A stretch of 64,000 bases of DNA from an uncultured Clostridia bacterium (GTDB lineage Bacteria > CAYTYR01 > UBA6262). The notes beneath the pieces are model-generated. The model was not told where the DNA came from and made no database searches. It saw only the letters and a program-made list of their open reading frames with translations. This document shows, one piece after another, positions 1 through 64,000 of this stretch (positions are counted from its first letter, which is position 1; each line of letters opens with the position of its first letter). The DNA lies in the NCBI GenBank assembly GCA_964441745.1, contig CAYTYR010000002.1:1-64000 (forward strand). Direction: 5' to 3'. A program made the position numbers and the translations under genes.

Positions 1-627
1 TTCATCAGTTTTGGGGAGATGGCCAAGAAAGATTTCCAGGAATTATATCAGGCCGGGGCGCGCGGCCTGCTGATGCGTTTTGAAACTTCTAATCCTGAAC
101 TGTACCGGAAGATCCATCCCGGCGCTGAATTAAAAGATCGCCTGCAGGTGATCCGTGACGCTGCCGGGCTTGGCTACCTGATCGTTACCGGCGGCTTGGT
201 CGGATTACCCGGCCAGACCAAAGAAGATATCCTGAATGACTTGTCCCTGGCCCGGGAACTAAACTCTGAAATGGTCAGCTTTGGGCCCTGTATTCCTCAT
301 CCGCAAACAACCTTAGCCAGCTTACCCCTCCCCCAGGAAAATGATATATTAAAAGTCTTAGCCCTCTGCCGTTTTATTGATCCGGAAAGAGCTAATGTGG
401 TGGTTACTACCGGCTTGGAAACGATCAGCCCAGACGCGCGACGGAAAGGATTATTAGCCGGGGCGAATTCGGTAATGATCAATATTACTCCTTTAGAATA
501 CAGGAAACTTTATTCCATCTATCCTAATCGGGCCCATGAAAGTGAAACTATTGCTAAACAAATAGCCGAGGTAGTATCCCTATTAAAATCTATTGGCCGG
601 GCACCTACTGATTTAGGCAGGGGTTGA
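1..627 (+). CDS. hydE: HydE/biotin-synthase-like radical SAM protein, 5'-truncated by the window edge
   Basis: Frame is open from base 1 (FISFGEM...). RFET, GGLVGLPGQ, PHPQT and the C-terminal YSIYP motif are HydE-like; it lies next to the hydrogenase cluster. Confidence 0.7.
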   Translation, partial: FISFGEMAKKDFQELYQAGARGLLMRFETSNPELYRKIHPGAELKDRLQVIRDAAGLGYLIVTGGLVGLPGQTKEDILNDLSLARELNSEMVSFGPCIPHPQTTLASLPLPQENDILKVLALCRFIDPERANVVVTTGLETISPDARRKGLLAGANSVMINITPLEYRKLYSIYPNRAHESETIAKQIAEVVSLLKSIGRAPTDLGRG

Positions 628-657
628 TAGTAAATAGCAATTATTTTTTTATTTTTA

Positions 658-675
658 ATGTGATATATTTCACAA
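658..675. promoter_or_regulatory. Rex operator
   Basis: ATGTGATATATTTCACAA matches the Rex consensus TTGTGAA-N4-TTCACAA with 2 mismatches and lies directly upstream of the rex promoter. Confidence 0.8.
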
Positions 676-680
676 TATAC

Positions 681-709
681 TTGACAATTATATATTATTA
701 TGCTACTTT
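681..709 (+). promoter_or_regulatory. sigma70 promoter of the rex/hydrogenase cluster
   Basis: TTGACA (681-686), 17-bp spacer, TGn-TACTTT (704-709); RBS AGGAG at 731-735. Confidence 0.75.
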
Positions 710-741
710 AATAGTAGATATTGTGAAAAAAGGAGCATTAA

Positions 742-1377
742 ATGATAACCACAAAAAACTGCGTGATCAGGCTTTCCCGTTATAAGAATGCCTTGAACCG
801 GTTTAAATCTTTGGGGTTTGTCAAAGTTTTTTCTGATAACCTGGCTGATGCCGTTAGCGTTACTTCTTCGCAGGTGCGCAAAGATTTTTCTCTTTTTGGT
901 ATCTCTGGCAATAAAAAGGGCGGCTATAAGGTTGATGAGCTGGTAGAAAAGATCAATATCATCCTGGGAAAGAATGAAATACAACAAGTAGTGCTGGTTG
1001 GCGCCGGCCACATGGGCAAGGCTTTGCTAAAATATAAAGGTTTTGAAAAAGAGGGAATGAAGGTTGTCGCTTGTTTCGATATTGACCCGGTTAAGTTGAA
1101 CCGCGAAGCAGCGACCCCGATTCTGCCGACCAAAGAAATGAAAGATTTCGTGCAAACCCGGCAGATCAAAGTGGGGATCATCGCGGTGCCTGATGCTGCT
1201 GCCCAGGCCGTGCTGGACCAGATGCTGGAGGCGGGGATCAAAGGAGTGCTTAATTTCGCTCCGATCACGCTGCGTGGCGCCGAGGATACGATTGTTAATA
1301 ATGTCAATATAGAACTCGAACTGGAAAATGTGATCTATTATGTTAATGCTTTGGGAAAGGTTCAGCAACCCCAATGA
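742..1377 (+). CDS. rex: Redox-sensing transcriptional repressor Rex
   Basis: RLSRY, QVRKDFSLFG..G.KKGGY winged helix, VGAG Rossmann motif, GVLNFAP. Confidence 0.95.
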   Translation: MITTKNCVIRLSRYKNALNRFKSLGFVKVFSDNLADAVSVTSSQVRKDFSLFGISGNKKGGYKVDELVEKINIILGKNEIQQVVLVGAGHMGKALLKYKGFEKEGMKVVACFDIDPVKLNREAATPILPTKEMKDFVQTRQIKVGIIAVPDAAAQAVLDQMLEAGIKGVLNFAPITLRGAEDTIVNNVNIELELENVIYYVNALGKVQQPQ

Positions 1378-3212
1378 AAACCAGGACTTTAAAATCTAAG
1401 ATCCTTTATTCTTTTCTGAGCGTAATATTGATATTGGGTATATCTATTGCGCTGCTTGGTTTTTATGTCATCAAAAAAGATATCATTGAACGGGCTCAGC
1501 AGCAGGTTAAGAATGATCTGCAGGTAGCGCATATGGTTTATTCCGGGGAATTGGATAATATGAAGCAAGCTTTTTCCGTTATCCGGTATATTACTAACCT
1601 GGAAGAATTGAAATCACGGCTGGGATTAGATTATCTTTATATTATTGATGCCAGCGCCGGCAATAATATCCCCAGTGAAATAGCCAGGCAAGCGGTATTA
1701 GGTAAAAGTATTGGTGGTACCAGGATCATTGAAAAGAGTGAACTGCAGAAATTGGACCCGGTTTTAGGAAATAGATGCCGGATCGAGGTCCGCTTTACTC
1801 CCAAAGCTAAACCCAGCGATAAAAAAGTATTGGAGCAGGCCCTGGCCCTGGAATATGCCCGGCCGTTTTTTAATGACCAGGGGCAGATCACTAAGATAAT
1901 TTATGGGGGTAAGATCATTAATGGCGATCTCACCTTAGTGGATAAGATCAGGGATTATGTCTTTGAAAACAGGTTATACGACGGCAAACCGATCGGCACG
2001 GTCACTATCTTTCTGGATGACACCCGGATCGCTACTAACGTGCTGGATAATGAGGGCCGTCGCGCTATCGGGACGCGTATCTCGGAAAATGTCTATGAAA
2101 ACGTTGTCGGTAAAGGCACCTCTTGGCTGGACCGGGCTTTTGTGGTCACTGACTGGTACCTCACTGCTTATGAGCCGATCAGGAATATTAATGGTAAAAT
2201 AATCGGTATTTTGTACGTAGGTATCCTGGAAAAACCGTTTAATGATATGCGCCGTAATATTATCCTGGTTTTCCTGGCTATCCTCCTGCTGGGAATAGTT
2301 TTAGCGGTGATGCTATCGCTTATTCTCGATGTTACCTTAGCCAAACCATTTACCAGGATGACTGAAGCTACCAGTTCCCTGGCTGCCGGTGACCTGGATC
2401 ATCGTATTACGGCTGTATCGCAGATCACTGAGCTGCACCAGCTGGCCGAATCATTTAATGAGATGGCTAAAAAACTGCAGGAACGCGACGCCAATCTCCA
2501 GGAAACCAATGAAAAATTAACCGCCCTGAATAAAAGCTACCTGGACTTGATCGGCTTTGTTTCTCATGAGCTGAAAGGGATCCTGGGTTCTATCGTGATG
2601 AATATCTATTCGATCAAAGAAGGATATCTGGGCACACTGAACGAAAAACAGCAGAAGGCCATGAATTCAGCGGCCCGGACCCTGGACCATTTTGAGACCA
2701 TGGTCAAAAATTACCTGGATCTTTCCCGGATCGAAAAAGGAGAACTGGAAATAAAACCTACTGCGGCTGACCTGGCTGAGGATATTGTCAAACCGGCGCT
2801 GGGGCACTTTGAAAAGCAGATCCAGGAAAAGCACCTGCAAGTCACAAACCTGGTCTTGCCGGGCATAAAGCTGTCGGCAGACAAGAACCTGCTGCTGATC
2901 GTGTGCGATAACCTGCTGGGTAATGCCTGTAAATACAGCCAGCCTGGCGCCCAGGTCATTATCGAAGGTATTATTGAACAAGATCATATTAAGGTTAGTG
3001 TTTACAATGAAGGAACTCCGATCAAGGAGGAACAGCAGCAGCAATTGTTTAAGAAATTTTCCCGGCTCGAAGGATCAGAAAAAATCAGAGGTACGGGTAT
3101 CGGCCTTTATATTACCCGGCAAATTATTGAAAAACACCAAGGTAAGATCTGGGTGGAAGCCAAAGAGCACGGCAATAGTTTTATATTCATTCTAACTCGT
3201 AGTTTGGGTTAG
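1374..3212 (+). CDS. Membrane sensor histidine kinase (Cache-HAMP-HisKA-HATPase)
   Basis: Two TM helices, Cache-type RIATNV..GRRAIGT, HAMP, H-box SHELK, N-box NLLGNACKY, G-box GTGIGL. ATGA overlap with rex. Confidence 0.92.
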   Translation: MKTRTLKSKILYSFLSVILILGISIALLGFYVIKKDIIERAQQQVKNDLQVAHMVYSGELDNMKQAFSVIRYITNLEELKSRLGLDYLYIIDASAGNNIPSEIARQAVLGKSIGGTRIIEKSELQKLDPVLGNRCRIEVRFTPKAKPSDKKVLEQALALEYARPFFNDQGQITKIIYGGKIINGDLTLVDKIRDYVFENRLYDGKPIGTVTIFLDDTRIATNVLDNEGRRAIGTRISENVYENVVGKGTSWLDRAFVVTDWYLTAYEPIRNINGKIIGILYVGILEKPFNDMRRNIILVFLAILLLGIVLAVMLSLILDVTLAKPFTRMTEATSSLAAGDLDHRITAVSQITELHQLAESFNEMAKKLQERDANLQETNEKLTALNKSYLDLIGFVSHELKGILGSIVMNIYSIKEGYLGTLNEKQQKAMNSAARTLDHFETMVKNYLDLSRIEKGELEIKPTAADLAEDIVKPALGHFEKQIQEKHLQVTNLVLPGIKLSADKNLLLIVCDNLLGNACKYSQPGAQVIIEGIIEQDHIKVSVYNEGTPIKEEQQQQLFKKFSRLEGSEKIRGTGIGLYITRQIIEKHQGKIWVEAKEHGNSFIFILTRSLG

Positions 3213-3357
3213 TTTTTAAGAACCGAGACATAATAGTTCAATATTTTTCTGTATAAAAAAGTGCGAGCATACTCACAGTAGTATGTAAGCAGTTTTTTAA
3301 AAAGAAAAATGAAGAAATTTTATGTCGAATTCAAAAATCTAACACAAATTACGAGTT
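3194..3357. repeat. 164-bp imperfect palindromic element (RPE/MITE-like)
   Basis: Arms of about 80 bp (AACTCGTAGTTTGGGTTAG...GCATACT and AGTATGT...CTAACACAAATTACGAGTT) are reverse-complementary around a 6-nt loop. Confidence 0.75.
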
Positions 3358-3377
3358 CACAAAAAGGAGCGGAGTAA

Positions 3378-6300
3378 ATGAGTAATAGCCCGCAACAGGT
3401 TTTAGCGAAAGCCAGGCAAAATGCCATTCATCAGAACCTCCATAAATGGCTGGCCGCGACCAGGATCAATATCGGCATGTCCACCTGCGAGATTGCCGCC
3501 GGATCAAAAGTGGTTTGGCACGTGATGGAAGAAGAGATCAAGAAACGGAAACTGAAAGACGTTCATCTGGGCCGTAAGGGTTGTGTCGGCCGGTGTCATT
3601 TGGAACCGACAGTGGAAGTGTACCAGGCTGGCAAGGCGCCGTTCAAATATGAAAATGTCGACGCCGCCAAAGCCCGGAAGATCATTATCGACCACCTGGT
3701 CAAGAAAAATGTGCCCTGTCCCAGCAAGAAGACCGGCAAAAAACTGGTCAGTAAAGATACTTTGACTGATAAATCCCATTTTATTTTCAGTGATATAGAT
3801 TATTTTAATAAACAAAAGCGGATGGCCCTGCGCAATTGCGGGGTGATCGATCCGGAAAATATAGATGATTATCTCGCGATCAGGGGCTATGAAGCCTTAG
3901 CCAAGGTCGTCGGTGAATATACTCCGGATCGGGTGATTGACGAAATGATCAAATCCGGCTTGCGCGGCCGGGGCGGCGGGGGGTTCCCGACCGGTACCAA
4001 ATGGCGTTTTGTGGCGGAACAGAAAGCTGGCCAGAAATATGTAATTTGTAATGCTGATGAAGGAGACCCCGGGGCTTTCATGGACCGCAGCGTGATCGAG
4101 GGTGATCCTTTTTCCGTATTGGAAGCGATGGCCATTGGCGGTTATGCTGTCGGCGCCGACCAGGGTATTGTCTATATCCGCGCTGAGTATCCTTTGGCTG
4201 TGGAGCGGTTGAAGATCGCTATTAAGCAAGCCAAGGAATTGAATCTGCTAGGCAAAAATATTTTAGGTACGAATTTTTCTTTTGAGATAGATATCATTCT
4301 TGGAGCCGGAGCTTTTGTTTGCGGCGAAGAGACAGCCCTGATCAACTCGATTCAGGGTGAACGGGGTATGCCTAAGGTAAAACCGCCGTTCCCGTCAACC
4401 AGCGGTTTATGGGGCCAGCCTACCCTGATCAATAATGTAGAAACCTGGGCTAATGTCCCGGTTATTATTCTTGACGGGTATGCTCATTTTGCCACGATCG
4501 GTACCGAAAAAAGCAAGGGCACCAAAGTATTTGCCCTGGCCGGCAAGGTGAAAAATACCGGCCTGGTGGAAGTCCCGATGGGCACTACTCTGGGTGAGGT
4601 GATCTTTGATATCGGCGGCGGTATTAAAGAAGGGCGTAAATTTAAAACCGCCCAGACCGGCGGTCCGTCCGGCGGCTGCCTGCCGGTGCAATACCTGAAT
4701 ACACCGATCGATTATGATTCTCTGGCCAGCGCCGGGTCCATTATGGGTTCTGGCGGCTTGATCGTCATGGACGAGAAAGATTGCATGGTAGACGTAGCTA
4801 AATTTTTCCTGGAATTCACCCAGGATGAATCGTGCGGGAAATGTACTCCCTGCCGGGAAGGTACCAAGCGGATGCTGGAGATCCTGAACCGCATTACCAG
4901 CGGCCAGGGAGAGCTTAGCGATATAGATAAACTGGAAAGCCTGGGAGAGACCATCAAAAAGACAGCTCTCTGCGGTTTAGGGCAGACTGCTCCTAATCCA
5001 GTGCTGTCCACCCTGCGTTTTTTCCGCGCCGAATATGAAGCCCATATCAAGGAGAGAAAATGCCCGTCAGCTGTTTGCGCTGACTTATTTGTCTCTCCCT
5101 GCCAGCATACTTGTCCGGCGCATATTGACATCCCTGGTTTTATTGGTTTGATCAAGGAAGGAAAGTTTAAGGAGAGTGCGGAAATGATCTTACAACGCAA
5201 TCCCTTCCCTTCTATTTGCGGCCGGGTCTGTCATCACCCGTGCGAATCAAATTGCCGGCGCGGGAAAATAGAAGAACCGGTAGCGATCATGCTGTTAAAA
5301 CGTTTTGCGGCTGATTATACAGTCAGTGATGATGTAAAAATTGAGAAATATACCGGTAAACAGTTAAAAGAAAAAGTGGCCATTATCGGCAGCGGCCCGG
5401 CTGGACTGTCCTGCGCTTACCAATTGGCTAAACGCGGCTACCAGGTCACAGTATTTGAAGCAGACCGGAAAACTGGCGGGATGCTGACCCTGGGTATTCC
5501 CGAGTACCGGTTACCCAAAGAAGTGGTTAAACGGGAGATCAAGCGGATCACTGACCTGGGAGTAAAGATCAAAACTAATACCGCTCTCGGCAAAGATCTT
5601 TCCTTGCAGCAACTTAAGGACCAGGGCTTTAAAGCAGTGTACCTCGCTATCGGCGCCTGGAAAGAAGCAGCTTTAGGAATTCCCGGCACTGAACTGCTGG
5701 GGTTCCTGGGATCCTTGAATTTCCTGAAAGATTATAACTCCGAGCGGATCAAGAAAATGCACGGCGCCTATGCCTTAATGAAAGGTAAAAGCAAGATCGT
5801 CTTTACCGGCAAGAAAGTCGCGGTCATCGGCGGCGGGAACGCGGCCATGGACGTAGCCAGGACGTGCTTGCGGTTAGGGGCGGACGAAGTGCATATCATT
5901 TACCGCCGGACCAAAGACGCCATGCCGGCTATCCCGGAAGAAGTGGAAGAGGCGGGAAAAGAAGGCGTTAAATTACATTTCCTGTTAATACCGACTGCGA
6001 TCAAGGGTAAGGATAACCAGGTTGTCTCCCTGGAATGCGCCTATACCCGTCCGGGTGAATTTGACCTGAGCGGCAGGCGCAAACCATTAGCCACTGAAGA
6101 GGTTTTCAACCTGCCGGTGGATGTAGTGATTAGCGCGATCGGCGGCAAACCGGATATTCCGGAAACAGTGAAAAAAGAATTAGGAGCAAAAGATAGCGGA
6201 GCGCTGAATGTGGACCGGGACACCTTGGCCACTAATGTACCGGGGATCTTTGCCGGCGGTGACCTGGTGAGCGGCGGAGCCACGGTCATTGAAGCGATTG

Positions 6301-6581
6301 CTGACGGAGAGAAGGCGGCGATCTCCATTGACCGTTCTTTTAAAGGTGAAGACCTGCATCAGAACAGGTATGTCATCAAGGGAGAACGGAGAAAAGTTGA
6401 TTATTTCGATCCTAGTGCCGAGATCAAGGAGAAACACCGGCCGCAGCAAGCCAAGGTTAGCATGGTCAAGCGGCTGCAGGTCTTTACCGAGGTTGAATTA
6501 GGGTATTCTAAAAAACAAGCTCTCGAAGAGGCAGATCGTTGTTTGCGCTGCGACCGTCGGGAAGAGGAGTGTAAGCCATGA
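3378..6581 (+). CDS. hydB: Hydrogenase diaphorase subunit: HndB-like 2Fe-2S + NuoF/HydB + GltD-like FAD/NADP(H) oxidoreductase fusion
   Basis: GMSTC..GCVGRC N-domain; GRGGGGFP, NADEGDPGAFMD, CGEET, GGPSG, CGKCTPCREG; then PCQHTCP, CGRVCHHPCESNC, GSGPAG, GGGNAAMD..YRRT, GGD. Confidence 0.88.
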   Translation: MSNSPQQVLAKARQNAIHQNLHKWLAATRINIGMSTCEIAAGSKVVWHVMEEEIKKRKLKDVHLGRKGCVGRCHLEPTVEVYQAGKAPFKYENVDAAKARKIIIDHLVKKNVPCPSKKTGKKLVSKDTLTDKSHFIFSDIDYFNKQKRMALRNCGVIDPENIDDYLAIRGYEALAKVVGEYTPDRVIDEMIKSGLRGRGGGGFPTGTKWRFVAEQKAGQKYVICNADEGDPGAFMDRSVIEGDPFSVLEAMAIGGYAVGADQGIVYIRAEYPLAVERLKIAIKQAKELNLLGKNILGTNFSFEIDIILGAGAFVCGEETALINSIQGERGMPKVKPPFPSTSGLWGQPTLINNVETWANVPVIILDGYAHFATIGTEKSKGTKVFALAGKVKNTGLVEVPMGTTLGEVIFDIGGGIKEGRKFKTAQTGGPSGGCLPVQYLNTPIDYDSLASAGSIMGSGGLIVMDEKDCMVDVAKFFLEFTQDESCGKCTPCREGTKRMLEILNRITSGQGELSDIDKLESLGETIKKTALCGLGQTAPNPVLSTLRFFRAEYEAHIKERKCPSAVCADLFVSPCQHTCPAHIDIPGFIGLIKEGKFKESAEMILQRNPFPSICGRVCHHPCESNCRRGKIEEPVAIMLLKRFAADYTVSDDVKIEKYTGKQLKEKVAIIGSGPAGLSCAYQLAKRGYQVTVFEADRKTGGMLTLGIPEYRLPKEVVKREIKRITDLGVKIKTNTALGKDLSLQQLKDQGFKAVYLAIGAWKEAALGIPGTELLGFLGSLNFLKDYNSERIKKMHGAYALMKGKSKIVFTGKKVAVIGGGNAAMDVARTCLRLGADEVHIIYRRTKDAMPAIPEEVEEAGKEGVKLHFLLIPTAIKGKDNQVVSLECAYTRPGEFDLSGRRKPLATEEVFNLPVDVVISAIGGKPDIPETVKKELGAKDSGALNVDRDTLATNVPGIFAGGDLVSGGATVIEAIADGEKAAISIDRSFKGEDLHQNRYVIKGERRKVDYFDPSAEIKEKHRPQQAKVSMVKRLQVFTEVELGYSKKQALEEADRCLRCDRREEECKP

Positions 6582-8356
6582 CCAAACCAATAACCCTGAC
6601 TATAGATGGGCAAAAAGTAACTGCGGCGGCGGGAACGACTATCATGCAGGCGGCCGATAGTGTCGGTTTGCATATCCCGCGGTTATGTTATCATAAAAAG
6701 TTATCCAGTATCGGCGCCTGCCGTATCTGTGTGGTAGAAGTGGCGGGGCTGAAGAATTTTGCTCCTTCGTGCTGTACCGCGGTCACCGAAGGGATGGTTG
6801 TTAAAACAAATTCCCAGGCGGTGCGCCAGGCGCGCCGGGATATTGTGGAATTGATCCTGGATAATCATCCGCGTAACTGCCAGATCTGTGAACGCAACAA
6901 TAATTGCGATCTGCAGGAAATGGCTAATACTTTGGGCATCCGGGAATTTATCTATGAGGGTGAACGCAAGCGTTATGCTGTTGATGTTTCTGCCGGGATC
7001 ACCCGTGATCCGGAAAAATGTATCACCTGCGGGAAATGCGTGCGGGTCTGCTCGGAATTACAGGGTGTGAACGCTTTGTCGTATGCCTATCGCGGTTTCC
7101 GGACCACGGTCTTGCCGGCCTTTAATATGCCGATCAAGGATAGTGTCTGTATCAATTGCGGGCAATGTGCTTTATTCTGTCCGACGGCAGCGATTACGGA
7201 AACCGATGCTACCGCCGAAGTATGGCGCAATCTCAATGATCCGGCTAAGACCGTGATCGTCCAGATCGCCCCGGCAGTGAGAGTGGCGTTAGGCGAAGGA
7301 TTTGGCCTGCCTCCGGGAGAAGATAAAACCTATGAAGCGGTAACTGCTTTGCGCCTGATGGGATTCAAAGTGGTGTTTGATACGCAATTCTCCGCTGATC
7401 TTACCATTATGGAAGAGGGGCATGAACTTATTAATCGTTTGAAGAATAACGGGAAATTGCCCATGATCACTTCCTGCAGTCCCGGCTGGATCAAGTTTTG
7501 CGAACATTTTCATCCCGAGTTCCTGAACAACCTGTCTACGTGCAAATCGCCCCAGCAGATGATGGGCGCCCTTATCAAAACCTATTATGCCCAGAAGATG
7601 AAGATCGATCCGGCCAGTATCTATAGCGTCAGTATCATGCCTTGTACCGCCAAGAAGTTTGAAGCCAGTCGTCCGGAAATGAATGCCAGCGGGTACCAGG
7701 ATGTGGATGCCGTGCTCACGACCCGTGAACTGGTAAAAATGATCAAGCAGGCCGGGATCAAATTTCATGAGCTTAAAGGTTCTGAATTTGATAATCCCAT
7801 GGGTGAATCGACCGGCGCAGCCACGATCTTTGGCGTCAGCGGCGGCGTGATGGAAGCAGCCTTGCGGACAGCGTATGAAGTGATCACTGGTCAGGCTTTA
7901 CCGGCTATTGATTTTAAAGCAGTCCGCGGCTTTGACGGTATCAAAGAAGCTGAAGTAGATATTGCCGGGACTTTAGTTAAGGTAGCAGTTATTTATGGTA
8001 TGGCCAACGTCCATAAAGTTTTCACCGAGATAGAACAAGGAAAACGCCACTACCATTTTATCGAAGTAATGACGTGTCCGGGTGGCTGTATGGGCGGCGG
8101 CGGTCAGCCTTACCTGCCGAACCAGGCCGAAGCGCTGGATAAGGCCTGGTATGAAAAACGGGCCCAGGGATTATATAAAATAGACGAACTTAAGAAGATC
8201 CGTAAATCCCATGAGAATCCGCAGATCAAGCAAATTTACCAGGAATTCCTGAAACAGCCGTTAGGAGAATTGTCGCATCATTTGCTGCATACCCATTATC
8301 ACCGCCGGTCGCCTAAAGGAATAGCTTCGAAAGTAAAAGAAACAGTCAGTATATGA
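6578..8356 (+). CDS. hydA: [FeFe]-hydrogenase catalytic subunit (group A, M3 architecture)
   Basis: 2Fe-2S, His-ligated and two 4Fe-4S motifs; H-cluster motifs TSCSPGW, MPCTAKKFE, EVMTCPGGCMGGGGQ. Confidence 0.95.
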   Translation: MTKPITLTIDGQKVTAAAGTTIMQAADSVGLHIPRLCYHKKLSSIGACRICVVEVAGLKNFAPSCCTAVTEGMVVKTNSQAVRQARRDIVELILDNHPRNCQICERNNNCDLQEMANTLGIREFIYEGERKRYAVDVSAGITRDPEKCITCGKCVRVCSELQGVNALSYAYRGFRTTVLPAFNMPIKDSVCINCGQCALFCPTAAITETDATAEVWRNLNDPAKTVIVQIAPAVRVALGEGFGLPPGEDKTYEAVTALRLMGFKVVFDTQFSADLTIMEEGHELINRLKNNGKLPMITSCSPGWIKFCEHFHPEFLNNLSTCKSPQQMMGALIKTYYAQKMKIDPASIYSVSIMPCTAKKFEASRPEMNASGYQDVDAVLTTRELVKMIKQAGIKFHELKGSEFDNPMGESTGAATIFGVSGGVMEAALRTAYEVITGQALPAIDFKAVRGFDGIKEAEVDIAGTLVKVAVIYGMANVHKVFTEIEQGKRHYHFIEVMTCPGGCMGGGGQPYLPNQAEALDKAWYEKRAQGLYKIDELKKIRKSHENPQIKQIYQEFLKQPLGELSHHLLHTHYHRRSPKGIASKVKETVSI

Positions 8357-8364
8357 TAGGATAG

Positions 8365-8404
8365 AGACTGATGACCTATAAGTAATCTGTGTAATCAGTT
8401 TCTA
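8365..8404. repeat. AATCTGTGTAATC-family intergenic hairpin
   Basis: TAGAGACTGAT...TAATCTGTGTAATCAGTTTCTA; the motif recurs at about 30847, 36874 (reverse) and 57853. Confidence 0.6.
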
Positions 8405-8422
8405 AATAACATGGAGGAATCT

Positions 8423-8992
8423 GTGACGCAGGACAAAACCAAAACAATATCCACAGAAACGCAGGAAAAACTGAAAAAAGTTGGCGAGTTTCTAAAAACC
8501 AGTCCGCAGCTGAAGGACCAGCAAGGCCAGCTGATGGGGGCTCTGCATTATGTCCAGACCCTGTTCGGCTACCTGCCCCAATCAGCGATGGAATATATTT
8601 CTGAAAAACTTAATATCCCGACTGCCCATATTTATGGCATGGCGACGTTCTATAATTATTTTTCCCTCCAGCCGAAAGCCAAATACCAGATCTATCTCTG
8701 CAAAGGCACTGCCTGCTATGTCGCCGGTGGCGCCAGGATCCAGGAACGGCTGCGGGAAGAACTGAAGATCGGTCTCGGGGAAACCACTCCTGATGGCATG
8801 TTCGGGGTGAATATCACCCGCTGCCTGGGCTGTTGCGGGCTTTCACCGGTCATGCAGGTAAATGAAGATATCTACGTGCGCATGGTTCCGGAAAAGATAC
8901 CGTCGATTTTGGAAAAATATCGCCGCCAGGATAAAAAATATGCTAAAGTGAAAGAAGCCGGGATCGGGGCGTTTGAGCAACCCGGGAAATAA
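8423..8992 (+). CDS. hydC: NuoE/HydC-like 2Fe-2S hydrogenase subunit
   Basis: CKGTAC..CLGCC motifs, GYLP, ATFY. GTG start follows GGAGG (the ORF track starts at 8411). Confidence 0.9.
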   Translation: MTQDKTKTISTETQEKLKKVGEFLKTSPQLKDQQGQLMGALHYVQTLFGYLPQSAMEYISEKLNIPTAHIYGMATFYNYFSLQPKAKYQIYLCKGTACYVAGGARIQERLREELKIGLGETTPDGMFGVNITRCLGCCGLSPVMQVNEDIYVRMVPEKIPSILEKYRRQDKKYAKVKEAGIGAFEQPGK

Positions 8993-8998
8993 GAGAGT

Positions 8999-9397
8999 AT
9001 GATCAAAAAAATACTGATCATCGATGATGATACTGATTTTAACGAAGCCTGCCGCAATATGCTGGAAGCGGTGGACTATGAGGTGGGCGTGGAAAATAAA
9101 CACGAGCACGCTTACCAGACCATTGTCGAATTCAAGCCTGACCTGATCCTGCTGGATGTATTAATGGATAACAAGCTGGCCGGCTTTGAGATCGCCGAAA
9201 CCCTGGCCAAGGATAAAAAGTTCAGGGAAGTGGCCATTATCCTGCTGACCGGGTATTTTATGCGGACCGGTTTGCGCGATCTCCAGAATGAAATGATGAC
9301 GAAATGGGATAACATAAAATATGTACTGGATAAACCGGTAAAACCAGCTACCCTGCTGGAAACGATAAAGAAGGTAATAATATATGAAATACATTGA
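8999..9397 (+). CDS. Single-domain response regulator (receiver only)
   Basis: ILIIDDD, DLILLDVLM, LTG, KP; no output domain. Confidence 0.9.
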   Translation: MIKKILIIDDDTDFNEACRNMLEAVDYEVGVENKHEHAYQTIVEFKPDLILLDVLMDNKLAGFEIAETLAKDKKFREVAIILLTGYFMRTGLRDLQNEMMTKWDNIKYVLDKPVKPATLLETIKKVIIYEIH

Positions 9398-10775
9398 TGA
9401 ACCAAAAATAGAAGCCCTTTTAAAAGCAGCCACTAATGTGAAGCCGGCTGAATTGGACCGCATCCTGGATAAAAGTAAATCTTTGCAAAGACTATCCTTA
9501 AGCGAAACAGCGGCTTTGCTGGCGGTAGAAGACCCGCAGTATCTTAAGAAAATATTTGCCGCAGCGTCTTTTGTCAAGGAGCATATTTACGGCAGCCGGA
9601 TAGTATTATTCGCGCCACTATATATCAGTAATATCTGTGCCAACTGCTGCGCTTATTGCGCGTTTAATGCCAAAAATAAAAAGATCGCGCGTAAAGCCCT
9701 GACCGTGGATGAGATCAAGGAACAGGTTACGTTATTATTAAAACACGGGCATAAGCGCATCTTGCTGGTAGCCGGGGAAGCGGCGCCAGCCGGCAAGACT
9801 AATATTGAATATTATGTCGAATCGATCAAAGCGGTTTATGCGGTTAGTGTCGGGAAGCACCGGATCAAGAGAGTGAACATTAATTGTGCGCCTTTGACCG
9901 TGGATGAATTTAAACAATTAAAAGCCGCCGGTATCGGTACGTTCCAGATATTCCAGGAAACATATCATGAAAAGAGTTATCACCAGGTGCATATCAGCGG
10001 GCCAAAGAGTGATCCGGATAACCGTATTGACGCTGTGGACCGCGCTTTTACCGCCGGGATTGATGATGTTGGGATCGGGGTCCTGTATGGTATTTATGAT
10101 TACCGGTTCGAGATCCTGGCTATGCTTATGCATATCGAGCACCTGGAAGAAAAATTCAAAGTCGGTCCCCACACTATTTCCGTACCCAGGATCGAGCCGG
10201 CCTTAGGATCTGCTTTCAGCGAAAATGTTCCCCATCGCGTTTCAGATGATGAATTCAAGAAACTGGTTGCTGTCTTGCGGTTGTCAGTGCCGTATACCGG
10301 AATGATCCTCACGACCCGGGAAACGCCGGAGATGCGTGATGAATTATTTAATTTAGGCATATCCCAGATCAGCGCTGCTTCCCGGACCTCTCCCGGCGGC
10401 TATGAAGAAACCCAGGGGAAACTGCCTAAAGATTCGCAATTTATTTTAAATGATAATCGTTCATTGGATGAAGTTATCGGCTCATTGATCAGTAAAAAAT
10501 TTATTCCCAGTTTTTGCGCCGCCTGCTATCGCTCGTCCCGGACCGGGGAAGCTTTCATGAACCTGGCTAAGCCTGGCTTGATCAAAGGAAAATGCAGCGT
10601 TAATGCTTTGATCACCCTGAAAGAATATCTCGACGATTTTGCCTCACCGGAAGTCAAGAAAGCCGGATATGCTTTGATCGAGGAATACAGTCAACAGCTG
10701 GATGAGAAAACCCGGGCCGAGCTGGCTAAATATTTCGCCGATATTAATCAGGGTATTAGGGATGAGTACGTCTAA
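9384..10775 (+). CDS. hydG: [FeFe]-hydrogenase maturase HydG
   Basis: CANCCAYC radical SAM motif, GPHTISVPR, C-terminal Cx2Cx22C. Confidence 0.95.
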   Translation: MKYIDEPKIEALLKAATNVKPAELDRILDKSKSLQRLSLSETAALLAVEDPQYLKKIFAAASFVKEHIYGSRIVLFAPLYISNICANCCAYCAFNAKNKKIARKALTVDEIKEQVTLLLKHGHKRILLVAGEAAPAGKTNIEYYVESIKAVYAVSVGKHRIKRVNINCAPLTVDEFKQLKAAGIGTFQIFQETYHEKSYHQVHISGPKSDPDNRIDAVDRAFTAGIDDVGIGVLYGIYDYRFEILAMLMHIEHLEEKFKVGPHTISVPRIEPALGSAFSENVPHRVSDDEFKKLVAVLRLSVPYTGMILTTRETPEMRDELFNLGISQISAASRTSPGGYEETQGKLPKDSQFILNDNRSLDEVIGSLISKKFIPSFCAACYRSSRTGEAFMNLAKPGLIKGKCSVNALITLKEYLDDFASPEVKKAGYALIEEYSQQLDEKTRAELAKYFADINQGIRDEYV

Positions 10776-11868
10776 GATCAAGGATATTTTAAAACGGGTA
10801 TATAACGCTCCAAGGCCGGCAGTGGCAGACCTGGAATTCCTGCTGTCATTAACCGCAGAGCCTGAAACTAGGATCCTGTACGCGTCTGCCGACCAGGTGC
10901 GGAAAAAGTTTGCCGGTAACGGCATCCTGTTGCGCGGGATCATTGAGTTTGATAATAATTGCCGGAACACCTGCCTCTATTGCGGACTGAACCGGAAAAA
11001 TAAGCAGATCAAAAGATATCGCCTGACCCAGTCCCAGGTGCTCGGCAGTGTTGCCCGAATGGCGGCACAAGGGATCAAGACCGTGGTCCTGCAATCCGGT
11101 GAAGCCAGTGACCTGGATGCAGCCTGGCTGGCGGCAGTGGTCAGGGAAATTAAACAGCGCTATCACCTGGCAGTCACTCTTTCAGTCGGGGAACAAGACT
11201 TAAGAACCTATCGCCTCTGGCGGACGGCTGGGGCTGACCGGTACTTATTGAAAATAGAAACCACGGACCGGGGAATTTACCGGTCACTGCATCCGGAAAT
11301 GGATTATGACCACCGGGTAAATTGCCTGCGCAATTTAAAAAAGCTGGGCTACCAGGTTGGATCTGGCATTATCATTGGGCTGCGGGGACAAACCGTGCGT
11401 AGTATTGCCCGGGATATCCTGTTTTTTAAAAAGCGGCAATTTGATATGATCGGTATCGGGCCTTTTATTCCCCATCACCAGACCAAATTGGACGGGGATA
11501 AAAAAGGTGAGGCGCTCTTGACCTTGAAGGCCCTGGCGGTTACCAGGATCGTGACCCGCTATAGCCACTTACCAGCGACCACAGCCTTGGGCAGTTTGGA
11601 AAAAGATTACCGGATCATTGGCTTGCAGGCCGGCGCTAATGTCCTGATGCCGAACTTTACGCCTCAACCTTACAAGCAGTATTATGAACTGTATCCGGGC
11701 AAAAGATGCGTGAATGAAGCAGTAGGAGCTGGCGTGCCCTGCCTGGCGGGATTGGCGGGCACTATTAAAAGGCGCCTGGATTTTTCTTACGGACATAGTT
11801 TGCTGAAAAGACAAGAATTAAATTTGAAAAAGGAGGAAGAATATGGCGAAAAAAGCGCTGATCATTGA
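10762..11868 (+). CDS. hydE: [FeFe]-hydrogenase maturase HydE
   Basis: CRNTCLYC, VLQSGE, RYLLKIET, PATTAL, YELYPGK. ATG at 10762 overlaps hydG. Confidence 0.92.
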   Translation: MSTSKIKDILKRVYNAPRPAVADLEFLLSLTAEPETRILYASADQVRKKFAGNGILLRGIIEFDNNCRNTCLYCGLNRKNKQIKRYRLTQSQVLGSVARMAAQGIKTVVLQSGEASDLDAAWLAAVVREIKQRYHLAVTLSVGEQDLRTYRLWRTAGADRYLLKIETTDRGIYRSLHPEMDYDHRVNCLRNLKKLGYQVGSGIIIGLRGQTVRSIARDILFFKKRQFDMIGIGPFIPHHQTKLDGDKKGEALLTLKALAVTRIVTRYSHLPATTALGSLEKDYRIIGLQAGANVLMPNFTPQPYKQYYELYPGKRCVNEAVGAGVPCLAGLAGTIKRRLDFSYGHSLLKRQELNLKKEEEYGEKSADH

Positions 11869-12226
11869 TGACGACGCAGAATACCGCGAAGCCACCACAA
11901 CGTTGCTGGAAGCTAAAGGCTATGAGGTCATTACCGCCGAGAATGGGGAACAGGGATTTGAAAAAGCGAAAAGTTTGGTCCCGGATATTATCCTCTTAGA
12001 TGTCATGATGACCCATAAGTCGGAAGGTTTTGATCTCGCGCGGAACCTGAAGCAGGAAAGTAAAACCAAAAATGTCCCGGTGATCATTGTTTCCGGCGTG
12101 CGGAAAGAAATGAACCTGCCGTTTGGTTTTGAACCGGACCAGGATTGGCTCCCGGTGAAGACCATACTGGAAAAACCGATCAAACCGGAGGTATTGCTAA
12201 AAGCGATCGAAGAGAATCTTAAATAG
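11843..12226 (+). CDS. Single-domain response regulator (receiver only)
   Basis: LIIDDD, DIILLDVMM, VSG, EKP; no output domain. Confidence 0.9.
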   Translation: MAKKALIIDDDAEYREATTTLLEAKGYEVITAENGEQGFEKAKSLVPDIILLDVMMTHKSEGFDLARNLKQESKTKNVPVIIVSGVRKEMNLPFGFEPDQDWLPVKTILEKPIKPEVLLKAIEENLK

Positions 12227-12248
12227 TATCTTGATGATGGAGTGCGCA

Positions 12249-12722
12249 ATGACTGAACCTAAGTTAAGCGAAGACATTAAAAAAGTAGTAGAGAAATGGC
12301 GCAACAAGAAAGGCAGCCTGGTCATGATCCTGCATGAGATCCAGAATGCCTATGGCTATGTGCCCAGGGAAACTTCCCTGGAGCTATCCAAATATTTGGA
12401 TGTGCCGCTGGCCCAGATCTATGAAGTGATCACGTTCTATAATTATTTCAAACTGGAAAAACCAGGAGCACACCGCATTTCGGTCTGCATGGGCACAGCC
12501 TGTTATCTGAAAGGATCTCCGGTTATCCTGCAGGAGTTGAAAGAACTACTGGATGTGGAAGAAGGGCATAACACCAAGGATGGTTTGTTTGCTTTGGATG
12601 TGGTCCGGTGCCTGGGGTGCTGCGGGTTGGCGCCGGTCATGATGATCGATGGCAAAGTATATGGCAAAGTAAAAAAAGAAGAGATCATGAACATTTTGTC
12701 TGAATATGGGAAAGAGGAATAA
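12249..12722 (+). CDS. hndA: HndA/NuoE-like 2Fe-2S subunit
   Basis: CMGTAC..CLGCC; start chosen after GGAG. Confidence 0.9.
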   Translation: MTEPKLSEDIKKVVEKWRNKKGSLVMILHEIQNAYGYVPRETSLELSKYLDVPLAQIYEVITFYNYFKLEKPGAHRISVCMGTACYLKGSPVILQELKELLDVEEGHNTKDGLFALDVVRCLGCCGLAPVMMIDGKVYGKVKKEEIMNILSEYGKEE

Positions 12723-12725
12723 CTT

Positions 12726-13094
12726 ATGACTAAATTAACCAAGGCGAGTTTTGACCAGCATAAAGCCGCGATCCCGGCCACAAATAAGAATTGGATCAAA
12801 GTCGGTATGAGTACATGCGGGATCGCGGCCGGCGCGGAAGAAGTATTTAAAACCTTGCAGGAAGAAGCAAAAAAGAAAAACTTGTCTATTGAGATCAAAA
12901 AATGCGGTTGCCTCGGTATGTGCTATGCTGAACCATTGGTCGAAGTTCATGTCGAAGGAGTCCCGCAGGTGATCTACGGTAAAGTGAATAAGGACATAGC
13001 GATCAAAATATTGGAAAAACATGTCGGCACAAAAATGCTGGTAAATGACTATATTTTTGATTTGGCGTTAACGATGAAAGAAGTAGGAAAATGA
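12726..13094 (+). CDS. hndB: HndB-like thioredoxin-fold 2Fe-2S subunit
   Basis: VGMSTCGIAAGA..GCLGMCYAEP. Confidence 0.85.
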   Translation: MTKLTKASFDQHKAAIPATNKNWIKVGMSTCGIAAGAEEVFKTLQEEAKKKNLSIEIKKCGCLGMCYAEPLVEVHVEGVPQVIYGKVNKDIAIKILEKHVGTKMLVNDYIFDLALTMKEVGK

Positions 13095-14836
13095 TGGAGA
13101 AAAAGATTGTATTACTTAAAGATACAAGTATCGGCGCGGCCGATAAAACCAAAGAATATTACAGCCTGATCCTGAACCTGCTGCGTGATCGTAATTTGCA
13201 GGATTCTGTGCAAGTGGTCAGGGTGGCTGATATCGGTATTTACGACCAGGGATTAGTGCTTAAGATCCTGCCTGACCAGGTGACCTACGGGAAGGTACAG
13301 GAGGCTGATCTCGCTCAGATCATAACTGAAACGATCCAGGGGAATAAGGTGCTGGACCGGTTAGCTATCAAGCTGACCGCGAAACAACTGCGTCTGGTCT
13401 TGCGTAACTGCGGCCAGATCGATCCGGAAAGTTTCGATGATTATTTAGCTGTTGATGGGTATGCCGCCCTGAAAAAAGTGATCACCGAATATAAGCCGGA
13501 ACAGGTGATCGAACAACTGAAAGCCAGTGGTTTGCGCGGCCGCGGCGGGGCTGGTTTCCCGACCTGGATGAAATGGAATTTTGCCCGGCAGATCAAGGCC
13601 GGACAGAAATATATTGTCTGTAACGGTGATGAAGGTGATCCCGGCGCCTATATGGACCGCAGCGTCCTGGAAGGTGATCCGCACTCGGTGATCGAAGGGA
13701 TGATGATCGGGGCTTATGCCATCGGGGCCAGCCAGGGATATTTCTATATCCGGGCTGAATATCCGCTGGCTGTGGAACGGATCCAAAAAGCCATTGCCCA
13801 ATCTTATGAATATGGCTTGCTGGGTAAAAATATATTAGGTACGGAATTTTCTTTTGACGTCGAGATTCGGCTGGGAGCCGGAGCTTTTGTCTGTGGTGAA
13901 GAAACAGCTTTATTGGCGTCCATTGAGGGGAAACGCGGCACGCCGCAGCCACGGCCACCGTACCCTTCGATCAAGGGATTATGGGGCCAGCCCACGGTCA
14001 TTAATAATGTCGAGACCTTGGCTAACATACCAGTGGTTTTACTAAAAGGCGGAGCCAGCTTCAGTAAAGTCGGGACGGAAAAGTCTAAAGGGACTAAAGT
14101 ATTTGCCGTGACTGGCAAGATCAAGAATTCTGGTTTGGTGGAAGTCCCCATGGGCACTACTATCCGGGAAATTGTTTATGATATCGGCGGGGGTATGCTA
14201 TCCGCTAAAGGGCTTAAGGCGGTGCAGACTGGCGGACCGTCAGGAGGGGTTATCCCGAAAGAATTTCTGGATGAACCGGTTGATTATGAAAATCTCCAGA
14301 AACTCGGCTCGATCATGGGTTCCGGCGGGATGATCGTCATGGATGAGGATGATTGCCTGGTGGACATCGCCAAGTTCTACCTGAAATTCTGCGTTGAGGA
14401 ATCATGCGGTAAATGCGCGCCCTGCCGGATTGGTGGTTTCCAGATGTTAAGCTTATTGGAAAATATCACCAATGGCAAGGGTACCAGCGGTGACCTGGCG
14501 AAGATGAAAAGAATAGCCCAAGCGATGCAAAAAGCCTCTTTATGCGGACTCGGACAAACCGCCTCTAATCCGGTGCTGTCTACCATAAAATATTTTGCCG
14601 CTGAATATAAAGAGCATATTGAAAACAAGAAATGCGTGGCTGGTAAATGCCGTTACCTGTTGAATTATCAGATCATTCCCGATAAATGCAAAAAATGCGG
14701 TTTGTGCCTTACCAATTGCGTGTTCGGCGCCATTTCCGGCAACCGGGAACAGGGATATGTGCTGGATCAGGCCAAATGCACCAAATGCGGACGCTGCTAT
14801 GAAGTATGCAAATTTAAAGCTATTGGCAAAGGATAA
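13091..14836 (+). CDS. hndC: HndC/HydB NADH-FMN-binding subunit
   Basis: GRGGAGFP, DEGDPGAYMD, GGPSG, CGKCAPCRIG and two C-terminal 4Fe-4S motifs. Confidence 0.92.
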   Translation: MMEKKIVLLKDTSIGAADKTKEYYSLILNLLRDRNLQDSVQVVRVADIGIYDQGLVLKILPDQVTYGKVQEADLAQIITETIQGNKVLDRLAIKLTAKQLRLVLRNCGQIDPESFDDYLAVDGYAALKKVITEYKPEQVIEQLKASGLRGRGGAGFPTWMKWNFARQIKAGQKYIVCNGDEGDPGAYMDRSVLEGDPHSVIEGMMIGAYAIGASQGYFYIRAEYPLAVERIQKAIAQSYEYGLLGKNILGTEFSFDVEIRLGAGAFVCGEETALLASIEGKRGTPQPRPPYPSIKGLWGQPTVINNVETLANIPVVLLKGGASFSKVGTEKSKGTKVFAVTGKIKNSGLVEVPMGTTIREIVYDIGGGMLSAKGLKAVQTGGPSGGVIPKEFLDEPVDYENLQKLGSIMGSGGMIVMDEDDCLVDIAKFYLKFCVEESCGKCAPCRIGGFQMLSLLENITNGKGTSGDLAKMKRIAQAMQKASLCGLGQTASNPVLSTIKYFAAEYKEHIENKKCVAGKCRYLLNYQIIPDKCKKCGLCLTNCVFGAISGNREQGYVLDQAKCTKCGRCYEVCKFKAIGKG

Positions 14837-14841
14837 AATAT

Positions 14842-16593
14842 ATGAAAAAAGTTGTGAAGGCAAAGATCAACGGAATATTGATCAGGGCGGAAGAAGGGAC
14901 CACGATCCTGGATGCCGCCAGGAAAGTCCAGGTAAAGATTCCTACGCTCTGCAAACATCCTGACCTGAAGCCTTCCGCCAGCTGCGGCTTGTGCATCGTC
15001 AAAATTAAAGGTGCCAATAAGATGCTGCGGGCTTGTTGTACGCCGCTGGATGAGGGGATGGAGATCATCACTCATGATCCGGAGATCGTGGATATCCGCC
15101 GGACGGTGTTGGAGTTGATCCTGTCCAATCATCCGAATGACTGCTTGAAATGTGACCGGAATAATGACTGTGAACTGCAAAAACTGGTTGCTGATTTTGG
15201 CATCAGGCAAAGCCCTTTTACCCAGGTTTTGCGTGACCTGCCGGAAGATAATTCTACTAAAGCCATAGAACTTGATCCGAAGAAATGCATTCTTTGCGGG
15301 CGCTGTGTGGATGTCTGCCAGAACCGGCAGGATGTCTGGGCCTTGTCATTTTTAGAGCGGGGTATGCAGACCAGGATTTCCCCGGCGGGTGATATTTTAT
15401 TAAATGAATCTCCCTGCGTTAAGTGCGGGCAGTGTTCGGCCCATTGTCCCACGGGAGCGATCGTGGAGCAGGATGATATCGGCAAAGTCTGGGAAGCGCT
15501 GCTTGATCCGGACAAGTATTGCGTGGTGCAGATCGCTCCAGCCGTCCGGGCTTCGATCGGTGAGGCTTTTGGCTTGACCGGCAAAAATATGACTAAACAG
15601 TTATATGCTTTATTGCGCAGATTGGGATTTAAAGCTGTTTTCGATACTAATTTTGCGGCTGATGTCACCATTATGGAAGAGGCGAGTGAGTTTGAAGAAA
15701 GGCTGATCAAAGGCACTAAGCCCTTGCCGTTGATCACCTCCTGCTGTCCGGCCTGGGTTGATTTTATGGAAAAATTTCACAGCGACATGATCGAGCATTT
15801 TTCTTCGTGCAAATCGCCGCATGAGATCCTGGGCGTTTTGTCAAAAACATATTATGCCCAGAAGAATAGCCTTGATCCGGCGAAGATCACCATGGTTTCC
15901 ATCATGCCGTGTACCGCCAAGAAATATGAAATTACCCGCAGTAATGAAATGTCAGCCTCCGGGTACCAGGATATCGACATTGTCTTATCCACCCGGGAAT
16001 TGGCCAGGATGATCAAGCAGGCGGGTATTGATTTCCTGAGCCTGCCGGGTGAAGAAGCTGACAGCATGCTCGGTGAATATGCCGGGGCCGGTGTTATTTT
16101 TGGCGCGACCGGCGGCGTCATGGAAGCGGCTTTGCGGACCGCCTCTTATTTTGTCACTGGCAGTGACCTGGGCAAAGTTGAATTTGAAGATGTCCGCGGT
16201 TTGCAAGGCATCAAGGAAACAGAAATAGAGATCGCCGGCAAGAAGATCAGGATCGCTATCGCCCATGGTTTAGGCAATGTTGAGATCGTGCTGGACAAGG
16301 TCCGGGAAGCCAAGAAGAACAACCAGGAACTGCCGTACCATTTTATCGAGGTAATGGCCTGTCCCGGTGGTTGTGTGGGTGGCGGCGGCCAGCCGTATAT
16401 GGTCACTGATGAATTACGCTTGAAACGGGCCAAAGTCCTGTACCAGGATGATACGGACAAGCAGGTCCGCTGCTCGCACCAGAATCCTTATGTCAAACGG
16501 TTGTATACGGAATTCCTGGAAAAGCCGCTTAGCGCGAAATCAGAAAAACTATTGCATACCAAATATAACTCCCGGCCGATTTATAAACGGTAG
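14842..16593 (+). CDS. hndD: [FeFe]-hydrogenase catalytic subunit HndD/HydA
   Basis: TSCCPAW, MPCTAKKYE, EVMACPGGCVGGGGQ and accessory FeS motifs. Confidence 0.95.
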   Translation: MKKVVKAKINGILIRAEEGTTILDAARKVQVKIPTLCKHPDLKPSASCGLCIVKIKGANKMLRACCTPLDEGMEIITHDPEIVDIRRTVLELILSNHPNDCLKCDRNNDCELQKLVADFGIRQSPFTQVLRDLPEDNSTKAIELDPKKCILCGRCVDVCQNRQDVWALSFLERGMQTRISPAGDILLNESPCVKCGQCSAHCPTGAIVEQDDIGKVWEALLDPDKYCVVQIAPAVRASIGEAFGLTGKNMTKQLYALLRRLGFKAVFDTNFAADVTIMEEASEFEERLIKGTKPLPLITSCCPAWVDFMEKFHSDMIEHFSSCKSPHEILGVLSKTYYAQKNSLDPAKITMVSIMPCTAKKYEITRSNEMSASGYQDIDIVLSTRELARMIKQAGIDFLSLPGEEADSMLGEYAGAGVIFGATGGVMEAALRTASYFVTGSDLGKVEFEDVRGLQGIKETEIEIAGKKIRIAIAHGLGNVEIVLDKVREAKKNNQELPYHFIEVMACPGGCVGGGGQPYMVTDELRLKRAKVLYQDDTDKQVRCSHQNPYVKRLYTEFLEKPLSAKSEKLLHTKYNSRPIYKR

Positions 16594-16613
16594 TATGGCC
16601 GACAGGAGCAAGA

Positions 16614-17999
16614 ATGGAATTCAGGATAGAAAAGGATAGTTTAGGGGAGAAGCAAATTCCTGGTAACGTTTATTGGGGTATTCATACCCAGCGAGCGCTG
16701 GAGAATTTTGCCCTCAGCGGCAGAAAAGTCAGTTGGCCGCTGGTCAGAGCTATTGTTATGGTCAAGAAAGCGGCTTGTCAGGCTAACCGAGAATTAGGTT
16801 TTTTAACAGAAGCCAAAGCGGTAACCATTATAGCGGCTTGTGATGAAATACTGGCCGGCCAATGGTCTGATCAGTTTCCCCTGGATGCCCTGCAGGGTGG
16901 AGCGGGAACTTCAACCAACATGAACGTAAATGAGGTTATTGCCAACCGGGCCAGTGAATTATCCGGCGGCAAACCAGGCGACTATTCTTTGATCCATCCT
17001 CTGGTTGATGTAAACCTGCATCAATCCACGAACGATGTTTATCCTACGGCTCTGAAGGTAGCAGTCATATTCGGTCTCCGGGAATTGAGCCCGGCTGCCG
17101 CGCAGTTACAAGGAGAGCTCCAGAAGAAAGAGAAAGAGTTTGCGGAGATCGTCAAGATCGGCCGCACGGAAATGCAGGAAGCCGTGCCCCTGACCCTGGG
17201 AGCCGAGTTTTCCGCTTTCGCGGAAGCGGTAGCGCGTGATCGCTGGCGCACCTTCAAGTGCGAGGAAAGAATACGCGTGGTCAATATCGGCGGTACGGCG
17301 GTAGGTACCGGTTTAACCGCGCCCAGAAGTTATATATTCCTGGTAATAGACAAATTACGTGAACTGACCGGCTTAGGGATTTCCCGCGCTGAGAACGCGG
17401 TGGACCAGACCGCTAATAGCGACACTTTCGTGGAAGTAGCAGGGATATTGAAAGCCCAAGCGGTCAGCCTGATCAAGATCAGTAATGACTTAAGACTGCT
17501 GAACCTGCTGGGGGAAATAGAATTGCCCAAAGCGCAAGTCGGTTCTTCTATCATGCCGGGTAAAATAAATCCAGTCATACTGGAGGCTGTTATCCAGGCT
17601 GGCTTGAAAGTGATCGCTGCTGATAACCTGGTAACCGCGTCCGCGGTCCGGAGTAATTTACAGATAAATGAATTTTTGCCTTTGTTGGCGGAAAGTTTAC
17701 TGGAAGCGGTAGAGCTGTTGACCGGAACCTGTCAAATGCTGGCCAGGCATGTCGCCGGGATAAAAGCCGATCCGGAAAAATGCCGTGAGTACCTTTCCCA
17801 TAGTCCTACCCTGATCACTGCTTTTCTTCCCGTACTTAGTTATGACCAGGCCAGTCTATTGCTGGCAGAATGGCAAGCTGACCGGCAGACGAGTTTCCGG
17901 GAATTCTTGAATAAAAAATTAGGCCGGGATTTGGTAGATAAAACCCTCTCTCCTTATAATCTGTCCGCTCTGGGTTACGCAGATGAACAAAACACCTAA
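16614..17999 (+). CDS. aspA: Aspartate ammonia-lyase
   Basis: QGGAGTSTNMN, QSTND, KIGRT and GSSIMPGKINP fumarase/aspartase signature. Confidence 0.88.
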   Translation: MEFRIEKDSLGEKQIPGNVYWGIHTQRALENFALSGRKVSWPLVRAIVMVKKAACQANRELGFLTEAKAVTIIAACDEILAGQWSDQFPLDALQGGAGTSTNMNVNEVIANRASELSGGKPGDYSLIHPLVDVNLHQSTNDVYPTALKVAVIFGLRELSPAAAQLQGELQKKEKEFAEIVKIGRTEMQEAVPLTLGAEFSAFAEAVARDRWRTFKCEERIRVVNIGGTAVGTGLTAPRSYIFLVIDKLRELTGLGISRAENAVDQTANSDTFVEVAGILKAQAVSLIKISNDLRLLNLLGEIELPKAQVGSSIMPGKINPVILEAVIQAGLKVIAADNLVTASAVRSNLQINEFLPLLAESLLEAVELLTGTCQMLARHVAGIKADPEKCREYLSHSPTLITAFLPVLSYDQASLLLAEWQADRQTSFREFLNKKLGRDLVDKTLSPYNLSALGYADEQNT

Positions 18000-19230
18000 A
18001 GCTCTTAGATTGCATATTGGTATTTTTGGCCGGACCAATGTCGGTAAATCAAGTTTCCTGAATTTGGCCGCCGGCCAGGACGTTGCCATTATCTCCCCTT
18101 TGCCCGGCACGACCACTGATGTCGTGGAAAAAACCATGGAATTGTTGCCGGTCGGGCCGGTGGTTTTTCTGGATACGGCCGGTATCGATGACCGTTCACT
18201 ATTGGCGGAGTTGAGGATAAAAAAATCCCATAAAATATTTGACCGGGCTGACGTGATCCTGCTGATCATTGAACCGGATTACTGGTCTGAATTTGAAGAG
18301 GAGATAATAACAGAAGCGGAACACCGCGGTCTGCCCTGTATAATTATCATCAATAAAACAGACCTTAAAACGCCCGGCGGGGAATTCTTAAAAAAAGTGA
18401 AAGAGAGAAGTCCCCGGGTCATTTTAACGGCGAGTTTGGGTACGGCGCGGCGCGAAATGACTTTAAATGAATTGAAGAAATACTTATTAGAGATAGTGCC
18501 GGATGAATTTCTCAATCCACCGCCACTGGTTGGTGATCTGCTAAAACCCGGCGGGATAGTAGTGCTGGTCGTACCGCTAGATCTGGAAGCGCCCAAAGGA
18601 CGGTTAATCCTGCCGCAAGTCCAGACTATCCGGGATGCCCTGGACAATGACGCCGCCGCCTTGGTGGTTAAAGAAAGGGAATACGCCAGTGTCTTGGCTA
18701 ATCTCCAGAATCCTCCGGAATTGGTCGTGTGTGACTCTCAGGTAGTCTTGAAAATGGTAGCTGATACGCCTAGCAACATAAAGTGCACTACTTTTTCCAT
18801 ACTTTTCGCTCGTCAGCGCAGTGACCTGGTAGAGGCGGCGCGCGGAGTAAGCACGATAAAAAAGTTGAAAGCCGGTGATAAGGTCCTGATCGCGGAAGCG
18901 TGCAGCCATCATCCTGTGGAAGATGACATTGCCCGGGTCAAGATCCCGCGCTGGTTGCGGCAGTATATTGGCGGAGACCTGCAGATCGATGTTTCTGCCG
19001 GAAATGATTTTCCGGAGAACCTGCGGGAGTATAAGCTGGTCATCCATTGCGGTGGCTGCATGATCAATAAACGGCAGATGCTTTCTCGTATACACCAGGC
19101 TCAGGCACAGGGCGTTCCAGTGACTAATTATGGATTAAGTATTTCTTTTGTTCAAGGCGTATTGGAGAGAGTTTTAGCTCCTTTCCCCGCGGCCTTGGCC
19201 GCCTACCGGCAAGCCGCAAAAAATAAATAG
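17983..19230 (+). CDS. hydF: [FeFe]-hydrogenase maturation GTPase HydF
   Basis: GRTNVGKS, DTAG, NKTD, PKGRLILPQVQ, CSHH...HCGGC. Confidence 0.95.
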   Translation: MNKTPKALRLHIGIFGRTNVGKSSFLNLAAGQDVAIISPLPGTTTDVVEKTMELLPVGPVVFLDTAGIDDRSLLAELRIKKSHKIFDRADVILLIIEPDYWSEFEEEIITEAEHRGLPCIIIINKTDLKTPGGEFLKKVKERSPRVILTASLGTARREMTLNELKKYLLEIVPDEFLNPPPLVGDLLKPGGIVVLVVPLDLEAPKGRLILPQVQTIRDALDNDAAALVVKEREYASVLANLQNPPELVVCDSQVVLKMVADTPSNIKCTTFSILFARQRSDLVEAARGVSTIKKLKAGDKVLIAEACSHHPVEDDIARVKIPRWLRQYIGGDLQIDVSAGNDFPENLREYKLVIHCGGCMINKRQMLSRIHQAQAQGVPVTNYGLSISFVQGVLERVLAPFPAALAAYRQAAKNK

Positions 19231-19288
19231 CTAATTTTTTACTTGAATTATTTTTAGCTTTATGCTTAAATGAAGACAGAGGTAAAAA

Positions 19289-19852
19289 ATGAATAAAATA
19301 TACTTGATCATAATAGCCACCTTAGTATTATGCTCTTGCGCTTCTACTCCCGGGACTACTACCAGCTCCAACCGGCAGGTCTTGTCAATTTCCGGATATC
19401 CTTCCAAGCCTGACCTGGTCGTATATGAGTATTGCAAAGCTGATGCGTACGGATCCCGGTTAACGGCAGACACCTCAGAGTTAACCTCCAGGTATTATTC
19501 GGTGAATAGTCCTCCTGAGCTGGGCTGGAACTATATCTATCTGATCCGTGATTATAAGATCCAGCAGACCATTGAAAAAGGCGATACGGCCATAGTGTAT
19601 GTGATCTATGATTATATGGCCACCTTAAACATTGATAAGTCTGATGTGTATGTGGAAGATATGCCGTTTCTGGTAGAGTTTAACCTGGTCAAAGAGCGGA
19701 ACTTGTGGAAAATAGCTGCTTTCAAAACCTTACCCTGCGTTTACAAGGAAACAGCGCTGGCTTATTTAAAGGAAAGATTTAAAGGAGCCAGCAGCCAGAA
19801 TCAGGAAGACGCCATGCTCTCCCTCATCCAAAAGGTAAAGTCGCTGGAATAA
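19289..19852 (+). CDS. Hypothetical lipoprotein
   Basis: Signal peptide with lipobox (LCSC); GAGG RBS. Confidence 0.7.
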   Translation: MNKIYLIIIATLVLCSCASTPGTTTSSNRQVLSISGYPSKPDLVVYEYCKADAYGSRLTADTSELTSRYYSVNSPPELGWNYIYLIRDYKIQQTIEKGDTAIVYVIYDYMATLNIDKSDVYVEDMPFLVEFNLVKERNLWKIAAFKTLPCVYKETALAYLKERFKGASSQNQEDAMLSLIQKVKSLE

Positions 19853-19855
19853 ACG

Positions 19856-19868
19856 CCCGCCGGGCAGG
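19856..19868 (-). mobile_element. Minimal CCTG-hairpin micro-element
   Basis: Minus strand CCTG-CCCG-G-CGGG, the same architecture as the longer copies. Confidence 0.35.
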
Positions 19869-19891
19869 TACTAATAAATGATAGGCAGGTC

Positions 19892-19924
19892 AGTCAGGGT
19901 GAGAATATTTTTCCCTGACTTTTT
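19892..19924 (+). terminator. Rho-independent terminator
   Basis: AGTCAGGG/CCCTGACT stem followed by a T run. Confidence 0.65.
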
Positions 19925-19947
19925 GTTTTAGTAGGGAAATTGAAGGT

Positions 19948-20040
19948 TATCAGGAAATCAGAATATCAGGTAGTACGTCCTGATACCCTGATAATCTGAT
20001 AATCTGATACTCTTCACCCTGATCTTCTGATGTCCTGATA
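19948..20040. repeat. ATCAG/CTGAT inverted short-period array (family A)
   Basis: About 8-bp ATCAG(G) units followed by CTGAT units; recurs at 27131 and 51251. Confidence 0.7.
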
Positions 20041-20082
20041 TTCGATTTAATATCTCACAACTCAAGGAGGCTTGACTGAACA

Positions 20083-21288
20083 ATGATCCCAGAAAATGTA
20101 ATGAAATCTCTGGCGGTGAAAACAAATTCCAAAATTGTGCTCTTGATCATGGATGGCGTAGGCGGGTTGCCTCTTAACGGTAAAACCGAATTAGAAACAG
20201 CGCGTAAACCAAATTTGGATAAATTAGCCCAGGATTCCATCGGGGGCTTGACTGATCCGATCAATCCAGGGATCACGCCGGGCAGCGGACCATCACATTT
20301 GGCGATCTTTGGTTATGATCCTTTAAAATTTGATATTGGCCGCGGCGTACTGGAAGCGGCCGGGATCGGTTTTGAGTTGACTGGCCGTGACCTGGCGGCG
20401 CGGGGTAATTTCGCGACGATGAATGATGACCAGGTGATCACTGACCGGAGAGCTGGCCGTATCCCCACCGCCAAAAACGAGCAGATCTGTGCTGAACTGC
20501 AGAGCAAGATCAAAAAAATTGATGGGGTGGAAGTCTTTATCCGGCCGGGCAAGGAACACCGTTTCGTGATTATTTTCCGTGGCGATGGATTACAGGGACC
20601 TTTGACTGATGCCGATCCCCAGAAAGAAGGTTTGAAAATCAAGTTTACGGAAGCGTCAACTCCGGAGAGCAAGAAAGCCAGTGATATTGTCAATAAGTTT
20701 ATCAAGGAAGCTAATATCATTCTCCAAAGCCATCATCCGGCCAATACTGTGCTCTTGCGCGGGATTGCCAAAGTACCGCACATCCCTTCGATGACCGAAC
20801 TATTCAAGCTCAACCCAGCCTGCATCGCCACCTATCCCATGTATAAAGGATTAGCCAGCCTGGTGGGCATGAAAATATTGCCGGTCGGAGATACGATCGC
20901 CTCTGAATTCCAAACACTCAAAGAACAATGGGATAATTACGATTTCTTCTATGTGCATATCAAGAAGACAGATTCTTACGGTGAAGACGGTAATTTCGAG
21001 AACAAAGTTCACATCATTGAAGAACTGGATGCCTGCCTGCCCCAATTGCTGGAATTAAAACCAGCGGTCATTGCTGTGACCGGTGATCATTCCACTCCGG
21101 CCGTCATGAAAGGGCATTCCTGGCATCCTAACCCTTTCATCCTGTACTCGGCCTATGAAAGAAAAGACCATTTGAAAGCTTTTACTGAAAACGAATGTGC
21201 CCACGGGATCATCGGCCGCTTCCCGGCCTGTGACGCGATGCAGCTGCTGCTGGCCAATGCCTTGAAACTCAATAAGTTCGGCGCTTAA
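20083..21288 (+). CDS. apgM: Cofactor-independent phosphoglycerate mutase (ApgM type)
   Basis: DGVGG, TPGSGPSHLAIFGYDP, GRG, ARGNF, TGDHSTP, HSWHP. Confidence 0.9.
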   Translation: MIPENVMKSLAVKTNSKIVLLIMDGVGGLPLNGKTELETARKPNLDKLAQDSIGGLTDPINPGITPGSGPSHLAIFGYDPLKFDIGRGVLEAAGIGFELTGRDLAARGNFATMNDDQVITDRRAGRIPTAKNEQICAELQSKIKKIDGVEVFIRPGKEHRFVIIFRGDGLQGPLTDADPQKEGLKIKFTEASTPESKKASDIVNKFIKEANIILQSHHPANTVLLRGIAKVPHIPSMTELFKLNPACIATYPMYKGLASLVGMKILPVGDTIASEFQTLKEQWDNYDFFYVHIKKTDSYGEDGNFENKVHIIEELDACLPQLLELKPAVIAVTGDHSTPAVMKGHSWHPNPFILYSAYERKDHLKAFTENECAHGIIGRFPACDAMQLLLANALKLNKFGA

Positions 21289-21289
21289 T

Positions 21290-21802
21290 ATGAAAAAAGT
21301 ATTAATGGTCATCGCTCATGAAATATTCCGCGATGAAGAGTACCTGCAACCTAAAAAAATATTGGAAACTGCCGGAATTAAAGTGATCACCGCGTCCAGC
21401 AGCCTGGAGCCCGCTACCGGTAAGCTTGGCACAATAGTCCATCCTGATGTCCTGGTGCAGGAAAGCCGGGCGGCAGAATATGACGCCATAGTTTTTATTG
21501 GCGGCAGCGGCTCCCGGAATTATTTCCATGATCCGGCGGCACATGCTTTAGCCAAAGAAGCGGTGGAGAGAGAAAAGTTACTGGCCGCTATTTGCAGCGC
21601 TGCTGGGATCTTAGCCCAGGCTGATGTGATCAAAGGGAAAGAAGTGACCAGTTATCCGGCTGAAGCAGAAATGATCGAACAGCATGGCGCTCATTATACC
21701 GGCAAAGATGTGGAAATTGACGGCCGCTTGATCACGGCCAATGGTCCGGCGGCGGCGGCAGATTTTGGCCGGGCGATCAGGAAGAAATTATTGAAAGAAT
21801 AG
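21290..21802 (+). CDS. DJ-1/PfpI family protein
   Basis: FRDEE, YDAIVFIGG, AAIC, ITANGP. Confidence 0.88.
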   Translation: MKKVLMVIAHEIFRDEEYLQPKKILETAGIKVITASSSLEPATGKLGTIVHPDVLVQESRAAEYDAIVFIGGSGSRNYFHDPAAHALAKEAVEREKLLAAICSAAGILAQADVIKGKEVTSYPAEAEMIEQHGAHYTGKDVEIDGRLITANGPAAAADFGRAIRKKLLKE

Positions 21803-21807
21803 AAATA

Positions 21808-24009
21808 ATGATCTGGAATCTTAATCTTTTTGCTGCTGGTTTTACCGCGCTTATTACCCAGACTCTCTTAGTCCGGGAGATGGTTAATGTATTCAGCGGC
21901 AATGTTTTTTCCCTGGGCCTCATTTTCGCGGGATGGCTTTTATGGGTGGCCGGCGGCAGTTATCTCTCCGGAAAATTTTCCCGCCGTCTTGAACAAAATC
22001 CAAACATGTATATTATTGGCCAGGGTTTAGCGCTTTTAATCCTGCCGCTGGAAATAATCCTGATCCGGGCCTTGCGTTTACTGCTCCAGATCCCGCCAGG
22101 TCAGCTCATTGGTTTTTCACCCTTGCTCTTGAGCGCGTTGCTGGCCACGGCCCCGCTCGCTTTTCTGGTGGGCTGGCAGTTTTCCCTGGCTTGCCGTCTC
22201 CTGCCGTCTGTCTCCCTGGTGTATCGCCTTGATGTGCTCGGCAGTCTGGTTGGCGGGCTTATCCTGAGTTTGTGGCTGACCCGATCCCAGAGTCCTTTTT
22301 TTATTATTTTTACGGTTATTTGTCTTAATTTGGTAATGCTTTTTTTATTATGGCAAATTACCGGGGAGAAAAAGCGCCCCTGGCTTTTTACGGCGCTCAT
22401 CATCAGCTTGATCCTGGCTCTAGGCCTGGTTTTCAGCGGCCAGTTGCCCCTGCTGGAACAATGCACTCAGCGTTTAAACTGGCCTAAAACAATTGTGCGT
22501 GATTCTGCCGTCTCACGCTATGCCCACTATGCGGTCACCGGAGAAGGGGACCTGCGTAATTTTTATGTTAATGGTTTATTAAGTTATTCCAATCCTGATC
22601 TTACCGGCAGTCAGATGCTGGCTCACCTGGCCATGCTGGAAACCCCTCAACCCAAGCGAATTCTGGTTATCGGCGGGGGCTTTAATGGTCTGCTCAAGGA
22701 AATCCTTAAATACCCTGTCTCTGAAGTTTATTATAGCGAATTAGATCAGATCCTGGTCCAGCTGGCCCAGGACCATATTATTACTGAAGATCGCCAGGCT
22801 TTATATGATTTCCGGGTCATACTGCTCAATACTGACGGCCGCTTGTTCCTGCGGGAAAGCGCTGCCGGTAAATTTGATGCTATTATCGTGAATGCCGGGA
22901 ATCCACTGACTGCCGAGGTAAACCGTTTTTATACCACTGAATTCTTTCTGGCTGCCCGGAAGAAACTGACCCGGGCCGGGGTAGTGATCCTGGGCGTTGA
23001 TTCCAATGAAAATTACCTGAGTCCTGAATTGCGTAATTATAATGGCTGTCTTTACTGGACCTTAAAAAGTGTTTTTACTAAAGTGATAGCCGTACCCGGT
23101 GAAACAATGTATCTCGCCGCTTCTTCCAGTGATTCTTATCTCAGCGATAATGCGCAGGTATTGACTGAACGGTTACAGGAACGTGCTGTAACCGCCCAGT
23201 ATTTTGCCGCGACCATTCCTTATCTGCTGACGGCGGAAAAAATTGGGTTTACCCTGACGGCGCTGGAAGATTATCCGGCCCAAAAATTGAACCATGATTT
23301 TGCGCCGATCAGTTATTACCATAATATTATCCTGTGGGGTAAACAGTTCCAATCTGCCTGGCCCGGAATATTGTGGTCGGCCATGCAATGGAAATGGTGG
23401 CGCTGGTTATTAATCTTTGGCCTGCTGGTTTTGTCCGGCTGGCTGATTATCCGGAAAAATTCATTTGTTCTCTTGCCGACCCAGGTTTTTATCGCCGGCC
23501 TCGCCGGTATGGCGGTGGAAATGGTCCTGATCTTGTCCTGTCAGATCATGGTTGGCTATGTCTATCATCTTTTGGGGATCGTCCTGGCCTGTTTTATGTT
23601 AGGACTGGCTTTAGGATCCAGGATCAGTAATCGCTTCAATTCATCACCTGATCAGTGGTTTCCGGTCTTGTTAAAGGTGATGGCCTTGTTTGGCTTATTC
23701 ATTATGGCGTTACCGGTAATATTGACACTGCTCTCTACGATAGCCTGGACTCCCGCGCTCGTTATCTCTATTTTAATGCTCACGATCATGGATGGCTTGT
23801 GGGTCGGGATGGTTTTCCCGTTAAGTTGTTTGATTAAACCCCGGCCCGGCTTGTTTTACGCCATGGACCTGTTAGGCGCTGGCGTGGGTACGATTGTGGT
23901 TAACCTGATGCTTATTCCCTTATTAGGAGTGTTTGGCGCCTGTTATAGCTTAGGCGCTTTGGTTTTGTCTGCCGCGGTCATTGGTTTTTGTTACTTTAAG
24001 GTTGCCTAA
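21808..24009 (+). CDS. Membrane-bound spermidine synthase-like protein (fused MFS/SpeE)
   Basis: TM blocks at both ends; ILVIGGG, ELD, DGRLFL, FDAIIVN, NRFYTTEFF. Confidence 0.8.
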   Translation: MIWNLNLFAAGFTALITQTLLVREMVNVFSGNVFSLGLIFAGWLLWVAGGSYLSGKFSRRLEQNPNMYIIGQGLALLILPLEIILIRALRLLLQIPPGQLIGFSPLLLSALLATAPLAFLVGWQFSLACRLLPSVSLVYRLDVLGSLVGGLILSLWLTRSQSPFFIIFTVICLNLVMLFLLWQITGEKKRPWLFTALIISLILALGLVFSGQLPLLEQCTQRLNWPKTIVRDSAVSRYAHYAVTGEGDLRNFYVNGLLSYSNPDLTGSQMLAHLAMLETPQPKRILVIGGGFNGLLKEILKYPVSEVYYSELDQILVQLAQDHIITEDRQALYDFRVILLNTDGRLFLRESAAGKFDAIIVNAGNPLTAEVNRFYTTEFFLAARKKLTRAGVVILGVDSNENYLSPELRNYNGCLYWTLKSVFTKVIAVPGETMYLAASSSDSYLSDNAQVLTERLQERAVTAQYFAATIPYLLTAEKIGFTLTALEDYPAQKLNHDFAPISYYHNIILWGKQFQSAWPGILWSAMQWKWWRWLLIFGLLVLSGWLIIRKNSFVLLPTQVFIAGLAGMAVEMVLILSCQIMVGYVYHLLGIVLACFMLGLALGSRISNRFNSSPDQWFPVLLKVMALFGLFIMALPVILTLLSTIAWTPALVISILMLTIMDGLWVGMVFPLSCLIKPRPGLFYAMDLLGAGVGTIVVNLMLIPLLGVFGACYSLGALVLSAAVIGFCYFKVA

Positions 24010-24064
24010 TAGACGCTAGATGTGATATATTATAAAATATTAGCAGCTCAAACAGGGAGGCGTT

Positions 24065-24280
24065 ATGTCCTCGAAAAAAGGATGTTTTGTTATCCGCAAG
24101 GGGAAGTTTTTCTGGGTGCAGTTAGTGATGAGCCATTCGGATATGGGTGGTAAAGAGTATTACATAGCTTACGGACAGTACATTAATGAAAAAGAAGCCC
24201 GTAAAATCTGCCAGAAACAGAATCGTTTTGCTCTCTGCATTGATTGCCAGTGGAAGAAAAAAGCTCTCTGCCAGATTTAG
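24065..24280 (+). CDS. Small hypothetical protein
   Basis: GGGAGG RBS and a TAGACG-N17-TAAAAT promoter (24010-24038). Confidence 0.55.
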   Translation: MSSKKGCFVIRKGKFFWVQLVMSHSDMGGKEYYIAYGQYINEKEARKICQKQNRFALCIDCQWKKKALCQI

Positions 24281-24318
24281 CCTCGGTGCGGGGAAGGATA
24301 GTAGGAGGATATAACTTC

Positions 24319-25242
24319 GTGCAAATTAAAGATTTGATCTCAATTTTAGATTTATCAGTAGCGGAAATTGAAGAAGTCTTCGCCACCGCTGCGATGTTGA
24401 AGGAAAAGCAGAAAAAGGGAGAGGAATATGCTCCTTTAAAAGGCAAAAGCCTGGCCATGATCTTTGCCAAGTCTTCTACCCGGACCCGGGTATCTTTTGA
24501 GGTAGGGATGCTGCAATTGGGCGGCCATGCGCTTTTTATGAGTACCCAGGATATGCAGTTAAAACGGGGAGAATCGATCCATGATACGGCGAAAACACTT
24601 TCTCGTTATGTCGATGGCATAATGATGCGCACTTATAGTCATAAGGATGTCCTGGAGATGGCTGAACATGCCACTATCCCGGTCATTAATGGTTTAACTG
24701 ACCTGTCTCATCCTTGCCAGGCGCTAACTGATATTTTCACTATTATTGAAAAAAAGGGGAAGGCCACTGGCTTAAAGATCGTTTATCTTGGCGATGGCGA
24801 TAATGTAGCTCATTCACTGGCCATTATCGCGGGTAAGCTGGGACTGCACATGGTCTTATGTGTCCCGCCGGGATATGAACCGGATAAAGGGATTATCAAG
24901 GAAGCGCAAGGATTAGCTGCCAGTTCCGGAGCCAAGCTCGAATTAAACAATGATCCGCAATCTGCCGCTGCCGACGCCGATATACTGTATACTGATGTCT
25001 GGACCAGCATGGGCAAGGAACAGGAACGGGAAGAGCGGCTAAGAATATTTAAACCCTACCAGTTAAATAACCGGCTCTTAGCCAAAGCCAAACCAGATTG
25101 CATGGTTATGCACTGCCTGCCAGCGCACCGGGGCGAAGAGATCACTGATGAAGTGATGGCCAGCCAGCAGAATATTTCTTTTGACCAGGCTGAAAACCGG
25201 TTGCATGTGCAAAAAGCCATACTCGCCTTATTATTAAAATAA
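24319..25242 (+). CDS. argF: Ornithine carbamoyltransferase
   Basis: SSTRTR, HPCQ, GDGDN, TDVWTSMG, HCLP; GTG start after AGGAGG. Confidence 0.95.
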   Translation: MQIKDLISILDLSVAEIEEVFATAAMLKEKQKKGEEYAPLKGKSLAMIFAKSSTRTRVSFEVGMLQLGGHALFMSTQDMQLKRGESIHDTAKTLSRYVDGIMMRTYSHKDVLEMAEHATIPVINGLTDLSHPCQALTDIFTIIEKKGKATGLKIVYLGDGDNVAHSLAIIAGKLGLHMVLCVPPGYEPDKGIIKEAQGLAASSGAKLELNNDPQSAAADADILYTDVWTSMGKEQEREERLRIFKPYQLNNRLLAKAKPDCMVMHCLPAHRGEEITDEVMASQQNISFDQAENRLHVQKAILALLLK

Positions 25243-25272
25243 TTTTTATTACACTTAAATACGGGAGGAATT

Positions 25273-25866
25273 ATGAAGAAAGTATTGATCGTCTTAGCCA
25301 TAATTATAGGTCTATTAGTTCTGTTGGGCTTGGCCATAGCCGGCAAATATAACAGCCTGGTCAAGCAAGAAGAAGCGGTTAAGACTGCCTGGGCCCAGGT
25401 AGAAAATGTCTATCAGCGCAGGCTTGACTTGATCCCTAACCTGGTGGAAACAGTTAAAGGATATGCCAAGCATGAAAAAGACGTATTTATTGAAGTTACT
25501 GCGGCCAGGGCCGGGGTCGGACAAGTGAAAGTTGATGCCGGACTGTTCAATGACCCGGCAGCAATGCAATCTTTTCAAAAAGCCCAGGCCAGTCTGAGCG
25601 GCGCTTTAAGCCGGTTACTGGCTGTGGCTGAAAATTACCCGACTTTAAAAGCCAATGAAAATTTCCTGGCTTTACAAAGCCAGTTAGAAGGGACCGAGAA
25701 CCGGATTGCGGTTGAGCGCAAACGGTTTAATGATATGGCCCAAGCCTTCAATACCAGCATCAGGCAATTCCCGACCAATTTTATTGCCGGGATGTTTGGC
25801 TTTAAGAACAAAGCTTATTTTGAAAGCGAACCGGCAGCAGCCAAAGCGCCAGCAGTGAAGTTCTAA
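25273..25866 (+). CDS. lemA: LemA family protein
   Basis: YQRRLDLIPNLV, ENYPTLKANENF, LEGTENRI. Confidence 0.95.
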   Translation: MKKVLIVLAIIIGLLVLLGLAIAGKYNSLVKQEEAVKTAWAQVENVYQRRLDLIPNLVETVKGYAKHEKDVFIEVTAARAGVGQVKVDAGLFNDPAAMQSFQKAQASLSGALSRLLAVAENYPTLKANENFLALQSQLEGTENRIAVERKRFNDMAQAFNTSIRQFPTNFIAGMFGFKNKAYFESEPAAAKAPAVKF

Positions 25867-25867
25867 A

Positions 25868-25944
25868 CAGTGATAGAGAGTGGTAGAGTGGTAGAGTGGT
25901 AAGTGGTAAGTGGTAAGTGGTAAAGTGATAGAGTGATAGAGTGA
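25868..25944 (+). repeat. AGTGRTA(G) 7-8 bp tandem array (family D)
   Basis: About 10 units of AGTGGTA/AGTGATAG; a shorter array lies at 44578-44613. Confidence 0.7.
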
Positions 25945-25958
25945 CTTAGGAGAAATGC

Positions 25959-26672
25959 TTGTTTAAAAAATTAGCTTTAATTTTAATTAGTATATTTTGC
26001 CTATCTGTTTCTATCGTCTGGGCGTTGGAAGTGCCGGCAAAACCGGTCAGCCGGGTGAATGACAATGCCGGTATGTTTTCTAGCCAGGCAGTCTTGGAAA
26101 TGTCGGAAACACTGGGTAATTTTGAAGCTCAAAAAGGCATCCAGATAGTTGTAGCTACTTTCCCTTCTCTGGAAGGGGACAGCCTGGAAGATTTTTCCAT
26201 CCGGTTGGCTGAAAAATGGAAGATCGGGCAAAAGGGCCAGGATAACGGCCTGATCATTGTTATTTTCAAAAATGACCGTAAGGTCAGGATGGAAGTAGGC
26301 TACGGCCTGGAAGCAGTCCTGACCGATGCTTTGTGTTCACAAATTATAACCCAAAACATAGTTCCTCATTTTAAGCAGGAAAATTATGATGCCGGTATAA
26401 AATCAGCAGTGACTGCTATCCTCGGTATTCTCAGTGAGGAAAGAAGCGGCCGGGTGGCGCAGTCACAACCGGTAAAAAGTATTACTTTAATTATTATCTT
26501 GATCATTGTTTTTATCGTTATTATAGTTATCAATCTAGGTGGCGGCTCCTGGTTCTCCTTAGGCGGTAACGGTTATGGTGGCGGGGGTTTCAGCGGGGGG
26601 TTTGGCGGGGGCGGCGGCTTTAGCGGTGGCGGCGGGAGTTTTGGCGGAGGAGGATCCAGCGGCGGCTGGTAA
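25959..26672 (+). CDS. TPM domain protein (YgcG-like)
   Basis: Signal peptide, VNDNAG, KWKIGQKGQDNG, EVGYGLE, Gly-rich tail. Confidence 0.9.
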   Translation: MFKKLALILISIFCLSVSIVWALEVPAKPVSRVNDNAGMFSSQAVLEMSETLGNFEAQKGIQIVVATFPSLEGDSLEDFSIRLAEKWKIGQKGQDNGLIIVIFKNDRKVRMEVGYGLEAVLTDALCSQIITQNIVPHFKQENYDAGIKSAVTAILGILSEERSGRVAQSQPVKSITLIIILIIVFIVIIVINLGGGSWFSLGGNGYGGGGFSGGFGGGGGFSGGGGSFGGGGSSGGW

Positions 26673-26680
26673 TTTAATCT

Positions 26681-27127
26681 ATGCGGACTTATAGACCTAA
26701 TAAATTCTTTACTAAGCAAGAAAAAGAAAAGATCGTTGCGGCGATCAAAGAAGCTGAAAAGCAGACCAGCGGTGAGATCAGGGTCCACCTGGAAAAAAAG
26801 ACTCCGGCCCCGGTATTGGAGCGGGCTCAGGAATTATTTTACCAGTTGGGCCTGGATAAGACCGAGCAAAAAAATGGCGTGTTGATCTATCTGGCGATCA
26901 GTGAAAAATTATTTGCCATTATTGGAGATGAAGGCATCAATAAGGTAGTGCCGGCAGGTTTTTGGGATGAGATCAGGAATAAAATGCAGGAGCGTTTCAA
27001 GGACGATAAATTTAGTGAAGGTCTGACAGAGGCTATCCAAAGAGTTGGGGAGAAGCTGAAGGCTTATTTCCCATATCAGGCTGACGACCGGAACGAATGC
27101 CCGGATGAGATTAGCGAGGGAAGATAA
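26681..27127 (+). CDS. TPM domain protein
   Basis: AEKQTSGEIRVH, NGVLIY, GDEGIN; standard lemA-TPM-TPM arrangement. Confidence 0.88.
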   Translation: MRTYRPNKFFTKQEKEKIVAAIKEAEKQTSGEIRVHLEKKTPAPVLERAQELFYQLGLDKTEQKNGVLIYLAISEKLFAIIGDEGINKVVPAGFWDEIRNKMQERFKDDKFSEGLTEAIQRVGEKLKAYFPYQADDRNECPDEISEGR

Positions 27128-27130
27128 AGG

Positions 27131-27258
27131 GTATCAGGATATCCGGAGAACAGGAGATGGGGATCAGATTATCAGGAAGTTAAAGTATTAAGCATTTCCT
27201 GATGTCCTGATTTTCTGATATCCTGTTAACCTGAGCTTTATTAACCTGATACTCTGAT
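27131..27258. repeat. ATCAG/CTGAT inverted array (family A)
   Basis: ATCAGG-like units followed by CCTGAT-like units. Confidence 0.7.
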
Positions 27259-27295
27259 GGCCGTAATTAAAAAAAGGAAAGGGAATTTACCATTT

Positions 27296-28087
27296 ATGAA
27301 AGTTTCTCCGCTGCTGGAAAAAGTACGTAAACAAAAGCCCGTAGTCCATCACCTGACTAATTGGGTTACTATTTATGATTGCGCGGCTATTGTCAAATCT
27401 TTTGGCGCTTCCCCGGTCATGGCCCATGCTCCCGAGGAAGTCGCGGATATGGCGAAGATCGCTTCTGCCCTGGTCTTGAACATTGGTACCTTAACATCTG
27501 ATTTTATTGAAGCAATGAAACTGGCCGCGATTAGCGCTAACAGCAAGGGAATCCCAGTCATATTAGATGTCTGCGGCGCCGGAGCCACTCCTTTCCGGGA
27601 TATTAAGTGTTTTGAATTATTGGATCAGGTGCGTATTAATATTATTAAAGGCAATGCTTCAGAAATAGCGAAGATTGCCGGGGAAAATGTGCAGACCAAA
27701 GGCGTCGATGCTGGGAAAGTTGAAAAAAACCTGATCAGTGTAGCCCAGGCCTTGGCTAAAAACAGGAAAGCTACCGTAGTCATTACCGGTAAAGAAGATA
27801 TCATAGCAGACCAGGATAAAATATTTGTAGTCAGGAACGGCGATGAGATAATGACCCAGGTAGTTGGTACTGGTTGCATGGCTGCTTCAGTCATAGGAAC
27901 TTTTGCCGCGGTCCATAATGATTGGGCAGAAGCAGCTGCGGCCGGGTTAGCTTGCTATGAAATTGGGGCTGAACTGGCAGTGAAAAAAGCCCTGGGATCC
28001 GCTGACTTCAAGGTCAGGATGTTTGATGCTATTTTCAAGCTCAACGGCAAAACAGCTGATCTTAAACAAAGAATAGTAAAAAAGTGA
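27296..28087 (+). CDS. thiM: Hydroxyethylthiazole kinase
   Basis: PVVHHLTN, GASPVMA, LNIGT, KGNASEI, GTGC. Confidence 0.93.
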   Translation: MKVSPLLEKVRKQKPVVHHLTNWVTIYDCAAIVKSFGASPVMAHAPEEVADMAKIASALVLNIGTLTSDFIEAMKLAAISANSKGIPVILDVCGAGATPFRDIKCFELLDQVRINIIKGNASEIAKIAGENVQTKGVDAGKVEKNLISVAQALAKNRKATVVITGKEDIIADQDKIFVVRNGDEIMTQVVGTGCMAASVIGTFAAVHNDWAEAAAAGLACYEIGAELAVKKALGSADFKVRMFDAIFKLNGKTADLKQRIVKK

Positions 28088-28155
28088 ACCCCGCTCTTCC
28101 TATATAATTAAGCCAAATATCAGCCAGATAATTTTTTTAAAAGAAGGAAGTAACT

Positions 28156-28521
28156 ATGGATTTATGGTCAAAAGAAGTAGAAAAGAAATTTTTTAAAGAC
28201 TCCTTTAGATTTGCCTCTCCCGAACAAGTCTTTTATGTTTCTAATGACAAAAGATATTTAGCCTATTGGCCCAAAAGTTATAAAGGGACCAAGTCAACTC
28301 TACAAAGTCGTAATTCTCTAATCGGAAAATTTACTGAAAAATGGACAGCTGATCTAATTCGAGAAACTATTTCAGATAAGAAACTATTTGCTGTTCAAGG
28401 GGCAAGATGTGAAGAAATAGCTTTAACAGATATGTCCCCTGCAGATGTTGTTATTTATAAAAACAAAATATGTAATCCGGAAACCACAAAATTAATGAAT
28501 AGAGATAACTGTGAAAAATAA
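28156..28521 (+). pseudogene. Probable N-terminal fragment of a type II restriction endonuclease
   Basis: AT-rich; QSRNSLIGKFTEKW..SPADVV resembles the start of a PD-(D/E)XK fold and ends soon after; lies in an islet with an MTase fragment. Confidence 0.45.
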
Positions 28522-28708
28522 ACAATTTGAAGTTAATATTTATTATACAGGTTATTGCAGTTACCAAATCGGGGCGAAAAATAAAAATGAGGCTGTTAAA
28601 AAAGCTAGGAAATTAAAAATCAATGGCAGTAAGATAATAAATAGTCTCGAAAATTGGGAAGATGCCGATACGGCGGAAGAAATGAAATATGAAAAAAGAA
28701 AAAATTAG
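28511..28708 (+). CDS. Small hypothetical protein
   Basis: 65-aa ORF overlapping both neighbours in the AT-rich islet. Confidence 0.5.
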   Translation: MKNKQFEVNIYYTGYCSYQIGAKNKNEAVKKARKLKINGSKIINSLENWEDADTAEEMKYEKRKN

Positions 28709-29531
28709 CATACCTTATAATTACAAAACAATTAAGATAACCAAAAGCAGAATCAATAAAGGATTATTATCTATTCCGGTTTCTTTAGTTGATTATTTCC
28801 CAAAACAAAAGGGTAATATTTATGTGGTAACAGAAATGAATGATAGAGTCAGCGTGAAACATTTTACACCTTATACAAGCAGCAGTCGTGAATGTAGAAT
28901 CGGAGGAATGCGAAAATTTTATGAAAAATATCAAATAAAGGATGGGGACGAGATTGTCGTCCAAATTATGGATGATAATAAGTATAGAATACTTCCGGAA
29001 AAGCAGTTCGAAAATATTGTAATAAAACTTGAAGACGAGTTTGATAACTCACAAAGCGAAGATGGGGCTGGATTAAAGTTGCTGGAGGTATCAAATTTCA
29101 CAGGTTCAAAATTAAATGATACTGCGTTAAATGAATATCATAGACTTTCCGAAAGACGAGTTGAAAAGAGAGAATACAACAAAGTAAGTTTAGTCAGAAG
29201 AAAAGAAAGCGTTCCCGTTTCTCTTAAAAAACTCTTAACTGGAATTTATAATGGAAAGTGTCAAATCACTGGTTTTACTTTTACCATGAAGAATGGTAAG
29301 CCGTATTTTGAAATACATCATATCAAATCAGACTTTGGGAATCATATAAAAAATCTCTTAGTGGTAAGCCCCAATATTCACGCACAATTTACTTATGCTT
29401 TTATTGAAGAGTCTTTTGATCATGAAGGATGGTTAAGACAGGTAAAATTTAATGGGGAAAGTTTTGCAGTTAGACATATTATTGATAAAATCCCTGGAAA
29501 GTTTGAGAAAGAGGTTCATGCTGAAATATGA
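28689..29531 (+). CDS. HNH-type endonuclease with a putative B3-like N-terminal DNA-binding domain
   Basis: CQITG..FEIHHI..NLLVVSPNIHAQF HNH core; beta-rich N-domain ending GDEIVV. Confidence 0.7.
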   Translation: MKKEKISIPYNYKTIKITKSRINKGLLSIPVSLVDYFPKQKGNIYVVTEMNDRVSVKHFTPYTSSSRECRIGGMRKFYEKYQIKDGDEIVVQIMDDNKYRILPEKQFENIVIKLEDEFDNSQSEDGAGLKLLEVSNFTGSKLNDTALNEYHRLSERRVEKREYNKVSLVRRKESVPVSLKKLLTGIYNGKCQITGFTFTMKNGKPYFEIHHIKSDFGNHIKNLLVVSPNIHAQFTYAFIEESFDHEGWLRQVKFNGESFAVRHIIDKIPGKFEKEVHAEI

Positions 29532-30211
29532 TGCCTGGTGGCAGAGCTTGTATTAATATCGCAAATTTAGGAAGAAAACCTTATATACCACTTCATAGCT
29601 ATATAATTGAAGACATGCTTGATATTGGTTATTTGATGCGGGGAGAAATTATTTGGAATAAAGCCTCAAGCGCAAGCCCTTCTACAGCTTGGGGGAGTTG
29701 GAAGTCGGCGGCAAATCCTGTGTTAAGAGATATTCACGAATACATTTTGGTTTTTTCTAAAGAATCATTTTCACGGAAAAAGGATAAGAAGGAAGACACA
29801 ATTCCAAAGGAAAAATTTATTGAATGGACTAAAAGTATATGGACATTTCCTGCTATATCAGCGAGAAGTATTGGGCATCCTGCTCCATTTCCAGAGGAAT
29901 TACCTCATAGATTGATACAAATGTACACTTTTAAAAATGATGTGGTATTAGACCCATTTTGTGGAGCAGGAACAGCTTGCCTTTCCGCGTTAAAGGATGG
30001 CAGGCATTATATCGGGTACGATATTAAAAAAGAATATGTTGATTTGGCAAATCAAAGAATTAAAAAGTATTTGAATCAAATGGGTTTATTTGAGTATAAA
30101 AGTGTCGAGCCGCATTCTTTTGTTGCTGAAAAACAAACAAATAGATATTCGCTAAAAAGAAAAGTAAAAAGAAAAGTAAAAAGAACACGAAGAAAGGTAA
30201 AAATAAATTGA
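29528..30211 (+). pseudogene. 5'-truncated N4/N6 DNA methyltransferase (beta class)
   Basis: PGGRACINIAN, HEYILVF, HPAPFPEEL, VLDPFCGAGT. The N-terminal SPPY catalytic motif is absent and an in-frame TGA lies at 29522. Confidence 0.75.
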
Positions 30212-30234
30212 AGTTTTTACCGAGGAAGGGCTGG

Positions 30235-30840
30235 GTGAAGGGGTATTATTTTGTAACTGATGCCGGATTGAGCCGTGCCGGCGCCTTAGCGGATGTAAAA
30301 AAAGCGATCCAAGCTGGAGTAGAGGTTATCCAATACCGTAATAAAAACGGGAGTACGGCGGAATTATATCGGGAAGCGCTGGCTTTGCGGTGTCTCTGTA
30401 AAAATACTTGTTTACTGATCAATGACCGGGTGGATATCGCCATGGCTGTAGACGCAGACGGTGTCCATTTAGGACAGGAAGATCTGCCGCTTAAGGAAGC
30501 CAGGCGGTTATTAGGCCGGAAGAAGATTATCGGCCTTACGGTCCATTCAGTGCCAGAGGCCAAAGAAGCCGAGGAACAAGGAGCTGATTATCTCGGGGTA
30601 TCGCCGATTTTTACTACCAGGACTAAACTGGACGCCGGCAAGCCGGCTGGATTGTCTTTGCTCCACAAGATCAAGCGGAAAATATCCTTGCCGGTGGTAG
30701 CCATTGGGGGGATTACCTTGGAAAATGCGTCCCAAGTCATTTCTGCCGGCGCTGATAGTGTCTGCGCCATCTCCGCCGTCATCACCAAGCAAGATGTAAA
30801 GAAAGAGATCCTCAAGTTCCAAAAACTATTTAATAAGTAA
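30235..30840 (+). CDS. thiE: Thiamine-phosphate synthase
   Basis: QYRNK, INDRVD, GVHLGQED, TRTK, AIGGIT. Confidence 0.93.
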   Translation: MKGYYFVTDAGLSRAGALADVKKAIQAGVEVIQYRNKNGSTAELYREALALRCLCKNTCLLINDRVDIAMAVDADGVHLGQEDLPLKEARRLLGRKKIIGLTVHSVPEAKEAEEQGADYLGVSPIFTTRTKLDAGKPAGLSLLHKIKRKISLPVVAIGGITLENASQVISAGADSVCAISAVITKQDVKKEILKFQKLFNK

Positions 30841-30844
30841 GTTT

Positions 30845-30882
30845 TTAATCTGTGTAATCGCTGTAAAAAATCTGTGTAATCA
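30845..30882 (+). repeat. AATCTGTGTAATC repeat (family C)
   Basis: Two tandem AATCTGTGTAATC copies. Confidence 0.6.
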
Positions 30883-30901
30883 TTTTCACGGAGTGAAAAA
30901 A

Positions 30902-32833
30902 ATGGAACAGCTGCCCCAACCAAAATTTAAACTGGAAGTCCCTGGCTCTGATACGGTTGTCGATTACCGTCTCTATGGAGAGTTCAAGAATGTGGGGACC
31001 TTTGAGTATGAATACCTGATCAAAGATAAACCTGGTTTAGCTAAGGCCGTTGGACAGGGCATTTTCCCTCATAAGTATGATTATAGCCAGGATTCCTACT
31101 ACCAGAACATGAAAAACAAAGGTTTATTGGAAGGCAACCCCTGGGACCATATTTATACTGACAATCCGCAAGCTGATTTTTTTATCTGGGCGACTACCGA
31201 TAATGTTGAACGGGGAGTGCGCCAGTTCTTTATCGGGGAGATTTTCCACCATGCCGGGTTGATTTCCCAGGCGGTAAAAGCATTTTATGCGGCCCTGGTC
31301 CATTATCCGCGCAGTATCTGCTGGTCCAATGACAACCGCAGTTTCTTCTGGTTTGTTGGCCAGGCGGCTATTGTGAAGATTAGCCATCTTTGCCGGCAAT
31401 ATCCGGATCTGGGGGTAAGGTTGGAAGGCGCTGATTTTAATATTGGCGGCCATCGCGAATTTCCCATGCGTAATCTTGACCTGGGCAAGGAAAAGATCGA
31501 GATTATGCCTGGATTTTTCACGCCGTGGGGCAGGAATGAGCGGATGAAGGAAGAAAAAGATCTAAACAACATGGAAGTAATCAAAACAGTAGGCTCTGGG
31601 AAAGTCCAATTGGTGCAATTTGGCAACCGGCATTGGCAGATGAGAGTCGAGGGCAAACCGTTCTTTGTCAAAGGGATCACCTATGCACCGACCAAAGTTG
31701 GAGAAACACCTTTCCCGGAAACCTTAGCCAGGTTCCCTCAGGCTGTGCCCAAAGCCAACTGGATGTGGCAGGATAGCAATAATAACGGCAAGATCGATGC
31801 TCCATATGAAAGCTGGGTTGACAAGAACCGCAACCGGATACAGGATGAGGATGAACCGGTAATGGGGGATTTTAAGTTGCTGAAAGAGATGGGCTGTAAT
31901 TGCCTCCGTTTTTATCATGAGCCGGAACATAATAAATACAACTATGCCTATATTAATAAGCCGTTGCTCAGGGATATGTATCTGAATTATGGAATTCGGG
32001 TGGCGCTGGGAGATTTCCTGGGAGCGTATGGCCTGGGTTCAGGGGCGGATCCAGCCAATGGCACAGATTATACTGATCCAACCCAATGCGCCAGGATGAA
32101 AAAAATAGTGGAAGACCTGGTCCTGGACAATAAGGATGAGCCCTACGTATTATTGTGGATCCTGGGGAACGAAAATAATATGCCGGATAGCAATAGCATC
32201 AATGCGGTCCGGACCAATGCTTATGCCAATCCTACGGCTTATCTTAATTTTGTCAATGAAGTAGCCCAAATGATCCACCAGCTTGATCCGAATCATCCCA
32301 TAGCTATCTGTAATAATGATGTGATCCATCTTAGTCATTTCCGGGAACTGGCTCCGGATATTGATATTTTTGGCGTTAACGCCTATAAAGGATCAGAAGG
32401 ATTTGGCGAATTATGGCAGCAAGTATACCGGATCTATGACAAACCGATATTAATGACTGAATATGGCTGTGATTGCTATCATCCCGGACAGGGAGTAAAC
32501 GAAGGGGAGCAGGCTATTTATCATGAAGCCTGCTGGAAAGATATTCTTTATAACCGTGCCGGCCGCGGCGGATATGGGAATTCTATCGGCGGTATTGTTT
32601 TTGAATGGCTTGATGAATGGTGGAAGTCCAACCGTGACACCTCGCCCTTTGAGCATGATACCACCCACAATGAATTATTTATTTTGCCTGATGGGACGAT
32701 CAGCGAGGAATGGTTTGGCCTCTGCGGCCAGGGCGATGGCAAGCAATCGCCCTTCTTGCGGGAATTGCGCCGGGCCTACTATCTCTATAAGACAATGTGG
32801 ACGGAGTGGCCGCTCTGGGAACAAAAAAAATAG
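30902..32833 (+). CDS. Clan GH-A glycoside hydrolase (GH2-like TIM barrel)
   Basis: KPFFVKGITY, ILGNE acid/base, GVNAY, MTEYG nucleophile, FEWLDEWWK. Confidence 0.8.
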   Translation: MEQLPQPKFKLEVPGSDTVVDYRLYGEFKNVGTFEYEYLIKDKPGLAKAVGQGIFPHKYDYSQDSYYQNMKNKGLLEGNPWDHIYTDNPQADFFIWATTDNVERGVRQFFIGEIFHHAGLISQAVKAFYAALVHYPRSICWSNDNRSFFWFVGQAAIVKISHLCRQYPDLGVRLEGADFNIGGHREFPMRNLDLGKEKIEIMPGFFTPWGRNERMKEEKDLNNMEVIKTVGSGKVQLVQFGNRHWQMRVEGKPFFVKGITYAPTKVGETPFPETLARFPQAVPKANWMWQDSNNNGKIDAPYESWVDKNRNRIQDEDEPVMGDFKLLKEMGCNCLRFYHEPEHNKYNYAYINKPLLRDMYLNYGIRVALGDFLGAYGLGSGADPANGTDYTDPTQCARMKKIVEDLVLDNKDEPYVLLWILGNENNMPDSNSINAVRTNAYANPTAYLNFVNEVAQMIHQLDPNHPIAICNNDVIHLSHFRELAPDIDIFGVNAYKGSEGFGELWQQVYRIYDKPILMTEYGCDCYHPGQGVNEGEQAIYHEACWKDILYNRAGRGGYGNSIGGIVFEWLDEWWKSNRDTSPFEHDTTHNELFILPDGTISEEWFGLCGQGDGKQSPFLRELRRAYYLYKTMWTEWPLWEQKK

Positions 32834-32842
32834 GAGTTGGCA

Positions 32843-34495
32843 ATGAGTATGGTTATTGGGTTGGTATTTTGGCTGGTCATAATTTATCTTATAGTCAGGA
32901 GATTCACTGGCGCTAACAAGAAACATTATGCCTGGCTGCAAAAACAAATAATTGACTGGGAAAACAGGAAGCTTATTTCCGTGGAACAAAGCGCCGGTAT
33001 TTTAGCCTCCTATAATTTCCCGCGGGCCGATGTTTCGAAAAAGATGGATATCGTAAAAATATTAACGCTCATTGGCGCGATTTTTGTCGGCGTGGGCGTT
33101 GTTTTTATGGTCGCCAGTAATTGGCAGGAAATACCCAAGGAAGTCCGCACGATTATGCTCTTAGGGATTACGTTAGGAACGTTATATGCGGGGTATTACT
33201 ATTCTTATGAAAGAACAGACTACCCGTTGCTGGGCAAAAGCCTGTTCTTACTATCCGGCTTGTTCTGGGGCGGCAGTATTGCTTTGATCGCCCAAATCTA
33301 CAATATTCCCACCTCCAAGAACTGGCTTATCCTGCTGGTCTGGGCGTTCCCTCTCTTGCCGGTCGCGTACTTCTTTGAAAATGATTATACCTATATTTTA
33401 TCTTCTGCCTTGTTCCTGGTCTGGAATCTTTCCTATAGCGCCAGTAACAACGTGGCTAATTACTTTTACCCTGTCCTGGTTTTTCTTATGCTCTTGCCGC
33501 TGGCCCAGCTGTTTATCAAGTGGGAATGGGTCAATGTTTTAGGTTTGGTTGTTGCCGCCGTATACGGTGTTTTCCTGAAGTATGAATATCTTGTGCTGAT
33601 AAACAGCGTTGGTTTATTAGTATATTATATATGGTTCCGGAAGCAAGAGCTGTACTTGCTAGCCAGTTCCCTGTGTTTCTGTATCTGGCTGGTAACGTTC
33701 TTTCTGATCCGGGGAAGTGTTCCTAATTATTACTTTTTAGTACCTCTGTCCATCCTCTTTTATTTGTCTTATCAAGCCAAATCCCGGGTGGCTGTGGCGC
33801 TTAACCTGGCCAGCGCCTTAGTCTGGTTAAACCTGGTGTTAGCTATTTACCTGAATATTTCCAGGCAATCGTATAATGTAATAGCCTATTGTCTCTTGCA
33901 TTCTTTGGCCGGGATAGTTTTGTTTGCCGTTGGTATGCTGCATAGGTACTGGAATGAAGAATATTCACCCTTGTATAAGATTACAGGTTTTGCCCTGTCT
34001 TTCGCCGGCTTTTACATCTTAGCTTTTAAACAGGTATTCGCTCTGTCGCCCAATCCCGGGCAAGGGGTGTTCTTTTTCGCGTCATTAATAATATTTGTGG
34101 CCTTGACAATGGTCCTGGCGATACTGGGATTAAAAGGTTATTTTAGTGATAAAAGCGGTAAATTGCAGTTGACCGGGTTGCTCCTGTCCGTGGCTGTCAG
34201 CATGCTGATCTTATTAAATCCGGAGCAAGTATTGCTGAATACCGTAATGGCTAACATTGTTTTGGTCGCTTTTGCCGTTCTTTGTATCTTTATTGGAGTG
34301 GAAGAGCAAACCCCTTCATTGTTTAACGCGGGGATAGTATTTTTTGTCTTATTTGTTATCACCCGGTATGTTGATATTTTCTGGAAACTAAAGGAAAAGT
34401 CTGTTTTCTTTGTGCTCAGCGGTCTGATCTTGATCTTTGGCGGCGTATATTTGGAAAAAAAGCGTCGGCAGATCGTTGAAAGGATCAAAGGCTAA
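32843..34495 (+). CDS. DUF2157-type membrane protein
   Basis: IGAIFVGVG..ASNWQ, ALIAQIY, many TM helices; precedes a GDYXXLXY gene. Confidence 0.8.
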   Translation: MSMVIGLVFWLVIIYLIVRRFTGANKKHYAWLQKQIIDWENRKLISVEQSAGILASYNFPRADVSKKMDIVKILTLIGAIFVGVGVVFMVASNWQEIPKEVRTIMLLGITLGTLYAGYYYSYERTDYPLLGKSLFLLSGLFWGGSIALIAQIYNIPTSKNWLILLVWAFPLLPVAYFFENDYTYILSSALFLVWNLSYSASNNVANYFYPVLVFLMLLPLAQLFIKWEWVNVLGLVVAAVYGVFLKYEYLVLINSVGLLVYYIWFRKQELYLLASSLCFCIWLVTFFLIRGSVPNYYFLVPLSILFYLSYQAKSRVAVALNLASALVWLNLVLAIYLNISRQSYNVIAYCLLHSLAGIVLFAVGMLHRYWNEEYSPLYKITGFALSFAGFYILAFKQVFALSPNPGQGVFFFASLIIFVALTMVLAILGLKGYFSDKSGKLQLTGLLLSVAVSMLILLNPEQVLLNTVMANIVLVAFAVLCIFIGVEEQTPSLFNAGIVFFVLFVITRYVDIFWKLKEKSVFFVLSGLILIFGGVYLEKKRRQIVERIKG

Positions 34496-35031
34496 TGAGT
34501 AAAAAAACCATTGTTTTTATTATCGCGGCGGCCTGGTTCTTGATCGCTTTGGTTATTATCATTTCCAAAGAACATCTTCTTTCCACTGGCCAGGCTATTC
34601 TTCTGGAGACAGTACCGGTTGATCCCCGCGATATGCTGCGGGGTGATTATGTTATCTTGAATTATAAAATAAGCACTATTAACCTATCCCAGGTAACCAG
34701 TGAGCTCAATAGCTATTCCGCCGGGCAGTATGTCATGATTAAACTGGAACCAGAGGGGAAATTATGGCAGCCAAAGGCTGTCTGGGTCAAGAATGCTCCT
34801 GCCGGAGGGGTGAGTATCAGGGGAAAAGTTAAAAGCAGCCTGGGGGCGCAGCTCCGGCTTGAATATGGGCTGGAAAGTTATTTTGTGCCGGAAGGAAAGG
34901 GTTCCAAAATAGAGGAATATTTAAGAAGAAACTCAGCGGGAATGGTGACCGTAGAAATAATCGTGGATAATAAAGGCCGGGCCATGATCAAGCAGATATT
35001 AATTAATGAAGCGCCGGTCCAGTTTAATTAA
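34495..35031 (+). CDS. GDYXXLXY domain protein
   Basis: PVDPRDMLRGDYVILNY, YGLESYFVPEGKG. Confidence 0.9.
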   Translation: MSKKTIVFIIAAAWFLIALVIIISKEHLLSTGQAILLETVPVDPRDMLRGDYVILNYKISTINLSQVTSELNSYSAGQYVMIKLEPEGKLWQPKAVWVKNAPAGGVSIRGKVKSSLGAQLRLEYGLESYFVPEGKGSKIEEYLRRNSAGMVTVEIIVDNKGRAMIKQILINEAPVQFN

Positions 35032-35378
35032 GAAATATCCATATCAGAACTGACTGACATGGAATTGATAGTGTCAACCAGTTGCTTAAGATGGTAGGCA
35101 TTATAATTGGTAATTTCTACGCCGATATGATAACCGTCAGGAGAACTATTGACATACTTGATCTCACCCATGATACTGGAGAACTTTTTCCCATCTTTGA
35201 AATCAAAGTTCATATTGATAATCTTGCCCTTGGTATAATGAGTGGAGGTTAAGATGCCCGCGCCCTGCAGGTTTATATCCATGATCGTACCGCTGAATTT
35301 GACCTCAGCCTGGAAGTTATCGTTAAAAGTTACCGGTAATTTAGCTTTGTAGCGGGGCAATTTACGTTTTTCAGTCAC
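35028..35378 (-). CDS. PilZ domain protein
   Basis: RKLPR (RxxxR) and DINLQG motifs. Confidence 0.8.
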   Translation of the reverse strand: MTEKRKLPRYKAKLPVTFNDNFQAEVKFSGTIMDINLQGAGILTSTHYTKGKIINMNFDFKDGKKFSSIMGEIKYVNSSPDGYHIGVEITNYNAYHLKQLVDTINSMSVSSDMDIS

Positions 35379-35485
35379 AACTATTGTCCTTTCCTTGTGA
35401 GTAGATATATTTTTTTACCTTATTTGACCGCTTAGTGTCAAGAAATATTACTGAGAGCCTGATTAACCAAGGGAGATCATAAAGT

Positions 35486-36139
35486 ATGGAAACCAAAACA
35501 ACTATTTCAAAATTTAAACAGTATTTTCTTTCCGGCGTCGCGATTATGTTCCCGGTTTTTGTGACCTTATGGGTATTAAAGATCCTCTTCCAGGTCTCAG
35601 ACGGGTTCCTGGGCAGTTTTGTTAATGATTATCTTTATGCCGAGTATGGGTACTATATTCCCGGCCTGGGTATCCTGATCATGGTCTCCTTGATCGTCTT
35701 GGCAGGGTATCTTACTAATAAAGTATTTGCCCGCCGGTTTTTCCCGAAGATGGAGCGCTGGCTCCTGAAGTTTCCTCTGGTTCGTAATATTTATCCTTCG
35801 GCCAAGCAGTTAAGCAAGTTCTTTTTTAATGAATCCAGCAAGGCCAAATTCAGCCGGGCTGCCCTGGTCCATTGGCCGCACCAGGATTGCTTGACTTTGG
35901 GCTTTATCATGAATGAAGGGATTACTTGCACCGCTAATTATGGCGGACAGAATTTTTATACCGTGTATGTACCCACCGTTCCTAATCCTCTGACCGGCTT
36001 TATCAGTCTGTACCGAGTAGAAGATACTATTCTGCTGGACATGTCGGTTGATGAAGCCCTGAAAGTGATTATTTCCGGCGGGGTGATCTCTCCGAAAAAC
36101 TTCACGGTTCAGCCCCCAGCGGTCCCCCCGGTACAGTAA
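35486..36139 (+). CDS. DUF502 membrane protein
   Basis: IPGLG, PLVRNIY, VYVPTVPNPLTGF, IISGG. Confidence 0.88.
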   Translation: METKTTISKFKQYFLSGVAIMFPVFVTLWVLKILFQVSDGFLGSFVNDYLYAEYGYYIPGLGILIMVSLIVLAGYLTNKVFARRFFPKMERWLLKFPLVRNIYPSAKQLSKFFFNESSKAKFSRAALVHWPHQDCLTLGFIMNEGITCTANYGGQNFYTVYVPTVPNPLTGFISLYRVEDTILLDMSVDEALKVIISGGVISPKNFTVQPPAVPPVQ

Positions 36140-36145
36140 TAATAC

Positions 36146-36191
36146 TTGACAAGTTAATAGCAATATGTTATATATGCTTATATTCGAATAT
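36146..36191 (+). promoter_or_regulatory. Promoter with probable ArsR-family operator
   Basis: TTGACA-N17-TATATA with an extended TG; ATATGC-N8-GAATAT inverted repeat next to the -10. Confidence 0.55.
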
Positions 36192-36214
36192 GTTAATATC
36201 TAAGGGAGTGCGCA

Positions 36215-36481
36215 GTGGCTCAAGAGCGGTTTAAGAAACAAGCCCGATTATTCAAGATCCTGGCGAATCCAGTCCGTCTGGAATTACTGCATACCTTGTC
36301 CCAAAGGAAAGTTTGCGTTAACTCCTTGAGTGAACTGGTGTCCAGGCGGCAGGCTAATATTAGCCAGCATTTAAGCATTATGCGGAATATGGGTATCATC
36401 GATAGCCAGCGGTCCGGTAAGAAACTGTGTTATTTCATTACCAACCGGGAAGTGAAAAAATTAGTTGAAAAAATAAGGTAA
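36215..36481 (+). CDS. ArsR/SmtB family transcriptional regulator
   Basis: FKILANPVRL, CVNSL, ISQHLSIMR, R.GK..Y. Confidence 0.9.
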   Translation: MAQERFKKQARLFKILANPVRLELLHTLSQRKVCVNSLSELVSRRQANISQHLSIMRNMGIIDSQRSGKKLCYFITNREVKKLVEKIR

Positions 36482-36493
36482 GAGAATAGCCCC

Positions 36494-36519
36494 CCTAGTT
36501 TCTAACGAAACTGGGCAGG
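36494..36519 (-). mobile_element. CCTG-hairpin micro-element
   Basis: Minus strand CCTG-CCCAGTTTC-GTTA-GAAACTAGG. Confidence 0.45.
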
Positions 36520-36545
36520 GGGTAAACTATGTTTAGGAGGAGAAC

Positions 36546-36869
36546 ATGAGTAACGAAGTGATCTTAAGTGAGGCCACCTTTGAACAGGAAGTATTGCAGG
36601 CAGACAAGCCGGTGCTAGTTGATTTTTGGGCATCCTGGTGCGGCCCGTGCCAGATGCTGGGCCCGACCATAGAGGAAATAGCCAGGGATTTTGCCGGCAA
36701 GGCCAAAGTCTGCAAGCTGAATACTGATGAAAACGAGGCTATTTCCGCCAAATACCAGATCAGTGCCATTCCGACTTTACTGTTTTTCAAAGGCGGGCAG
36801 TTGGTAGACAAAAGTATCGGTGTGGCTAATAAAAAAGCTATTGCTGATAAATTGACTAAGCTGCTTTAA
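36546..36869 (+). CDS. trxA: Thioredoxin
   Basis: VDFWASWCGPC. Confidence 0.95.
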   Translation: MSNEVILSEATFEQEVLQADKPVLVDFWASWCGPCQMLGPTIEEIARDFAGKAKVCKLNTDENEAISAKYQISAIPTLLFFKGGQLVDKSIGVANKKAIADKLTKLL

Positions 36870-36871
36870 GT

Positions 36872-36918
36872 TCAGATTACACAGATTACAAAGCAAGATT
36901 ACACCGATTAGAACAGAT
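36872..36918 (-). repeat. GATTACACAGATT repeat (family C, reverse orientation)
   Basis: GATTACACAGATTAC..GATTACACCGATT. Confidence 0.6.
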
Positions 36919-36924
36919 AAGGAA

Positions 36925-37209
36925 ATGGTGATGGCTAAAGATTTGGAACAGGAAAAAGAGCAGGTCAGGAAGTTTGCCAGGCGCTATTGTGAAATGACTG
37001 GGTATCAGCTCAATCCTGAAGAAAAAATAGCGGAGATGATCATGGAAGGGTTGGCCAGGAACCGGGTGAATAAAGGTTTCCAGTATTGCCCTTGCCGTCC
37101 TTTGACCGGTGATCCGGAGCAGGATAAATTAAAGATTTGTCCCTGTAAGTGGCACCAGGATGAAATTGCCGCTGACGGCCATTGCCATTGCCAACTGTTC
37201 TATAAGTAA
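36925..37209 (+). CDS. Ferredoxin:thioredoxin reductase catalytic subunit
   Basis: YCPCR..ICPC..GHCHCQLF motif set. Confidence 0.88.
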   Translation: MVMAKDLEQEKEQVRKFARRYCEMTGYQLNPEEKIAEMIMEGLARNRVNKGFQYCPCRPLTGDPEQDKLKICPCKWHQDEIAADGHCHCQLFYK

Positions 37210-37210
37210 A

Positions 37211-37331
37211 ATAAGTTAGCGGTGTGGGGTTTTAGGTTTTGGAAGTAGGTTTGGTCTGAAGTTTGAGGAAGTTGGGCTTGAAGACATAAAACTTACTTCC
37301 CACTTCCATACTTACTTCCACACCATCTAAC
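37211..37331 (-). repeat. ~115-bp palindromic dispersed element (family B)
   Basis: Shares TAGGTTTTGGAAGTAGGTTT.GTCTGAA and ACTTCCATACTTAC with the reverse complement of 42761-42875. Confidence 0.7.
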
Positions 37332-37337
37332 CTGTTA

Positions 37338-37733
37338 CTATCGCTTCTTATCTGCTTTTTCCTTTTTCTTTATAGCATGCCAGTTCCTGACCACTTCAGC
37401 GGCATCTTTCACTTTTACTTTGCCAAAAACATGAGGATGCCGCCTTTTTAATTTCCTGGTCAAGCCTCTGATCACGTCCTTTATATCAAACTCGCCATTT
37501 TCCCTGGCTATTTGCGCATGAAAAACGACCTGCAACAGTACATCCCCAAGTTCTTCCTGCAAATGTTCCGGGTCTCCCTCATCGATAGCTTCCAATACTT
37601 CCCGGGTTTCTTCCCGCAGATACTTTTTTAAGGTCTGGTGGGTCTGGCGCTTATCCCAGGGACAGCCCTGTGGCGAACGCAGCAGGGCCATCACCCTGAT
37701 CAATTCATTAAACGGAACTCTTGTTTTTTTCAT
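37338..37733 (-). CDS. mazG: MazG family nucleotide pyrophosphohydrolase (single domain)
   Basis: [36 protein letters not shown]. Confidence 0.9.
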
Positions 37734-37795
37734 AATGCCTGATTTATAGCATTATTTTTCTTGAATTTCAATACATAATGTGTTAAAAAAATAAT

Positions 37796-38647
37796 ATGAG
37801 AAAATTACTTATTTCTATTGTTCTGTTCAGCTGTTTTTTACCGGGTGTGTCTTTAGTTGCCGAAGAGCAACCCGGTCCTCTACCCCAGGGGCAGCTTTTT
37901 TTGCGGCAGAGAACAGATATCCAGCTCCTGAACCTGGTTAATAGTCTCTATCTGACCAACCCCCAGATGCAGCTTATCCTGGAACGGGCGAAAATGGCCC
38001 GGATCATGAGCCGGCTTTATGATCTTAGGTCAGAAGAACTATTACAGGCGCTTAATCCTCAGCTGTTAAAGCTAAAAGATACCCTGGCCGCAGGCCAGGA
38101 GGTGCCTGCGGAGCTAAAAGAAGCCGTGAACAAGACCAAGCAGGAATTCGAAACAGTTAAAGGAAATTACGAAAAACAAAGGTTAAAATTAGCGGCTGAG
38201 GTCAAAGAGGTCCTGGATGGAGGGCAATTATATATTATTGATAATTATCAGCCATGCTTAGCGCCGCCGCCTGGGCCTGGTTTGATCGGCCAGGCTAAGA
38301 AAATTGCAGGAGCGGAGAAGATGCTGGCTAAGGTCAGGGCCCTGCCCCAGGCAAAATATGACCGCCGGAAAAAAAGATTAGCTGGCCAGATCATCGGACA
38401 AGCCAGGAAGAAAATGCCGGCAGGCTTTATTATTGATGAAGAGAAGGAAACAACCAGGATTATTGCTTTTTTTGAGGAAGCCCGGAAGATGGATGAGGTG
38501 TCCTTTAACTTACACCGCGAGGAATTATTGACAGCTTTCAAGAGCGCCTATGTCATACCTAAACTGCCGATCGATATTACAGTTAAAATTGACAAATTTC
38601 TCTTGGATGAAAATATCATTCCCCTCTTGAAACAACGCCTGCCGTAA
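37796..38647 (+). CDS. Exported hypothetical protein
   Basis: Signal peptide; helical 283-aa ORF. Confidence 0.7.
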   Translation: MRKLLISIVLFSCFLPGVSLVAEEQPGPLPQGQLFLRQRTDIQLLNLVNSLYLTNPQMQLILERAKMARIMSRLYDLRSEELLQALNPQLLKLKDTLAAGQEVPAELKEAVNKTKQEFETVKGNYEKQRLKLAAEVKEVLDGGQLYIIDNYQPCLAPPPGPGLIGQAKKIAGAEKMLAKVRALPQAKYDRRKKRLAGQIIGQARKKMPAGFIIDEEKETTRIIAFFEEARKMDEVSFNLHREELLTAFKSAYVIPKLPIDITVKIDKFLLDENIIPLLKQRLP

Positions 38648-38672
38648 GCCATCTGCCCCGCAGGGAAAAATC

Positions 38673-38701
38673 TTGACAGAGGACCTGAAAAGGGATATAA
38701 T
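38673..38701 (+). promoter_or_regulatory. Consensus sigma70 promoter of the rnf operon
   Basis: TTGACA-N17-TATAAT. Confidence 0.85.
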
Positions 38702-38734
38702 TTAAAATCAATTGCACAATGGAGGTTTGTCAGA

Positions 38735-40066
38735 GTGACGGTATTAACTTTCCCCGGGGGAATTCATCCCGGCGGGAAAAAAGAACTAACCTGTACCCAA
38801 GCTGTCAAAGTAATGCCACCACCAAAAATGGTGGTTATTCCTTTATTACAGCATATTGGGGCTGCCGGCGAGCCTTTGGTCAAAAAAGGCGATAAAGTAA
38901 AGAAAGGGCAGAAGATCGGTGAAAGCAGCTCTTTGATCACGGCTCCGGTACACGCCTCTCTTTCTGGTACGGTTGCTGATATCCGGCCGTATCCCCATCC
39001 TTTAGGCAACAAAGTCCTGTCCATCATTATCGAATCAGACGGTCTGGACCAATGGGCCGATGATATTAAGCGGGATGATAATTTCTTCCGTCTCTTGCCC
39101 CAGGAAGTCCGGGACAAGTTAAGGGATAAAGGGCTGGTCGGCCTGGGCGGCGCTGCTTTCCCTACCGTCATTAAACTTAATCCACCTGAAGATAAAATAA
39201 TAGACGTTATTATTATTAATGGTTGTGAATGTGAACCATACCTGACCTGTGATCACCGCTTGATGTTAGACCATCCCCGGGAGATCATCGAAGGCTTGAA
39301 GATCATTATGAAGCTGCTGGATGTGGGGAAGGGGATCATCGCCATTGAAGACAATAAACCTGACGCCATTAAAATACTTTCTGCGGCTGTTAAGATGGAA
39401 CCGAACATCGAGGTGGCGGCAGTAAAAACTAAATATCCCCAGGGAGCGGAAAAACAGCTGATCAAAGCCCTCTTGAAAAGGGAAGTCCCTTCAGGCAAGT
39501 TACCCTTTGAAGTGGGTGTAGTTGTCGATAATGTCGGGACAGCGTTCGCTATTTATGAAGCCCTGCATGATAATCGTCCCTTGATCGAAAGAATGATTAC
39601 TGTTACCGGGAGCGGGATCAAAGAACCGCAGAATATTAAGGTAAGAATGGGAACATTATTTAGTGACATCATTGCTTTTTGCGGCGGATTACAAGGTGAG
39701 ATCGCCAAAGTGATCATGGGTGGCCCGATGATGGGTATTGCCCAGCATGTGCTGGATGTTCCGGTGATTAAAGGAACATCAGGGATATTAGTGTTAACTG
39801 CCCAGGAGGCCAAAGTTATTCCCGCTGGTCCCTGTATCCGCTGTTCTAAGTGTATTGAAGCCTGTCCGATGAATCTCACCCCTTATTTATATGGTTTATA
39901 TGGCCGCCGGCAGGAGTATGAGGCTATGGGCAAACTTGATGTCGCTGATTGTATCGAGTGCGGTGTTTGCGCTTATGGCTGCCCGGCCAAGATCCCCTTG
40001 GTGCAGTATGCCAAGTGGGCTAAAATGGAAATTGCCCAAGCTAAGAAAAAAAAGGATACTAAATAA
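38735..40066 (+). CDS. rnfC: Rnf complex subunit C
   Basis: FPGGIHP, QHIGA, GLGGAAFPT, ECEPYLT, KYPQGAEK, two CxxCxxC motifs. Confidence 0.95.
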   Translation: MTVLTFPGGIHPGGKKELTCTQAVKVMPPPKMVVIPLLQHIGAAGEPLVKKGDKVKKGQKIGESSSLITAPVHASLSGTVADIRPYPHPLGNKVLSIIIESDGLDQWADDIKRDDNFFRLLPQEVRDKLRDKGLVGLGGAAFPTVIKLNPPEDKIIDVIIINGCECEPYLTCDHRLMLDHPREIIEGLKIIMKLLDVGKGIIAIEDNKPDAIKILSAAVKMEPNIEVAAVKTKYPQGAEKQLIKALLKREVPSGKLPFEVGVVVDNVGTAFAIYEALHDNRPLIERMITVTGSGIKEPQNIKVRMGTLFSDIIAFCGGLQGEIAKVIMGGPMMGIAQHVLDVPVIKGTSGILVLTAQEAKVIPAGPCIRCSKCIEACPMNLTPYLYGLYGRRQEYEAMGKLDVADCIECGVCAYGCPAKIPLVQYAKWAKMEIAQAKKKKDTK

Positions 40067-41007
40067 TGGTTGTTGAAACAATAAAAACAAATTCTTATAT
40101 TGTCTCCACCTCGCCACACCTTAAAAATACGGAAACTATCTCTACGGTTATGCGCGATGTCTTGATCGCCCTGGCTCCGGCAGCAATAGCCGCCGTCTAC
40201 TTTTTTGGTGTGCCGGCTCTCTGGCTGATGCTGGTCAGTATGGCCAGCGCCATAGTGGCTGAATTTATCAGTGAAAAGATCATGAAGAGGGAAGTGACGA
40301 TAACTGATGGCAGCGCTGCTGTTACTGGTTTGTTGCTGGCCATGGTTTGTCCCCCGGGTCTCCCTTTGTGGATAATCGCTATCGGCGCGGCTATTGCTAT
40401 TGTTTTAGTTAAACAGGTTTTCGGCGGGCTCGGCTATAATCCTTTTAATCCAGCATTGGCTGGCCGCGCTATATTGATGGCTTCCTGGCCGGTAGCCATG
40501 ACTACCTGGATCACGCCTTTTGATGCCATTACCACGGCTACTCCCTTGGCTATAGCCAAGTTTAGTTTGAGCCAGCCTTTACCATCTTATTGGAATTTGT
40601 TTATCGGTAACCGGGCTGGTTCATTAGGCGAGACCTCGGTCGTGGCTTTATTACTGGGAGCAGTGTACTTATTATATAAAAAACATATTACCTGGCATAT
40701 TCCAGCCTCATTTATTGCTGCTGTTGGTTTGCTGAGCTGGTTGATGGGCAAGGATCCGCTATTCAATATATTAGCTGGCGGCTTGATCCTGGGGGCTTTT
40801 TTCATGGCTACAGATATGGTGACCAGCCCGATGACTGGCAAAGGGAAAATAATCTTTGGCTGCGGTTGCGGCTTGCTCACGATTTTGATCCGCTACCAAG
40901 GCGGATTCCCGGAAGGGGTGTGTTATTCTATCCTGATTTTTAATATGCTGACTCCCTTGATCGACAAATATACTATGCCGCGGAAATTTGGGAAGGTGAA
41001 ATTATGA
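40066..41007 (+). CDS. rnfD: Rnf complex subunit D
   Basis: SPH, FGGLGYNPFNPAL, DAITTATPL, GSLGETS, MATD. Confidence 0.95.
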   Translation: MVVETIKTNSYIVSTSPHLKNTETISTVMRDVLIALAPAAIAAVYFFGVPALWLMLVSMASAIVAEFISEKIMKREVTITDGSAAVTGLLLAMVCPPGLPLWIIAIGAAIAIVLVKQVFGGLGYNPFNPALAGRAILMASWPVAMTTWITPFDAITTATPLAIAKFSLSQPLPSYWNLFIGNRAGSLGETSVVALLLGAVYLLYKKHITWHIPASFIAAVGLLSWLMGKDPLFNILAGGLILGAFFMATDMVTSPMTGKGKIIFGCGCGLLTILIRYQGGFPEGVCYSILIFNMLTPLIDKYTMPRKFGKVKL

Positions 41008-41567
41008 ACTGGAAGCAGCTATTAAAATTCGGTTTTTTACTGATGCTGATTTGTGCCCTGGCGGCAGGAGCGCTGGCTTATGTCTATGCCAAGACTAAGC
41101 CAGTAATAGAACAGCGCAAAATAGAAGCGGAAAAAGAAGCTATCCAAAGTATCTTCCCGCAGGCAGCGGAAGTGAAAATAGTGATCACGGAGAAAGAAAA
41201 TTATAAAGTTGTGTTTGACCAGGACCAGAAGGAATTAGGCGTCGCGATAAAAGCTGCTCCGGCCGGCTATGGCGGACCCATAGAAATACTGGTTGGGGTC
41301 ACCAGGGAAGGTCAGGTATCAGCGGTCAAGATTCTAAACCAGAATGAGACGCCTGGTTTGGGGACTAAAACAACCGAGCCAAAATTTTATGAACAATTTG
41401 CCGGCAAACAGGACAAGGAACTGGCTCTGAAAAAAGACGGCGGCACTATTGAAGCAGTCACTGCGGCCACGATTTCTTCCCGGGCTGTAGCCAAGGGAGT
41501 GCAGGAAGCAGTGGAAAAAGCGGTGAAATTCTACGAAGGGCAGAAAGCTCATGAGTCTCAAAAATGA
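41004..41567 (+). CDS. rnfG: Rnf complex subunit G
   Basis: N-terminal TM helix, GYGG, ETPGLG, FMN site AVTAATISS. Confidence 0.93.
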   Translation: MNWKQLLKFGFLLMLICALAAGALAYVYAKTKPVIEQRKIEAEKEAIQSIFPQAAEVKIVITEKENYKVVFDQDQKELGVAIKAAPAGYGGPIEILVGVTREGQVSAVKILNQNETPGLGTKTTEPKFYEQFAGKQDKELALKKDGGTIEAVTAATISSRAVAKGVQEAVEKAVKFYEGQKAHESQK

Positions 41568-42150
41568 TTTCTTCAGCGGCATTATCAGGGAAAACCCGGT
41601 ACTGGTGCTCATGATCGGGCTTTGCCCGACCCTGGCTGTTTCCAGTTCAGCAGTGAATGGTTTTGGTATGGGGATCGCCGCCAGTTTTGTCCTGATCTGT
41701 TCTAATATTGTCATTGCCCTGGTCAGGAAATGGATCCCGGACCAGATCCGTATCCCGATCTTCATTATTATTATTTCCACCTTTGTCACGCTCACTGACT
41801 ATGTGATGCAGGCTTATTATCCCGCTCTCTATAAACAACTTGGTGTTTTTGTCCCCTTGATCGTGGTTAATTGTATTATTCTTGGCCGGGCTGAAGCCTT
41901 TGCTTATAAGAATGGGGTATTGTCTTCCACTTTAGATGGCCTGGGTATGGGGCTGGGATTCACGCTAGTCATTACCGTGATCGGCGCGATCAGGGAGTTG
42001 GTCGGCAATGGCACGATTTTTAATAAAGTTGTTTTCGGTCCGGATTTTCAGCCGGCTTTGATCATGATCATGCCTCCGGGTGGTTTTATCACTATTGGCA
42101 TCCTAATGGCGTTCCTGCATTATTTCCAGAATAAAGCGAAGGAAAAATAA
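41551..42150 (+). CDS. rnfE: Rnf complex subunit E
   Basis: ENPVL..GLCPTLAV, IRIP, LIVVNCIILGRAE. Confidence 0.95.
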   Translation: MSLKNDFFSGIIRENPVLVLMIGLCPTLAVSSSAVNGFGMGIAASFVLICSNIVIALVRKWIPDQIRIPIFIIIISTFVTLTDYVMQAYYPALYKQLGVFVPLIVVNCIILGRAEAFAYKNGVLSSTLDGLGMGLGFTLVITVIGAIRELVGNGTIFNKVVFGPDFQPALIMIMPPGGFITIGILMAFLHYFQNKAKEK

Positions 42151-42152
42151 TC

Positions 42153-42740
42153 ATGGATTCGACTAATCTTTTTGGCATCTTGATCGCTTCCTTATTGATC
42201 AATAATATTTTGCTCATCAGGTTTATTGCCTTATGCTCGTTTTTTGGCGTATCCAACCAGATGGAAACTTCCATCGGTATGGGCATGGCGGTGATCTTTG
42301 TGATGATGATGGCTTCAGCCGTGAGTTGGCTGATCTATTATTTCCTGCTGGTGCCTTTTGACCTGGTTTACCTGCGCACCGCTTCATTTATCCTGACTAT
42401 TGCCGCGCTCGTACAACTGGAAGAAATGTACTTAAAGAAATATGTGCCGACACTCTACCGCGCGATGGGTATTTACCTGCCGCTCATCACTACCAACTGC
42501 GCGGTTTTGGCCGTCGCCTTCCTGAATATCGATTATAATTACAATTTTATGCAAAGCATGGTCTATACTTTCGGTGTGTCTGCCGGCTATACTCTGGCGA
42601 TCATTTTGTTCGCGGGTATCAGGGAGAGAATCTCCCTGGCGCCTGTGCCTAAAGCCTTGCAGGGATATCCTATCGCGTTTTTTACCGCCAGTCTCATGTC
42701 CCTGGCGTTTCTTGGCTTTAAAGGACTATTCGGATTATAA
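42153..42740 (+). CDS. rnfA: Rnf complex subunit A
   Basis: NNILL, IAALVQ, GIYLPLITTNCAV, GIRER. Confidence 0.95.
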   Translation: MDSTNLFGILIASLLINNILLIRFIALCSFFGVSNQMETSIGMGMAVIFVMMMASAVSWLIYYFLLVPFDLVYLRTASFILTIAALVQLEEMYLKKYVPTLYRAMGIYLPLITTNCAVLAVAFLNIDYNYNFMQSMVYTFGVSAGYTLAIILFAGIRERISLAPVPKALQGYPIAFFTASLMSLAFLGFKGLFGL

Positions 42741-42760
42741 AGAAAAAACAGTGATAAGGT

Positions 42761-42875
42761 ATAAGTTGTAGAGGTAAGTATGGAAGTAGGTCTAAAGTCT
42801 TTGGTTTAGAGCCTTACTTCTTAAGACTTCAGTTCAGACTAAACCTACTTCCAAAACCTACACCTTCTGACTTAT
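42761..42875 (+). repeat. ~115-bp palindromic dispersed element (family B) inside the rnf operon
   Basis: ATAAGT...ACTTAT ends; GGAAGTAGG/CCTACTTCC arms. Confidence 0.7.
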
Positions 42876-42889
42876 TTTGGAGTAAAAAA

Positions 42890-43687
42890 ATGATTTACGC
42901 TTTACTAATACTAGGTGGTTTGGGATTGATCCTGGGCCTCGGCCTGGCTTTTGCCGGGCAGAAGTTTATGGTGCATATGGATCCCAAACAGGAAGAATTG
43001 TTGAAAGTATTACCAGGAGCTAATTGTGGCGCTTGCGGTTTCCCTGGTTGTCTTGGTTATGCTGAAGCTTTAGCTTTGGGTAATGCCGAGGCCAACAAAT
43101 GCAGTGTTGGCGGCTATAAAACCACCAAGGCCATCGGTCATATCCTGGGAATAGACGTGGATGAGAAAGTAGCTGAAATAGCTTCCGTGTTTTGCCGTGG
43201 TGACCGCGAGAATTGTCCGGATAAATATATTTACGATGGGGTGCAGGATTGCCGGGCAGCCATAACTTTGTCCGGCGGGCACAAGGGCTGTATCTATGGT
43301 TGTTTAGGTTTCGGTTCTTGCGTCCGGGCTTGTCCCTTTGACGCTATTGAATGGACACCTGGTAATCCACCGAAGATCAATCCTGCCAAGTGTACAGGCT
43401 GTGGTCTGTGTTTTAAAACCTGCCCGAAAAAAGTGATCGGACTTATATCACGCGAACATGCTGTCTGTGTGTCCTGTAAAAACCTGGATAAAGGTAAAGA
43501 AGTAAGAAATGTCTGTAAAGTAGGTTGCATTGCTTGTGGCGCTTGTGTTAAAATATGTCCAAACAAGGCTATTATTCTAAAAGACAACCTCGCGGTAATC
43601 GATTACTCCAAATGTACTGGCTGCGGCAAATGTGTTGAGAAATGTCCTACCAAGACTATCATTTTTATAAAAGCCAACGGAAAATAA
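42890..43687 (+). CDS. rnfB: Rnf complex subunit B (polyferredoxin)
   Basis: LPGANCGACGFPGC and multiple CxxCxxCxxxCP motifs. Confidence 0.95.
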   Translation: MIYALLILGGLGLILGLGLAFAGQKFMVHMDPKQEELLKVLPGANCGACGFPGCLGYAEALALGNAEANKCSVGGYKTTKAIGHILGIDVDEKVAEIASVFCRGDRENCPDKYIYDGVQDCRAAITLSGGHKGCIYGCLGFGSCVRACPFDAIEWTPGNPPKINPAKCTGCGLCFKTCPKKVIGLISREHAVCVSCKNLDKGKEVRNVCKVGCIACGACVKICPNKAIILKDNLAVIDYSKCTGCGKCVEKCPTKTIIFIKANGK

Positions 43688-43705
43688 TTAAATAAGGGTT
43701 TGCGT

Positions 43706-44575
43706 ATGGAAAGCATGACAGGTTATGGAAGAGGGGAAGAAGGCGGTATCAGAGCCGAGATCCGTTGTACCAATCATCGGTACTGCGAGATCGGCTTAAA
43801 GATGCCCACCTTGCTTCTCCCGCTGGAAGATGAAGTGCGTAAGATCATCCAGGAGAAACTGAAACGCGGTCATATTGACGTCAATATCACCCTGGAATCA
43901 AAAACCACTCTGAAAAAGATCCTTTTTAAAGTTAATAAGGACCTGGCTCAGGCTTATACCTCAGTGCTCATTAAAATGGCTAAGGACCTGGATATGCCGG
44001 CTAATATCAGTCTGGAATTCCTGTTAAGCAAAGTTCCTGATATTATCCAGGTAGAAGAAACCCCGGTCAACCTGATGAAAGTGGTCCCTGACCTGAAAAA
44101 AGCGATTTTCCAAAGCGTCAACAATGTCAAAATGATCCGCCACCGGGAAGGGAAAGCCATTGAGAATGATTTTATTGACCGGTTGGACCTGATTACCGGT
44201 GTCGTGGCAGAAATAGAACAGATGGCTCCCCAGGTGATAGAAAAATACCGGAAGAGTTTTGAAGATCGTCTCCGGGGACTGCTTAAAGGGCAAGCCCTGG
44301 ACAACAACCAGCTGATGCATGAAGTGGCGGTTTACGCGGAAAAAGTGGATATTACTGAAGAGATCGTACGCCTGCATAGCCATATCAAGCAGTTCAGCCA
44401 AATTATCAAGAAGATGACTCCGGTGGGACGCGAGCTTGATTTCACCCTGCAGGAAATGAATCGCGAGATCAATACTATCGGCTCTAAAGCCGATGAGATC
44501 GTGATCAGCCAAAAAGTTATCCAGGTCAAAGGTGAGCTGGAAAAATTAAGGGAACAAGTGCAGAATATAGTATAA
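43706..44575 (+). CDS. yicC: YicC/YloC family endoribonuclease
   Basis: SMTGYG, NHRY, DITEEIVRL, QEMNREINTIGSK, REQVQN. Confidence 0.92.
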   Translation: MESMTGYGRGEEGGIRAEIRCTNHRYCEIGLKMPTLLLPLEDEVRKIIQEKLKRGHIDVNITLESKTTLKKILFKVNKDLAQAYTSVLIKMAKDLDMPANISLEFLLSKVPDIIQVEETPVNLMKVVPDLKKAIFQSVNNVKMIRHREGKAIENDFIDRLDLITGVVAEIEQMAPQVIEKYRKSFEDRLRGLLKGQALDNNQLMHEVAVYAEKVDITEEIVRLHSHIKQFSQIIKKMTPVGRELDFTLQEMNREINTIGSKADEIVISQKVIQVKGELEKLREQVQNIV

Positions 44576-44648
44576 ATACAGTGGTAAAGTGATAGAGTGA
44601 TAAAGTGGTAAGCGAACAGAGACATTAATGTAAGAGAGGAAGGGCAGC

Positions 44649-44984
44649 GTGAAAAAAGCCGGCAAGTATATTATGGTCTTTGTAACCTGCGCTCATTATA
44701 ATGAAGCTAATGAAATAGCCCATAAGCTGGTTAAAGGCAAGTTAGTGGCTTGTGTTAATATTTTATTACATTCTGAATCTATCTTCTGGTGGCAGAAAAA
44801 AATAGACCGGGCCAGTGAGATCGTCATTATTGCTAAAACTACTGCTGCCAAAATGCAGAATTTGATCGCTAAAGTCAAAGAACTGCATAGTTACAAAGTC
44901 CCGGAGATCATAGCATTGCCAATTATAGACGGTAGTGCAGAATATTTTAACTGGATCGACGATTCAGTTAAAGAAAAGGAGTAA
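44649..44984 (+). CDS. cutA: Divalent-cation tolerance protein CutA
   Basis: LVACVNI, SIFWW, ELHSYKVPEII. Confidence 0.92.
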   Translation: MKKAGKYIMVFVTCAHYNEANEIAHKLVKGKLVACVNILLHSESIFWWQKKIDRASEIVIIAKTTAAKMQNLIAKVKELHSYKVPEIIALPIIDGSAEYFNWIDDSVKEKE

Positions 44985-44990
44985 CACAGC

Positions 44991-46009
44991 CTGAGATTAT
45001 CAAAAGTTTTATTACTGGCTGCAGCAGCGCTTGTAATTGGCGCCATAGCTTGGGCCGAAGCGCCGGTGGCAGCCAATAATACCGCCAAAATAGGAGGCTA
45101 CACCAGGCTCCGTTACCTGATTTTACCGGAGGAAGCAGATACTTTCAGGTTTGATGAATTATCGTTGACTATTAAAAACGATTTCAATGATAAGATCTTC
45201 GGTCTGGTCGGCGCTCTGGTCTATGGTGGCAACACCTTTTATCTGGAGCACGCTTTTATCGGCATTAAGGGATTGCCGCTGAATGGTATGATGTACATCG
45301 GGTAAACCCGTAATTATGCTTTCGGTTTGACCCCTAGTTATGGTAACCGCAAGACTACTAACTACGGGATCGTGTCTGATATGTTTACCCATGACCGTAT
45401 TCTGGGTGTGCAGTATCTGGGCAAAGTTGAAAAGCTTGATTTCTCAGCAGACCGCGATTCTACTCTTGGCACTTTCCAGGGCCGTGATGCCAGCGACAAC
45501 AAAGAAGCTGCTGCCCGTATTGTGGAGTATCCAATGTCAGTGGTTTCAGCGCTGGATTGAGTGGCACAGTCGGAAGATTGAGTATTGCTGATTTGAATTA
45601 CATGAGAACTAACGTCAAAGCTGACTATGATAGCTGGACCAAGAACCGGTTTGGCTTGGACGCGAAATATACCGCTGGGAAATTCCTGGCTCAGTTTGAG
45701 TTCTATCAGGGTAAAACCAGCGGCCTTAGTCACAATGCCTGGCAGATCCTGGGCTTGTATAAGATTCCCTGCCGGAACGACAAGACGGTAGACGTTTATG
45801 CCCGTTATGGTATGGTTAACCCGGATATCGAAGCGACAGCTTCCAGTTATACCTGGGATTTGAACCAGACTGTGGCCGGGATCGTTTATTATTTCACCAA
45901 GAATATCTGGCTGCCGACCGAGCTGGAATTTAATGATGAATGCCCTAGTGATGGCATAGAGAAGATCGATAATGATGTTTACTTTACGGAGTTGTTCGTT
46001 AGTTTCTAG
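44991..46009 (+). pseudogene. Fragmented outer-membrane porin (OprO/OprP-like beta-barrel)
   Basis: Signal peptide from CTG at 44991, in-frame TAA at 45303, frameshift near 45557, C-terminal ...ELFVSF beta-signal. Confidence 0.7.
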
Positions 46010-46025
46010 TAGGATAATTGACTAG

Positions 46026-47027
46026 ATGAAAGAAGCGCTATATTATAAAATTATTAATGCAAATAAAAAAGCGGCACAGTGTGAGCTGTGCCCTTTTTTA
46101 TGCGTGCTTGAACCGGGGCAGGCTGGCAACTGCGGTATTCGCCAGAACCTGGACGGAAAAATATTTTCCTTAGTTTACGGGCAATTTGCCTCGGTCAATC
46201 TTGATCCTATTGAGAAGAAGCCGTTATATCATTTCTATCCTGGCTCAGACATCTTTTCGGTCGGGACCGCTGGCTGCAATTTTCATTGCCAGTTTTGCCA
46301 AAATTGGGAGATTTCCCAAAAGAAACCGTCAGAATTGCCCTTACGGGAAATCCCCAGTGATGATGTAGTCCGGATGGCCAAGCAATATGACAGTATTGGG
46401 GTAGCCTATACTTATAATGAGCCGCTGGTTAATTATGAATTTGTCCTGGAATGCGCGGAAAAGGCTCATAAATACGGCTTAAAAAATGTCCTGGTCACCA
46501 ATGGCTATATCCAGGAAGCTCCACTGCTCAGGTTACTGCCGTTCATTGATGCGGTCAACGTTGACGTGAAATCCTTCCGCGATGATTTTTACAAAAAAAT
46601 GTGCGGCGGCCGCCTGGCTCCGGTCTTGCGTACCGTGGAAGCCTGTGCCCGCAAAAAGATCCATATTGAAATAACCACCCTGATCATCCCGCATCTTAAT
46701 GATTCAATAGAAGAACTGGAAGACCTGACTGACTGGGTTTATGCGCTGGGTGAAGAAACGCCGTTACATTTTTCCCGTTATTTACCCTGTTACAAGATGA
46801 CGGCAGACCCGACGCCGCTGGCGACATTGCATCAAGCCCGGGATATAGCCATTAAGAAATTAAAATATGTCTATCTTGGCAATGTTTTTGAGGAACGGGA
46901 AACAAAAACCTATTGCCCTCATTGCCAGGAATTAATGATCGTCAGGCAGGGGTATCGTACTGCGGTTAAGGCGGTGAAAGATAGTCACTGCGCAAAATGC
47001 GGGAATAAAGTCAATGTCATACAATAA
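46026..47027 (+). CDS. amrS: AmmeMemoRadiSam system radical SAM enzyme
   Basis: CELCP, DPIEKKPLYHF, GCNFHCQFCQNWEIS, YTYNEP. Confidence 0.9.
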   Translation: MKEALYYKIINANKKAAQCELCPFLCVLEPGQAGNCGIRQNLDGKIFSLVYGQFASVNLDPIEKKPLYHFYPGSDIFSVGTAGCNFHCQFCQNWEISQKKPSELPLREIPSDDVVRMAKQYDSIGVAYTYNEPLVNYEFVLECAEKAHKYGLKNVLVTNGYIQEAPLLRLLPFIDAVNVDVKSFRDDFYKKMCGGRLAPVLRTVEACARKKIHIEITTLIIPHLNDSIEELEDLTDWVYALGEETPLHFSRYLPCYKMTADPTPLATLHQARDIAIKKLKYVYLGNVFEERETKTYCPHCQELMIVRQGYRTAVKAVKDSHCAKCGNKVNVIQ

Positions 47028-48069
47028 TAACTCAAAACTCACCTGTCCCCGCTTCTTTGATTTGTTCCGTAGGACAAATCAGCAGGGGAAAACTCAAAAC
47101 TCAACATTGCTTTTCATAGTACTAATAATATCTCTGTTCGGATGTAAGCCCAAGGAACAAGAGGTCTATGATGCCAGGGTGATGCTGGGAACAGTGATCG
47201 AGATCAAGATAGTCGATGCTGATACCCAAAAAGCAAACCAAGCGCTCACTGCGGCTTTCGCTGAGATCAGCCGTATCGAAAAATTAATGTCCCATTTTGA
47301 TCCGGACAGCATCCTTTCGCGGTTGAATAGGCAGGGTTTTTCCGAGGACCGGGAACTTAACGATCTTATCTTGCAAGCCCTGGAACTAAGTAGAATTACC
47401 GCCGGCGGTTTTGACATTACGGTAGGGCCATTGATGAATTTATGGGATTTCAAAGCCACGATCCCGCGGGTACCGGCAACGCGACAGATCAGCCAAGCGC
47501 TGATAAATATTAGTTATAAAAAAATAAATTTTGATTCCAATAAAAATAGAATTATGATAAAAAAGGGCATTGACATTGATCTGGGTGGAATTGCCAAAGG
47601 GTATGCTACGGACCAGGCCATAGCTGTATTGCAAAAAGAGGGCATCCATACCGCGTTAGTCAACTCTGGCGGAGATATCCGAGCGATCGGTAATAAGGAA
47701 TGGAACATTGGCTTGAAAGATCCGCGTAGTAATAATATCTTGGCGGCCATTAGAGTTAAGGACAAGGCTGTAGTCACCAGCGGGGATTATGAGCGGTATT
47801 TCATCAAAGACGGGAAACGATATCACCATATTCTGGATCCACGTACCGGTTATCCGGCTGGCCTGTGCCAAAGCGTGACCGTTATTGCTCCGACCGCTAC
47901 GGCGGCAGTGGCCTTAGCTAAAGGAATTTTTGTGGCTGGGCCGGTGATAGGACTGGAAATTGCGGCTTCACAACCGGAGACAGAGACTATTATTATCGAT
48001 AACCAGGGCCGGGTACATGTATCCGCCGGCTTGGTTAAAAAAGAAAATACGTATCATCTAAAGCCCTAG
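47014..48069 (+). CDS. apbE: FAD:protein FMN transferase (lipoprotein)
   Basis: LFGC lipobox, MLGT, FDITVGPL, DLGGIAKG, TSGDYERY, YHHILDPRTGYP. Confidence 0.92.
   Translation: MSYNNNSKLTCPRFFDLFRRTNQQGKTQNSTLLFIVLIISLFGCKPKEQEVYDARVMLGTVIEIKIVDADTQKANQALTAAFAEISRIEKLMSHFDPDSILSRLNRQGFSEDRELNDLILQALELSRITAGGFDITVGPLMNLWDFKATIPRVPATRQISQALINISYKKINFDSNKNRIMIKKGIDIDLGGIAKGYATDQAIAVLQKEGIHTALVNSGGDIRAIGNKEWNIGLKDPRSNNILAAIRVKDKAVVTSGDYERYFIKDGKRYHHILDPRTGYPAGLCQSVTVIAPTATAAVALAKGIFVAGPVIGLEIAASQPETETIIIDNQGRVHVSAGLVKKENTYHLKP
47041..47088 (+). mobile_element. 48-bp CCTG-hairpin micro-element inserted in frame in the apbE signal region
   Basis: Removing it restores a perfect AAAACTC tandem array; its arms match the reverse complement of 56080-56125. 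Confidence 0.75.
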
Positions 48070-48077
48070 TTCTAATC

Positions 48078-48097
48078 CCTGCCGGCCGGCCGGCAGG
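48078..48097. mobile_element. 20-bp perfect palindrome CCTGCCGGCCGGCCGGCAGG
   Basis: CCTG at both 5' ends; intergenic. Confidence 0.5.
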
Positions 48098-48124
48098 TGG
48101 GCAATCATCTTCATGGAGTGAAAA

Positions 48125-48460
48125 ATGGAAAAATTCAATGAAAATGATAAAAATTATAAAAATGGCGATTGGGGAACAAAATATTTCGTGAATGGCCCGC
48201 ACTGGGAAGGCGGGCTCCTTGTCTTCAAACCCGGCCAGAAGCTGGGTGAACATTTTCACCGGGAAGTTGAGGAAACATTTTATTTCCTGGAAGGCGCCCC
48301 GGTAATGGTTGTCAATGGCCAAGAACACCGGGCGCAGCCCGGCGACATATTCAAACTGGCGGCCGGTGAAAAACATGATATTATTAATGATACTGACCAG
48401 TTAATGAAGGCGATCTTTATCAAGAGCCCTTACCGGCCTAGCGATAAGATAGCAAGTTAA
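48125..48460 (+). CDS. Cupin domain protein
   Basis: HFHREVEETFYFLEG, GEKH. Confidence 0.88.
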   Translation: MEKFNENDKNYKNGDWGTKYFVNGPHWEGGLLVFKPGQKLGEHFHREVEETFYFLEGAPVMVVNGQEHRAQPGDIFKLAAGEKHDIINDTDQLMKAIFIKSPYRPSDKIAS

Positions 48461-48477
48461 AATTAGTAAGAACTGAA

Positions 48478-48592
48478 ATAAGTTGGAGGTTGTGGAAGTA
48501 GGTATAGAAGTAAGTCTAAAGTCTGTGGTTTTAACCTTAGCCCATATACTTAAGACCAAACTTACTTCTAAAACTTACACCTGATAACTGTT
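48478..48592 (+). repeat. ~115-bp palindromic dispersed element (family B)
   Basis: GTAGGTATAGAAGTAAGTCTAAAGTCTGTGG aligns with the 42761 copy. Confidence 0.7.
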
Positions 48593-48656
48593 TTTCGAAT
48601 TGACTGGTAACTGCCTTTCGCACTTACTGGCAACTATTTTAGAAAAGGATGTGACC

Positions 48657-50051
48657 ATGAATCAATCTTCGGAAAAGCATAAACATGAAAAGCGCAAAAC
48701 TAACAGGTTAAGAACCAATATCCCGTTTAAGTACTATGCCCTGAGCGGGCGGGAAGAGATCCTCAAGGAAGGAAAAATACTGGAGATCTCTTCGGAGAAT
48801 GTCCTCTTTGATAATCCGGAAGGCATCAGTATCGGGGACCGGATCAGGTTTGAAGTGACTTTGCCTACACTGCTGGATGTGGTTAAGTGCTGGGGAGTTG
48901 TAACCAGGCTGGATTATGATGAGAAGCAGGCCGCGCTGGAATTTGACCAGATGGATGATGTTGGACGCAAGCAGGTCCTGACTTTTTTGGAGCGCAGTGA
49001 TATTATCCGTTTACTGGAGACTACTTTAGCTGAAGGAGCTAGTGATCTGCACCTGTCAGTTGGCCATAAACCGAATATCCGGCTGGGTGGTACGCTCAAG
49101 CCGCTATCAACCCATGAGACGATCACCGGCATTATGCTTAAAAAAATGATCTATAGTATCTTATCAGAAGATCAGATAGCAGTGTTTGAAAAACGCCTGG
49201 AGCTGGATTCATCCTTTGCTTTATCACCAGTAGTCAGGTTCCGTTTTAATGTCCATATCCAAAGGGGAAATGTGGAAATAGCGTTTAGGCGGATAGAATC
49301 ACATATTCGCGCCCTGGATGAATTAGGGTTGCCGCCGATAGTTGCTGATTTAGCCCGGAAAAAGAGTGGCTTAGTGATCGTTACCGGGGCTACTAATGCC
49401 GGTAAAACTACGACTGTCTCCGGCATGGTAGACTTAATCAATAATGAACGTTCATGTGTTATTATTACTTTGGAAGACCCGATCGAGTATGTCCATGATT
49501 TTAAAAAAGCCATTGTCAAGCAGAGAGAAGTTGGCTTGGATACGAAATCATTTACTATTGCTTTGAAGCATGCCTTGCGCCAGGACCCGGATGTGATCGT
49601 GATCGGTGAAATAAGAGACGCGGAAACCATGGCTACAGCGCTGTCTGCCGCCGAGACCGGTCATTTGATCATCGCTACCTTGCCGGCCTATGATTCAGTC
49701 CAGGCGATCAGCCAGATCGTTAATATGTTCCCCGTAGAACAACAGCGCCAGGTCAGAATGCAATTAGCCGAAACCTTACAAGGCTTGGTTTACCAAATGC
49801 TGCTGCCGCATGCGGAAAGGCCCTGGCAGAGGGTGCTGGCTACGGAAATACTGGTCGTGACTCCAGCGGTGCGTAATTTAATCCGCGACCAGCGGTTGGA
49901 GCAGATCCCCCTGGTTATCCAGACCGGTGGCGCTCAGGGGATGCATACTTTTGATTCTTCACTGGAACAACTGCTTCGCCGCCGGGAAATAAGCCAGGAA
50001 ACAGTGCATGAACGCTGCCGGGATAAAAAGAAATTCGGGATTAACGAGTAA
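48657..50051 (+). CDS. pilT: PilZ-PilT fusion (type IV pilus retraction ATPase)
   Basis: N-terminal PilZ-like domain (RKTNR); ASDLHL, GATNAGKT, EDPIE, QREVG, LRQDPD, GEIRD, AETGH. Confidence 0.88.
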   Translation: MNQSSEKHKHEKRKTNRLRTNIPFKYYALSGREEILKEGKILEISSENVLFDNPEGISIGDRIRFEVTLPTLLDVVKCWGVVTRLDYDEKQAALEFDQMDDVGRKQVLTFLERSDIIRLLETTLAEGASDLHLSVGHKPNIRLGGTLKPLSTHETITGIMLKKMIYSILSEDQIAVFEKRLELDSSFALSPVVRFRFNVHIQRGNVEIAFRRIESHIRALDELGLPPIVADLARKKSGLVIVTGATNAGKTTTVSGMVDLINNERSCVIITLEDPIEYVHDFKKAIVKQREVGLDTKSFTIALKHALRQDPDVIVIGEIRDAETMATALSAAETGHLIIATLPAYDSVQAISQIVNMFPVEQQRQVRMQLAETLQGLVYQMLLPHAERPWQRVLATEILVVTPAVRNLIRDQRLEQIPLVIQTGGAQGMHTFDSSLEQLLRRREISQETVHERCRDKKKFGINE

Positions 50052-50053
50052 AA

Positions 50054-50671
50054 ATGCGCTATAAGTTAAAAGCTGTTCCGCTGACTATGGATATTCTGGT
50101 CGTTTTCTATCTGGCCTTGTCGCTCTGGCTGGTGTATGAAGGTGATGTCCTGGGATATACGAAAATATTTAACCTGGTTCCGGACCAGCTTGCTCTTTCT
50201 AAGATATTTGTCCTGCTCTATCAGATCCGGCTTTATCTCTTTGCTATTACTTATTGTGTATTTATCATTGGTTTATACTACTTAAAAAAATGGGCTTTTA
50301 TCGGTACCCTGGTCCTGAATCTTGTTACCCTGGTCACGGCTGAGCCCTTGGTCAGGGTGGTCACTTTTTTTGCCATTATTTACCTGGTTTTACAGCGTGA
50401 ATATTTTAGTATCGGGGAATTTAAAAGGCCTGAATACAAGAATCTTATCCATGTTGATTTGATGAAGGGAGACAAGCAAAGGGATCAGGACGCAGAGCGT
50501 TATGACCTGAAAATAGAAGAATTACTGGCCAATGGCCAGACCGACGAAGCCATAGAATATGCGCAAGGATTAATAGCTATTGCCCGCCAAATGGCTGACA
50601 CCAAGAACCTGATTTTCTATGAAAAATATGTAGAAAAAATAAATCACCTCAAGAACCGGACCATTCTGTGA
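50054..50671 (+). CDS. Hypothetical membrane protein
   Basis: Several TM helices; lies between pilT and maf in the same operon. Confidence 0.65.
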   Translation: MRYKLKAVPLTMDILVVFYLALSLWLVYEGDVLGYTKIFNLVPDQLALSKIFVLLYQIRLYLFAITYCVFIIGLYYLKKWAFIGTLVLNLVTLVTAEPLVRVVTFFAIIYLVLQREYFSIGEFKRPEYKNLIHVDLMKGDKQRDQDAERYDLKIEELLANGQTDEAIEYAQGLIAIARQMADTKNLIFYEKYVEKINHLKNRTIL

Positions 50672-51261
50672 AAAACAATCGCCCGTATCAGTATATTTTG
50701 GCCAGCGCCTCCCCCCGCCGCCGTCAATTACTCCAGGAAATGGGACTCCAATTTAAAATAATCCCCAGCTCGATTACAGAAAAGGTTGATCCTGTTCTTT
50801 GTCCGTCTCAGCTGGTCAAGGAGCTGGCTTGGCAAAAAGCGGCTGATGTCGCCCGGAAATTCCCAGGGAAAAAATATCTAGTTATCGGGGCAGATACTAT
50901 TGTGGTCCGGAGAGGGGAGATCCTGGGGAAGCCGCGGGATGCCTCGCATGCCCGGCAGATCTTAAATAAGTTAAGCGGCAGCATTCACTTTGTCTATACC
51001 GGAGTAGCAGTGATCGATACCTCTACCGGCAAAAAGATTGTGTCTTACGAAAAAACCAGGGTTAAAATGAAAAAGTTAAGTCCGGAAGAAATAATATATC
51101 ATTCCGGGCGGCATTTAGATAAAGCCGGCGCTTATGCCGTGCAGGAAGAAAAAGATGCTTTTATCGAAAAAATAGATGGCTGTTATTATAATGTGGTTGG
51201 CTTGCCTCTTAATCTTCTTAAGCGGATGCTTAAGCAGTTGGCAGCAAAGGGAATCAGGTAA
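50668..51261 (+). CDS. maf: Maf family nucleoside triphosphate pyrophosphatase
   Basis: LASASPRR, GADTIV, LGKP, DKAGAY, NVVGLP. Confidence 0.93.
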   Translation: MKNNRPYQYILASASPRRRQLLQEMGLQFKIIPSSITEKVDPVLCPSQLVKELAWQKAADVARKFPGKKYLVIGADTIVVRRGEILGKPRDASHARQILNKLSGSIHFVYTGVAVIDTSTGKKIVSYEKTRVKMKKLSPEEIIYHSGRHLDKAGAYAVQEEKDAFIEKIDGCYYNVVGLPLNLLKRMLKQLAAKGIR

Positions 51262-51401
51262 TCAGGAGACCAGGAGGAAGAATATCAGGACATCAGGATA
51301 GCAGGAAGTTCCTGATTTCCTGGTAACCTGATAACCACCACCTGATACTCTGATATTCTGATAGACTATACTTACTTCCAAACCCTACACCTAATAACTG
51401 T
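51251..51401. repeat. Family A array (51251-51362) fused to a half copy of family B (51363-51401)
   Basis: ATCAGG/CCTGAT units followed by ACTTACTTCCAAACCCTACACCTAATAACTG; lies between convergent genes. Confidence 0.65.
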
Positions 51402-51403
51402 CT

Positions 51404-52135
51404 TTACTCTGCTTGACCAGTCATCTGTTTCTCTATTTTCTCTAAATTGTCCTCGATCTTAGCCCCAGCTTGCAGTTTTTTATACCATTCTTCAAAAGTT
51501 TGTGACTTCTTCTGCTGTAACAGGCTCTGCCTTATCGTTTCCTTTTCCTTTAACAGGTCTTCCGGTTTTGGGGCTGTTTTCTTATCTTTTAGCCGTTTAG
51601 TGGCTTCATCTGCCACTTCCTGATCAGTGACTATTATTGTTGCTGTTATTTTTTCCTGTAATTGCTGAATGATCAGGCTTTCCCTGACCTCTCTCTCAAA
51701 TACGGCCGGGGTAGTGCGTATTTGCATTTTCAGGATATTTAAATATTGCTGCTTATCAAAGCGGCCATCTTTTTGGAAATAAGGCAGTTTTTGGATATAA
51801 TCGCTTAACTCTTTATTAGAGACTTTGATCTTCATTTTATTAGCTTCTTGCAGCAGCAAGACCTTGCTGATCATTTCATTGAGTACCATTTTTTTCAGGT
51901 TATTGGCCATTTCTTCATTAATTTCAATGTTATACATATTGCGGTAATTATTCATCCTTTGCCCAAAAGTAGCATTGAATGCTTCATACCTGATTTTTTT
52001 CCCGTTGACCTTGGCCACCACATCAGCCGTATTGGTAAAGAAATAGCTCCCTAACCCTACGAACGTAGCCATAATAAAAATACTGACCGCGAACCATAGG
52101 AATATTTTGGTATTTTTGCGTATTGCTTTAAGCAT
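51404..52135 (-). CDS. SurA N-terminal domain/PpiD-like periplasmic chaperone
   Basis: MLKAIRK..TM helix, VAKVNG..I, FQKDGRFD..Y; AGGGAGG RBS on the minus strand. Confidence 0.82.
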   Translation of the reverse strand: MLKAIRKNTKIFLWFAVSIFIMATFVGLGSYFFTNTADVVAKVNGKKIRYEAFNATFGQRMNNYRNMYNIEINEEMANNLKKMVLNEMISKVLLLQEANKMKIKVSNKELSDYIQKLPYFQKDGRFDKQQYLNILKMQIRTTPAVFEREVRESLIIQQLQEKITATIIVTDQEVADEATKRLKDKKTAPKPEDLLKEKETIRQSLLQQKKSQTFEEWYKKLQAGAKIEDNLEKIEKQMTGQAE

Positions 52136-52262
52136 ATTCTAATTCCTCCCTTTAAAAACAATTCTTATATATACCCTAAACAGCAAAATAAAGCAAGTTT
52201 TTTTATAGTCCTGCCAAAATCTAATGCAAAGATCAGGTTAATATGATATAATTTCACATCCT

Positions 52263-53147
52263 ATGAATACCTTAACCATCCTTTTTTACCGCGTCTTTAT
52301 TTTCATCCTGCTGGGCTATCTCCTGGGCCGCAATCAGCGGTTGAACATCCAGCGGCAGTCGCAGGGAATGATTAATATTGCGATGTACGTCCTGTTCCCG
52401 GTTTTTGTGCTGGTGACCATGTGGTCAGAGCCTCTGCCCACTGCTTGTCTCTCTCAGATCTGGTTACTGGCTCTTGGAGTGATTATTGGCGGCGCGGCCT
52501 TGGCCTGGTTCTTTAGCCGGCTTTATACTGTATCCTATCGTGATTGCAGTTTACCCATCATCTTTATTAATTCAGCGTATCTCGGGATCCCGGTTAATAC
52601 CTATATCCTGGGTCCGGCCGCTACCAAATATGCCATTATTTTTGATCTTGTCCCTACCATAGTCATGTTCACTTTGGGCGTGGCTCTGGTCTCCAGGGGG
52701 AATAAACTGAAAGAAATGCTGAAAATGCCCTTGGTCTATGCCGCCCTGCTTGGTATGTTGTTAAATGCGCAGGGAGTACCAGTTCCCTGGTTGGCGCTAA
52801 AAATAACCAGCCTGATTAAAGCGGTTACTATGCCTTTAATCCTGATTATTGTTGGCTATGAGCTTAAACCTTTTAAATCCTCCTTATTAAGCCAGGTATT
52901 AGTGGCATCGCTATTGCGTATGGCTGGCGGCGCTCTGCTGGCTTTTGTCCTGATGTCTTGGCTGCGGCTGGAAGGAATCCCGGCTTTGGTCTGCTTGATC
53001 AGCGCCAGTATGCCCAGCGCGGTTAATAGTTATGTCCTGGCTAAAAAGTACCAGGCCAATGCCGAATTTGCCTCAGCCGTGGTCGCTATGAGCACCCTGA
53101 TCAGCGTTCCCTTAATTATATTAGGGACTTTACTTATCCAGCAATAA
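52263..53147 (+). CDS. AEC family transporter
   Basis: NSAYLGIP, MPSAVNSY, about 10 TM helices. Confidence 0.85.
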   Translation: MNTLTILFYRVFIFILLGYLLGRNQRLNIQRQSQGMINIAMYVLFPVFVLVTMWSEPLPTACLSQIWLLALGVIIGGAALAWFFSRLYTVSYRDCSLPIIFINSAYLGIPVNTYILGPAATKYAIIFDLVPTIVMFTLGVALVSRGNKLKEMLKMPLVYAALLGMLLNAQGVPVPWLALKITSLIKAVTMPLILIIVGYELKPFKSSLLSQVLVASLLRMAGGALLAFVLMSWLRLEGIPALVCLISASMPSAVNSYVLAKKYQANAEFASAVVAMSTLISVPLIILGTLLIQQ

Positions 53148-53210
53148 ATGCTATAATAAAATTTCGTTATTAGTATCTATTCATTCGCGTAATTCGCTGG
53201 AGTATTTTAA

Positions 53211-56048
53211 ATGGAAATCCCGTCTAAGTATGACTCTAAAGAGACTGATAGTAAATGGTATGATTTGCAGAGCAAGTATTTTCATGCCCAGCCTGACCCG
53301 GCTAAGAAGCCGTTTACCATAGTTATACCTCCGCCTAATGTCACCGGTTCACTGCATATGGGCCATGCCTTGAATAACACCCTGCAGGATATTCTGATCC
53401 GTTGGCGGCGCATGGAAGGATACAACGCCTGCTGGATACCAGGGACTGATCACGGGGGCATTGCTACCCAGAATGTAGTGGAAAAACTGCTCAAGCAGGA
53501 AGGAAAGACCCGTTTTGACCTGGGCCGGGAGAAGTTTTTAGAAAGAATGTGGAAGTGGCGCCAGGAAACCGGGGATACTATCTTAAAACAACTGCGAGTC
53601 CTCGGCTGTTCTCTGGATTGGGAGCGGACCCGTTTTACTATGGATGAGCAGTGTTCACTGGCAGTTAAGACGGCTTTCAGCCAGCTTTTTGCCAAAGGCT
53701 GGATCTATCGCGGTGAGCATATTGTGGACTGGTGCCCGCGGTGCGGCACGGCGCTCAATGAAAGCGAAGTGGAGCATGAACAGGAAAAAGGCCACCTCTG
53801 GTACATCAGATATCCTGTAAAAGAAAGTCAGCGGTCCCGCCACCAGAGCACCGGCGGGCAGGCAGCGGTCAGCGGTCAGCAGTTCATTGTTGTTGCTACT
53901 ACCAGGCCTGAAACGATGCTGGGCGATACAGCGGTAGCGGTTAATCCCAAAGATGAAAGATATAAAAATTTTATCGGCAAAGTACTGGTTTTGCCCTTAG
54001 TGAACAGGGAAATACCAGTGGTTGCTGATGAGGTGGTAGAAATGAGTTTTGGTACTGGGGCCGTAAAAGTGACTCCAGCTCATGATCCTAATGACTGGGA
54101 GATTTCCAAGCGGCACAACCTGGCTTCGATCCAGGTGATTGATAAAGAGGGCAAGATTACGCCACAAGCAGAAGTAGATACCAGCGGACGAGTTATCCCG
54201 CAGGCTGAGGTTAAAGGATATATTGGCCAGGACCGGTATAAGGCCCGGGAAAAAGTTGTTGCCGATCTCAAGGAAAAAGGGTTTCTGGAGAAGGAAGAAG
54301 ATTATACATTACCCATTACCAGGTGTTACCGTTGTAACAATGCTACCGAACCACTGGTTAGCGAGCAATGGTATTTAAAAACCAGGGAAATGGCTGATGC
54401 CGGCATGAAGGTGGTAGAAGAGGGCCAGACCAAATTTGTCCCGGATAATTGGGCAAAACCATATTTACTCTGGATGAAAAACCTGCATGACTGGTGTCTT
54501 TCCCGGCAGATCTGGTGGGGGCATCGTATCCCAGCCTGGTATTGCCTGAAATGCAACAAAGACAAGATTATTTTTAAGGATGATAGTAAGGAAAACTATA
54601 TATTGCGGTCTGGCATAAAACCAGATTATGTTGGAGTTAATGCTCCGGAAAAATGCCCTCAGTGTGGTGGCACGGAATTGGTCCAGGATCCTGATGTTCT
54701 GGATACCTGGTTTTCCAGCGCTCTCTGGCCATTTTCTACTTTAGGCTGGCCGGAGAAAAATCCAGATCTGGATCATTTTTACCCTACTGCTGTACTGGTA
54801 ACTGGTCATGAGATCATCTATCTTTGGGTAGCGCGCATGATCATGATGGGATTGACCCTGATGGGTCAGACTCCTTTCAGCGATATCTTTATCCATGGTA
54901 TAGTCCGAGACAGCCATGGCAAGAAAATGAGCAAATCGCTGGGTAATGTCATCGATCCGTTGGACGTGAGCGCGCAATTTGGCGTAGATGCTGTGCGGTT
55001 TACCTTGGCCTATAACGGCATCCGGGGTCGGGATCTACAGCTCGGCAATGAATCTTTCCAGGCCGCGCGGTATTTTTGCAATAAGCTCTGGAATGCCTCC
55101 CGTTTAGTGCTCATGAACCTGAAAGAAGGGGCGTTTGTCAGCCTGGAGAAGATTCCCCCGGCGCATTTGGAGTTAGCGGATAAATGGATCCTGAGTGAAT
55201 TCCAGAAACTGATTGGTTCAGTCAATGCGGCTCTGGAGAGTTATGATATCAGTCAGGCTTCGCGTCTGTTATATGAATTTACCTGGAGTAAATATTGCGA
55301 CTGGTACCTGGAATTGGTTAAATCCAGGCTCTATATTATCGAAGAACAGGAAACGAAACAGATCGCCCAGGCAGTATTGATCTATGTGCTGGACGGTATC
55401 TTGAAACTATTACACCCGATCATGCCTTTTATTACTGAAGAAATATGGCAGAATATGTCAGCGGTCCCGCCACTAGAGCACCGGCGGGCAGGCAGCGGTC
55501 AGCGGTCAGCGGACACAGAGACCAGTCTTGCCGTGCAGGAATGGCCGAAAGCTGACCAACTCTTAATCGATGAAAAAGCTGTTGCTAAAATGAACCTGGT
55601 GATGGACACCGTATCAGCGATCCGCAATATCCGCGGTGAAATGAGGGTCAATCCTGCCCAGAAGATCAAGGCTTTGATTAAAGTTGCCGGTGAACAAAAA
55701 GAAATACTGGCAGACAATATACAATACCTTTCTACCCTGGCGCGGCTGGAGGCCTTGAACTTAGGAGAAGATATCGCTAAACCGTCAGGCGCAGCTGCCG
55801 CTGTCGTGGCTGGTATAGAAATATATATCCCGCTCGCCGGTATTATTGATATCAACAAAGAACGGCAGCGTTTGGAAAAAGAAATAGCCAAGCTGGGAGA
55901 AGAGCTGAAAAAAGTTGAAGTGAAACTTAACAATAAGGAATTCATGCACAAAGCGCCGATAGTGGAAATAGACCGGGTTAAAGGCAAGGCCGTGGAAATG
56001 AAAGAGAATAAGCAGAAACTGGAAGATAATTTACAGTCACTAAGTTGA
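53211..56048 (+). CDS. valS: Valine--tRNA ligase carrying two repeat-derived inserts
   Basis: PPPNVTGSLHMGH, ATTRPET, SRQIWWGH, KMSKS, C-terminal coiled coil. Confidence 0.97.
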   Translation: MEIPSKYDSKETDSKWYDLQSKYFHAQPDPAKKPFTIVIPPPNVTGSLHMGHALNNTLQDILIRWRRMEGYNACWIPGTDHGGIATQNVVEKLLKQEGKTRFDLGREKFLERMWKWRQETGDTILKQLRVLGCSLDWERTRFTMDEQCSLAVKTAFSQLFAKGWIYRGEHIVDWCPRCGTALNESEVEHEQEKGHLWYIRYPVKESQRSRHQSTGGQAAVSGQQFIVVATTRPETMLGDTAVAVNPKDERYKNFIGKVLVLPLVNREIPVVADEVVEMSFGTGAVKVTPAHDPNDWEISKRHNLASIQVIDKEGKITPQAEVDTSGRVIPQAEVKGYIGQDRYKAREKVVADLKEKGFLEKEEDYTLPITRCYRCNNATEPLVSEQWYLKTREMADAGMKVVEEGQTKFVPDNWAKPYLLWMKNLHDWCLSRQIWWGHRIPAWYCLKCNKDKIIFKDDSKENYILRSGIKPDYVGVNAPEKCPQCGGTELVQDPDVLDTWFSSALWPFSTLGWPEKNPDLDHFYPTAVLVTGHEIIYLWVARMIMMGLTLMGQTPFSDIFIHGIVRDSHGKKMSKSLGNVIDPLDVSAQFGVDAVRFTLAYNGIRGRDLQLGNESFQAARYFCNKLWNASRLVLMNLKEGAFVSLEKIPPAHLELADKWILSEFQKLIGSVNAALESYDISQASRLLYEFTWSKYCDWYLELVKSRLYIIEEQETKQIAQAVLIYVLDGILKLLHPIMPFITEEIWQNMSAVPPLEHRRAGSGQRSADTETSLAVQEWPKADQLLIDEKAVAKMNLVMDTVSAIRNIRGEMRVNPAQKIKALIKVAGEQKEILADNIQYLSTLARLEALNLGEDIAKPSGAAAAVVAGIEIYIPLAGIIDINKERQRLEKEIAKLGEELKKVEVKLNNKEFMHKAPIVEIDRVKGKAVEMKENKQKLEDNLQSLS
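53827..53880 (-). mobile_element. 54-bp composite insert: GTCAGCG heptamers plus a 27-bp CCTG-hairpin element (53836-53862)
   Basis: 53/54 identical to 55457-55510. Confidence 0.8.
55457..55510 (-). mobile_element. Second copy of the 54-bp composite insert in valS (hairpin at 55466-55492)
   Basis: 53/54 identical to 53827-53880 and read in a different frame. Confidence 0.8.
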
Positions 56049-56050
56049 AG

Positions 56051-56244
56051 AAAATCCTAATATCGAATATCGAAATTCTCCCCTGCTGATCCCGATAAAT
56101 CGGGATCAAAGACGCGGGGACAGGTAAACAATATTAAATGGCCAAAACTATAATGTTGAAATGTTTAAGAATTTGGATTTAGGGTTTAGAAATTGTTTAG
56201 GGTTTAGAAATTGTTTAGGGTTTAGAAATTAGATATTAGAATTT
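56051..56244. repeat. Inverted short-period array (family E) with three tandem 18-bp units
   Basis: AAATCCTAATATCGAA...TTAGATATTAGAATTT arms; about three copies of TTTAGGGTTTAGAAATTG at 56178-56230. Confidence 0.7.
56080..56125 (-). mobile_element. 46-bp CCTG-hairpin micro-element nested in the family E array
   Basis: Same arms as the 47041 element with a different inner hairpin; removal restores GAAATTCTAAACAAT. Confidence 0.75.
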
Positions 56245-56263
56245 GTATTCTAAGGGGTTAATA

Positions 56264-56974
56264 ATGGTTCGCAGTGACGGCAGAAGTAATGAACAGATAC
56301 GGCCGGTGAAGATCACGGTTGATTATATCAAGCAGGCGGAAGGATCCTGTTTGATTGAACTGGGACAGACCAAAGTGATTTGTACTGCCAGCGTAGACAA
56401 CAAAGTTCCGCCGCACCTGAAAGATACCCGTACCGGCTGGGTCACGGCTGAGTATTCCATGCTCCCCAGGGCTACCAACACTCGTAACCAGCGTGAACGG
56501 ACCAAACTCTCTGGCCGGACCTTTGAAATACAGCGTTTGATCGGCCGGGCTATGCGGGCCTGTGTGGAATTAAAACAATTAGGCGAAAGGACCATTATCC
56601 TTGATTGCGATGTGATCCAGGCTGATGGCGGGACCAGGGTAGCTTCAATTACCGGAGCTTACGTCGCTTTGGTCAAGGCTTTGCGCACCATGAAAGACAA
56701 AGGACTGATCAATACTCTGCCCCTAAAAAACCAGGTGGCGGCTGTGAGCGTAGGCCTGATCAACGGGGAAATATTGGTAGATCTTTGCTACGAAGAGGAT
56801 TCCAAAGCTGATGTGGATATGAATGTGGTAATGACCGGTGATGGAGGATTCATAGAGGTGCAAGGGACCGGGGAAAATAGCACCTTTTCCAAGGAAGAGC
56901 TGGATCAGCTGCTGCAGTCAGCCCAAAAAGGCATTACCGAGCTGCTAAAACTGCAGAAAGAAGCCCTAAAATAA
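56264..56974 (+). CDS. rph: Ribonuclease PH
   Basis: [40 protein letters not shown]. Confidence 0.96.
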
Positions 56975-57030
56975 AAAAGCAGTTTTGAATTTTGAGTTCA
57001 ACTCGCAACTCGCAACCCGAAACTGTTTTT
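56975..57030. terminator. Bidirectional terminator-like hairpin containing heptamer repeats
   Basis: AAAAAGCAGTTT...AAACTGTTTTT with internal AACTCGC repeats. Confidence 0.55.
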
Positions 57031-57032
57031 AA

Positions 57033-57218
57033 GTAGGGAAGTGCAAGGGATTTTAATCCTTGCTATTTAGTTTTGGTTCTTTTTTTTCTGGTAAATTGCG
57101 ATCCCAAGAGTTTTTGGCTGCCAGTGAGCCTGTATTTAGGCATCTACTGCGCCTGATTCTGGGGTCGAGACTTACAGAACTCGATTAGAGCTCTTTCATC
57201 TCTTGCAACTTCCCCTAC
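57033..57218 (-). ncRNA. ssrS: 6S RNA-like rod-shaped RNA
   Basis: 186 nt with a closing stem GTAGGGGAAGTTGCAAG/CTTGCACTTCCCTAC, a central bubble and an apical stem. A minus-strand promoter TTGCAG-N17-TATATT lies at 57251-57223, but G-U pairs do not clearly favour that strand. Confidence 0.6.
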
Positions 57219-57284
57219 GATGAATATAGCGCAATTTATTGTTCCCTGCAAGCGATATTTAAGTAAAAAAACATCGGAGTTTTA

Positions 57285-57842
57285 ATGGGAAATCTGAAAG
57301 GACAGATGGTTATCTCCACCATCAAATATCTCAAAACTGTTTTTGGTGATGAAAACTATTCAGCAGTCTTGAGTAAAATGAGCGCGGTTTCCAGGAACGT
57401 CATTGCTGGCAATATTATGTATGGCCAAATGGTTCCCATGAAGCCATATATTGATCTTATTCGGACGGCTGACGAGTGCCTGGGTAAAGGAAATTACCTG
57501 TTATGCCGCAAAATAGGGCAGTTTGTGGCAGAAGAAGGCATTCCCAAATTATACCGTGTTTTTGTTACTACTGCTGACCCGCTGTTTGCGATCAACCGTT
57601 TACCGAATTTCTGGACTCACATGTATGATTCAGGGATTTTGACCATCCAGCACGAGACTAAAAACATTGTGACTGTAAATATCATCGATTTTGCCGATAT
57701 GCATAAGGCCTACTGCTGGCAGTTGCTGGGGTATTTTGAAAAAATGCTGAAACTGGCTGGCGGTAATAACGTGAAAATAATTGAAACTGCCTGCCGGGCC
57801 AATGGCGGGGCCCAATGTACCTATTCCATTGCCTGGGAATAG
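57285..57842 (+). CDS. V4R/H-NOX-like (DUF2378-like) small-ligand-binding protein
   Basis: KG.., FG, C-terminal ETACRANGGAQCTYSIAW V4R-type motif. Confidence 0.65.
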   Translation: MGNLKGQMVISTIKYLKTVFGDENYSAVLSKMSAVSRNVIAGNIMYGQMVPMKPYIDLIRTADECLGKGNYLLCRKIGQFVAEEGIPKLYRVFVTTADPLFAINRLPNFWTHMYDSGILTIQHETKNIVTVNIIDFADMHKAYCWQLLGYFEKMLKLAGGNNVKIIETACRANGGAQCTYSIAWE

Positions 57843-57850
57843 ATTATTTA

Positions 57851-57892
57851 AGTAATCTGTGTAATCTTCTTTTTGAATCGGTGTAATCAGTT
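57851..57892 (+). repeat. AATCTGTGTAATC repeat (family C)
   Basis: TAATCTGTGTAATC..AATCGGTGTAATC. Confidence 0.6.
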
Positions 57893-57918
57893 AGCGGAAC
57901 AGAGTGGAGCTTAACTTA

Positions 57919-58545
57919 ATGGATCTGGTGTTGGCGACCAAGAACAGGGATAAGATTAGAGAGATCAAGCACTTGTTGCGTGGTCTGAAAACGAAAGTAT
58001 TAAGTATTGAAGATTATCCTGATTTGCCGGAAGTGCACGAAGACGGCGAAACATTACGGGATAATGCTATTAAGAAAGCTGTGACCATAGCTGCTTATAC
58101 CGGAAAATGGGCTCTCGCTGATGATACGGGATTGGAAGTAAAGGTTCTGAATGGGGCGCCAGGAGTGTATTCGGCGCGTTTTGCCGGTCCCGGCTGTAAA
58201 TATATTGATAATAATAAAAAACTGCTGAAACTGTTAGGGGACTTACCAATAAATAAGCGCAAAGCGCAATTTAAATGCGTTATGGCTCTGGCTGATCCCC
58301 AAGGAAAAGTGCATACTGTGTCTGGCGTGATCAATGGCTATATTGGTACTAGGATGCAAGGGACGCAGGGATTTGGTTATGACCCGGTTTTTGTCGTGCC
58401 AGAATATGGCAAGACCTTTGCCCAACTGGGGCTGAAAACCAAGAACCAGATCAGCCACCGCGGTAAAGCATTGGAAAAGATCAAGAAAGTTATTCAGCGT
58501 ACACTGGACAGCGTACAGCGTACAGGAAACCGGCATAAAGCGTGA
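57919..58545 (+). CDS. rdgB: XTP/dITP diphosphatase
   Basis: ATKN..K..E, ADDTGL, APGVYSAR, GFGYDP, ISHR. Confidence 0.95.
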   Translation: MDLVLATKNRDKIREIKHLLRGLKTKVLSIEDYPDLPEVHEDGETLRDNAIKKAVTIAAYTGKWALADDTGLEVKVLNGAPGVYSARFAGPGCKYIDNNKKLLKLLGDLPINKRKAQFKCVMALADPQGKVHTVSGVINGYIGTRMQGTQGFGYDPVFVVPEYGKTFAQLGLKTKNQISHRGKALEKIKKVIQRTLDSVQRTGNRHKA

Positions 58546-58609
58546 GGAGCTTGTATATATCCTTATTTGCTTGTGAAAAGGTTACTGAGGTAGTTGCCCA
58601 AAGGGGTGA

Positions 58610-58634
58610 CCCGCCAAAAAGATCGGCGGGCAGG
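58610..58634 (-). mobile_element. 25-bp CCTG-hairpin micro-element
   Basis: CCCGCC-N9-GGCGGG-CAGG; same stem and foot as the valS copies. Confidence 0.7.
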
Positions 58635-58752
58635 CGTGAAAGTTGCCAGAAACGATTGAAAACACGGTAAAGATAACAACCGAGCACAATTAGGGGAAAA
58701 GGAAGTTTTCCCCTATTGGGAGGCGAAGGTAGTTAATTTTTAGCCGACATAT

Positions 58753-58826
58753 CGGGGTGTAGCGCAGTTGGCTAGCGCACCTGCTTTGGGAGCAGGGGGT
58801 CGTCAGTTCGAATCTGACCACCCCGA
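58753..58826 (+). tRNA. tRNA-Pro(TGG)
   Basis: Cloverleaf with anticodon arm CCTGC-TTTGGGA-GCAGG and T-arm GTTCGAATC; CCA not encoded. Confidence 0.95.
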
Positions 58827-58870
58827 TTTTAAACCGTATATTCTTTCATTTTGTTTGGTGAGGAGTAAAT

Positions 58871-61534
58871 ATGAAAGATCATAATGATTTAAGTGAACTA
58901 CAGGAAAAATTTGCTAAAGATTTAGAGCTTAGAGTTAAATTGCTTGATGTTACCTCTGATTCAGTAATAGTACATAGTACTACCGGCGATATTATTTTTG
59001 CCAATAATGCCGCTTGCCGGCAGCGCGGTTATTCCCGGGACGAAATGCTGAAATTTAACATAGTTGATTTAATCGCCCCAGGGTATATTGAATTTGCGAA
59101 GCAACAGATTGAAGCAATGCGGACTAAGGGCTTTGCGGAATTTGAAATTACCTCACGACGCAAGGATGGGTCAGAGTTCTTTTCTGAAGTGCATTCTTCG
59201 ATTGTGGAATTAGACGGCGAAAAATTGGTTATGGGTTTTGCCCGGGATATTACCGAAAGAAAGAAAATGGAAAGTGAATTACGGGAAAGCGAAGAGCGTT
59301 TCCGTAATTTTGCCCTAATGTCCCCGGTAGGGATTTTTTTAGCCGATGCCAATGGACAGTACCAGTATGTGAATAAACGCTGGTGCGAAATAGCCGGACT
59401 TTCTCCCCTGGAAGCATCAGGCGAAGGTTGGCTTAGGGGAGTACATCCTGATGACCGTGAAAGGATCAAAGAAGGATGGAAACAATTTATCCAGACTGAC
59501 GGGAAATGGATCGCCGAGTTCCGTTTTCGCGATTCATCTGCCAAGATCACTTGGGTACATAGTATAGTTAGTCCGCTGCATGATGATCAGGGAAGGGCCA
59601 CAGGATTCCTGGGTACCAATTCGGATATAACTGATTTAAAAAATGCAGAAACAGCGCTGAAGCTTAATGAGGCCAGGTTCCGGGAGCTTTTTGATAATAT
59701 GAGCACCTGCGTGGCTGTATATGAGACGGTTAATCATGGCGACGATTTTATTATTAAAGATGTTAATAAAAGTTTTGAACGCATAGAAAAAGCCAGAAGA
59801 GAAGATATTATCAATAAAAGCGTAACAGATGTATTCCCGGGCGTAAAGAATTTTGGTTTGTTTGATGTATTTAAGAGAGTATGTCAATCGGGCGTCCCTG
59901 AGCATTTCCCTCTTTCTTTCTATGAAGATAGCCGGATATCTGGCTGGAAAGATAATTATGTCTATAAACTGCCGTCCGGCGAGATCGTGGCAGTGTATGA
60001 TGACGTAACCGATCGCAAAAAGGCAGAAGAAGAAAGAAATGAATTAGCTAAGTTCCCGGCGGAAGATCCTTTCCCGGTACTGCGTATTGCCAGAGACGGC
60101 AAGATCTTATATTCTAATAAAGCCAGTTTAGTGGTGCATGAAAAATGGAAAACTAATGTTGGCGGGGAAGTGCCAAAGCAGTGGCTTGAATTAATTGAAA
60201 AAGCTTTTGCCTCTCAACAAGTAGAGATAGCCGAGGAAGAAACTGGTAATAAGATCTTGTCATTTGCCATTATGCCGGTAGCGGAAGCTGGGTATGTAAA
60301 TCTGTACGGCAATGATATTACCGAGCGTAAACGCTCCGAAGCGGCTAAGGCCGTGGCTGCGCAAATATTAGAAATATTAAATCTTACAGAGCCAACAAAA
60401 GAAAATAGCATTAAAGAAATACTCGGTAAGATAAAAGCCTATACCGGGATAGAGGCCGTAGGTATCCGCTTACATGAGGGAGATGATTATCCTTATATTG
60501 AATATAGCGGGTTCCCGGAGCACTTTATCGCTAATGAAAAGTATTTATGTTCCCACGACCAGTCAGGCCAGCTGGTTCGAGATAGCCAGGGTAATCCTTG
60601 CCTGGAATGTATGTGCGGGAACGTAATCTGCGGGAGGACAACTCCGAGCAAGCTGTTCTTTACTAAAGGTGGCAGTTTTTGGTCCAACAGTACCACTGAA
60701 TTATTAGCCGCGACTACCGATGCGGATCGACAAGCCTGCACGCGTAACCGTTGCAACGGGGAAGGCTATGAATCAGTGGCCCTGATCCCCCTGCGGTCCA
60801 ATGAAGGCATAATTGGGTTGTTGCAGCTCAATGATCATCGCCAAGGGATGTTTACCCTGGCGATGATCGAGTTTTTAGAAGGCATAGGCGCCAGTATAGG
60901 TATAGCTTTAAAACGTAAACAAGTCGATGAAAAACTAAAAGATAGTTTTTCAAAACTGCAAAAAACACTGGAAGGCACCGTCAATGCTTTGGCGGTGACC
61001 ACGGAGAACAGGGATCCGTATACAGCCGGTCACCAGAGACGGGTCGCTGACCTGGCTTATCATATCGGCCGGGAAATGGGATTACCCGAAGAACAGGTAC
61101 AAGGCCTGAAGTTGGCCGGCCTGATCCATGATATCGGTAAAATTTCCATACCCCTGGAAATTTTGAATAAACCGGGTAAGTTAAGTACAGTAGAGTTCAC
61201 TCTGATCCAGGGCCATAGCCAAGTCGGTTATGATATTTTGAAAGATATAGACTTTAACTGGCCGATCGCCCAGATTGTCTTACAGCATCATGAAAGAATT
61301 GATGGTTCAGGTTATCCGCGTAAAATTGTTGATGGCGATATTTTGCTGGAGTCCAGAATAATCAGCGTAGCAGATGTCGTAGAAGCCATGGCTTCAGACC
61401 GTCCCTATCGCCCGGCGTTAGGTATTGATGCTGCCTTGGCAGAGGTCAACGAGAAAAAAGGCCAGCTTTACGACAGCCAGATCGTTGATATATGCACAAA
61501 ATTATTCAAGGGAAAAGGCTATAAGTTTGAATAA
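58871..61534 (+). CDS. Multi-PAS/GAF HD-GYP cyclic-dinucleotide phosphodiesterase
   Basis: Several PAS-PAC repeats (DITERK), a GAF domain, HDIGK, HHERIDGSGYP. Confidence 0.92.
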   Translation: MKDHNDLSELQEKFAKDLELRVKLLDVTSDSVIVHSTTGDIIFANNAACRQRGYSRDEMLKFNIVDLIAPGYIEFAKQQIEAMRTKGFAEFEITSRRKDGSEFFSEVHSSIVELDGEKLVMGFARDITERKKMESELRESEERFRNFALMSPVGIFLADANGQYQYVNKRWCEIAGLSPLEASGEGWLRGVHPDDRERIKEGWKQFIQTDGKWIAEFRFRDSSAKITWVHSIVSPLHDDQGRATGFLGTNSDITDLKNAETALKLNEARFRELFDNMSTCVAVYETVNHGDDFIIKDVNKSFERIEKARREDIINKSVTDVFPGVKNFGLFDVFKRVCQSGVPEHFPLSFYEDSRISGWKDNYVYKLPSGEIVAVYDDVTDRKKAEEERNELAKFPAEDPFPVLRIARDGKILYSNKASLVVHEKWKTNVGGEVPKQWLELIEKAFASQQVEIAEEETGNKILSFAIMPVAEAGYVNLYGNDITERKRSEAAKAVAAQILEILNLTEPTKENSIKEILGKIKAYTGIEAVGIRLHEGDDYPYIEYSGFPEHFIANEKYLCSHDQSGQLVRDSQGNPCLECMCGNVICGRTTPSKLFFTKGGSFWSNSTTELLAATTDADRQACTRNRCNGEGYESVALIPLRSNEGIIGLLQLNDHRQGMFTLAMIEFLEGIGASIGIALKRKQVDEKLKDSFSKLQKTLEGTVNALAVTTENRDPYTAGHQRRVADLAYHIGREMGLPEEQVQGLKLAGLIHDIGKISIPLEILNKPGKLSTVEFTLIQGHSQVGYDILKDIDFNWPIAQIVLQHHERIDGSGYPRKIVDGDILLESRIISVADVVEAMASDRPYRPALGIDAALAEVNEKKGQLYDSQIVDICTKLFKGKGYKFE

Positions 61535-61577
61535 GATGGGCGATAGCCACTTGGAGTAGTGTTTGGGGTGTTTACAC

Positions 61578-61629
61578 GCCGAGGTAGCTCAGTTTCAGCC
61601 TGAGGCTGATCCGCCTCTGGCGGAGGTAG
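61578..61629 (+). pseudogene. tRNA 5' remnant interrupted by a 30-bp double hairpin
   Basis: GCCGAGGTAGCTCAGTT[insert]GGTAG, after which tRNA similarity is lost. Confidence 0.65.
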
Positions 61630-61641
61630 TCTTCAAATATT

Positions 61642-61714
61642 GCCCACGTAGCTCAGCTGGTAGAGCAAGCGCTTCGTAAGCGCTAGGTCGTCAGTTCAAT
61701 CCTGACCGTGGGCT
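61642..61714 (+). tRNA. tRNA-Thr(CGT)
   Basis: Cloverleaf with anticodon arm AGCGC-TTCGTAA-GCGCT and T-arm GTTCAATCC. Confidence 0.93.
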
Positions 61715-61742
61715 TTGTTTTTAGCTGAAGGAGCAAGAAAGC

Positions 61743-63830
61743 ATGGCTGTAATGAAAAACTCAACCTTTCCATTTGCCGCAAAAATCATGAATTTTACCA
61801 TGTATTTCTGCATTTTGGCTATTGCCCTGGCTTTTTACCTGGTCACCTACGATTCCTGCCAGATCAAAATTACCATCTTACAAATAGGCGGCGCCATTAT
61901 CCTGGCCACGTGGTTGTTCCGGGCGATGCCGGAGGGCAAGTTTAATAAACAACGGCTATTTTGGGATTTACCAGTATTGCTTTATCTGTCCTGGGGAATT
62001 ATCGTTTTTATCAAAACGCCTTTTAAAAATTCCCTGGCTGTAGTTGATGAGTTTACCCGCTTGATTTATTATACCGGCATCTACCTGGCGGCCAGTGATT
62101 ATTTCAGCCAGGACCGGAAAATGAAGGTGATGGCAAACTTCTTACTCGTGACCGTTACCTGCGCTATCTTCTATGGCTTGATGCAGTTTTTCGGCCTGGA
62201 TCCTTTCGGCTGGAGCCGCGCGTTCAGTACCCGGATTTTTTCTACATTTGGCAATCCTAATTTTTATGCCGCTTTCCTGGTCTTAACCGGTCCCTTGATC
62301 CTCAGTTATTTTTTTACCGCTAATAATAAAACAGCGAAAATAATGTCTGGACTGCTTTTTGCCGCTAATACCGCCAGCCTTTTTATTACCACCAGCAAGG
62401 GTGGTTGGCTGGGGATAGCTGGTTCCATTTCCTTTTTTACTATACTCATGGTGAAGTATGTCGTCCATAGCCGCCGGTTAAAAATGTATCTAATTACCTT
62501 TACCCTGGCGGCTATCCTGATCAGCGCTTTTGGGGTCTATCAGTATTCTCTGCAGAGAAAAGATTCCCTCCGTTTTCGTCTCCTGACCTGGCGCAGTACC
62601 ATCCAGATGATCAAGCTTAATCCTGTTACCGGTAATGGACTGGGTACCTTTAGGCTGATCTATCCGGCGTATCGTGACCGGGAAATATTCCGCATCGAGG
62701 GCAAACATCAGACCGAGACTCAGCACCCGGAAAATGAATATCTGGAAATCGTCAATGACCAGGGGCTTATTGGTATCGGATTATATCTCTGGCTGCTTTT
62801 TACGATCTTTTCCCGGGGGCTGAAACGCATCAAAGGATACCTGGCTCAGACCGCCGTTATTAAGAATAAAGACAAGACTATATACCAGATCAAACCAGAG
62901 GTCTATTACCTGATCGGATATATGGCCGGGCTGGCCGGATTACTGGCGCATAATCTTTTCTGCGTCAATTTAAGATTCGTTTCCAGTGGTTTTTATTTAT
63001 GGTTGTTTTTAGGACTTATTGGCGGGGCCTATCTCCCTGTGCCGGATAAAAATCAGTCTCCCCCGTCTCAGGATAAAAAAGGATTATCCGCTCCGTTTCT
63101 GCTTCCCTTAAAGGTCTTGATCGCTGGTATTACTATCTTCTCGATCATTATCTACAGCCGCTTCCTGCTGGCTGATGTACATCACAATATCGGGATCGCT
63201 TATTCAAAAATGCGTTCCTGGGAGGAAGCGATAAAAGAATTTCAAACCAGTATTGACCTTAATCCATTTTTCGTGATGAGCCGCTATTTTTTGGGAAATG
63301 TCTATAATGACCGCTGGCAAGAGGGCGATGACCAGCGCGCTCTGCAATGCTATGACGAAGTGATGTCCCGGGCGCCGCATTACGTCATGGTAAATTACCA
63401 GCGCGGGATTGTTTATATGAAAATGAAAAATTATCAGGAAAGCTTGCGGGAATTTAATGAAGCCCTGCAGCTGGATCCGGTTTATCCTTTAACTTATTAT
63501 CGGATCGGTATGGTTTATCTTCAATTAAATCAACTAGATAACGCCCTGGAATCTTTTGAGCAAGCCGCCCAGATCAATCCTCAGGCGTCTGATATTTATG
63601 TTAATATCGGCAATATTTATCTGATGAAAGGGCTAGCTTCAGTGGCCGAAAATAATTATCGTCATGCGCTCAAGCTTGATCCGGCAAACTTGAATGCCCA
63701 TCGTAACCTTTCGATCGTGCTGTTACGGCAAAACAGGAGAGCAGAGGCGTTGCAGGAATTGCAGATACTGCGGCAAGCTATGCCTAATGATCCGGAGATC
63801 AATAAAGCGATCAAAAGCCTTGTCCCATGA
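61743..63830 (+). CDS. O-antigen ligase (Wzy_C) family membrane protein with TPR repeats
   Basis: STFGNPNF, T.SKGGW, R..W, G.GLGTF, HPENEYL; C-terminal TPRs. Confidence 0.88.
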   Translation: MAVMKNSTFPFAAKIMNFTMYFCILAIALAFYLVTYDSCQIKITILQIGGAIILATWLFRAMPEGKFNKQRLFWDLPVLLYLSWGIIVFIKTPFKNSLAVVDEFTRLIYYTGIYLAASDYFSQDRKMKVMANFLLVTVTCAIFYGLMQFFGLDPFGWSRAFSTRIFSTFGNPNFYAAFLVLTGPLILSYFFTANNKTAKIMSGLLFAANTASLFITTSKGGWLGIAGSISFFTILMVKYVVHSRRLKMYLITFTLAAILISAFGVYQYSLQRKDSLRFRLLTWRSTIQMIKLNPVTGNGLGTFRLIYPAYRDREIFRIEGKHQTETQHPENEYLEIVNDQGLIGIGLYLWLLFTIFSRGLKRIKGYLAQTAVIKNKDKTIYQIKPEVYYLIGYMAGLAGLLAHNLFCVNLRFVSSGFYLWLFLGLIGGAYLPVPDKNQSPPSQDKKGLSAPFLLPLKVLIAGITIFSIIIYSRFLLADVHHNIGIAYSKMRSWEEAIKEFQTSIDLNPFFVMSRYFLGNVYNDRWQEGDDQRALQCYDEVMSRAPHYVMVNYQRGIVYMKMKNYQESLREFNEALQLDPVYPLTYYRIGMVYLQLNQLDNALESFEQAAQINPQASDIYVNIGNIYLMKGLASVAENNYRHALKLDPANLNAHRNLSIVLLRQNRRAEALQELQILRQAMPNDPEINKAIKSLVP

Positions 63831-64000
63831 AGACCAAAAAGATTGTTGCCATTCTCTTTTTAGCAATTTTGCTTTTCACCCCGCTGATCTTCCTGACCAA
63901 CAAAACTAAAAATCCTTTTTTGGTGCAGAGTGTTTTTTTGAATTTTGGCATAGCTCTGATCCTGCTTATTGTGCTGATTCGTTCCTGCCTTAAGGGTGTG
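63827..64000 (+). CDS. Membrane protein, 3'-truncated by the window edge (possibly another ligase/TPR protein)
   Basis: ATGA overlap; open frame MKTKKIVAILFLAILLFTPLIF... runs to the window end. Confidence 0.6.
   Translation, partial: MKTKKIVAILFLAILLFTPLIFLTNKTKNPFLVQSVFLNFGIALILLIVLIRSCLKGV

Follow-up and report, generated by a model that had tools for sequence, protein, structure and literature searches.

Among the closest described relatives of the locus analysed here are the trimeric [FeFe]-hydrogenases HydABC of Acetobacterium woodii, Thermoanaerobacter kivui, and Thermotoga maritima (7q4v/8a5e, 8a6t, and 7p5h, respectively), whose HydA, HydB, and HydC subunits are homologous throughout to those encoded here. 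In the solved Bfu enzymes the low-potential electron path runs C1-B3-B4-ferredoxin and the B2 site is occupied by Zn (PMC11829005). The StnABC/NfnABC enzymes of Sporomusa ovata (8oh5), C. saccharolyticus (Csac; 9bov), and T. sibiricus (9n5u) contain the kind of NADPH module described below and share with our protein a Lys-ligated proximal cluster, a permuted topology, a YRR motif, and the BC core. Their module is inserted in a NuoG-like A subunit without an H-cluster, where it is the mid-potential donor, while their B subunit keeps the B3/B4 domain and reduces ferredoxin. In the Lys-type module of Stn and Csac Nfn, the FAD does not bifurcate but passes its electrons to a chain of FeS clusters (PMC10482914; PMC11829005). 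NfnAB (T. maritima 4ylf, P. furiosus 5jca) has a homologous FAD/NADPH/2x[4Fe-4S] subunit with a Glu-ligated cluster and a bifurcating FAD, which works with NfnA and is not permuted.

HydB-type proteins fused to such a module are in print from genome analyses. The second trimeric hydrogenase of Vallitalea guaymasensis L81, which resembles ours by its description, appears as an annotation remark only (PMC6163223, 2018). Zheng and Huang (2024, mSystems, PMC11406978) defined the same architecture, from genomes only, as the 'Sub-type I BfuABC' group A3 [FeFe]-hydrogenase, in which the B3/B4 domain of BfuB is replaced by DPD_II (2x[4Fe-4S]) plus a C-terminal FAD/NAD(P) domain and which is encoded with bfuA and bfuC. 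The architecture is widespread and already catalogued from genomes, and the novelty implied in a first-pass annotation of this DNA does not hold. Our literature search found no biochemistry of the architecture, in agreement with the annotation's remark that no characterised NuoF-GltD/H-cluster pairing was known to it.

Results

The window, a 64,000-nucleotide stretch from an uncultured Clostridia bacterium, encodes on its forward strand a hydB fusion gene (3378-6581) for a 1067-aa HydB/NuoF-type flavoprotein with a GltD-like NADPH/FAD module, hydA (6578-8356) for a 592-aa M3-type [FeFe]-hydrogenase catalytic subunit, and hydC (8411-8992) for a 193-aa NuoE-like subunit with the C1 [2Fe-2S] cluster. 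These ORFs match the coordinates first given exactly. The sequence AGGAG lies 8-12 nt 5' of the hydB ATG, GGAAGAGGAG is found upstream of the hydA start, and the hydB stop and hydA start overlap by 4 nt (ATGA); the three genes of the operon stand in the order B-A-C. Homology and domain content identify their products as the components of a soluble, HydABC/Bfu-type [FeFe]-hydrogenase trimer, and we consider it very probable that these are hydrogenase genes with the anatomy set out below.

HydA matches the Pfam families Fer2_4, NADH-G_4Fe-4S_3, Fer4, Fe_hyd_lg_C (E 3e-102), and Fe_hyd_SSU, as well as NCBIfam NF040763, 'NADH-dependent [FeFe] hydrogenase, group A6' (880.6 bits, cut-off 765). It contains the three H-cluster motifs TSCSPGW, MPCTAKKFE, and EVMTCPGGCMGGGGQP, and its predicted H-cluster is intact. 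HydC is a thioredoxin-like [2Fe-2S] NuoE homologue (2Fe-2S_thioredx, E 7e-48) in which C97, C102, C138, and C142 are invariant among the 15/15 HydC proteins encoded beside fusion genes.

Upstream of the operon, on the same strand, Pfam identifies a Rex-like regulator (742-1377) and an sCache/HAMP histidine kinase (1374-3212), and a terminator-like hairpin lies at 3192-3212; a search for a Rex-box-like site gave none above chance. Downstream, also on the forward strand and by Pfam, are a response regulator (8999-9397), HydG (9384-10775), HydE (10702-11868), a further response regulator (11843-12226), a canonical HydC/HndB-like/HydB/HydA operon (12231-16593), and HydF (17983-19230), with HydG, HydE, and HydF also above their NCBIfam equivalog cut-offs. 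NCBIfam places Rnf at 38735-43687. In the whole 2.07-Mb, 98%-complete genome there are only two Fe_hyd_lg_C matches, hydA and the HydA gene of the canonical operon; a separate NfnAB is encoded on another contig.

Five Pfam matches, far beyond chance, span the fusion protein: Complex1_51K (residues 192-361, E 5e-45), SLBB (385-433), NADH_4Fe-4S (472-556, E 4e-36), Fer4_20 (567-650, E 1e-27), and Pyr_redox_2 (666-977, E 9e-32). Taken whole, the protein reaches none of the NCBIfam cut-offs (nuoF_fam, 482.6 < 558.65; PRK12771, 479.9 < 516). The motifs DEGDPGAFMD, KPPFP, TGGPSGG, GSGPAG, and GGGNAAMD...IIYRR, which cover all those quoted in the first-pass annotation, are present in the translation. 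The N-terminal thioredoxin-like ('HndB-like', B5-site) domain (3465-3698; residues about 30-107) has no Pfam match at E 0.001, is 41% identical to the stand-alone HndB-like ORF at 12726-13094 (E 2e-17), and can be aligned to the corresponding domains at the N-termini of HydB and StnB. Residues 36-571 align to A. woodii HydB (7q4v_B) 15-542 with E 3e-212, and because this alignment starts at chain residue 15, the HndB-like domain is an ordinary part of HydB. The earlier term 'triple fusion' was therefore an overstatement; the protein is a canonical HydB to which a single module has been added.

Residue conservation was scored over 118 full-length homologues. In the N-terminal domain C69 and C73 are kept in 117/118 and C37 in only 50/118, while the scored predicted ligands outside this domain are kept in 116-118/118. 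The NuoF core (3825-5090; residues 150-571) comprises the FMN/NADH site, SLBB, and a four-helix bundle with predicted B1 [4Fe-4S] ligands C486, C489, C492, and C532. Residues C469, H556, C562, and C567 are the predicted ligands of the Zn ('B2') hinge and correspond to C438, H525, C531, and C536 of 7t2r_B, in an alignment that is gap-free over the cluster and hinge positions; all eight B1 and hinge residues are kept in 118/118. The alignments show that the fusion protein retains the predicted Bfu core whole, with its thioredoxin-like domain, FMN/NADH site, B1, and Zn hinge, and with C1 on HydC. It shares the FMN, B1, hinge, and N-terminal domains with the solved HydABC enzymes, but it lacks their C-terminal B3/B4 domain, the proposed ferredoxin site, and has a 500-residue NADPH/FAD module instead.

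The module opens with a DPD_II/Fer4_20 domain (5091-5327, forward strand) with two predicted [4Fe-4S] clusters, which begins 8 residues past C567, where the B3/B4 domain starts in HydB. Indeed, the paralogous HydB (13091-14836) aligns to residues 145-571 with 62% identity; past this region it has a 2x[4Fe-4S] Fer4 domain, whereas the fusion protein runs into Fer4_20. Together with the Pfam matches, this alignment bears out the earlier proposal that ferredoxin-type clusters were exchanged for a GltD/NfnB-like FAD/NADPH module: the mobile 2x[4Fe-4S] domain that passes low-potential electrons to ferredoxin is shown, at the level of predicted domains, to be replaced directly after the hinge by a module of Stn/NfnABC type. 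C575, C579, C618, C622, C626, and K641 are kept in 118/118 homologues and C614 in 116/118. In the alignment to 9bov_A, C579, C618, C622, and K641 correspond to Cys108, Cys147, Cys151, and Lys170 of Csac NfnA, the ligands of its FAD-proximal A7 cluster (PMC11829005). The ligands of B1, the hinge, the module clusters including K641, and HydC are all kept, indicating that the whole wire is under selection.

The FAD and NADPH Rossmann domains (5373-6308; residues 666-977, Pyr_redox_2) follow, with the motifs GSGPAG and GGGNAAMD...YRR. These motif positions are kept in 104-118/118 homologues, except for the variable second position of GSGPAG (S in 87), which counts against a module with dead sites; G671, G673, P674, Y842, R843, and R844 are kept in 118/118. 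The fusion protein shares its YRRT motif with the aligned NADPH-binding chains 9bov_A, 9n5u_A, 4ylf_B, 5jca_L, and 8oh5_C, and from this motif of NADPH-using relatives we infer a specificity for NADPH over NADH. The C-terminal segment (...FTEVELGY...EADRCLRC; 6453-6557; residues 1026-1060), in which C1055 and C1058 are kept in 118/118, aligns as a second stretch to residues 11-43 of NfnB chain 4ylf_B and 13-46 of 5jca_L. Likewise, Fer4_20 profile positions 3-31 match 6477-6563, while positions 23-110 match 5073-5327. Since ordinary GltD/NfnB proteins carry the equivalent of this segment at their N-terminus, the module has undergone a circular permutation, which it shares with StnC/NfnA.

The best solved match to the module is the NADPH module of Csac NfnA (residues 573-1060 against 9bov_A 102-568, E 9e-110); NfnB follows with E 5e-99. 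In a tree built from 38 modules, those of the fusions share a clade with the StnC-like ones (SH-aLRT 98), and the 5 NfnB-like proteins lie outside it. The discriminating ligand position is Lys in 28/28 fusions and 4/4 StnC-like modules, but Glu in 5/5 NfnB-like proteins and in the host genome's own GltD. The predicted NADPH module, with its Lys-ligated cluster and permuted topology, is of the Stn/NfnABC and not of the NfnAB kind, an assignment that is new here. The tree, the Lys ligand, and the best structural match thus refine the Nfn/Stn comparison first drawn, in favour of the Stn/NfnABC kind, with its non-bifurcating FAD, over the NfnB kind.

The same architecture is common to 119/120 of the best database homologues, isolates included, which disposes of the concern that the gene is an assembly chimera. 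Among 31 fusion-type loci, defined by a near-full NuoF match, an H-cluster HydA lies within 4.5 kb on the same strand in 12/31, and in all 7/7 B-A-C loci that reach downstream. Non-hydrogenase partners stand beside the fusion in 17/31 loci, the two Pfam-scanned ones being of formate-dehydrogenase type; this predicted association with formate-dehydrogenase-type subunits in other phyla is new here. At every locus examined the fusion is accompanied by a NuoG-like or NuoE-like subunit or both, never alone. B-A-C fusions form a separate clade in the NuoF-core tree (SH-like 100), whose members are MAG loci with the labels Firestonebacteria, Omnitrophota, Planctomycetales, or simply 'bacterium'. The topology of the HydA tree follows that of the HydB tree: the five HydAs encoded next to B-A-C fusions group together (SH-aLRT 99), and those next to C-B-A fusions fall into one clade of 2 and one of 3 (SH-aLRT 97 and 99). 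The parts of PMC11406978 cited here give the 'BAC' order only for sub-type III, and one supplementary text of that paper makes no mention of Firestonebacteria, Omnitrophota, sub-type I, or DPD_II; judged from these gene arrangements, the B-A-C order in the host lineage is new here.

Discussion

Our best reading, held tentatively at a little under even odds, is that the locus encodes a ferredoxin-free enzyme whose Bfu flavin/iron-sulfur core would couple H2 with both NAD(H) and NADP(H). Electrons from H2 would reach the B1-FMN-C1 site by way of the clusters in HydA, and from there one pair would reduce NAD+ as hydride at the FMN and the other would travel via C1 and the two module clusters to the FAD and on to NADP+, for an overall reaction of 2 H2 + NAD+ + NADP+ <-> NADH + NADPH + 2 H+ without ferredoxin. 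NADP(H) would stand in for ferredoxin as the partner of lower potential, with the module FAD as a simple two-electron/one-electron converter rather than a second bifurcation site. Unlike in StnABC/NfnABC, the module belongs to the B subunit, where it would occupy the low-potential exit, and the A subunit is a true hydrogenase. The potentials are about -280 mV for NADH, about -380 mV for NADPH, and -414 mV for H2 at 1 bar (PMC9304861), and by arithmetic from these values the H2 couple at roughly 150 Pa matches the NADH/NADPH mean of -330 mV. At the H2 pressures of natural environments, the H2 couple therefore falls between the two nucleotide couples, as bifurcation requires. Moreover, a wire joining the two nucleotide sites would, if ungated, short-circuit the disequilibrium between NADPH and NADH in the cell, which argues for gating.

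The domain anatomy of the 'hydrogenase-transhydrogenase hybrid' proposed in the first-pass annotation stands, while two independent nucleotide sites are as compatible with it as the NAD(H)/NADP(H) coupling inferred there. HydB proteins without B3/B4 in S. wolfei and S. aciditrophicus are reported to be non-bifurcating (PMC7311640; PMC11406978), and by analogy the present enzyme, which lacks B3/B4 as well, may simply not bifurcate either. The 500-residue module is also much bulkier than the 60-residue mobile domain that it replaces, so that the Bfu conformational gate may differ, and the need for a coupled reaction is not obvious in a host that already has canonical NfnAB, canonical HydABC, and Rnf. 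The S. wolfei and S. aciditrophicus hydrogenases, and the plain electron-input role of the Stn-type FAD (PMC10482914), speak for a non-bifurcating dual-nucleotide hydrogenase in which the module would be an independent NADPH entry, with H2 produced from, or consumed to reduce, either nucleotide without energetic coupling. We consider this rather unlikely, given that its ungated NADPH-NAD+ link would dissipate the disequilibrium just mentioned and that, by arithmetic, NADH alone could drive H2 formation only at pressures under a few Pa.

An improbable variant retains ferredoxin as a fourth substrate beside H2, NAD, and NADP, in a true hydrogenase-Nfn hybrid. The host does make and use reduced ferredoxin, through Rnf and NfnAB, and the fusion protein keeps the thioredoxin-like domain that forms part of the ferredoxin-binding 'tripod' in Csac NfnABC (PMC11829005), but it lacks the B3/B4 domain, at which all solved Bfu enzymes are proposed to reduce ferredoxin, and the ORFs and Pfam matches of the operon include no extra ferredoxin-like domain or gene. 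Zheng and Huang postulated that the module has an NfnB-like FAD, which would be a second bifurcating flavin alongside the FMN-FeS site (PMC11406978), and the homology of the module to NfnB, with its bifurcating FAD, speaks for this. Our comparison points to a non-bifurcating Stn-type FAD and makes two bifurcation centres very improbable: the Stn/NfnABC-kind module argues against them, grouping with StnC/NfnA-type and not NfnB modules and carrying Lys rather than Glu at the cluster (28/28 fusions; 118/118 homologues), the FAD of the same kind in Stn was concluded not to bifurcate (PMC10482914), there is a single FeS exit route, and among its Pfam matches the operon has no second flavin protein that could partner the module as NfnA does. 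That the fusion protein does not work with HydA at all, acting as a stand-alone NAD(P)H oxidoreductase or a glutamate-synthase partner as in the HydDB 'glutamate synthase-linked' group A2, is scarcely credible. The non-hydrogenase loci mark the fusion as a portable module and the host has GltB/GltD, but that GltB adjoins its own GltD on another contig, and at no locus examined does the fusion occur without a NuoG-like or NuoE-like companion. The translational coupling to hydA, the conservation of HydA and HydC beside the fusion in the lineage, and the congruent HydA and HydB trees instead support the pairing with a true H-cluster subunit that was first proposed.

If the ferredoxin-free coupled enzyme is the correct reading, it could run in either direction in vivo, allowing a fermenter to dispose of NADH and NADPH as H2 or supplying NADPH from low-pressure H2.

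The hydB*-hydA-hydC operon

The operon consists of three plus-strand ORFs at exactly the positions given in the first-pass annotation: the fusion gene hydB* (3378–6581; 1067 aa, its ATG preceded by AGGAG), hydA (6578–8356; 592 aa) and hydC (8411–8992; 193 aa), the latter encoding a NuoE-like protein. The hydA ATG shares 4 bases with the hydB* stop codon, with a purine-rich stretch just 5′ of the overlap, and base composition is even over the three ORFs (GC 0.44–0.52 across 3001–9000). HydA is a complete M3-type protein that contains the three H-cluster motifs, TSCSPGW, MPCTAKKFE and EVMTCPGGCMGGGGQP, matches Pfam Fe_hyd_lg_C (E 3e-102) and passes the NCBIfam model NF040763 (“NADH-dependent [FeFe] hydrogenase, group A6”) with 880.6 bits for a cut-off of 765. 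Pfam domains in hydB* are Complex1_51K (residues 192–361), SLBB (385–433), NADH_4Fe-4S (472–556), Fer4_20 (567–650) and Pyr_redox_2 (666–977), and every motif cited in the first-pass annotation is found in its translation. No NCBIfam model scores the fusion protein above that model's own cut-off.

The N-terminal half of hydB* is a HydB. The bifurcating HydB of A. woodii (7q4v_B 15–542) aligns to residues 36–571 with an E value of 3e-212, and StnB, NiFe-HydB and NfnB of Bfu enzymes match the same residues almost as well. The HndB-like N-terminal domain is an ordinary part of HydB; within the window, a free-standing HndB-like ORF in the second, canonical hydrogenase operon shares 41% identity with it. 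Thus, of the triple fusion originally proposed, the NuoF and GltD parts stand, while the HndB-like part is, by the alignment to 7q4v_B, a normal HydB component. This alignment ends at residue 571, at ...HIKERKCPSAVCADLF. C469 together with the His and two Cys of HIKERKCPSAVCADLF corresponds, in a gap-free alignment, to C438, H525, C531 and C536 of 7t2r_B, the ligands of the “B2” hinge site, which is now considered Zn-bearing in Bfu enzymes (PMC11829005). Past the hinge, the paralogous HydB of the window continues into a 2x[4Fe-4S] Fer4 domain, whereas hydB* continues into Fer4_20; neither Pfam nor the HydB alignment places a Fer4-type dicluster (B3/B4) domain anywhere in hydB*. These comparisons bear out the claim that the ferredoxin-type C-terminal clusters were exchanged for a GltD-like module. 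They also indicate that the Zn hinge ligands are retained directly before the putative NADPH module, a feature that is new from this analysis.

The NADPH module resembles those of StnABC and NfnABC

The best solved match of hydB* residues 573–1060 is C. saccharolyticus NfnA (9bov_A 102–568; E 9e-110), followed by T. sibiricus NfnA, T. maritima NfnB (5e-99), P. furiosus NfnI-L and StnC. The N-terminus of NfnB aligns to the C-terminal tail of hydB* (residues 1026–1060), and the Fer4_20 profile is split, its first 30 positions matching 6477–6563 and the remainder 5073–5327. As judged from these alignments, the order within the module is permuted, as it is in StnC and NfnA. Moreover, K641 of hydB* aligns with K170 of both StnC and Csac NfnA, where the cluster next to the FAD is bound, unusually, by this Lys beside three Cys (PMC10482914, PMC11829005); C579, C618 and C622 align with these Cys (C108, C147 and C151 of Csac NfnA). 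NfnB has a Glu at this position instead of Lys. When 38 modules were placed in a tree with the window genome's own GltD as root, the fusions and the StnC-like modules formed one clade (SH-aLRT 98), with the 5 NfnB-like proteins outside. The K641 position is Lys in 28/28 fusions and 4/4 StnC-like modules and Glu in all five NfnB-like proteins and in the GltD. Because topology, Lys ligand and tree agree, we assign the module to the Stn/NfnABC kind rather than to NfnB of NfnAB, with a predicted Lys-ligated cluster, a permuted order and a FAD that would not bifurcate; section 9 of PMC10482914 concludes the latter for the FAD of Stn-kind modules. The first-pass label “GltD/NfnB-like” therefore holds for the GltD-like FAD/NADPH domains, the kind being Stn/NfnABC and not NfnB.

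Conservation was assessed over 118 full-length sequences (at least 950 aa), namely the query and 117 of its best 120 database matches, the three shorter ones being excluded. Invariant in 118/118 are the B1 cysteines (C486, C489, C492, C532), the hinge residues (C469, H556, C562, C567), the module cysteines C575, C579, C618, C622, C626, C1055 and C1058, as well as K641 and R711, the FAD-motif residues G671, G673 and P674, and Y842, R843 and R844. C614 is present in 116 of the 118. C575, C626, C1055 and C1058, the conserved Cys that remain once the proximal cluster has its four ligands, are the predicted ligands of the module's distal [4Fe-4S]. In the N-terminal domain, C69 and C73 are found in 117/118 sequences and C37 in just 50/118. 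C97, C102, C138 and C142 of HydC are invariant in the 15 HydC proteins encoded next to fusions.

Authenticity and spread of the fusion

PF01512 and PF07992 are both present in 119/120 of the best database matches (52–95% identity), the exception being a 676-aa partial protein, and ORFs of >1000 aa spanning the junction occur in 9 of 41 sampled genomes, the window's own included: the others are 3 of 5 other same-genus genomes, one of the same family and 4 of other families. These observations rule out an assembly chimera, and the fusion proposed from the sequence is real. A 141-residue junction query against representatives of 50%-identity clusters (1.84 billion) gave 65 matches at E <= 1e-30, each with a listed stretch that runs across the junction. 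Sequencing runs are not counted as independent support, and no RNA run is listed as holding this DNA: in X1, the possible origin of the window DNA, one contig spans 3300–8860 with no differences; among the listed pieces of X2, from the same study, none bridges 5030–5485; and X4, from another study, holds a 199-nt contig over 4919–5117 with 15 differences. Carriers among the best 120 matches include Thermanaeromonas toyohensis, Moorella sp. Hama-1, Zhaonella formicivorans, Anoxybacter fermentans and Candidatus Caldatribacterium; Enterocloster citroniae DSM 19261 (locus L065) is a further one. Of these, E. citroniae, A. fermentans, T. toyohensis and Z. formicivorans are cultured.

Although the NuoF-core tree requires 3 changes, a single-clade origin of the fusion was not rejected by an AU test (p 0.334) on a set from which 28 of 78 rows (near-duplicate or long-branch) had been removed beforehand and which included no sequences of Zheng and Huang.

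Gene order and partners at other loci

Among 80 genome loci fetched, the NuoF core is of the fusion type and matched nearly in full at 31; fusion loci with a NuoF match of <380 residues were left unclassified. Seven of the 31 are B-A-C with an H-cluster HydA (L002–L008, from Firestonebacteria, Omnitrophota, “Planctomycetales” and unclassified MAGs), and those whose contigs are long enough to show it (L003, L006, L007) carry HydC downstream. Five are C-B-A with HydA (L010, L011, L015, L021, L065). At 17 loci the fusion adjoins a protein that matches the NuoG-like N-terminus of HydA and nothing more, and the remaining 2 have no A subunit within the DNA covered. The window's fusion falls within the B-A-C clade of the NuoF-core tree (support 100). 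The HydA proteins beside B-A-C fusions also group together (99), while the C-B-A fusions have HydA neighbours that fall into a clade of 2 (97) and a clade of 3 (99). HydA clades thus parallel fusion clades, and therefore the operons were inherited as units.

Both scanned loci of the NuoG-like-only class (L013, L018) pair the fusion with a molybdopterin formate-dehydrogenase-type subunit, in a neighbourhood of Wood-Ljungdahl-type genes. L013 2810–9024 (Chloroflexota MAG) and L018 1979–8288 (Thermodesulfovibrionales MAG) each encode the NuoF-GltD fusion, HydC and this subunit, with an MTHFR C-terminal domain, pterin-binding and CooC-like proteins as neighbours; the FdhA-like gene of L018 is split in two ORFs (5595–6653, 6681–8288). 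From these two loci, the NuoF-GltD diaphorase appears to serve FdhA-type partners as well, which is new from this analysis.

The nearest canonical NuoF core, with weak support (SH-like 84 in FastTree; 26 in IQ-TREE), belongs to a B-A-C operon in a Bacillota MAG (L046 4858–12152), which encodes Rex, a small ORF, a canonical HydB, HydA, HydC and a PAS-containing sensory hydrogenase. It resembles the window in its upstream Rex and B-A-C layout. By contrast, its HydB has an ordinary ferredoxin-type C-terminus, a HydS follows that has no counterpart after the window operon, and in the window Rex is separated from hydB* by a sensor kinase gene.

Two further loci from other genomes, L091 2479–4419 (+) and L092 2029–3939 (−), encode a 636–646-aa protein in which the C-terminal NADH_4Fe-4S domain of NuoF, without the FMN domain, is fused to Fer4_20 and Pyr_redox_2. 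It comes after NuoC- and NuoD-like genes, and the next gene in L091 is NuoG/molybdopterin-like. Each looks like a complex-I-type operon in which a [4Fe-4S]::GltD-like fusion stands in for NuoF, perhaps as an NADPH input.

Genomic context

The genome (2.07 Mb, 98% complete) has only two [FeFe]-hydrogenases by Fe_hyd_lg_C matches, both within the window, and their HydA proteins are 48% identical. The second, canonical operon (12231–16593), 3 kb downstream of hydC, encodes HydC (12231–12722), a stand-alone HndB-like [2Fe-2S] protein (12726–13094), a HydB (13091–14836) that ends in the ordinary 2x[4Fe-4S] domain, and HydA (14842–16593). Since the Fe_hyd_lg_C matches number just two, the genome has no sensory (HydS-type) hydrogenase. 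HydG, HydE and HydF genes lie near both operons; the longest ORFs of HydG (9384–10775) and HydE (10702–11868) overlap by 74 nt, and therefore HydE probably begins downstream of its longest-ORF start. A radical-SAM/BATS ORF (19–627) is truncated by the window start. The window also holds a complete RnfCDGEAB operon (38735–43687), followed by an ApbE-like flavin transferase (47014–48069). Elsewhere, the genome encodes a canonical NfnAB adjoining acetate kinase and a GltB/GltD pair; thus the fusion module, the third paralogue of the GltD family in this genome, does not provide the only NADPH link of the cell.

Just upstream of hydB* lies an sCache/HAMP histidine kinase gene (1374–3212); its 5′ end overlaps the 3′ end of a Rex-like gene. 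Single-domain response regulators (8999–9397, 11843–12226) are interleaved with hydrogenase and maturase genes. Together, these genes point to two-component control of the hydrogenase region. The Rex operator has the consensus TTGTGAAN6TTCACAA; this pattern, searched with <=3 mismatches, gave 2 window matches for 3.73 expected, none of them in the promoter region. No sigma-70-like promoter was found on the + strand of 3213–3377.

Relation to described enzymes

The window operon shares with HydABC/Bfu-type (group A3) enzymes the H-cluster catalytic subunit (by motifs, Fe_hyd_lg_C and NF040763), the NuoF-like FMN/NADH and B1 subunit and the NuoE-like C1 subunit. The B subunit of those enzymes has a B3/B4 domain that hydB* is without, and this ferredoxin-reducing C-terminal domain belongs to the “absolutely conserved BfuBC core” (PMC9304861). 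By the B3/B4 criterion, hydB* is therefore not a canonical Bfu enzyme. By alignment and tree, hydB* shares with StnABC/NfnABC the GltD-like module with its Lys-ligated cluster, FAD and NADPH site. There, however, a NuoG-like A subunit that has no H-cluster houses the module and B keeps B3/B4, whereas in the window operon the module belongs to B, A is an intact HydA and B3/B4 is absent. NfnAB differs in turn: NfnB is Glu-ligated, unpermuted and paired with NfnA, while the window module has the Lys ligand, is permuted and has no NfnA-like gene in its operon (Pfam).

Group A2 of HydDB (“glutamate synthase-linked”) is defined in PMC5037454 by a protein directly downstream of HydA with a GltD-type domain and not NuoF. 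We reject this assignment under that rule, as the downstream protein is NuoE-like and the GltD-bearing protein is upstream and carries NuoF too. Applied literally, the rule would label the window HydA “A1”; the HydDB rules consider just the protein downstream of HydA, and therefore would overlook the NuoF-GltD subunit of this B-A-C operon.

The architecture itself is in print. The Vallitalea guaymasensis L81 genome paper (2018; PMC6163223) describes a HydB with its two-[4Fe-4S] domain substituted by a GltD domain. In Zheng and Huang 2024 (PMC11406978), “sub-type I BfuABC” is defined by DPD_II and FAD/NAD(P) domains replacing B3/B4 in BfuB, beside bfuA and bfuC; that paper reports it from several phyla, postulates a second bifurcating FAD and states that biochemical validation is lacking. 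By Pfam and this published definition, the window operon has the same BfuB architecture and neighbours. The novelty implied by the first-pass annotation was, given these two papers, overstated. The fusion is unmentioned in PMC9304861 (no “GltD” or “fusion” terms), PMC7311640, PMC5736913, PMC12918512 and PMC10327494, the last treating Stn-like enzymes only, and the openly available full-text literature yielded neither an assay nor a structure of an enzyme of this type. The window operon, with the order B-A-C, is by its architecture a further member, of unreported gene order, of a catalogued yet uncharacterised hydrogenase type.

Proposed mechanism

In solved Bfu enzymes, as PMC11829005 and PMC10482914 describe, electrons reach the B1-FMN-C1 site, NAD+ is reduced at the FMN, and low-potential electrons exit via the mobile C1 cluster to B3/B4 and ferredoxin. 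hydB* retains all parts up to the hinge, and B3/B4 is replaced by two predicted [4Fe-4S] clusters leading to a FAD with an NADPH site. The B1-FMN-C1 site may thus send low-potential electrons through the Stn-type FAD module to NADP+ and not to ferredoxin. In the simplest reading, NADP(H) would substitute for ferredoxin: 2 H2 + NAD+ + NADP+ <-> NADH + NADPH + 2 H+. The energetics of this reaction are plausible. With potentials of about −280 mV for NADH, about −380 mV for NADPH and −414 mV for H2 at 1 bar (PMC9304861), the mean of both nucleotide potentials equals, by our own arithmetic, the H2 couple at about 150 Pa, as against about 3 Pa for NADH alone.

The main rival holds that the loss of B3/B4 abolishes coupling, leaving a plain NADH- and NADPH-dependent hydrogenase. 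We hold only tentatively, at somewhat under an even chance, that the enzyme carries out ferredoxin-independent bifurcation/confurcation among H2, NAD(H) and NADP(H), with the NADPH/NADP+ couple acting as ferredoxin. The first-pass interpretation of a hybrid coupling NAD(H) and NADP(H) is reasonable but unproven.

For annotation, downstream-gene rules in the style of HydDB would mislabel the B-A-C operon, and no NCBIfam model covers the fusion above cut-off. Should the ferredoxin-independent reaction be true, hydrogenases would have a reaction class not seen in them before, and the NuoF-GltD diaphorase of the Chloroflexota and Thermodesulfovibrionales loci would carry it over to formate dehydrogenases. 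A genuine coupling would show that the Bfu bifurcation core can be switched from ferredoxin to a pyridine nucleotide. In anaerobes, H2 would then be tied directly to NADPH when H2 pressure is low, or NADPH and NADH together could be discharged as H2; the same would apply to formate where the fusion pairs with FdhA-type subunits.

Follow-up and report, generated by a model that had tools for sequence, protein, structure and literature searches.

How repeats of about 20-30 nt are copied has been a long-standing question since the small dispersed repeats (SDR) of Nostoc and the REP sequences were described. Nostoc SDRs are 21-27 nt in length, are known only from a subgroup of the heterocystous cyanobacteria, and lie within tracts of tandem heptamers and within their own copies. 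REP families are generally lineage-specific. IS200/IS605 elements are transposed as a single strand by the Y1 TnpA, with a strong orientation bias with respect to the direction of replication, and they insert 3' of a fixed target word of 4-5 nt without duplicating it. The repeats SDR1-8 of Nostoc punctiforme and its relatives were reportedly described by Elhai et al. in 2008 (Genome Res 18:1484). The SDR features considered here were drawn also from the available parts of PMC5861425, PMC4390886 and PMC3116915; according to the available part of the first, examination of HIP1-rich cyanobacteria other than Nostocaceae revealed no SDR-like repeats. For tagged REPs and RAYT transposases we relied on the accessible portions of PMC3733652 and PMC3116915, the former of which gives GTAG and CGTC as REP tags and describes REPs that lie within small palindromes and, in frame, within ORFs, tRNA synthetase genes among them.

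The elements analysed here, in a 64,000-nt stretch of DNA (the window) from an uncultured Clostridia bacterium and in the rest of its genome, share a common plan, namely a GC-rich stem-loop with CAGG at its 3' end (on the opposite strand, CCTG followed by a hairpin). They comprise no fewer than four sequence families, here A to D, rather than the one family with a freely variable stem that was proposed in the first-pass annotation of this DNA. The closest known kinds are the Nostoc SDRs, compared by description only, and the tagged REPs; SDRs nested in heptamer arrays, the nearest precedent, were not named in that annotation.

As in Nostoc SDRs, the elements fold as hairpins, families A, C and D fall in the size class of about 20-27 nt, and compensatory changes preserve the structure. 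As far as the SDR sources were available, the likeness extends to precise insertion in tandem heptamer tracts and other repeats, to self-nesting and to the non-coding nature of the repeats, and for neither has a mobiliser been identified. The differences are that family B (45-48 nt) is beyond the SDR size range and that the host is not a cyanobacterium: HIP1 occurs just 30 times in its 2.07 Mb, and its ValRS has its best relatives, at about 50% identity, in other phyla. The first 50 kb of the N. punctiforme plasmid pNPUN01 contain none of the A-D motifs, and one Nostocaceae genome had a single match, with an unlike loop.

With REPs, as they appear in the accessible portions of the sources, the elements share a tetranucleotide abutting a short GC-rich stem-loop, many dispersed copies and several families per genome. 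The tag is CCTG/CAGG here, versus GTAG or CGTC, and both CCTG and CAGG are absent as words from the available text of PMC3733652, which agrees with the earlier remark that the foot is unusual. Putative RAYT-class genes are encoded in the genome but, unlike in a REPtron, none is flanked by the elements, and some family A carriers are without any Y1 gene. One 27-mer of family A is common to several phyla, in contrast with the lineage-specific REPs. With IS200/IS605 ends and their gene-less derivatives the elements share the lack of target duplication, the dependence on a hairpin and, at the 3' end, where IS200/IS605 elements are cleaved, a short conserved word, whereas they have one hairpin in place of distinct left and right ends, no conserved 5' target word and a strand bias that, on the unordered contigs, seems weak at most. 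MITEs, which have terminal inverted repeats and a target-site duplication, were rejected, since no target duplication beyond one ambiguous base was found. Rickettsia palindromic elements (RPE) are similar in being palindromic repeats that lie in frame in genes which stay functional but, in PMC3733652 as far as it was available, they are longer, tagged by CGTC, restricted to Rickettsia and without any tie to heptamer tracts.

Sequence families and their copies in the window

Family A elements are 25-29 nt long (mode 27) and read CCCGCC-loop-GGCGGG-CAGG, while family B elements (45-48 nt) consist of CCCCTGCTGAT, a variable inner hairpin, ATCAAAGAC and GCGGGGACAGG. Family C (19-20 nt) has CCTGCCTGCCGGCAGGCAGG as its canonical palindrome, and family D (19 nt) has its copies outside the window. 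In all four the CAGG foot is placed immediately 3' of the stem or 1 base later, and the tetranucleotide foot abutting a GC-rich hairpin, as first annotated, was thus confirmed. The inner part of family B showed 12 different sequences among 21 copies, with the hairpin structure maintained despite the sequence change: the inner stems were CCCGAT/ATCGGG or TTGTCC/GGACAA in 17 of the 21 copies, and TCAC/GTGA in one. The elements have no coding capacity. Many copies sit directly 3' of stop codons.

We read individually all the eight sites that had been assigned to a single family, six of which proved to be members of repeat families. Three carry family A on the forward strand: a 27-nt element (CCCGCC, 11-nt loop, GGCGGG, CAGG) at 53836-53862, in frame in valS within a CAGCGGT heptamer tract; a second 27-nt valS copy at 55466-55492, in another reading frame than the first and with the same heptamer flanks; and a 25-nt intergenic element at 58610-58634, with a tRNA gene 118 nt downstream, whose flank context recurs at three other copies in the genome. 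Two carry family B: one, on the reverse strand at 47041-47088 (47 nt plus 1 ambiguous base), lies directly 3' of a stop codon, and the other, on the forward strand at 56080-56125 (45 nt plus 1 ambiguous T), lies downstream of valS. Deleting 47041-47088 in silico restores an AAAACTC heptamer tract, an example that upholds the earlier observation that removal of an element restores a repeat tract. The site at 48078-48097 is a perfect 20-nt palindrome, CCTGCCGGCCGGCCGGCAGG, a variant of family C.

The other two sites were not confirmed. The hairpin at 36494-36519 (forward strand; 9-bp stem with one G-T pair, followed by CAGG) is single-copy and may or may not belong to a family; its 3' half was found once in the genome, and the relatives either are without the entire stretch of about 70 nt or have other sequence in its place. 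The site at 19856-19868 was rejected as an insertion, as three congeneric genomes (G001, G002 and G003) have diverged sequence of equal length there.

To compare these families with chance, we read each pattern backwards as a control. In the own genome there were 13 matches of family A, 18 of family B and 17 of family D, and 0 for each of the three patterns read backwards. Moreover, of the 256 four-mers that can directly follow a maximal GC-rich stem on its 3' side, CAGG ranked first (137 observed versus 68.8 expected, over 11,040 stems). When stems of any kind with at least 6 bp were scanned loosely for a following CAGG, there was no enrichment (9.3 per 1000 versus a median of 8.5 per 1000), and therefore the signal resides in the specific families and not in every CCTG-adjacent hairpin; the expected excess over chance holds for A, B and D and not for the general pattern.

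Copies inside genes, and filled and empty sites

The gene valS (valine-tRNA ligase; 53211-56048, forward strand; NF004349, 1163.5 bits versus a cut-off of 704) is single-copy: no second valS was found in the genome, in which the remaining matches are paralogues, 25-28% identical. Its ORF is uninterrupted despite two 27-nt family A inserts read in two different frames. The two copies differ by 1 nt and share flanks of 9 nt to the left and 20 nt to the right; their host tracts, both of CAGCGGT heptamers, on the forward strand and translated, lie at 53863-53880 (2.6 copies) and 55493-55512 (2.9 copies). At the first of these positions all the congeners have heptamer tracts, with different unit sequences. 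In total there are five in-frame 27-nt copies of family A, in valS (two), tsaD, purL and a phosphohexomutase gene, and heptamer tracts host elements at valS, tsaD, purL and the 47041 site. The copies seen in housekeeping genes are all 27 nt long and occupy surface-tolerant spots. Such inserts are evidently tolerated in essential genes (valS, tsaD, purL), a point relevant to gene calling and to protein alignments.

We compared the sites of the own genome with those of five congeneric genomes (G001-G005). The element at 53836 is missing at the same site in all five relatives, and that at 55466 in the three that could be aligned. At 56080 the element is present in G002, and the site is empty in G003 and G004, where the gap is a clean 46 nt; the reverse case was also found, namely a locus filled in G003 and empty in our contig C31, again with a clean 46-nt gap. 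The 48078 site is empty in G002 and G004, and it holds a canonical C in G001 and a C bearing a nested insert in G003. The 47041 site is filled in G004, and G001, G002, G003 and G005 have different repeats there. For the 58610 site no alignable orthologous site was found in the relatives. In the filled/empty pairs there was no target-site duplication beyond one ambiguous base. These comparisons show that copies were added at single loci, with exact borders and a target duplication of at most 1 nt, so that the occupied sites vary between species within one genus. The first-pass annotation had claimed precise insertion without multi-base duplication and had proposed a search for empty alleles in close genomes; the clean pairs support the former, and the search returned such alleles at 53836, 55466, 56080 and 48078.

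Family A beyond the genus

Family B was not found outside the genus. For family A, a near-identical 27-mer is present in scattered genomes of many phyla and in viral contigs. Species-representative genomes outside the genus yielded at least 119 stretches with family A, and the records in which it occurs bear labels such as Bacteroidota, Chloroflexota and Omnitrophota; per named genome the counts were 46, 31, 19, 18, 16 and downward, versus 0-1 in the reversed controls. The occurrence is patchy, which argues for horizontal spread: in one Bacteroidota family, 121 genomes were sampled and just one had family A. Among nine viral loci, seven held the 8 canonical matches.

The contexts elsewhere were hairpin loops and tips, heptamer arrays, coding sequence of phage genes and the family's own copies. 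Nested copies were seen in another phylum, with A inside a reversed A, the latter inside another hairpin and this in turn inside a heptamer tract; composite units are tandemly duplicated in another phylum. Next to a RAYT-like gene, one copy interrupts a REP-like hairpin in its loop.

Mobilisation and alternative explanations

No mobiliser was identified, and no enzyme could be linked to the elements. The window is without a candidate, as was noted at first. Elsewhere in the own genome, one RAYT-class protein scored 87.8 bits with NF047646 (cut-off 80), and two further proteins tested with the same model scored 57-67 bits. Y1 genes are present in all six genomes of the genus, and in the own genome they bear a separate terminal repeat family. 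None of the eight own-genome Y1 loci had an A-D element within 300 nt, as judged by eye; one near-copy lies 329 nt from a Y1 gene, which may be chance. In 26 other genomes carrying family A, no copy was seen by eye within 1 kb of the listed Y1 matches, with one exception, a copy interrupting a different REP. A Y1 gene is present in 22 of these 26 carriers, versus a background of 28 of 41 genomes of the relatives set; of the four carriers without a Y1 match, three have 5-8 family A copies (their completeness is not given). The proposal that a Y1/RAYT nuclease may mobilise the elements as single-stranded DNA is favoured by the RAYT-class genes of the genome and disfavoured by the distance between Y1 genes and elements.

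On balance, we favour the reading in which the elements belong to the SDR/REP kind of mobile repeats, very small, without coding capacity and non-autonomous, and are moved in trans as a folded single strand. Precisely, the unit would move as a folded single strand recognised by its shape and by the CAGG foot, and a nuclease or transposase encoded elsewhere, perhaps on phages and perhaps missing from some hosts, would copy or paste it in trans. The best single candidate would be a RAYT-type Y1 (HUH) enzyme. Given that the families have one end word (CAGG), that there are clean filled/empty sites in six congeneric genomes and that the 27-mer is both cross-phylum and viral, the mobiliser can be searched for by phylogenetic profiling and tested with short oligonucleotides.

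A bolder version, which we put forward only tentatively, is that family A and its relatives are cross-phylum, phage-carried, structure-defined mobile DNA of at most 27 nt, inserted by an enzyme other than the resident RAYT. In this case insertion might take place into single-stranded loops and slipped repeat tracts with the CAGG foot as joining site, and the enzyme could be a so far unrecognised, phage-delivered nuclease or integrase, or else one of the universal activities of replication or repair, hijacked for the purpose. If true, these elements would be among the smallest mobile DNA known and, together with the heptamer tracts, a general, overlooked way in which essential proteins of uncultivated bacteria vary in length without loss of frame.

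No conserved target word adjoins the inserts, and the left flanks are diverse (GGT, TGA, GTT, AAT, TAC and others). Pairing of the flanks across the junction was absent in the own genome (A 0 of 13, B 0 of 21, D 0 of 17), and in other phyla it was found for 13 of 55 copies versus 10.6% with permuted flanks. With respect to the sign of local GC skew, the orientations were 18:9 for A, 14:7 for B and 8:9 for D, on unordered contigs, with gene and replication direction confounded and with a loose family A pattern that admits chance matches.

Spread mainly by homologous recombination, gene conversion or replication template switching between similar repeat tracts, in which the hairpin is carried along with its flanks and dedicated transposition is not needed, is in our opinion unlikely as the general explanation. 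Family A loop subtypes track the flank type (CAGCGGT tracts, GTTGATA tracts or a GGGGTGA...GTTGCC context) and one flank context, which exists also empty, is common to 7 of the 21 family B copies, so that copying by recombination fits these data too. The shared flanks and 1-nt difference of the valS copies point in the same direction, as do the tandemly duplicated composite units and the 7-9-nt period that removal restores for 7 of the 21 family B copies (9% with permuted flanks). However, the same 27-mer is found in unrelated contexts across phyla with no flanks in common, homology is unusable for the first arrival in a new context, and no element is present in 6 of the 10 perfect tracts of CAGCGGT or CAGCGGA. 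Since the two valS copies share flanks, copies already in repeat tracts probably spread to similar tracts also by gene conversion, in addition to the movement in trans that we favour.

Movement through an RNA copy, reverse-transcribed or otherwise written back to DNA, is the suggestion reportedly made for Nostoc SDRs. Here it would agree with the copies directly 3' of stop codons and with the tendency of intergenic copies to share the direction of neighbouring genes (crude gene calls: A 10 versus 3, B 13 versus 5). Against it, D shows no such bias (7 versus 8), gene and replication direction are confounded in the own genome, and no RVT_1 (reverse transcriptase) match was found in this genome, rated 98% complete; we consider this route quite improbable.

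Homing-like insertion driven by small free-standing GIY-YIG nucleases that cut the targets is highly improbable. For two of the three small GIY-YIG genes of the own genome, an A- or C-type element lies no more than about 400 nt away, but this proximity is weak evidence because the genes adjoin tRNA genes in spacers rich in repeats. Of 16 GIY-YIG matches in four other genomes, which carry 5-46 copies of A, just 1 was within 500 nt of a copy, the others being on different contigs or separated from any copy by 3.6 kb or more.

A role of the hairpins as functional signals under selection (mRNA 3' stabilisers, terminators or protein-binding sites), as opposed to selfish mobile DNA, is hardly credible, in spite of the locations 3' of stop codons and of the compensatory changes that conserve structure, as copies lie within coding sequence in two frames of one gene, differ in presence at the same site among close species and are nested in one another, and no T-run was seen 3' of the hairpins at the window sites. 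A function gained after insertion is possible.

Contigs of the relatives and of public runs break at these repeats, which are therefore relevant also to assembly.

Hairpin families and their enrichment

For the genome that contains the window (2.07 Mb in 39 contigs, 44.6% G+C) we extracted all copies of the conserved 3′ words, and these fell into several sequence families rather than one. Family A has the arms CCCGCC and GGCGGG around a loop of 9-13 nt, followed by the foot CAGG (CCTG on the other strand), and occurs in the window at 53836-53862, 55466-55492 and 58610-58634. Family B, located at 47041-47088 (minus strand) and 56080-56125, consists of CCCCTGCTGAT, a variable inner hairpin and ATCAAAGAC, followed by GCGGGGACAGG. 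Family C is the palindrome CCTGCCTGCCGGCAGGCAGG, of which 48078-48097 is a variant, while family D (TCCGCC-WGA-GGCGGA-CAGG, 19 nt) was represented by 17 copies, all outside the window. An Rfam scan of the window returned two tRNAs and nothing else.

The first-pass annotation had listed eight insertions with a CCTG foot, and six of these hold. The hairpin with CAGG at 36494-36519 is single-copy, and in relatives the orthologous stretch is absent or replaced. We ruled out 19856-19868 as an insertion, since three congeneric genomes (G001, G002 and G003) have an equal length of diverged sequence there, hence it is ordinary orthologous sequence.

Exact-pattern counts in the whole genome were 13 for family A, 18 for family B and 17 for family D, with a count of 0 for each reversed pattern. 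Among the 256 possible four-mers, CAGG was the most over-represented directly 3′ of a stem (137 occurrences versus 68.8 expected, on 11,040 maximal GC-rich stems). CAGG was not enriched when a looser scan accepted all stems of at least 6 bp (9.3 versus a median of 8.5 per 1000), so the signal belongs to the specific families. The general pattern proposed earlier, CCTG plus hairpin, is therefore real in these families and does not extend to stems of any kind.

In family B the T preceding CCCC pairs with the A preceding CAGG. The unit is thus a closed hairpin plus the CAGG foot. The inner hairpin had 12 distinct sequences in 21 copies, with pairing kept, and most of the copies belonged to two main stem types.

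Filled and empty sites within the genus

The elements are small dispersed hairpin repeats, precisely inserted at individual loci and turning over within the genus. We compared the sites with five genomes of the same genus, at about 75-89% DNA identity. In every genome valS, which is single-copy in the window genome, has translated heptamer tracts at two corresponding places, with differing unit sequences, and the 27-nt element is found in those of the window genome alone. Precisely, the element at the first site (53836) was absent in 5 of 5 relatives and that at the second (55466) in all 3 relatives that could be aligned. The heptamer units seen in the six genomes (window 53827-53880 and 55457-55512; extracted loci L089-L095) were GACCAAC, GACCAGC, GACCGGC, GGTCGCT and CAGCGGT; as they differ at the same places, the tracts undergo rapid replacement or homogenisation within an essential gene.

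The family B element at 56080 was filled in G002 and empty in G003 and G004, with a gap of 46 nt in which one T can be assigned to either side. The reverse case was searched for with seven family B loci of the relatives, and one of them gave a clean empty site in the window genome: a G003 copy lies within a flank motif that is empty on contig C31, with a clean 46-nt gap. The others were larger replacements (four) or had no two-sided orthologue (two). The element at 47041 was common to the window genome and G004 only. At 48078 two relatives were empty, one had a canonical family C copy and one had a C copy into whose centre another insert is nested. Precise insertion without multi-base target duplication, as first proposed, is borne out by these filled/empty pairs, which show no duplication beyond one ambiguous base.

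The assembled contigs of four public DNA runs break at the repeats, and no filled/empty polymorphism was seen in them; one contig, from a relative, covers 53169-54496 with 27 gap letters.

Five family A copies of 27 nt were in frame in housekeeping genes: two in valS, in different frames, and one each in tsaD, purL and a phosphohexomutase gene. The two inserts of ValRS occupy about residues 205-226 and 750-772, probably in surface loops. All observed copies of 25, 26 or 29 nt lay outside real genes. Deletion of the family B element restored a period of 7-9 nt for 7 of the 21 copies, versus 9% with permuted flanks. For family A the period was restored in 3 of 13 cases, which is indistinguishable from the control (15.5%), and for families C and D in none; C and D copies lie at the edge or centre of GATTACAC-type repeats. 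Pairing of the flanks across the junction was not observed in this genome (0 of 13 for A, 0 of 21 for B, 0 of 17 for D), and was found in 13 of 55 family A copies of other phyla, versus 10.6% in the permutation control. Gene conversion between similar repeat tracts probably adds to the pattern, because the two copies in valS have common flanks. In addition to the 7-nt tracts, several intergenic gaps contained tracts of 8-nt units, namely CCTGATAA and relatives (window 19948-20040, 27194-27234 and 51248-51363).

Distribution of families A and B

Family B was present in all five congeners and in none of the 35 further genomes of the relatives set (41 genomes); among species-representative genomes it was found in five public MAG records only. 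Family A crosses phylum boundaries and rides on viral DNA. All five congeners carried it, as did one other genome of the taxonomic family and one of the class, with a single match each; one genome outside the class had five copies. With the stricter 27-nt pattern we obtained at least 119 stretches in the genome collection, among which single matches in GC-rich genomes look like chance. Most of the matches listed share a consensus close to CCCGCCTGCCAAGCCTTGGCGGGCAGG, and their sources, according to record labels, include Saprospiraceae, Lewinellaceae, Chitinophagales, Bacteroidales, Dehalococcoidia, other Chloroflexota, Omnitrophota, KSB1, Ignavibacteriota, Cloacimonadota and others. Across 26 genomes of this kind, some of which may overlap with the relatives set, whole-genome counts ranged from 1 to 46, with 0-1 for reversed controls. 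The distribution is patchy, with 1 carrier in 121 sampled genomes of one Bacteroidota family. In viral contigs, eight canonical matches were found in seven of nine loci, some within apparent genes.

In the cross-phylum consensus the loop starts with TGCC, so that CCTGCC (positions 5-10) and GGCAGG (positions 22-27) could form a second stem in place of the main one.

Outside the genus, family A was hosted by reversed copies of itself, another hairpin repeat, heptamer tracts and the loop of a REP-like hairpin adjoining a RAYT-like gene. In a Saprospiraceae-labelled MAG the commonest host was a second hairpin repeat of ~31 nt, ACCCTCCTTCGCY-AAGGCTTCGGCGGG-TAAA, built like family A with a TAAA foot (L179, L197, L345), and the composite of host and insert was tandemly duplicated. 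Family A was at the same mid-loop position of a repeated GATTGCCACGCT|TCGCTCGCAATGAC hairpin in six loci (L184, L204, L207, L215, L242, L309), which come from Dehalococcoidia-labelled MAGs and one viral contig.

Candidate mobilisers and related systems

The nearest precedents are the small dispersed repeats (SDRs) of Nostoc, compared here by description only, and the REPs tagged with GTAG or CGTC. One report describes REPs located within small palindromes, and also in-frame REPs in ORFs, tRNA synthetase genes included (PMC3733652). The present elements differ from SDRs and tagged REPs in the tag, in the host phyla, in having no flanking RAYT and in that one family is nearly identical across phyla. 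No relevant description was met with among the papers listed by a full-text search for four short stretches (12-13 nt) of the family A consensus. In 400 kb of one Nostocaceae genome, 134 short period-7 tracts were counted and one was interrupted, which is uninformative for SDRs. These elements would make the movement of the smallest mobile repeats accessible to study.

We propose that the element would be transferred as a folded single strand, recognised by its stem and CAGG foot, and that the moving enzyme would act in trans. The tag-plus-hairpin design makes a Y1 nuclease of RAYT type the strongest single candidate, but the usual physical link to a RAYT-type gene is absent. The REP-like reading of the first-pass annotation was right as to architecture; as to mechanism it is a proposal. 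We agree that the window holds no candidate mobiliser, none having been found there.

The whole genome gave eight Y1_Tnp matches, and inspection by eye showed no element within 300 nt of these genes. One protein passes the NCBI curated RAYT model (87.8 bits versus a cut-off of 80) and has a weakly DnaA_C-like tail. All six genomes of the genus have Y1 genes, which are common in the relatives set too (28 of 41). The 26 other family A carriers had a Y1 gene in 22 cases and none in 4, three of which have 5-8 family A copies; inspection by eye of these carriers showed no copy adjoining a listed Y1 match, apart from the one that interrupts a different, REP-like hairpin. No reverse transcriptase domain was found in the window genome, and orientation biases of the elements were weak.

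The Y1 genes are bracketed by a repeat of their own, GGGGTCAGGCACTGAA..., itself dispersed (its 9-mer occurs 38 times in the genome). The flank motif GGGGTCAGG resembled the element ends but was rejected as such, being the repeat that terminates the Y1 units; GGGGTCAGG/GGGGTCAGGCACTGAA appears to form a terminal-repeat family of its own. Examples are the RAYT-like Y1 genes at C8:5333-6394, C22:25750-26828 and C1:954-3544 (contigs of the same genome), which have a DnaA_C-like tail and lie between inverted GGGGTCAGG(C/G)... copies. Contig C8 encodes a RAYT-like protein of 315 aa. Solo copies of GGGGTCAGGCACTGAA(A/T)CGTGAAAG numbered about a dozen, several of them near contig ends. The hairpin TTTCCACC-TACGC-GGTGGAAA adjoins two Y1 genes (C8:48198-48851 and C8:6343-6500) and may be a conventional REP of the shorter Y1 proteins (217-241 aa).

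Two other leads were discarded. The gene between two direct family A copies on a Bacteroidota contig is dnaA and not a transposase. Elements were near two of the three small GIY-YIG genes of the window genome, but this adjacency was not upheld in four other genomes. Outside the window, at C5:35540-36120 (L347 541-1121), a small GIY-YIG gene adjoins an intact tRNA-Cys gene. The pair is flanked by two tRNA-Cys-like fragments, whose bodies are broken by A-type and C-type hairpins, and the intact copy alone was called by ARAGORN and Rfam.
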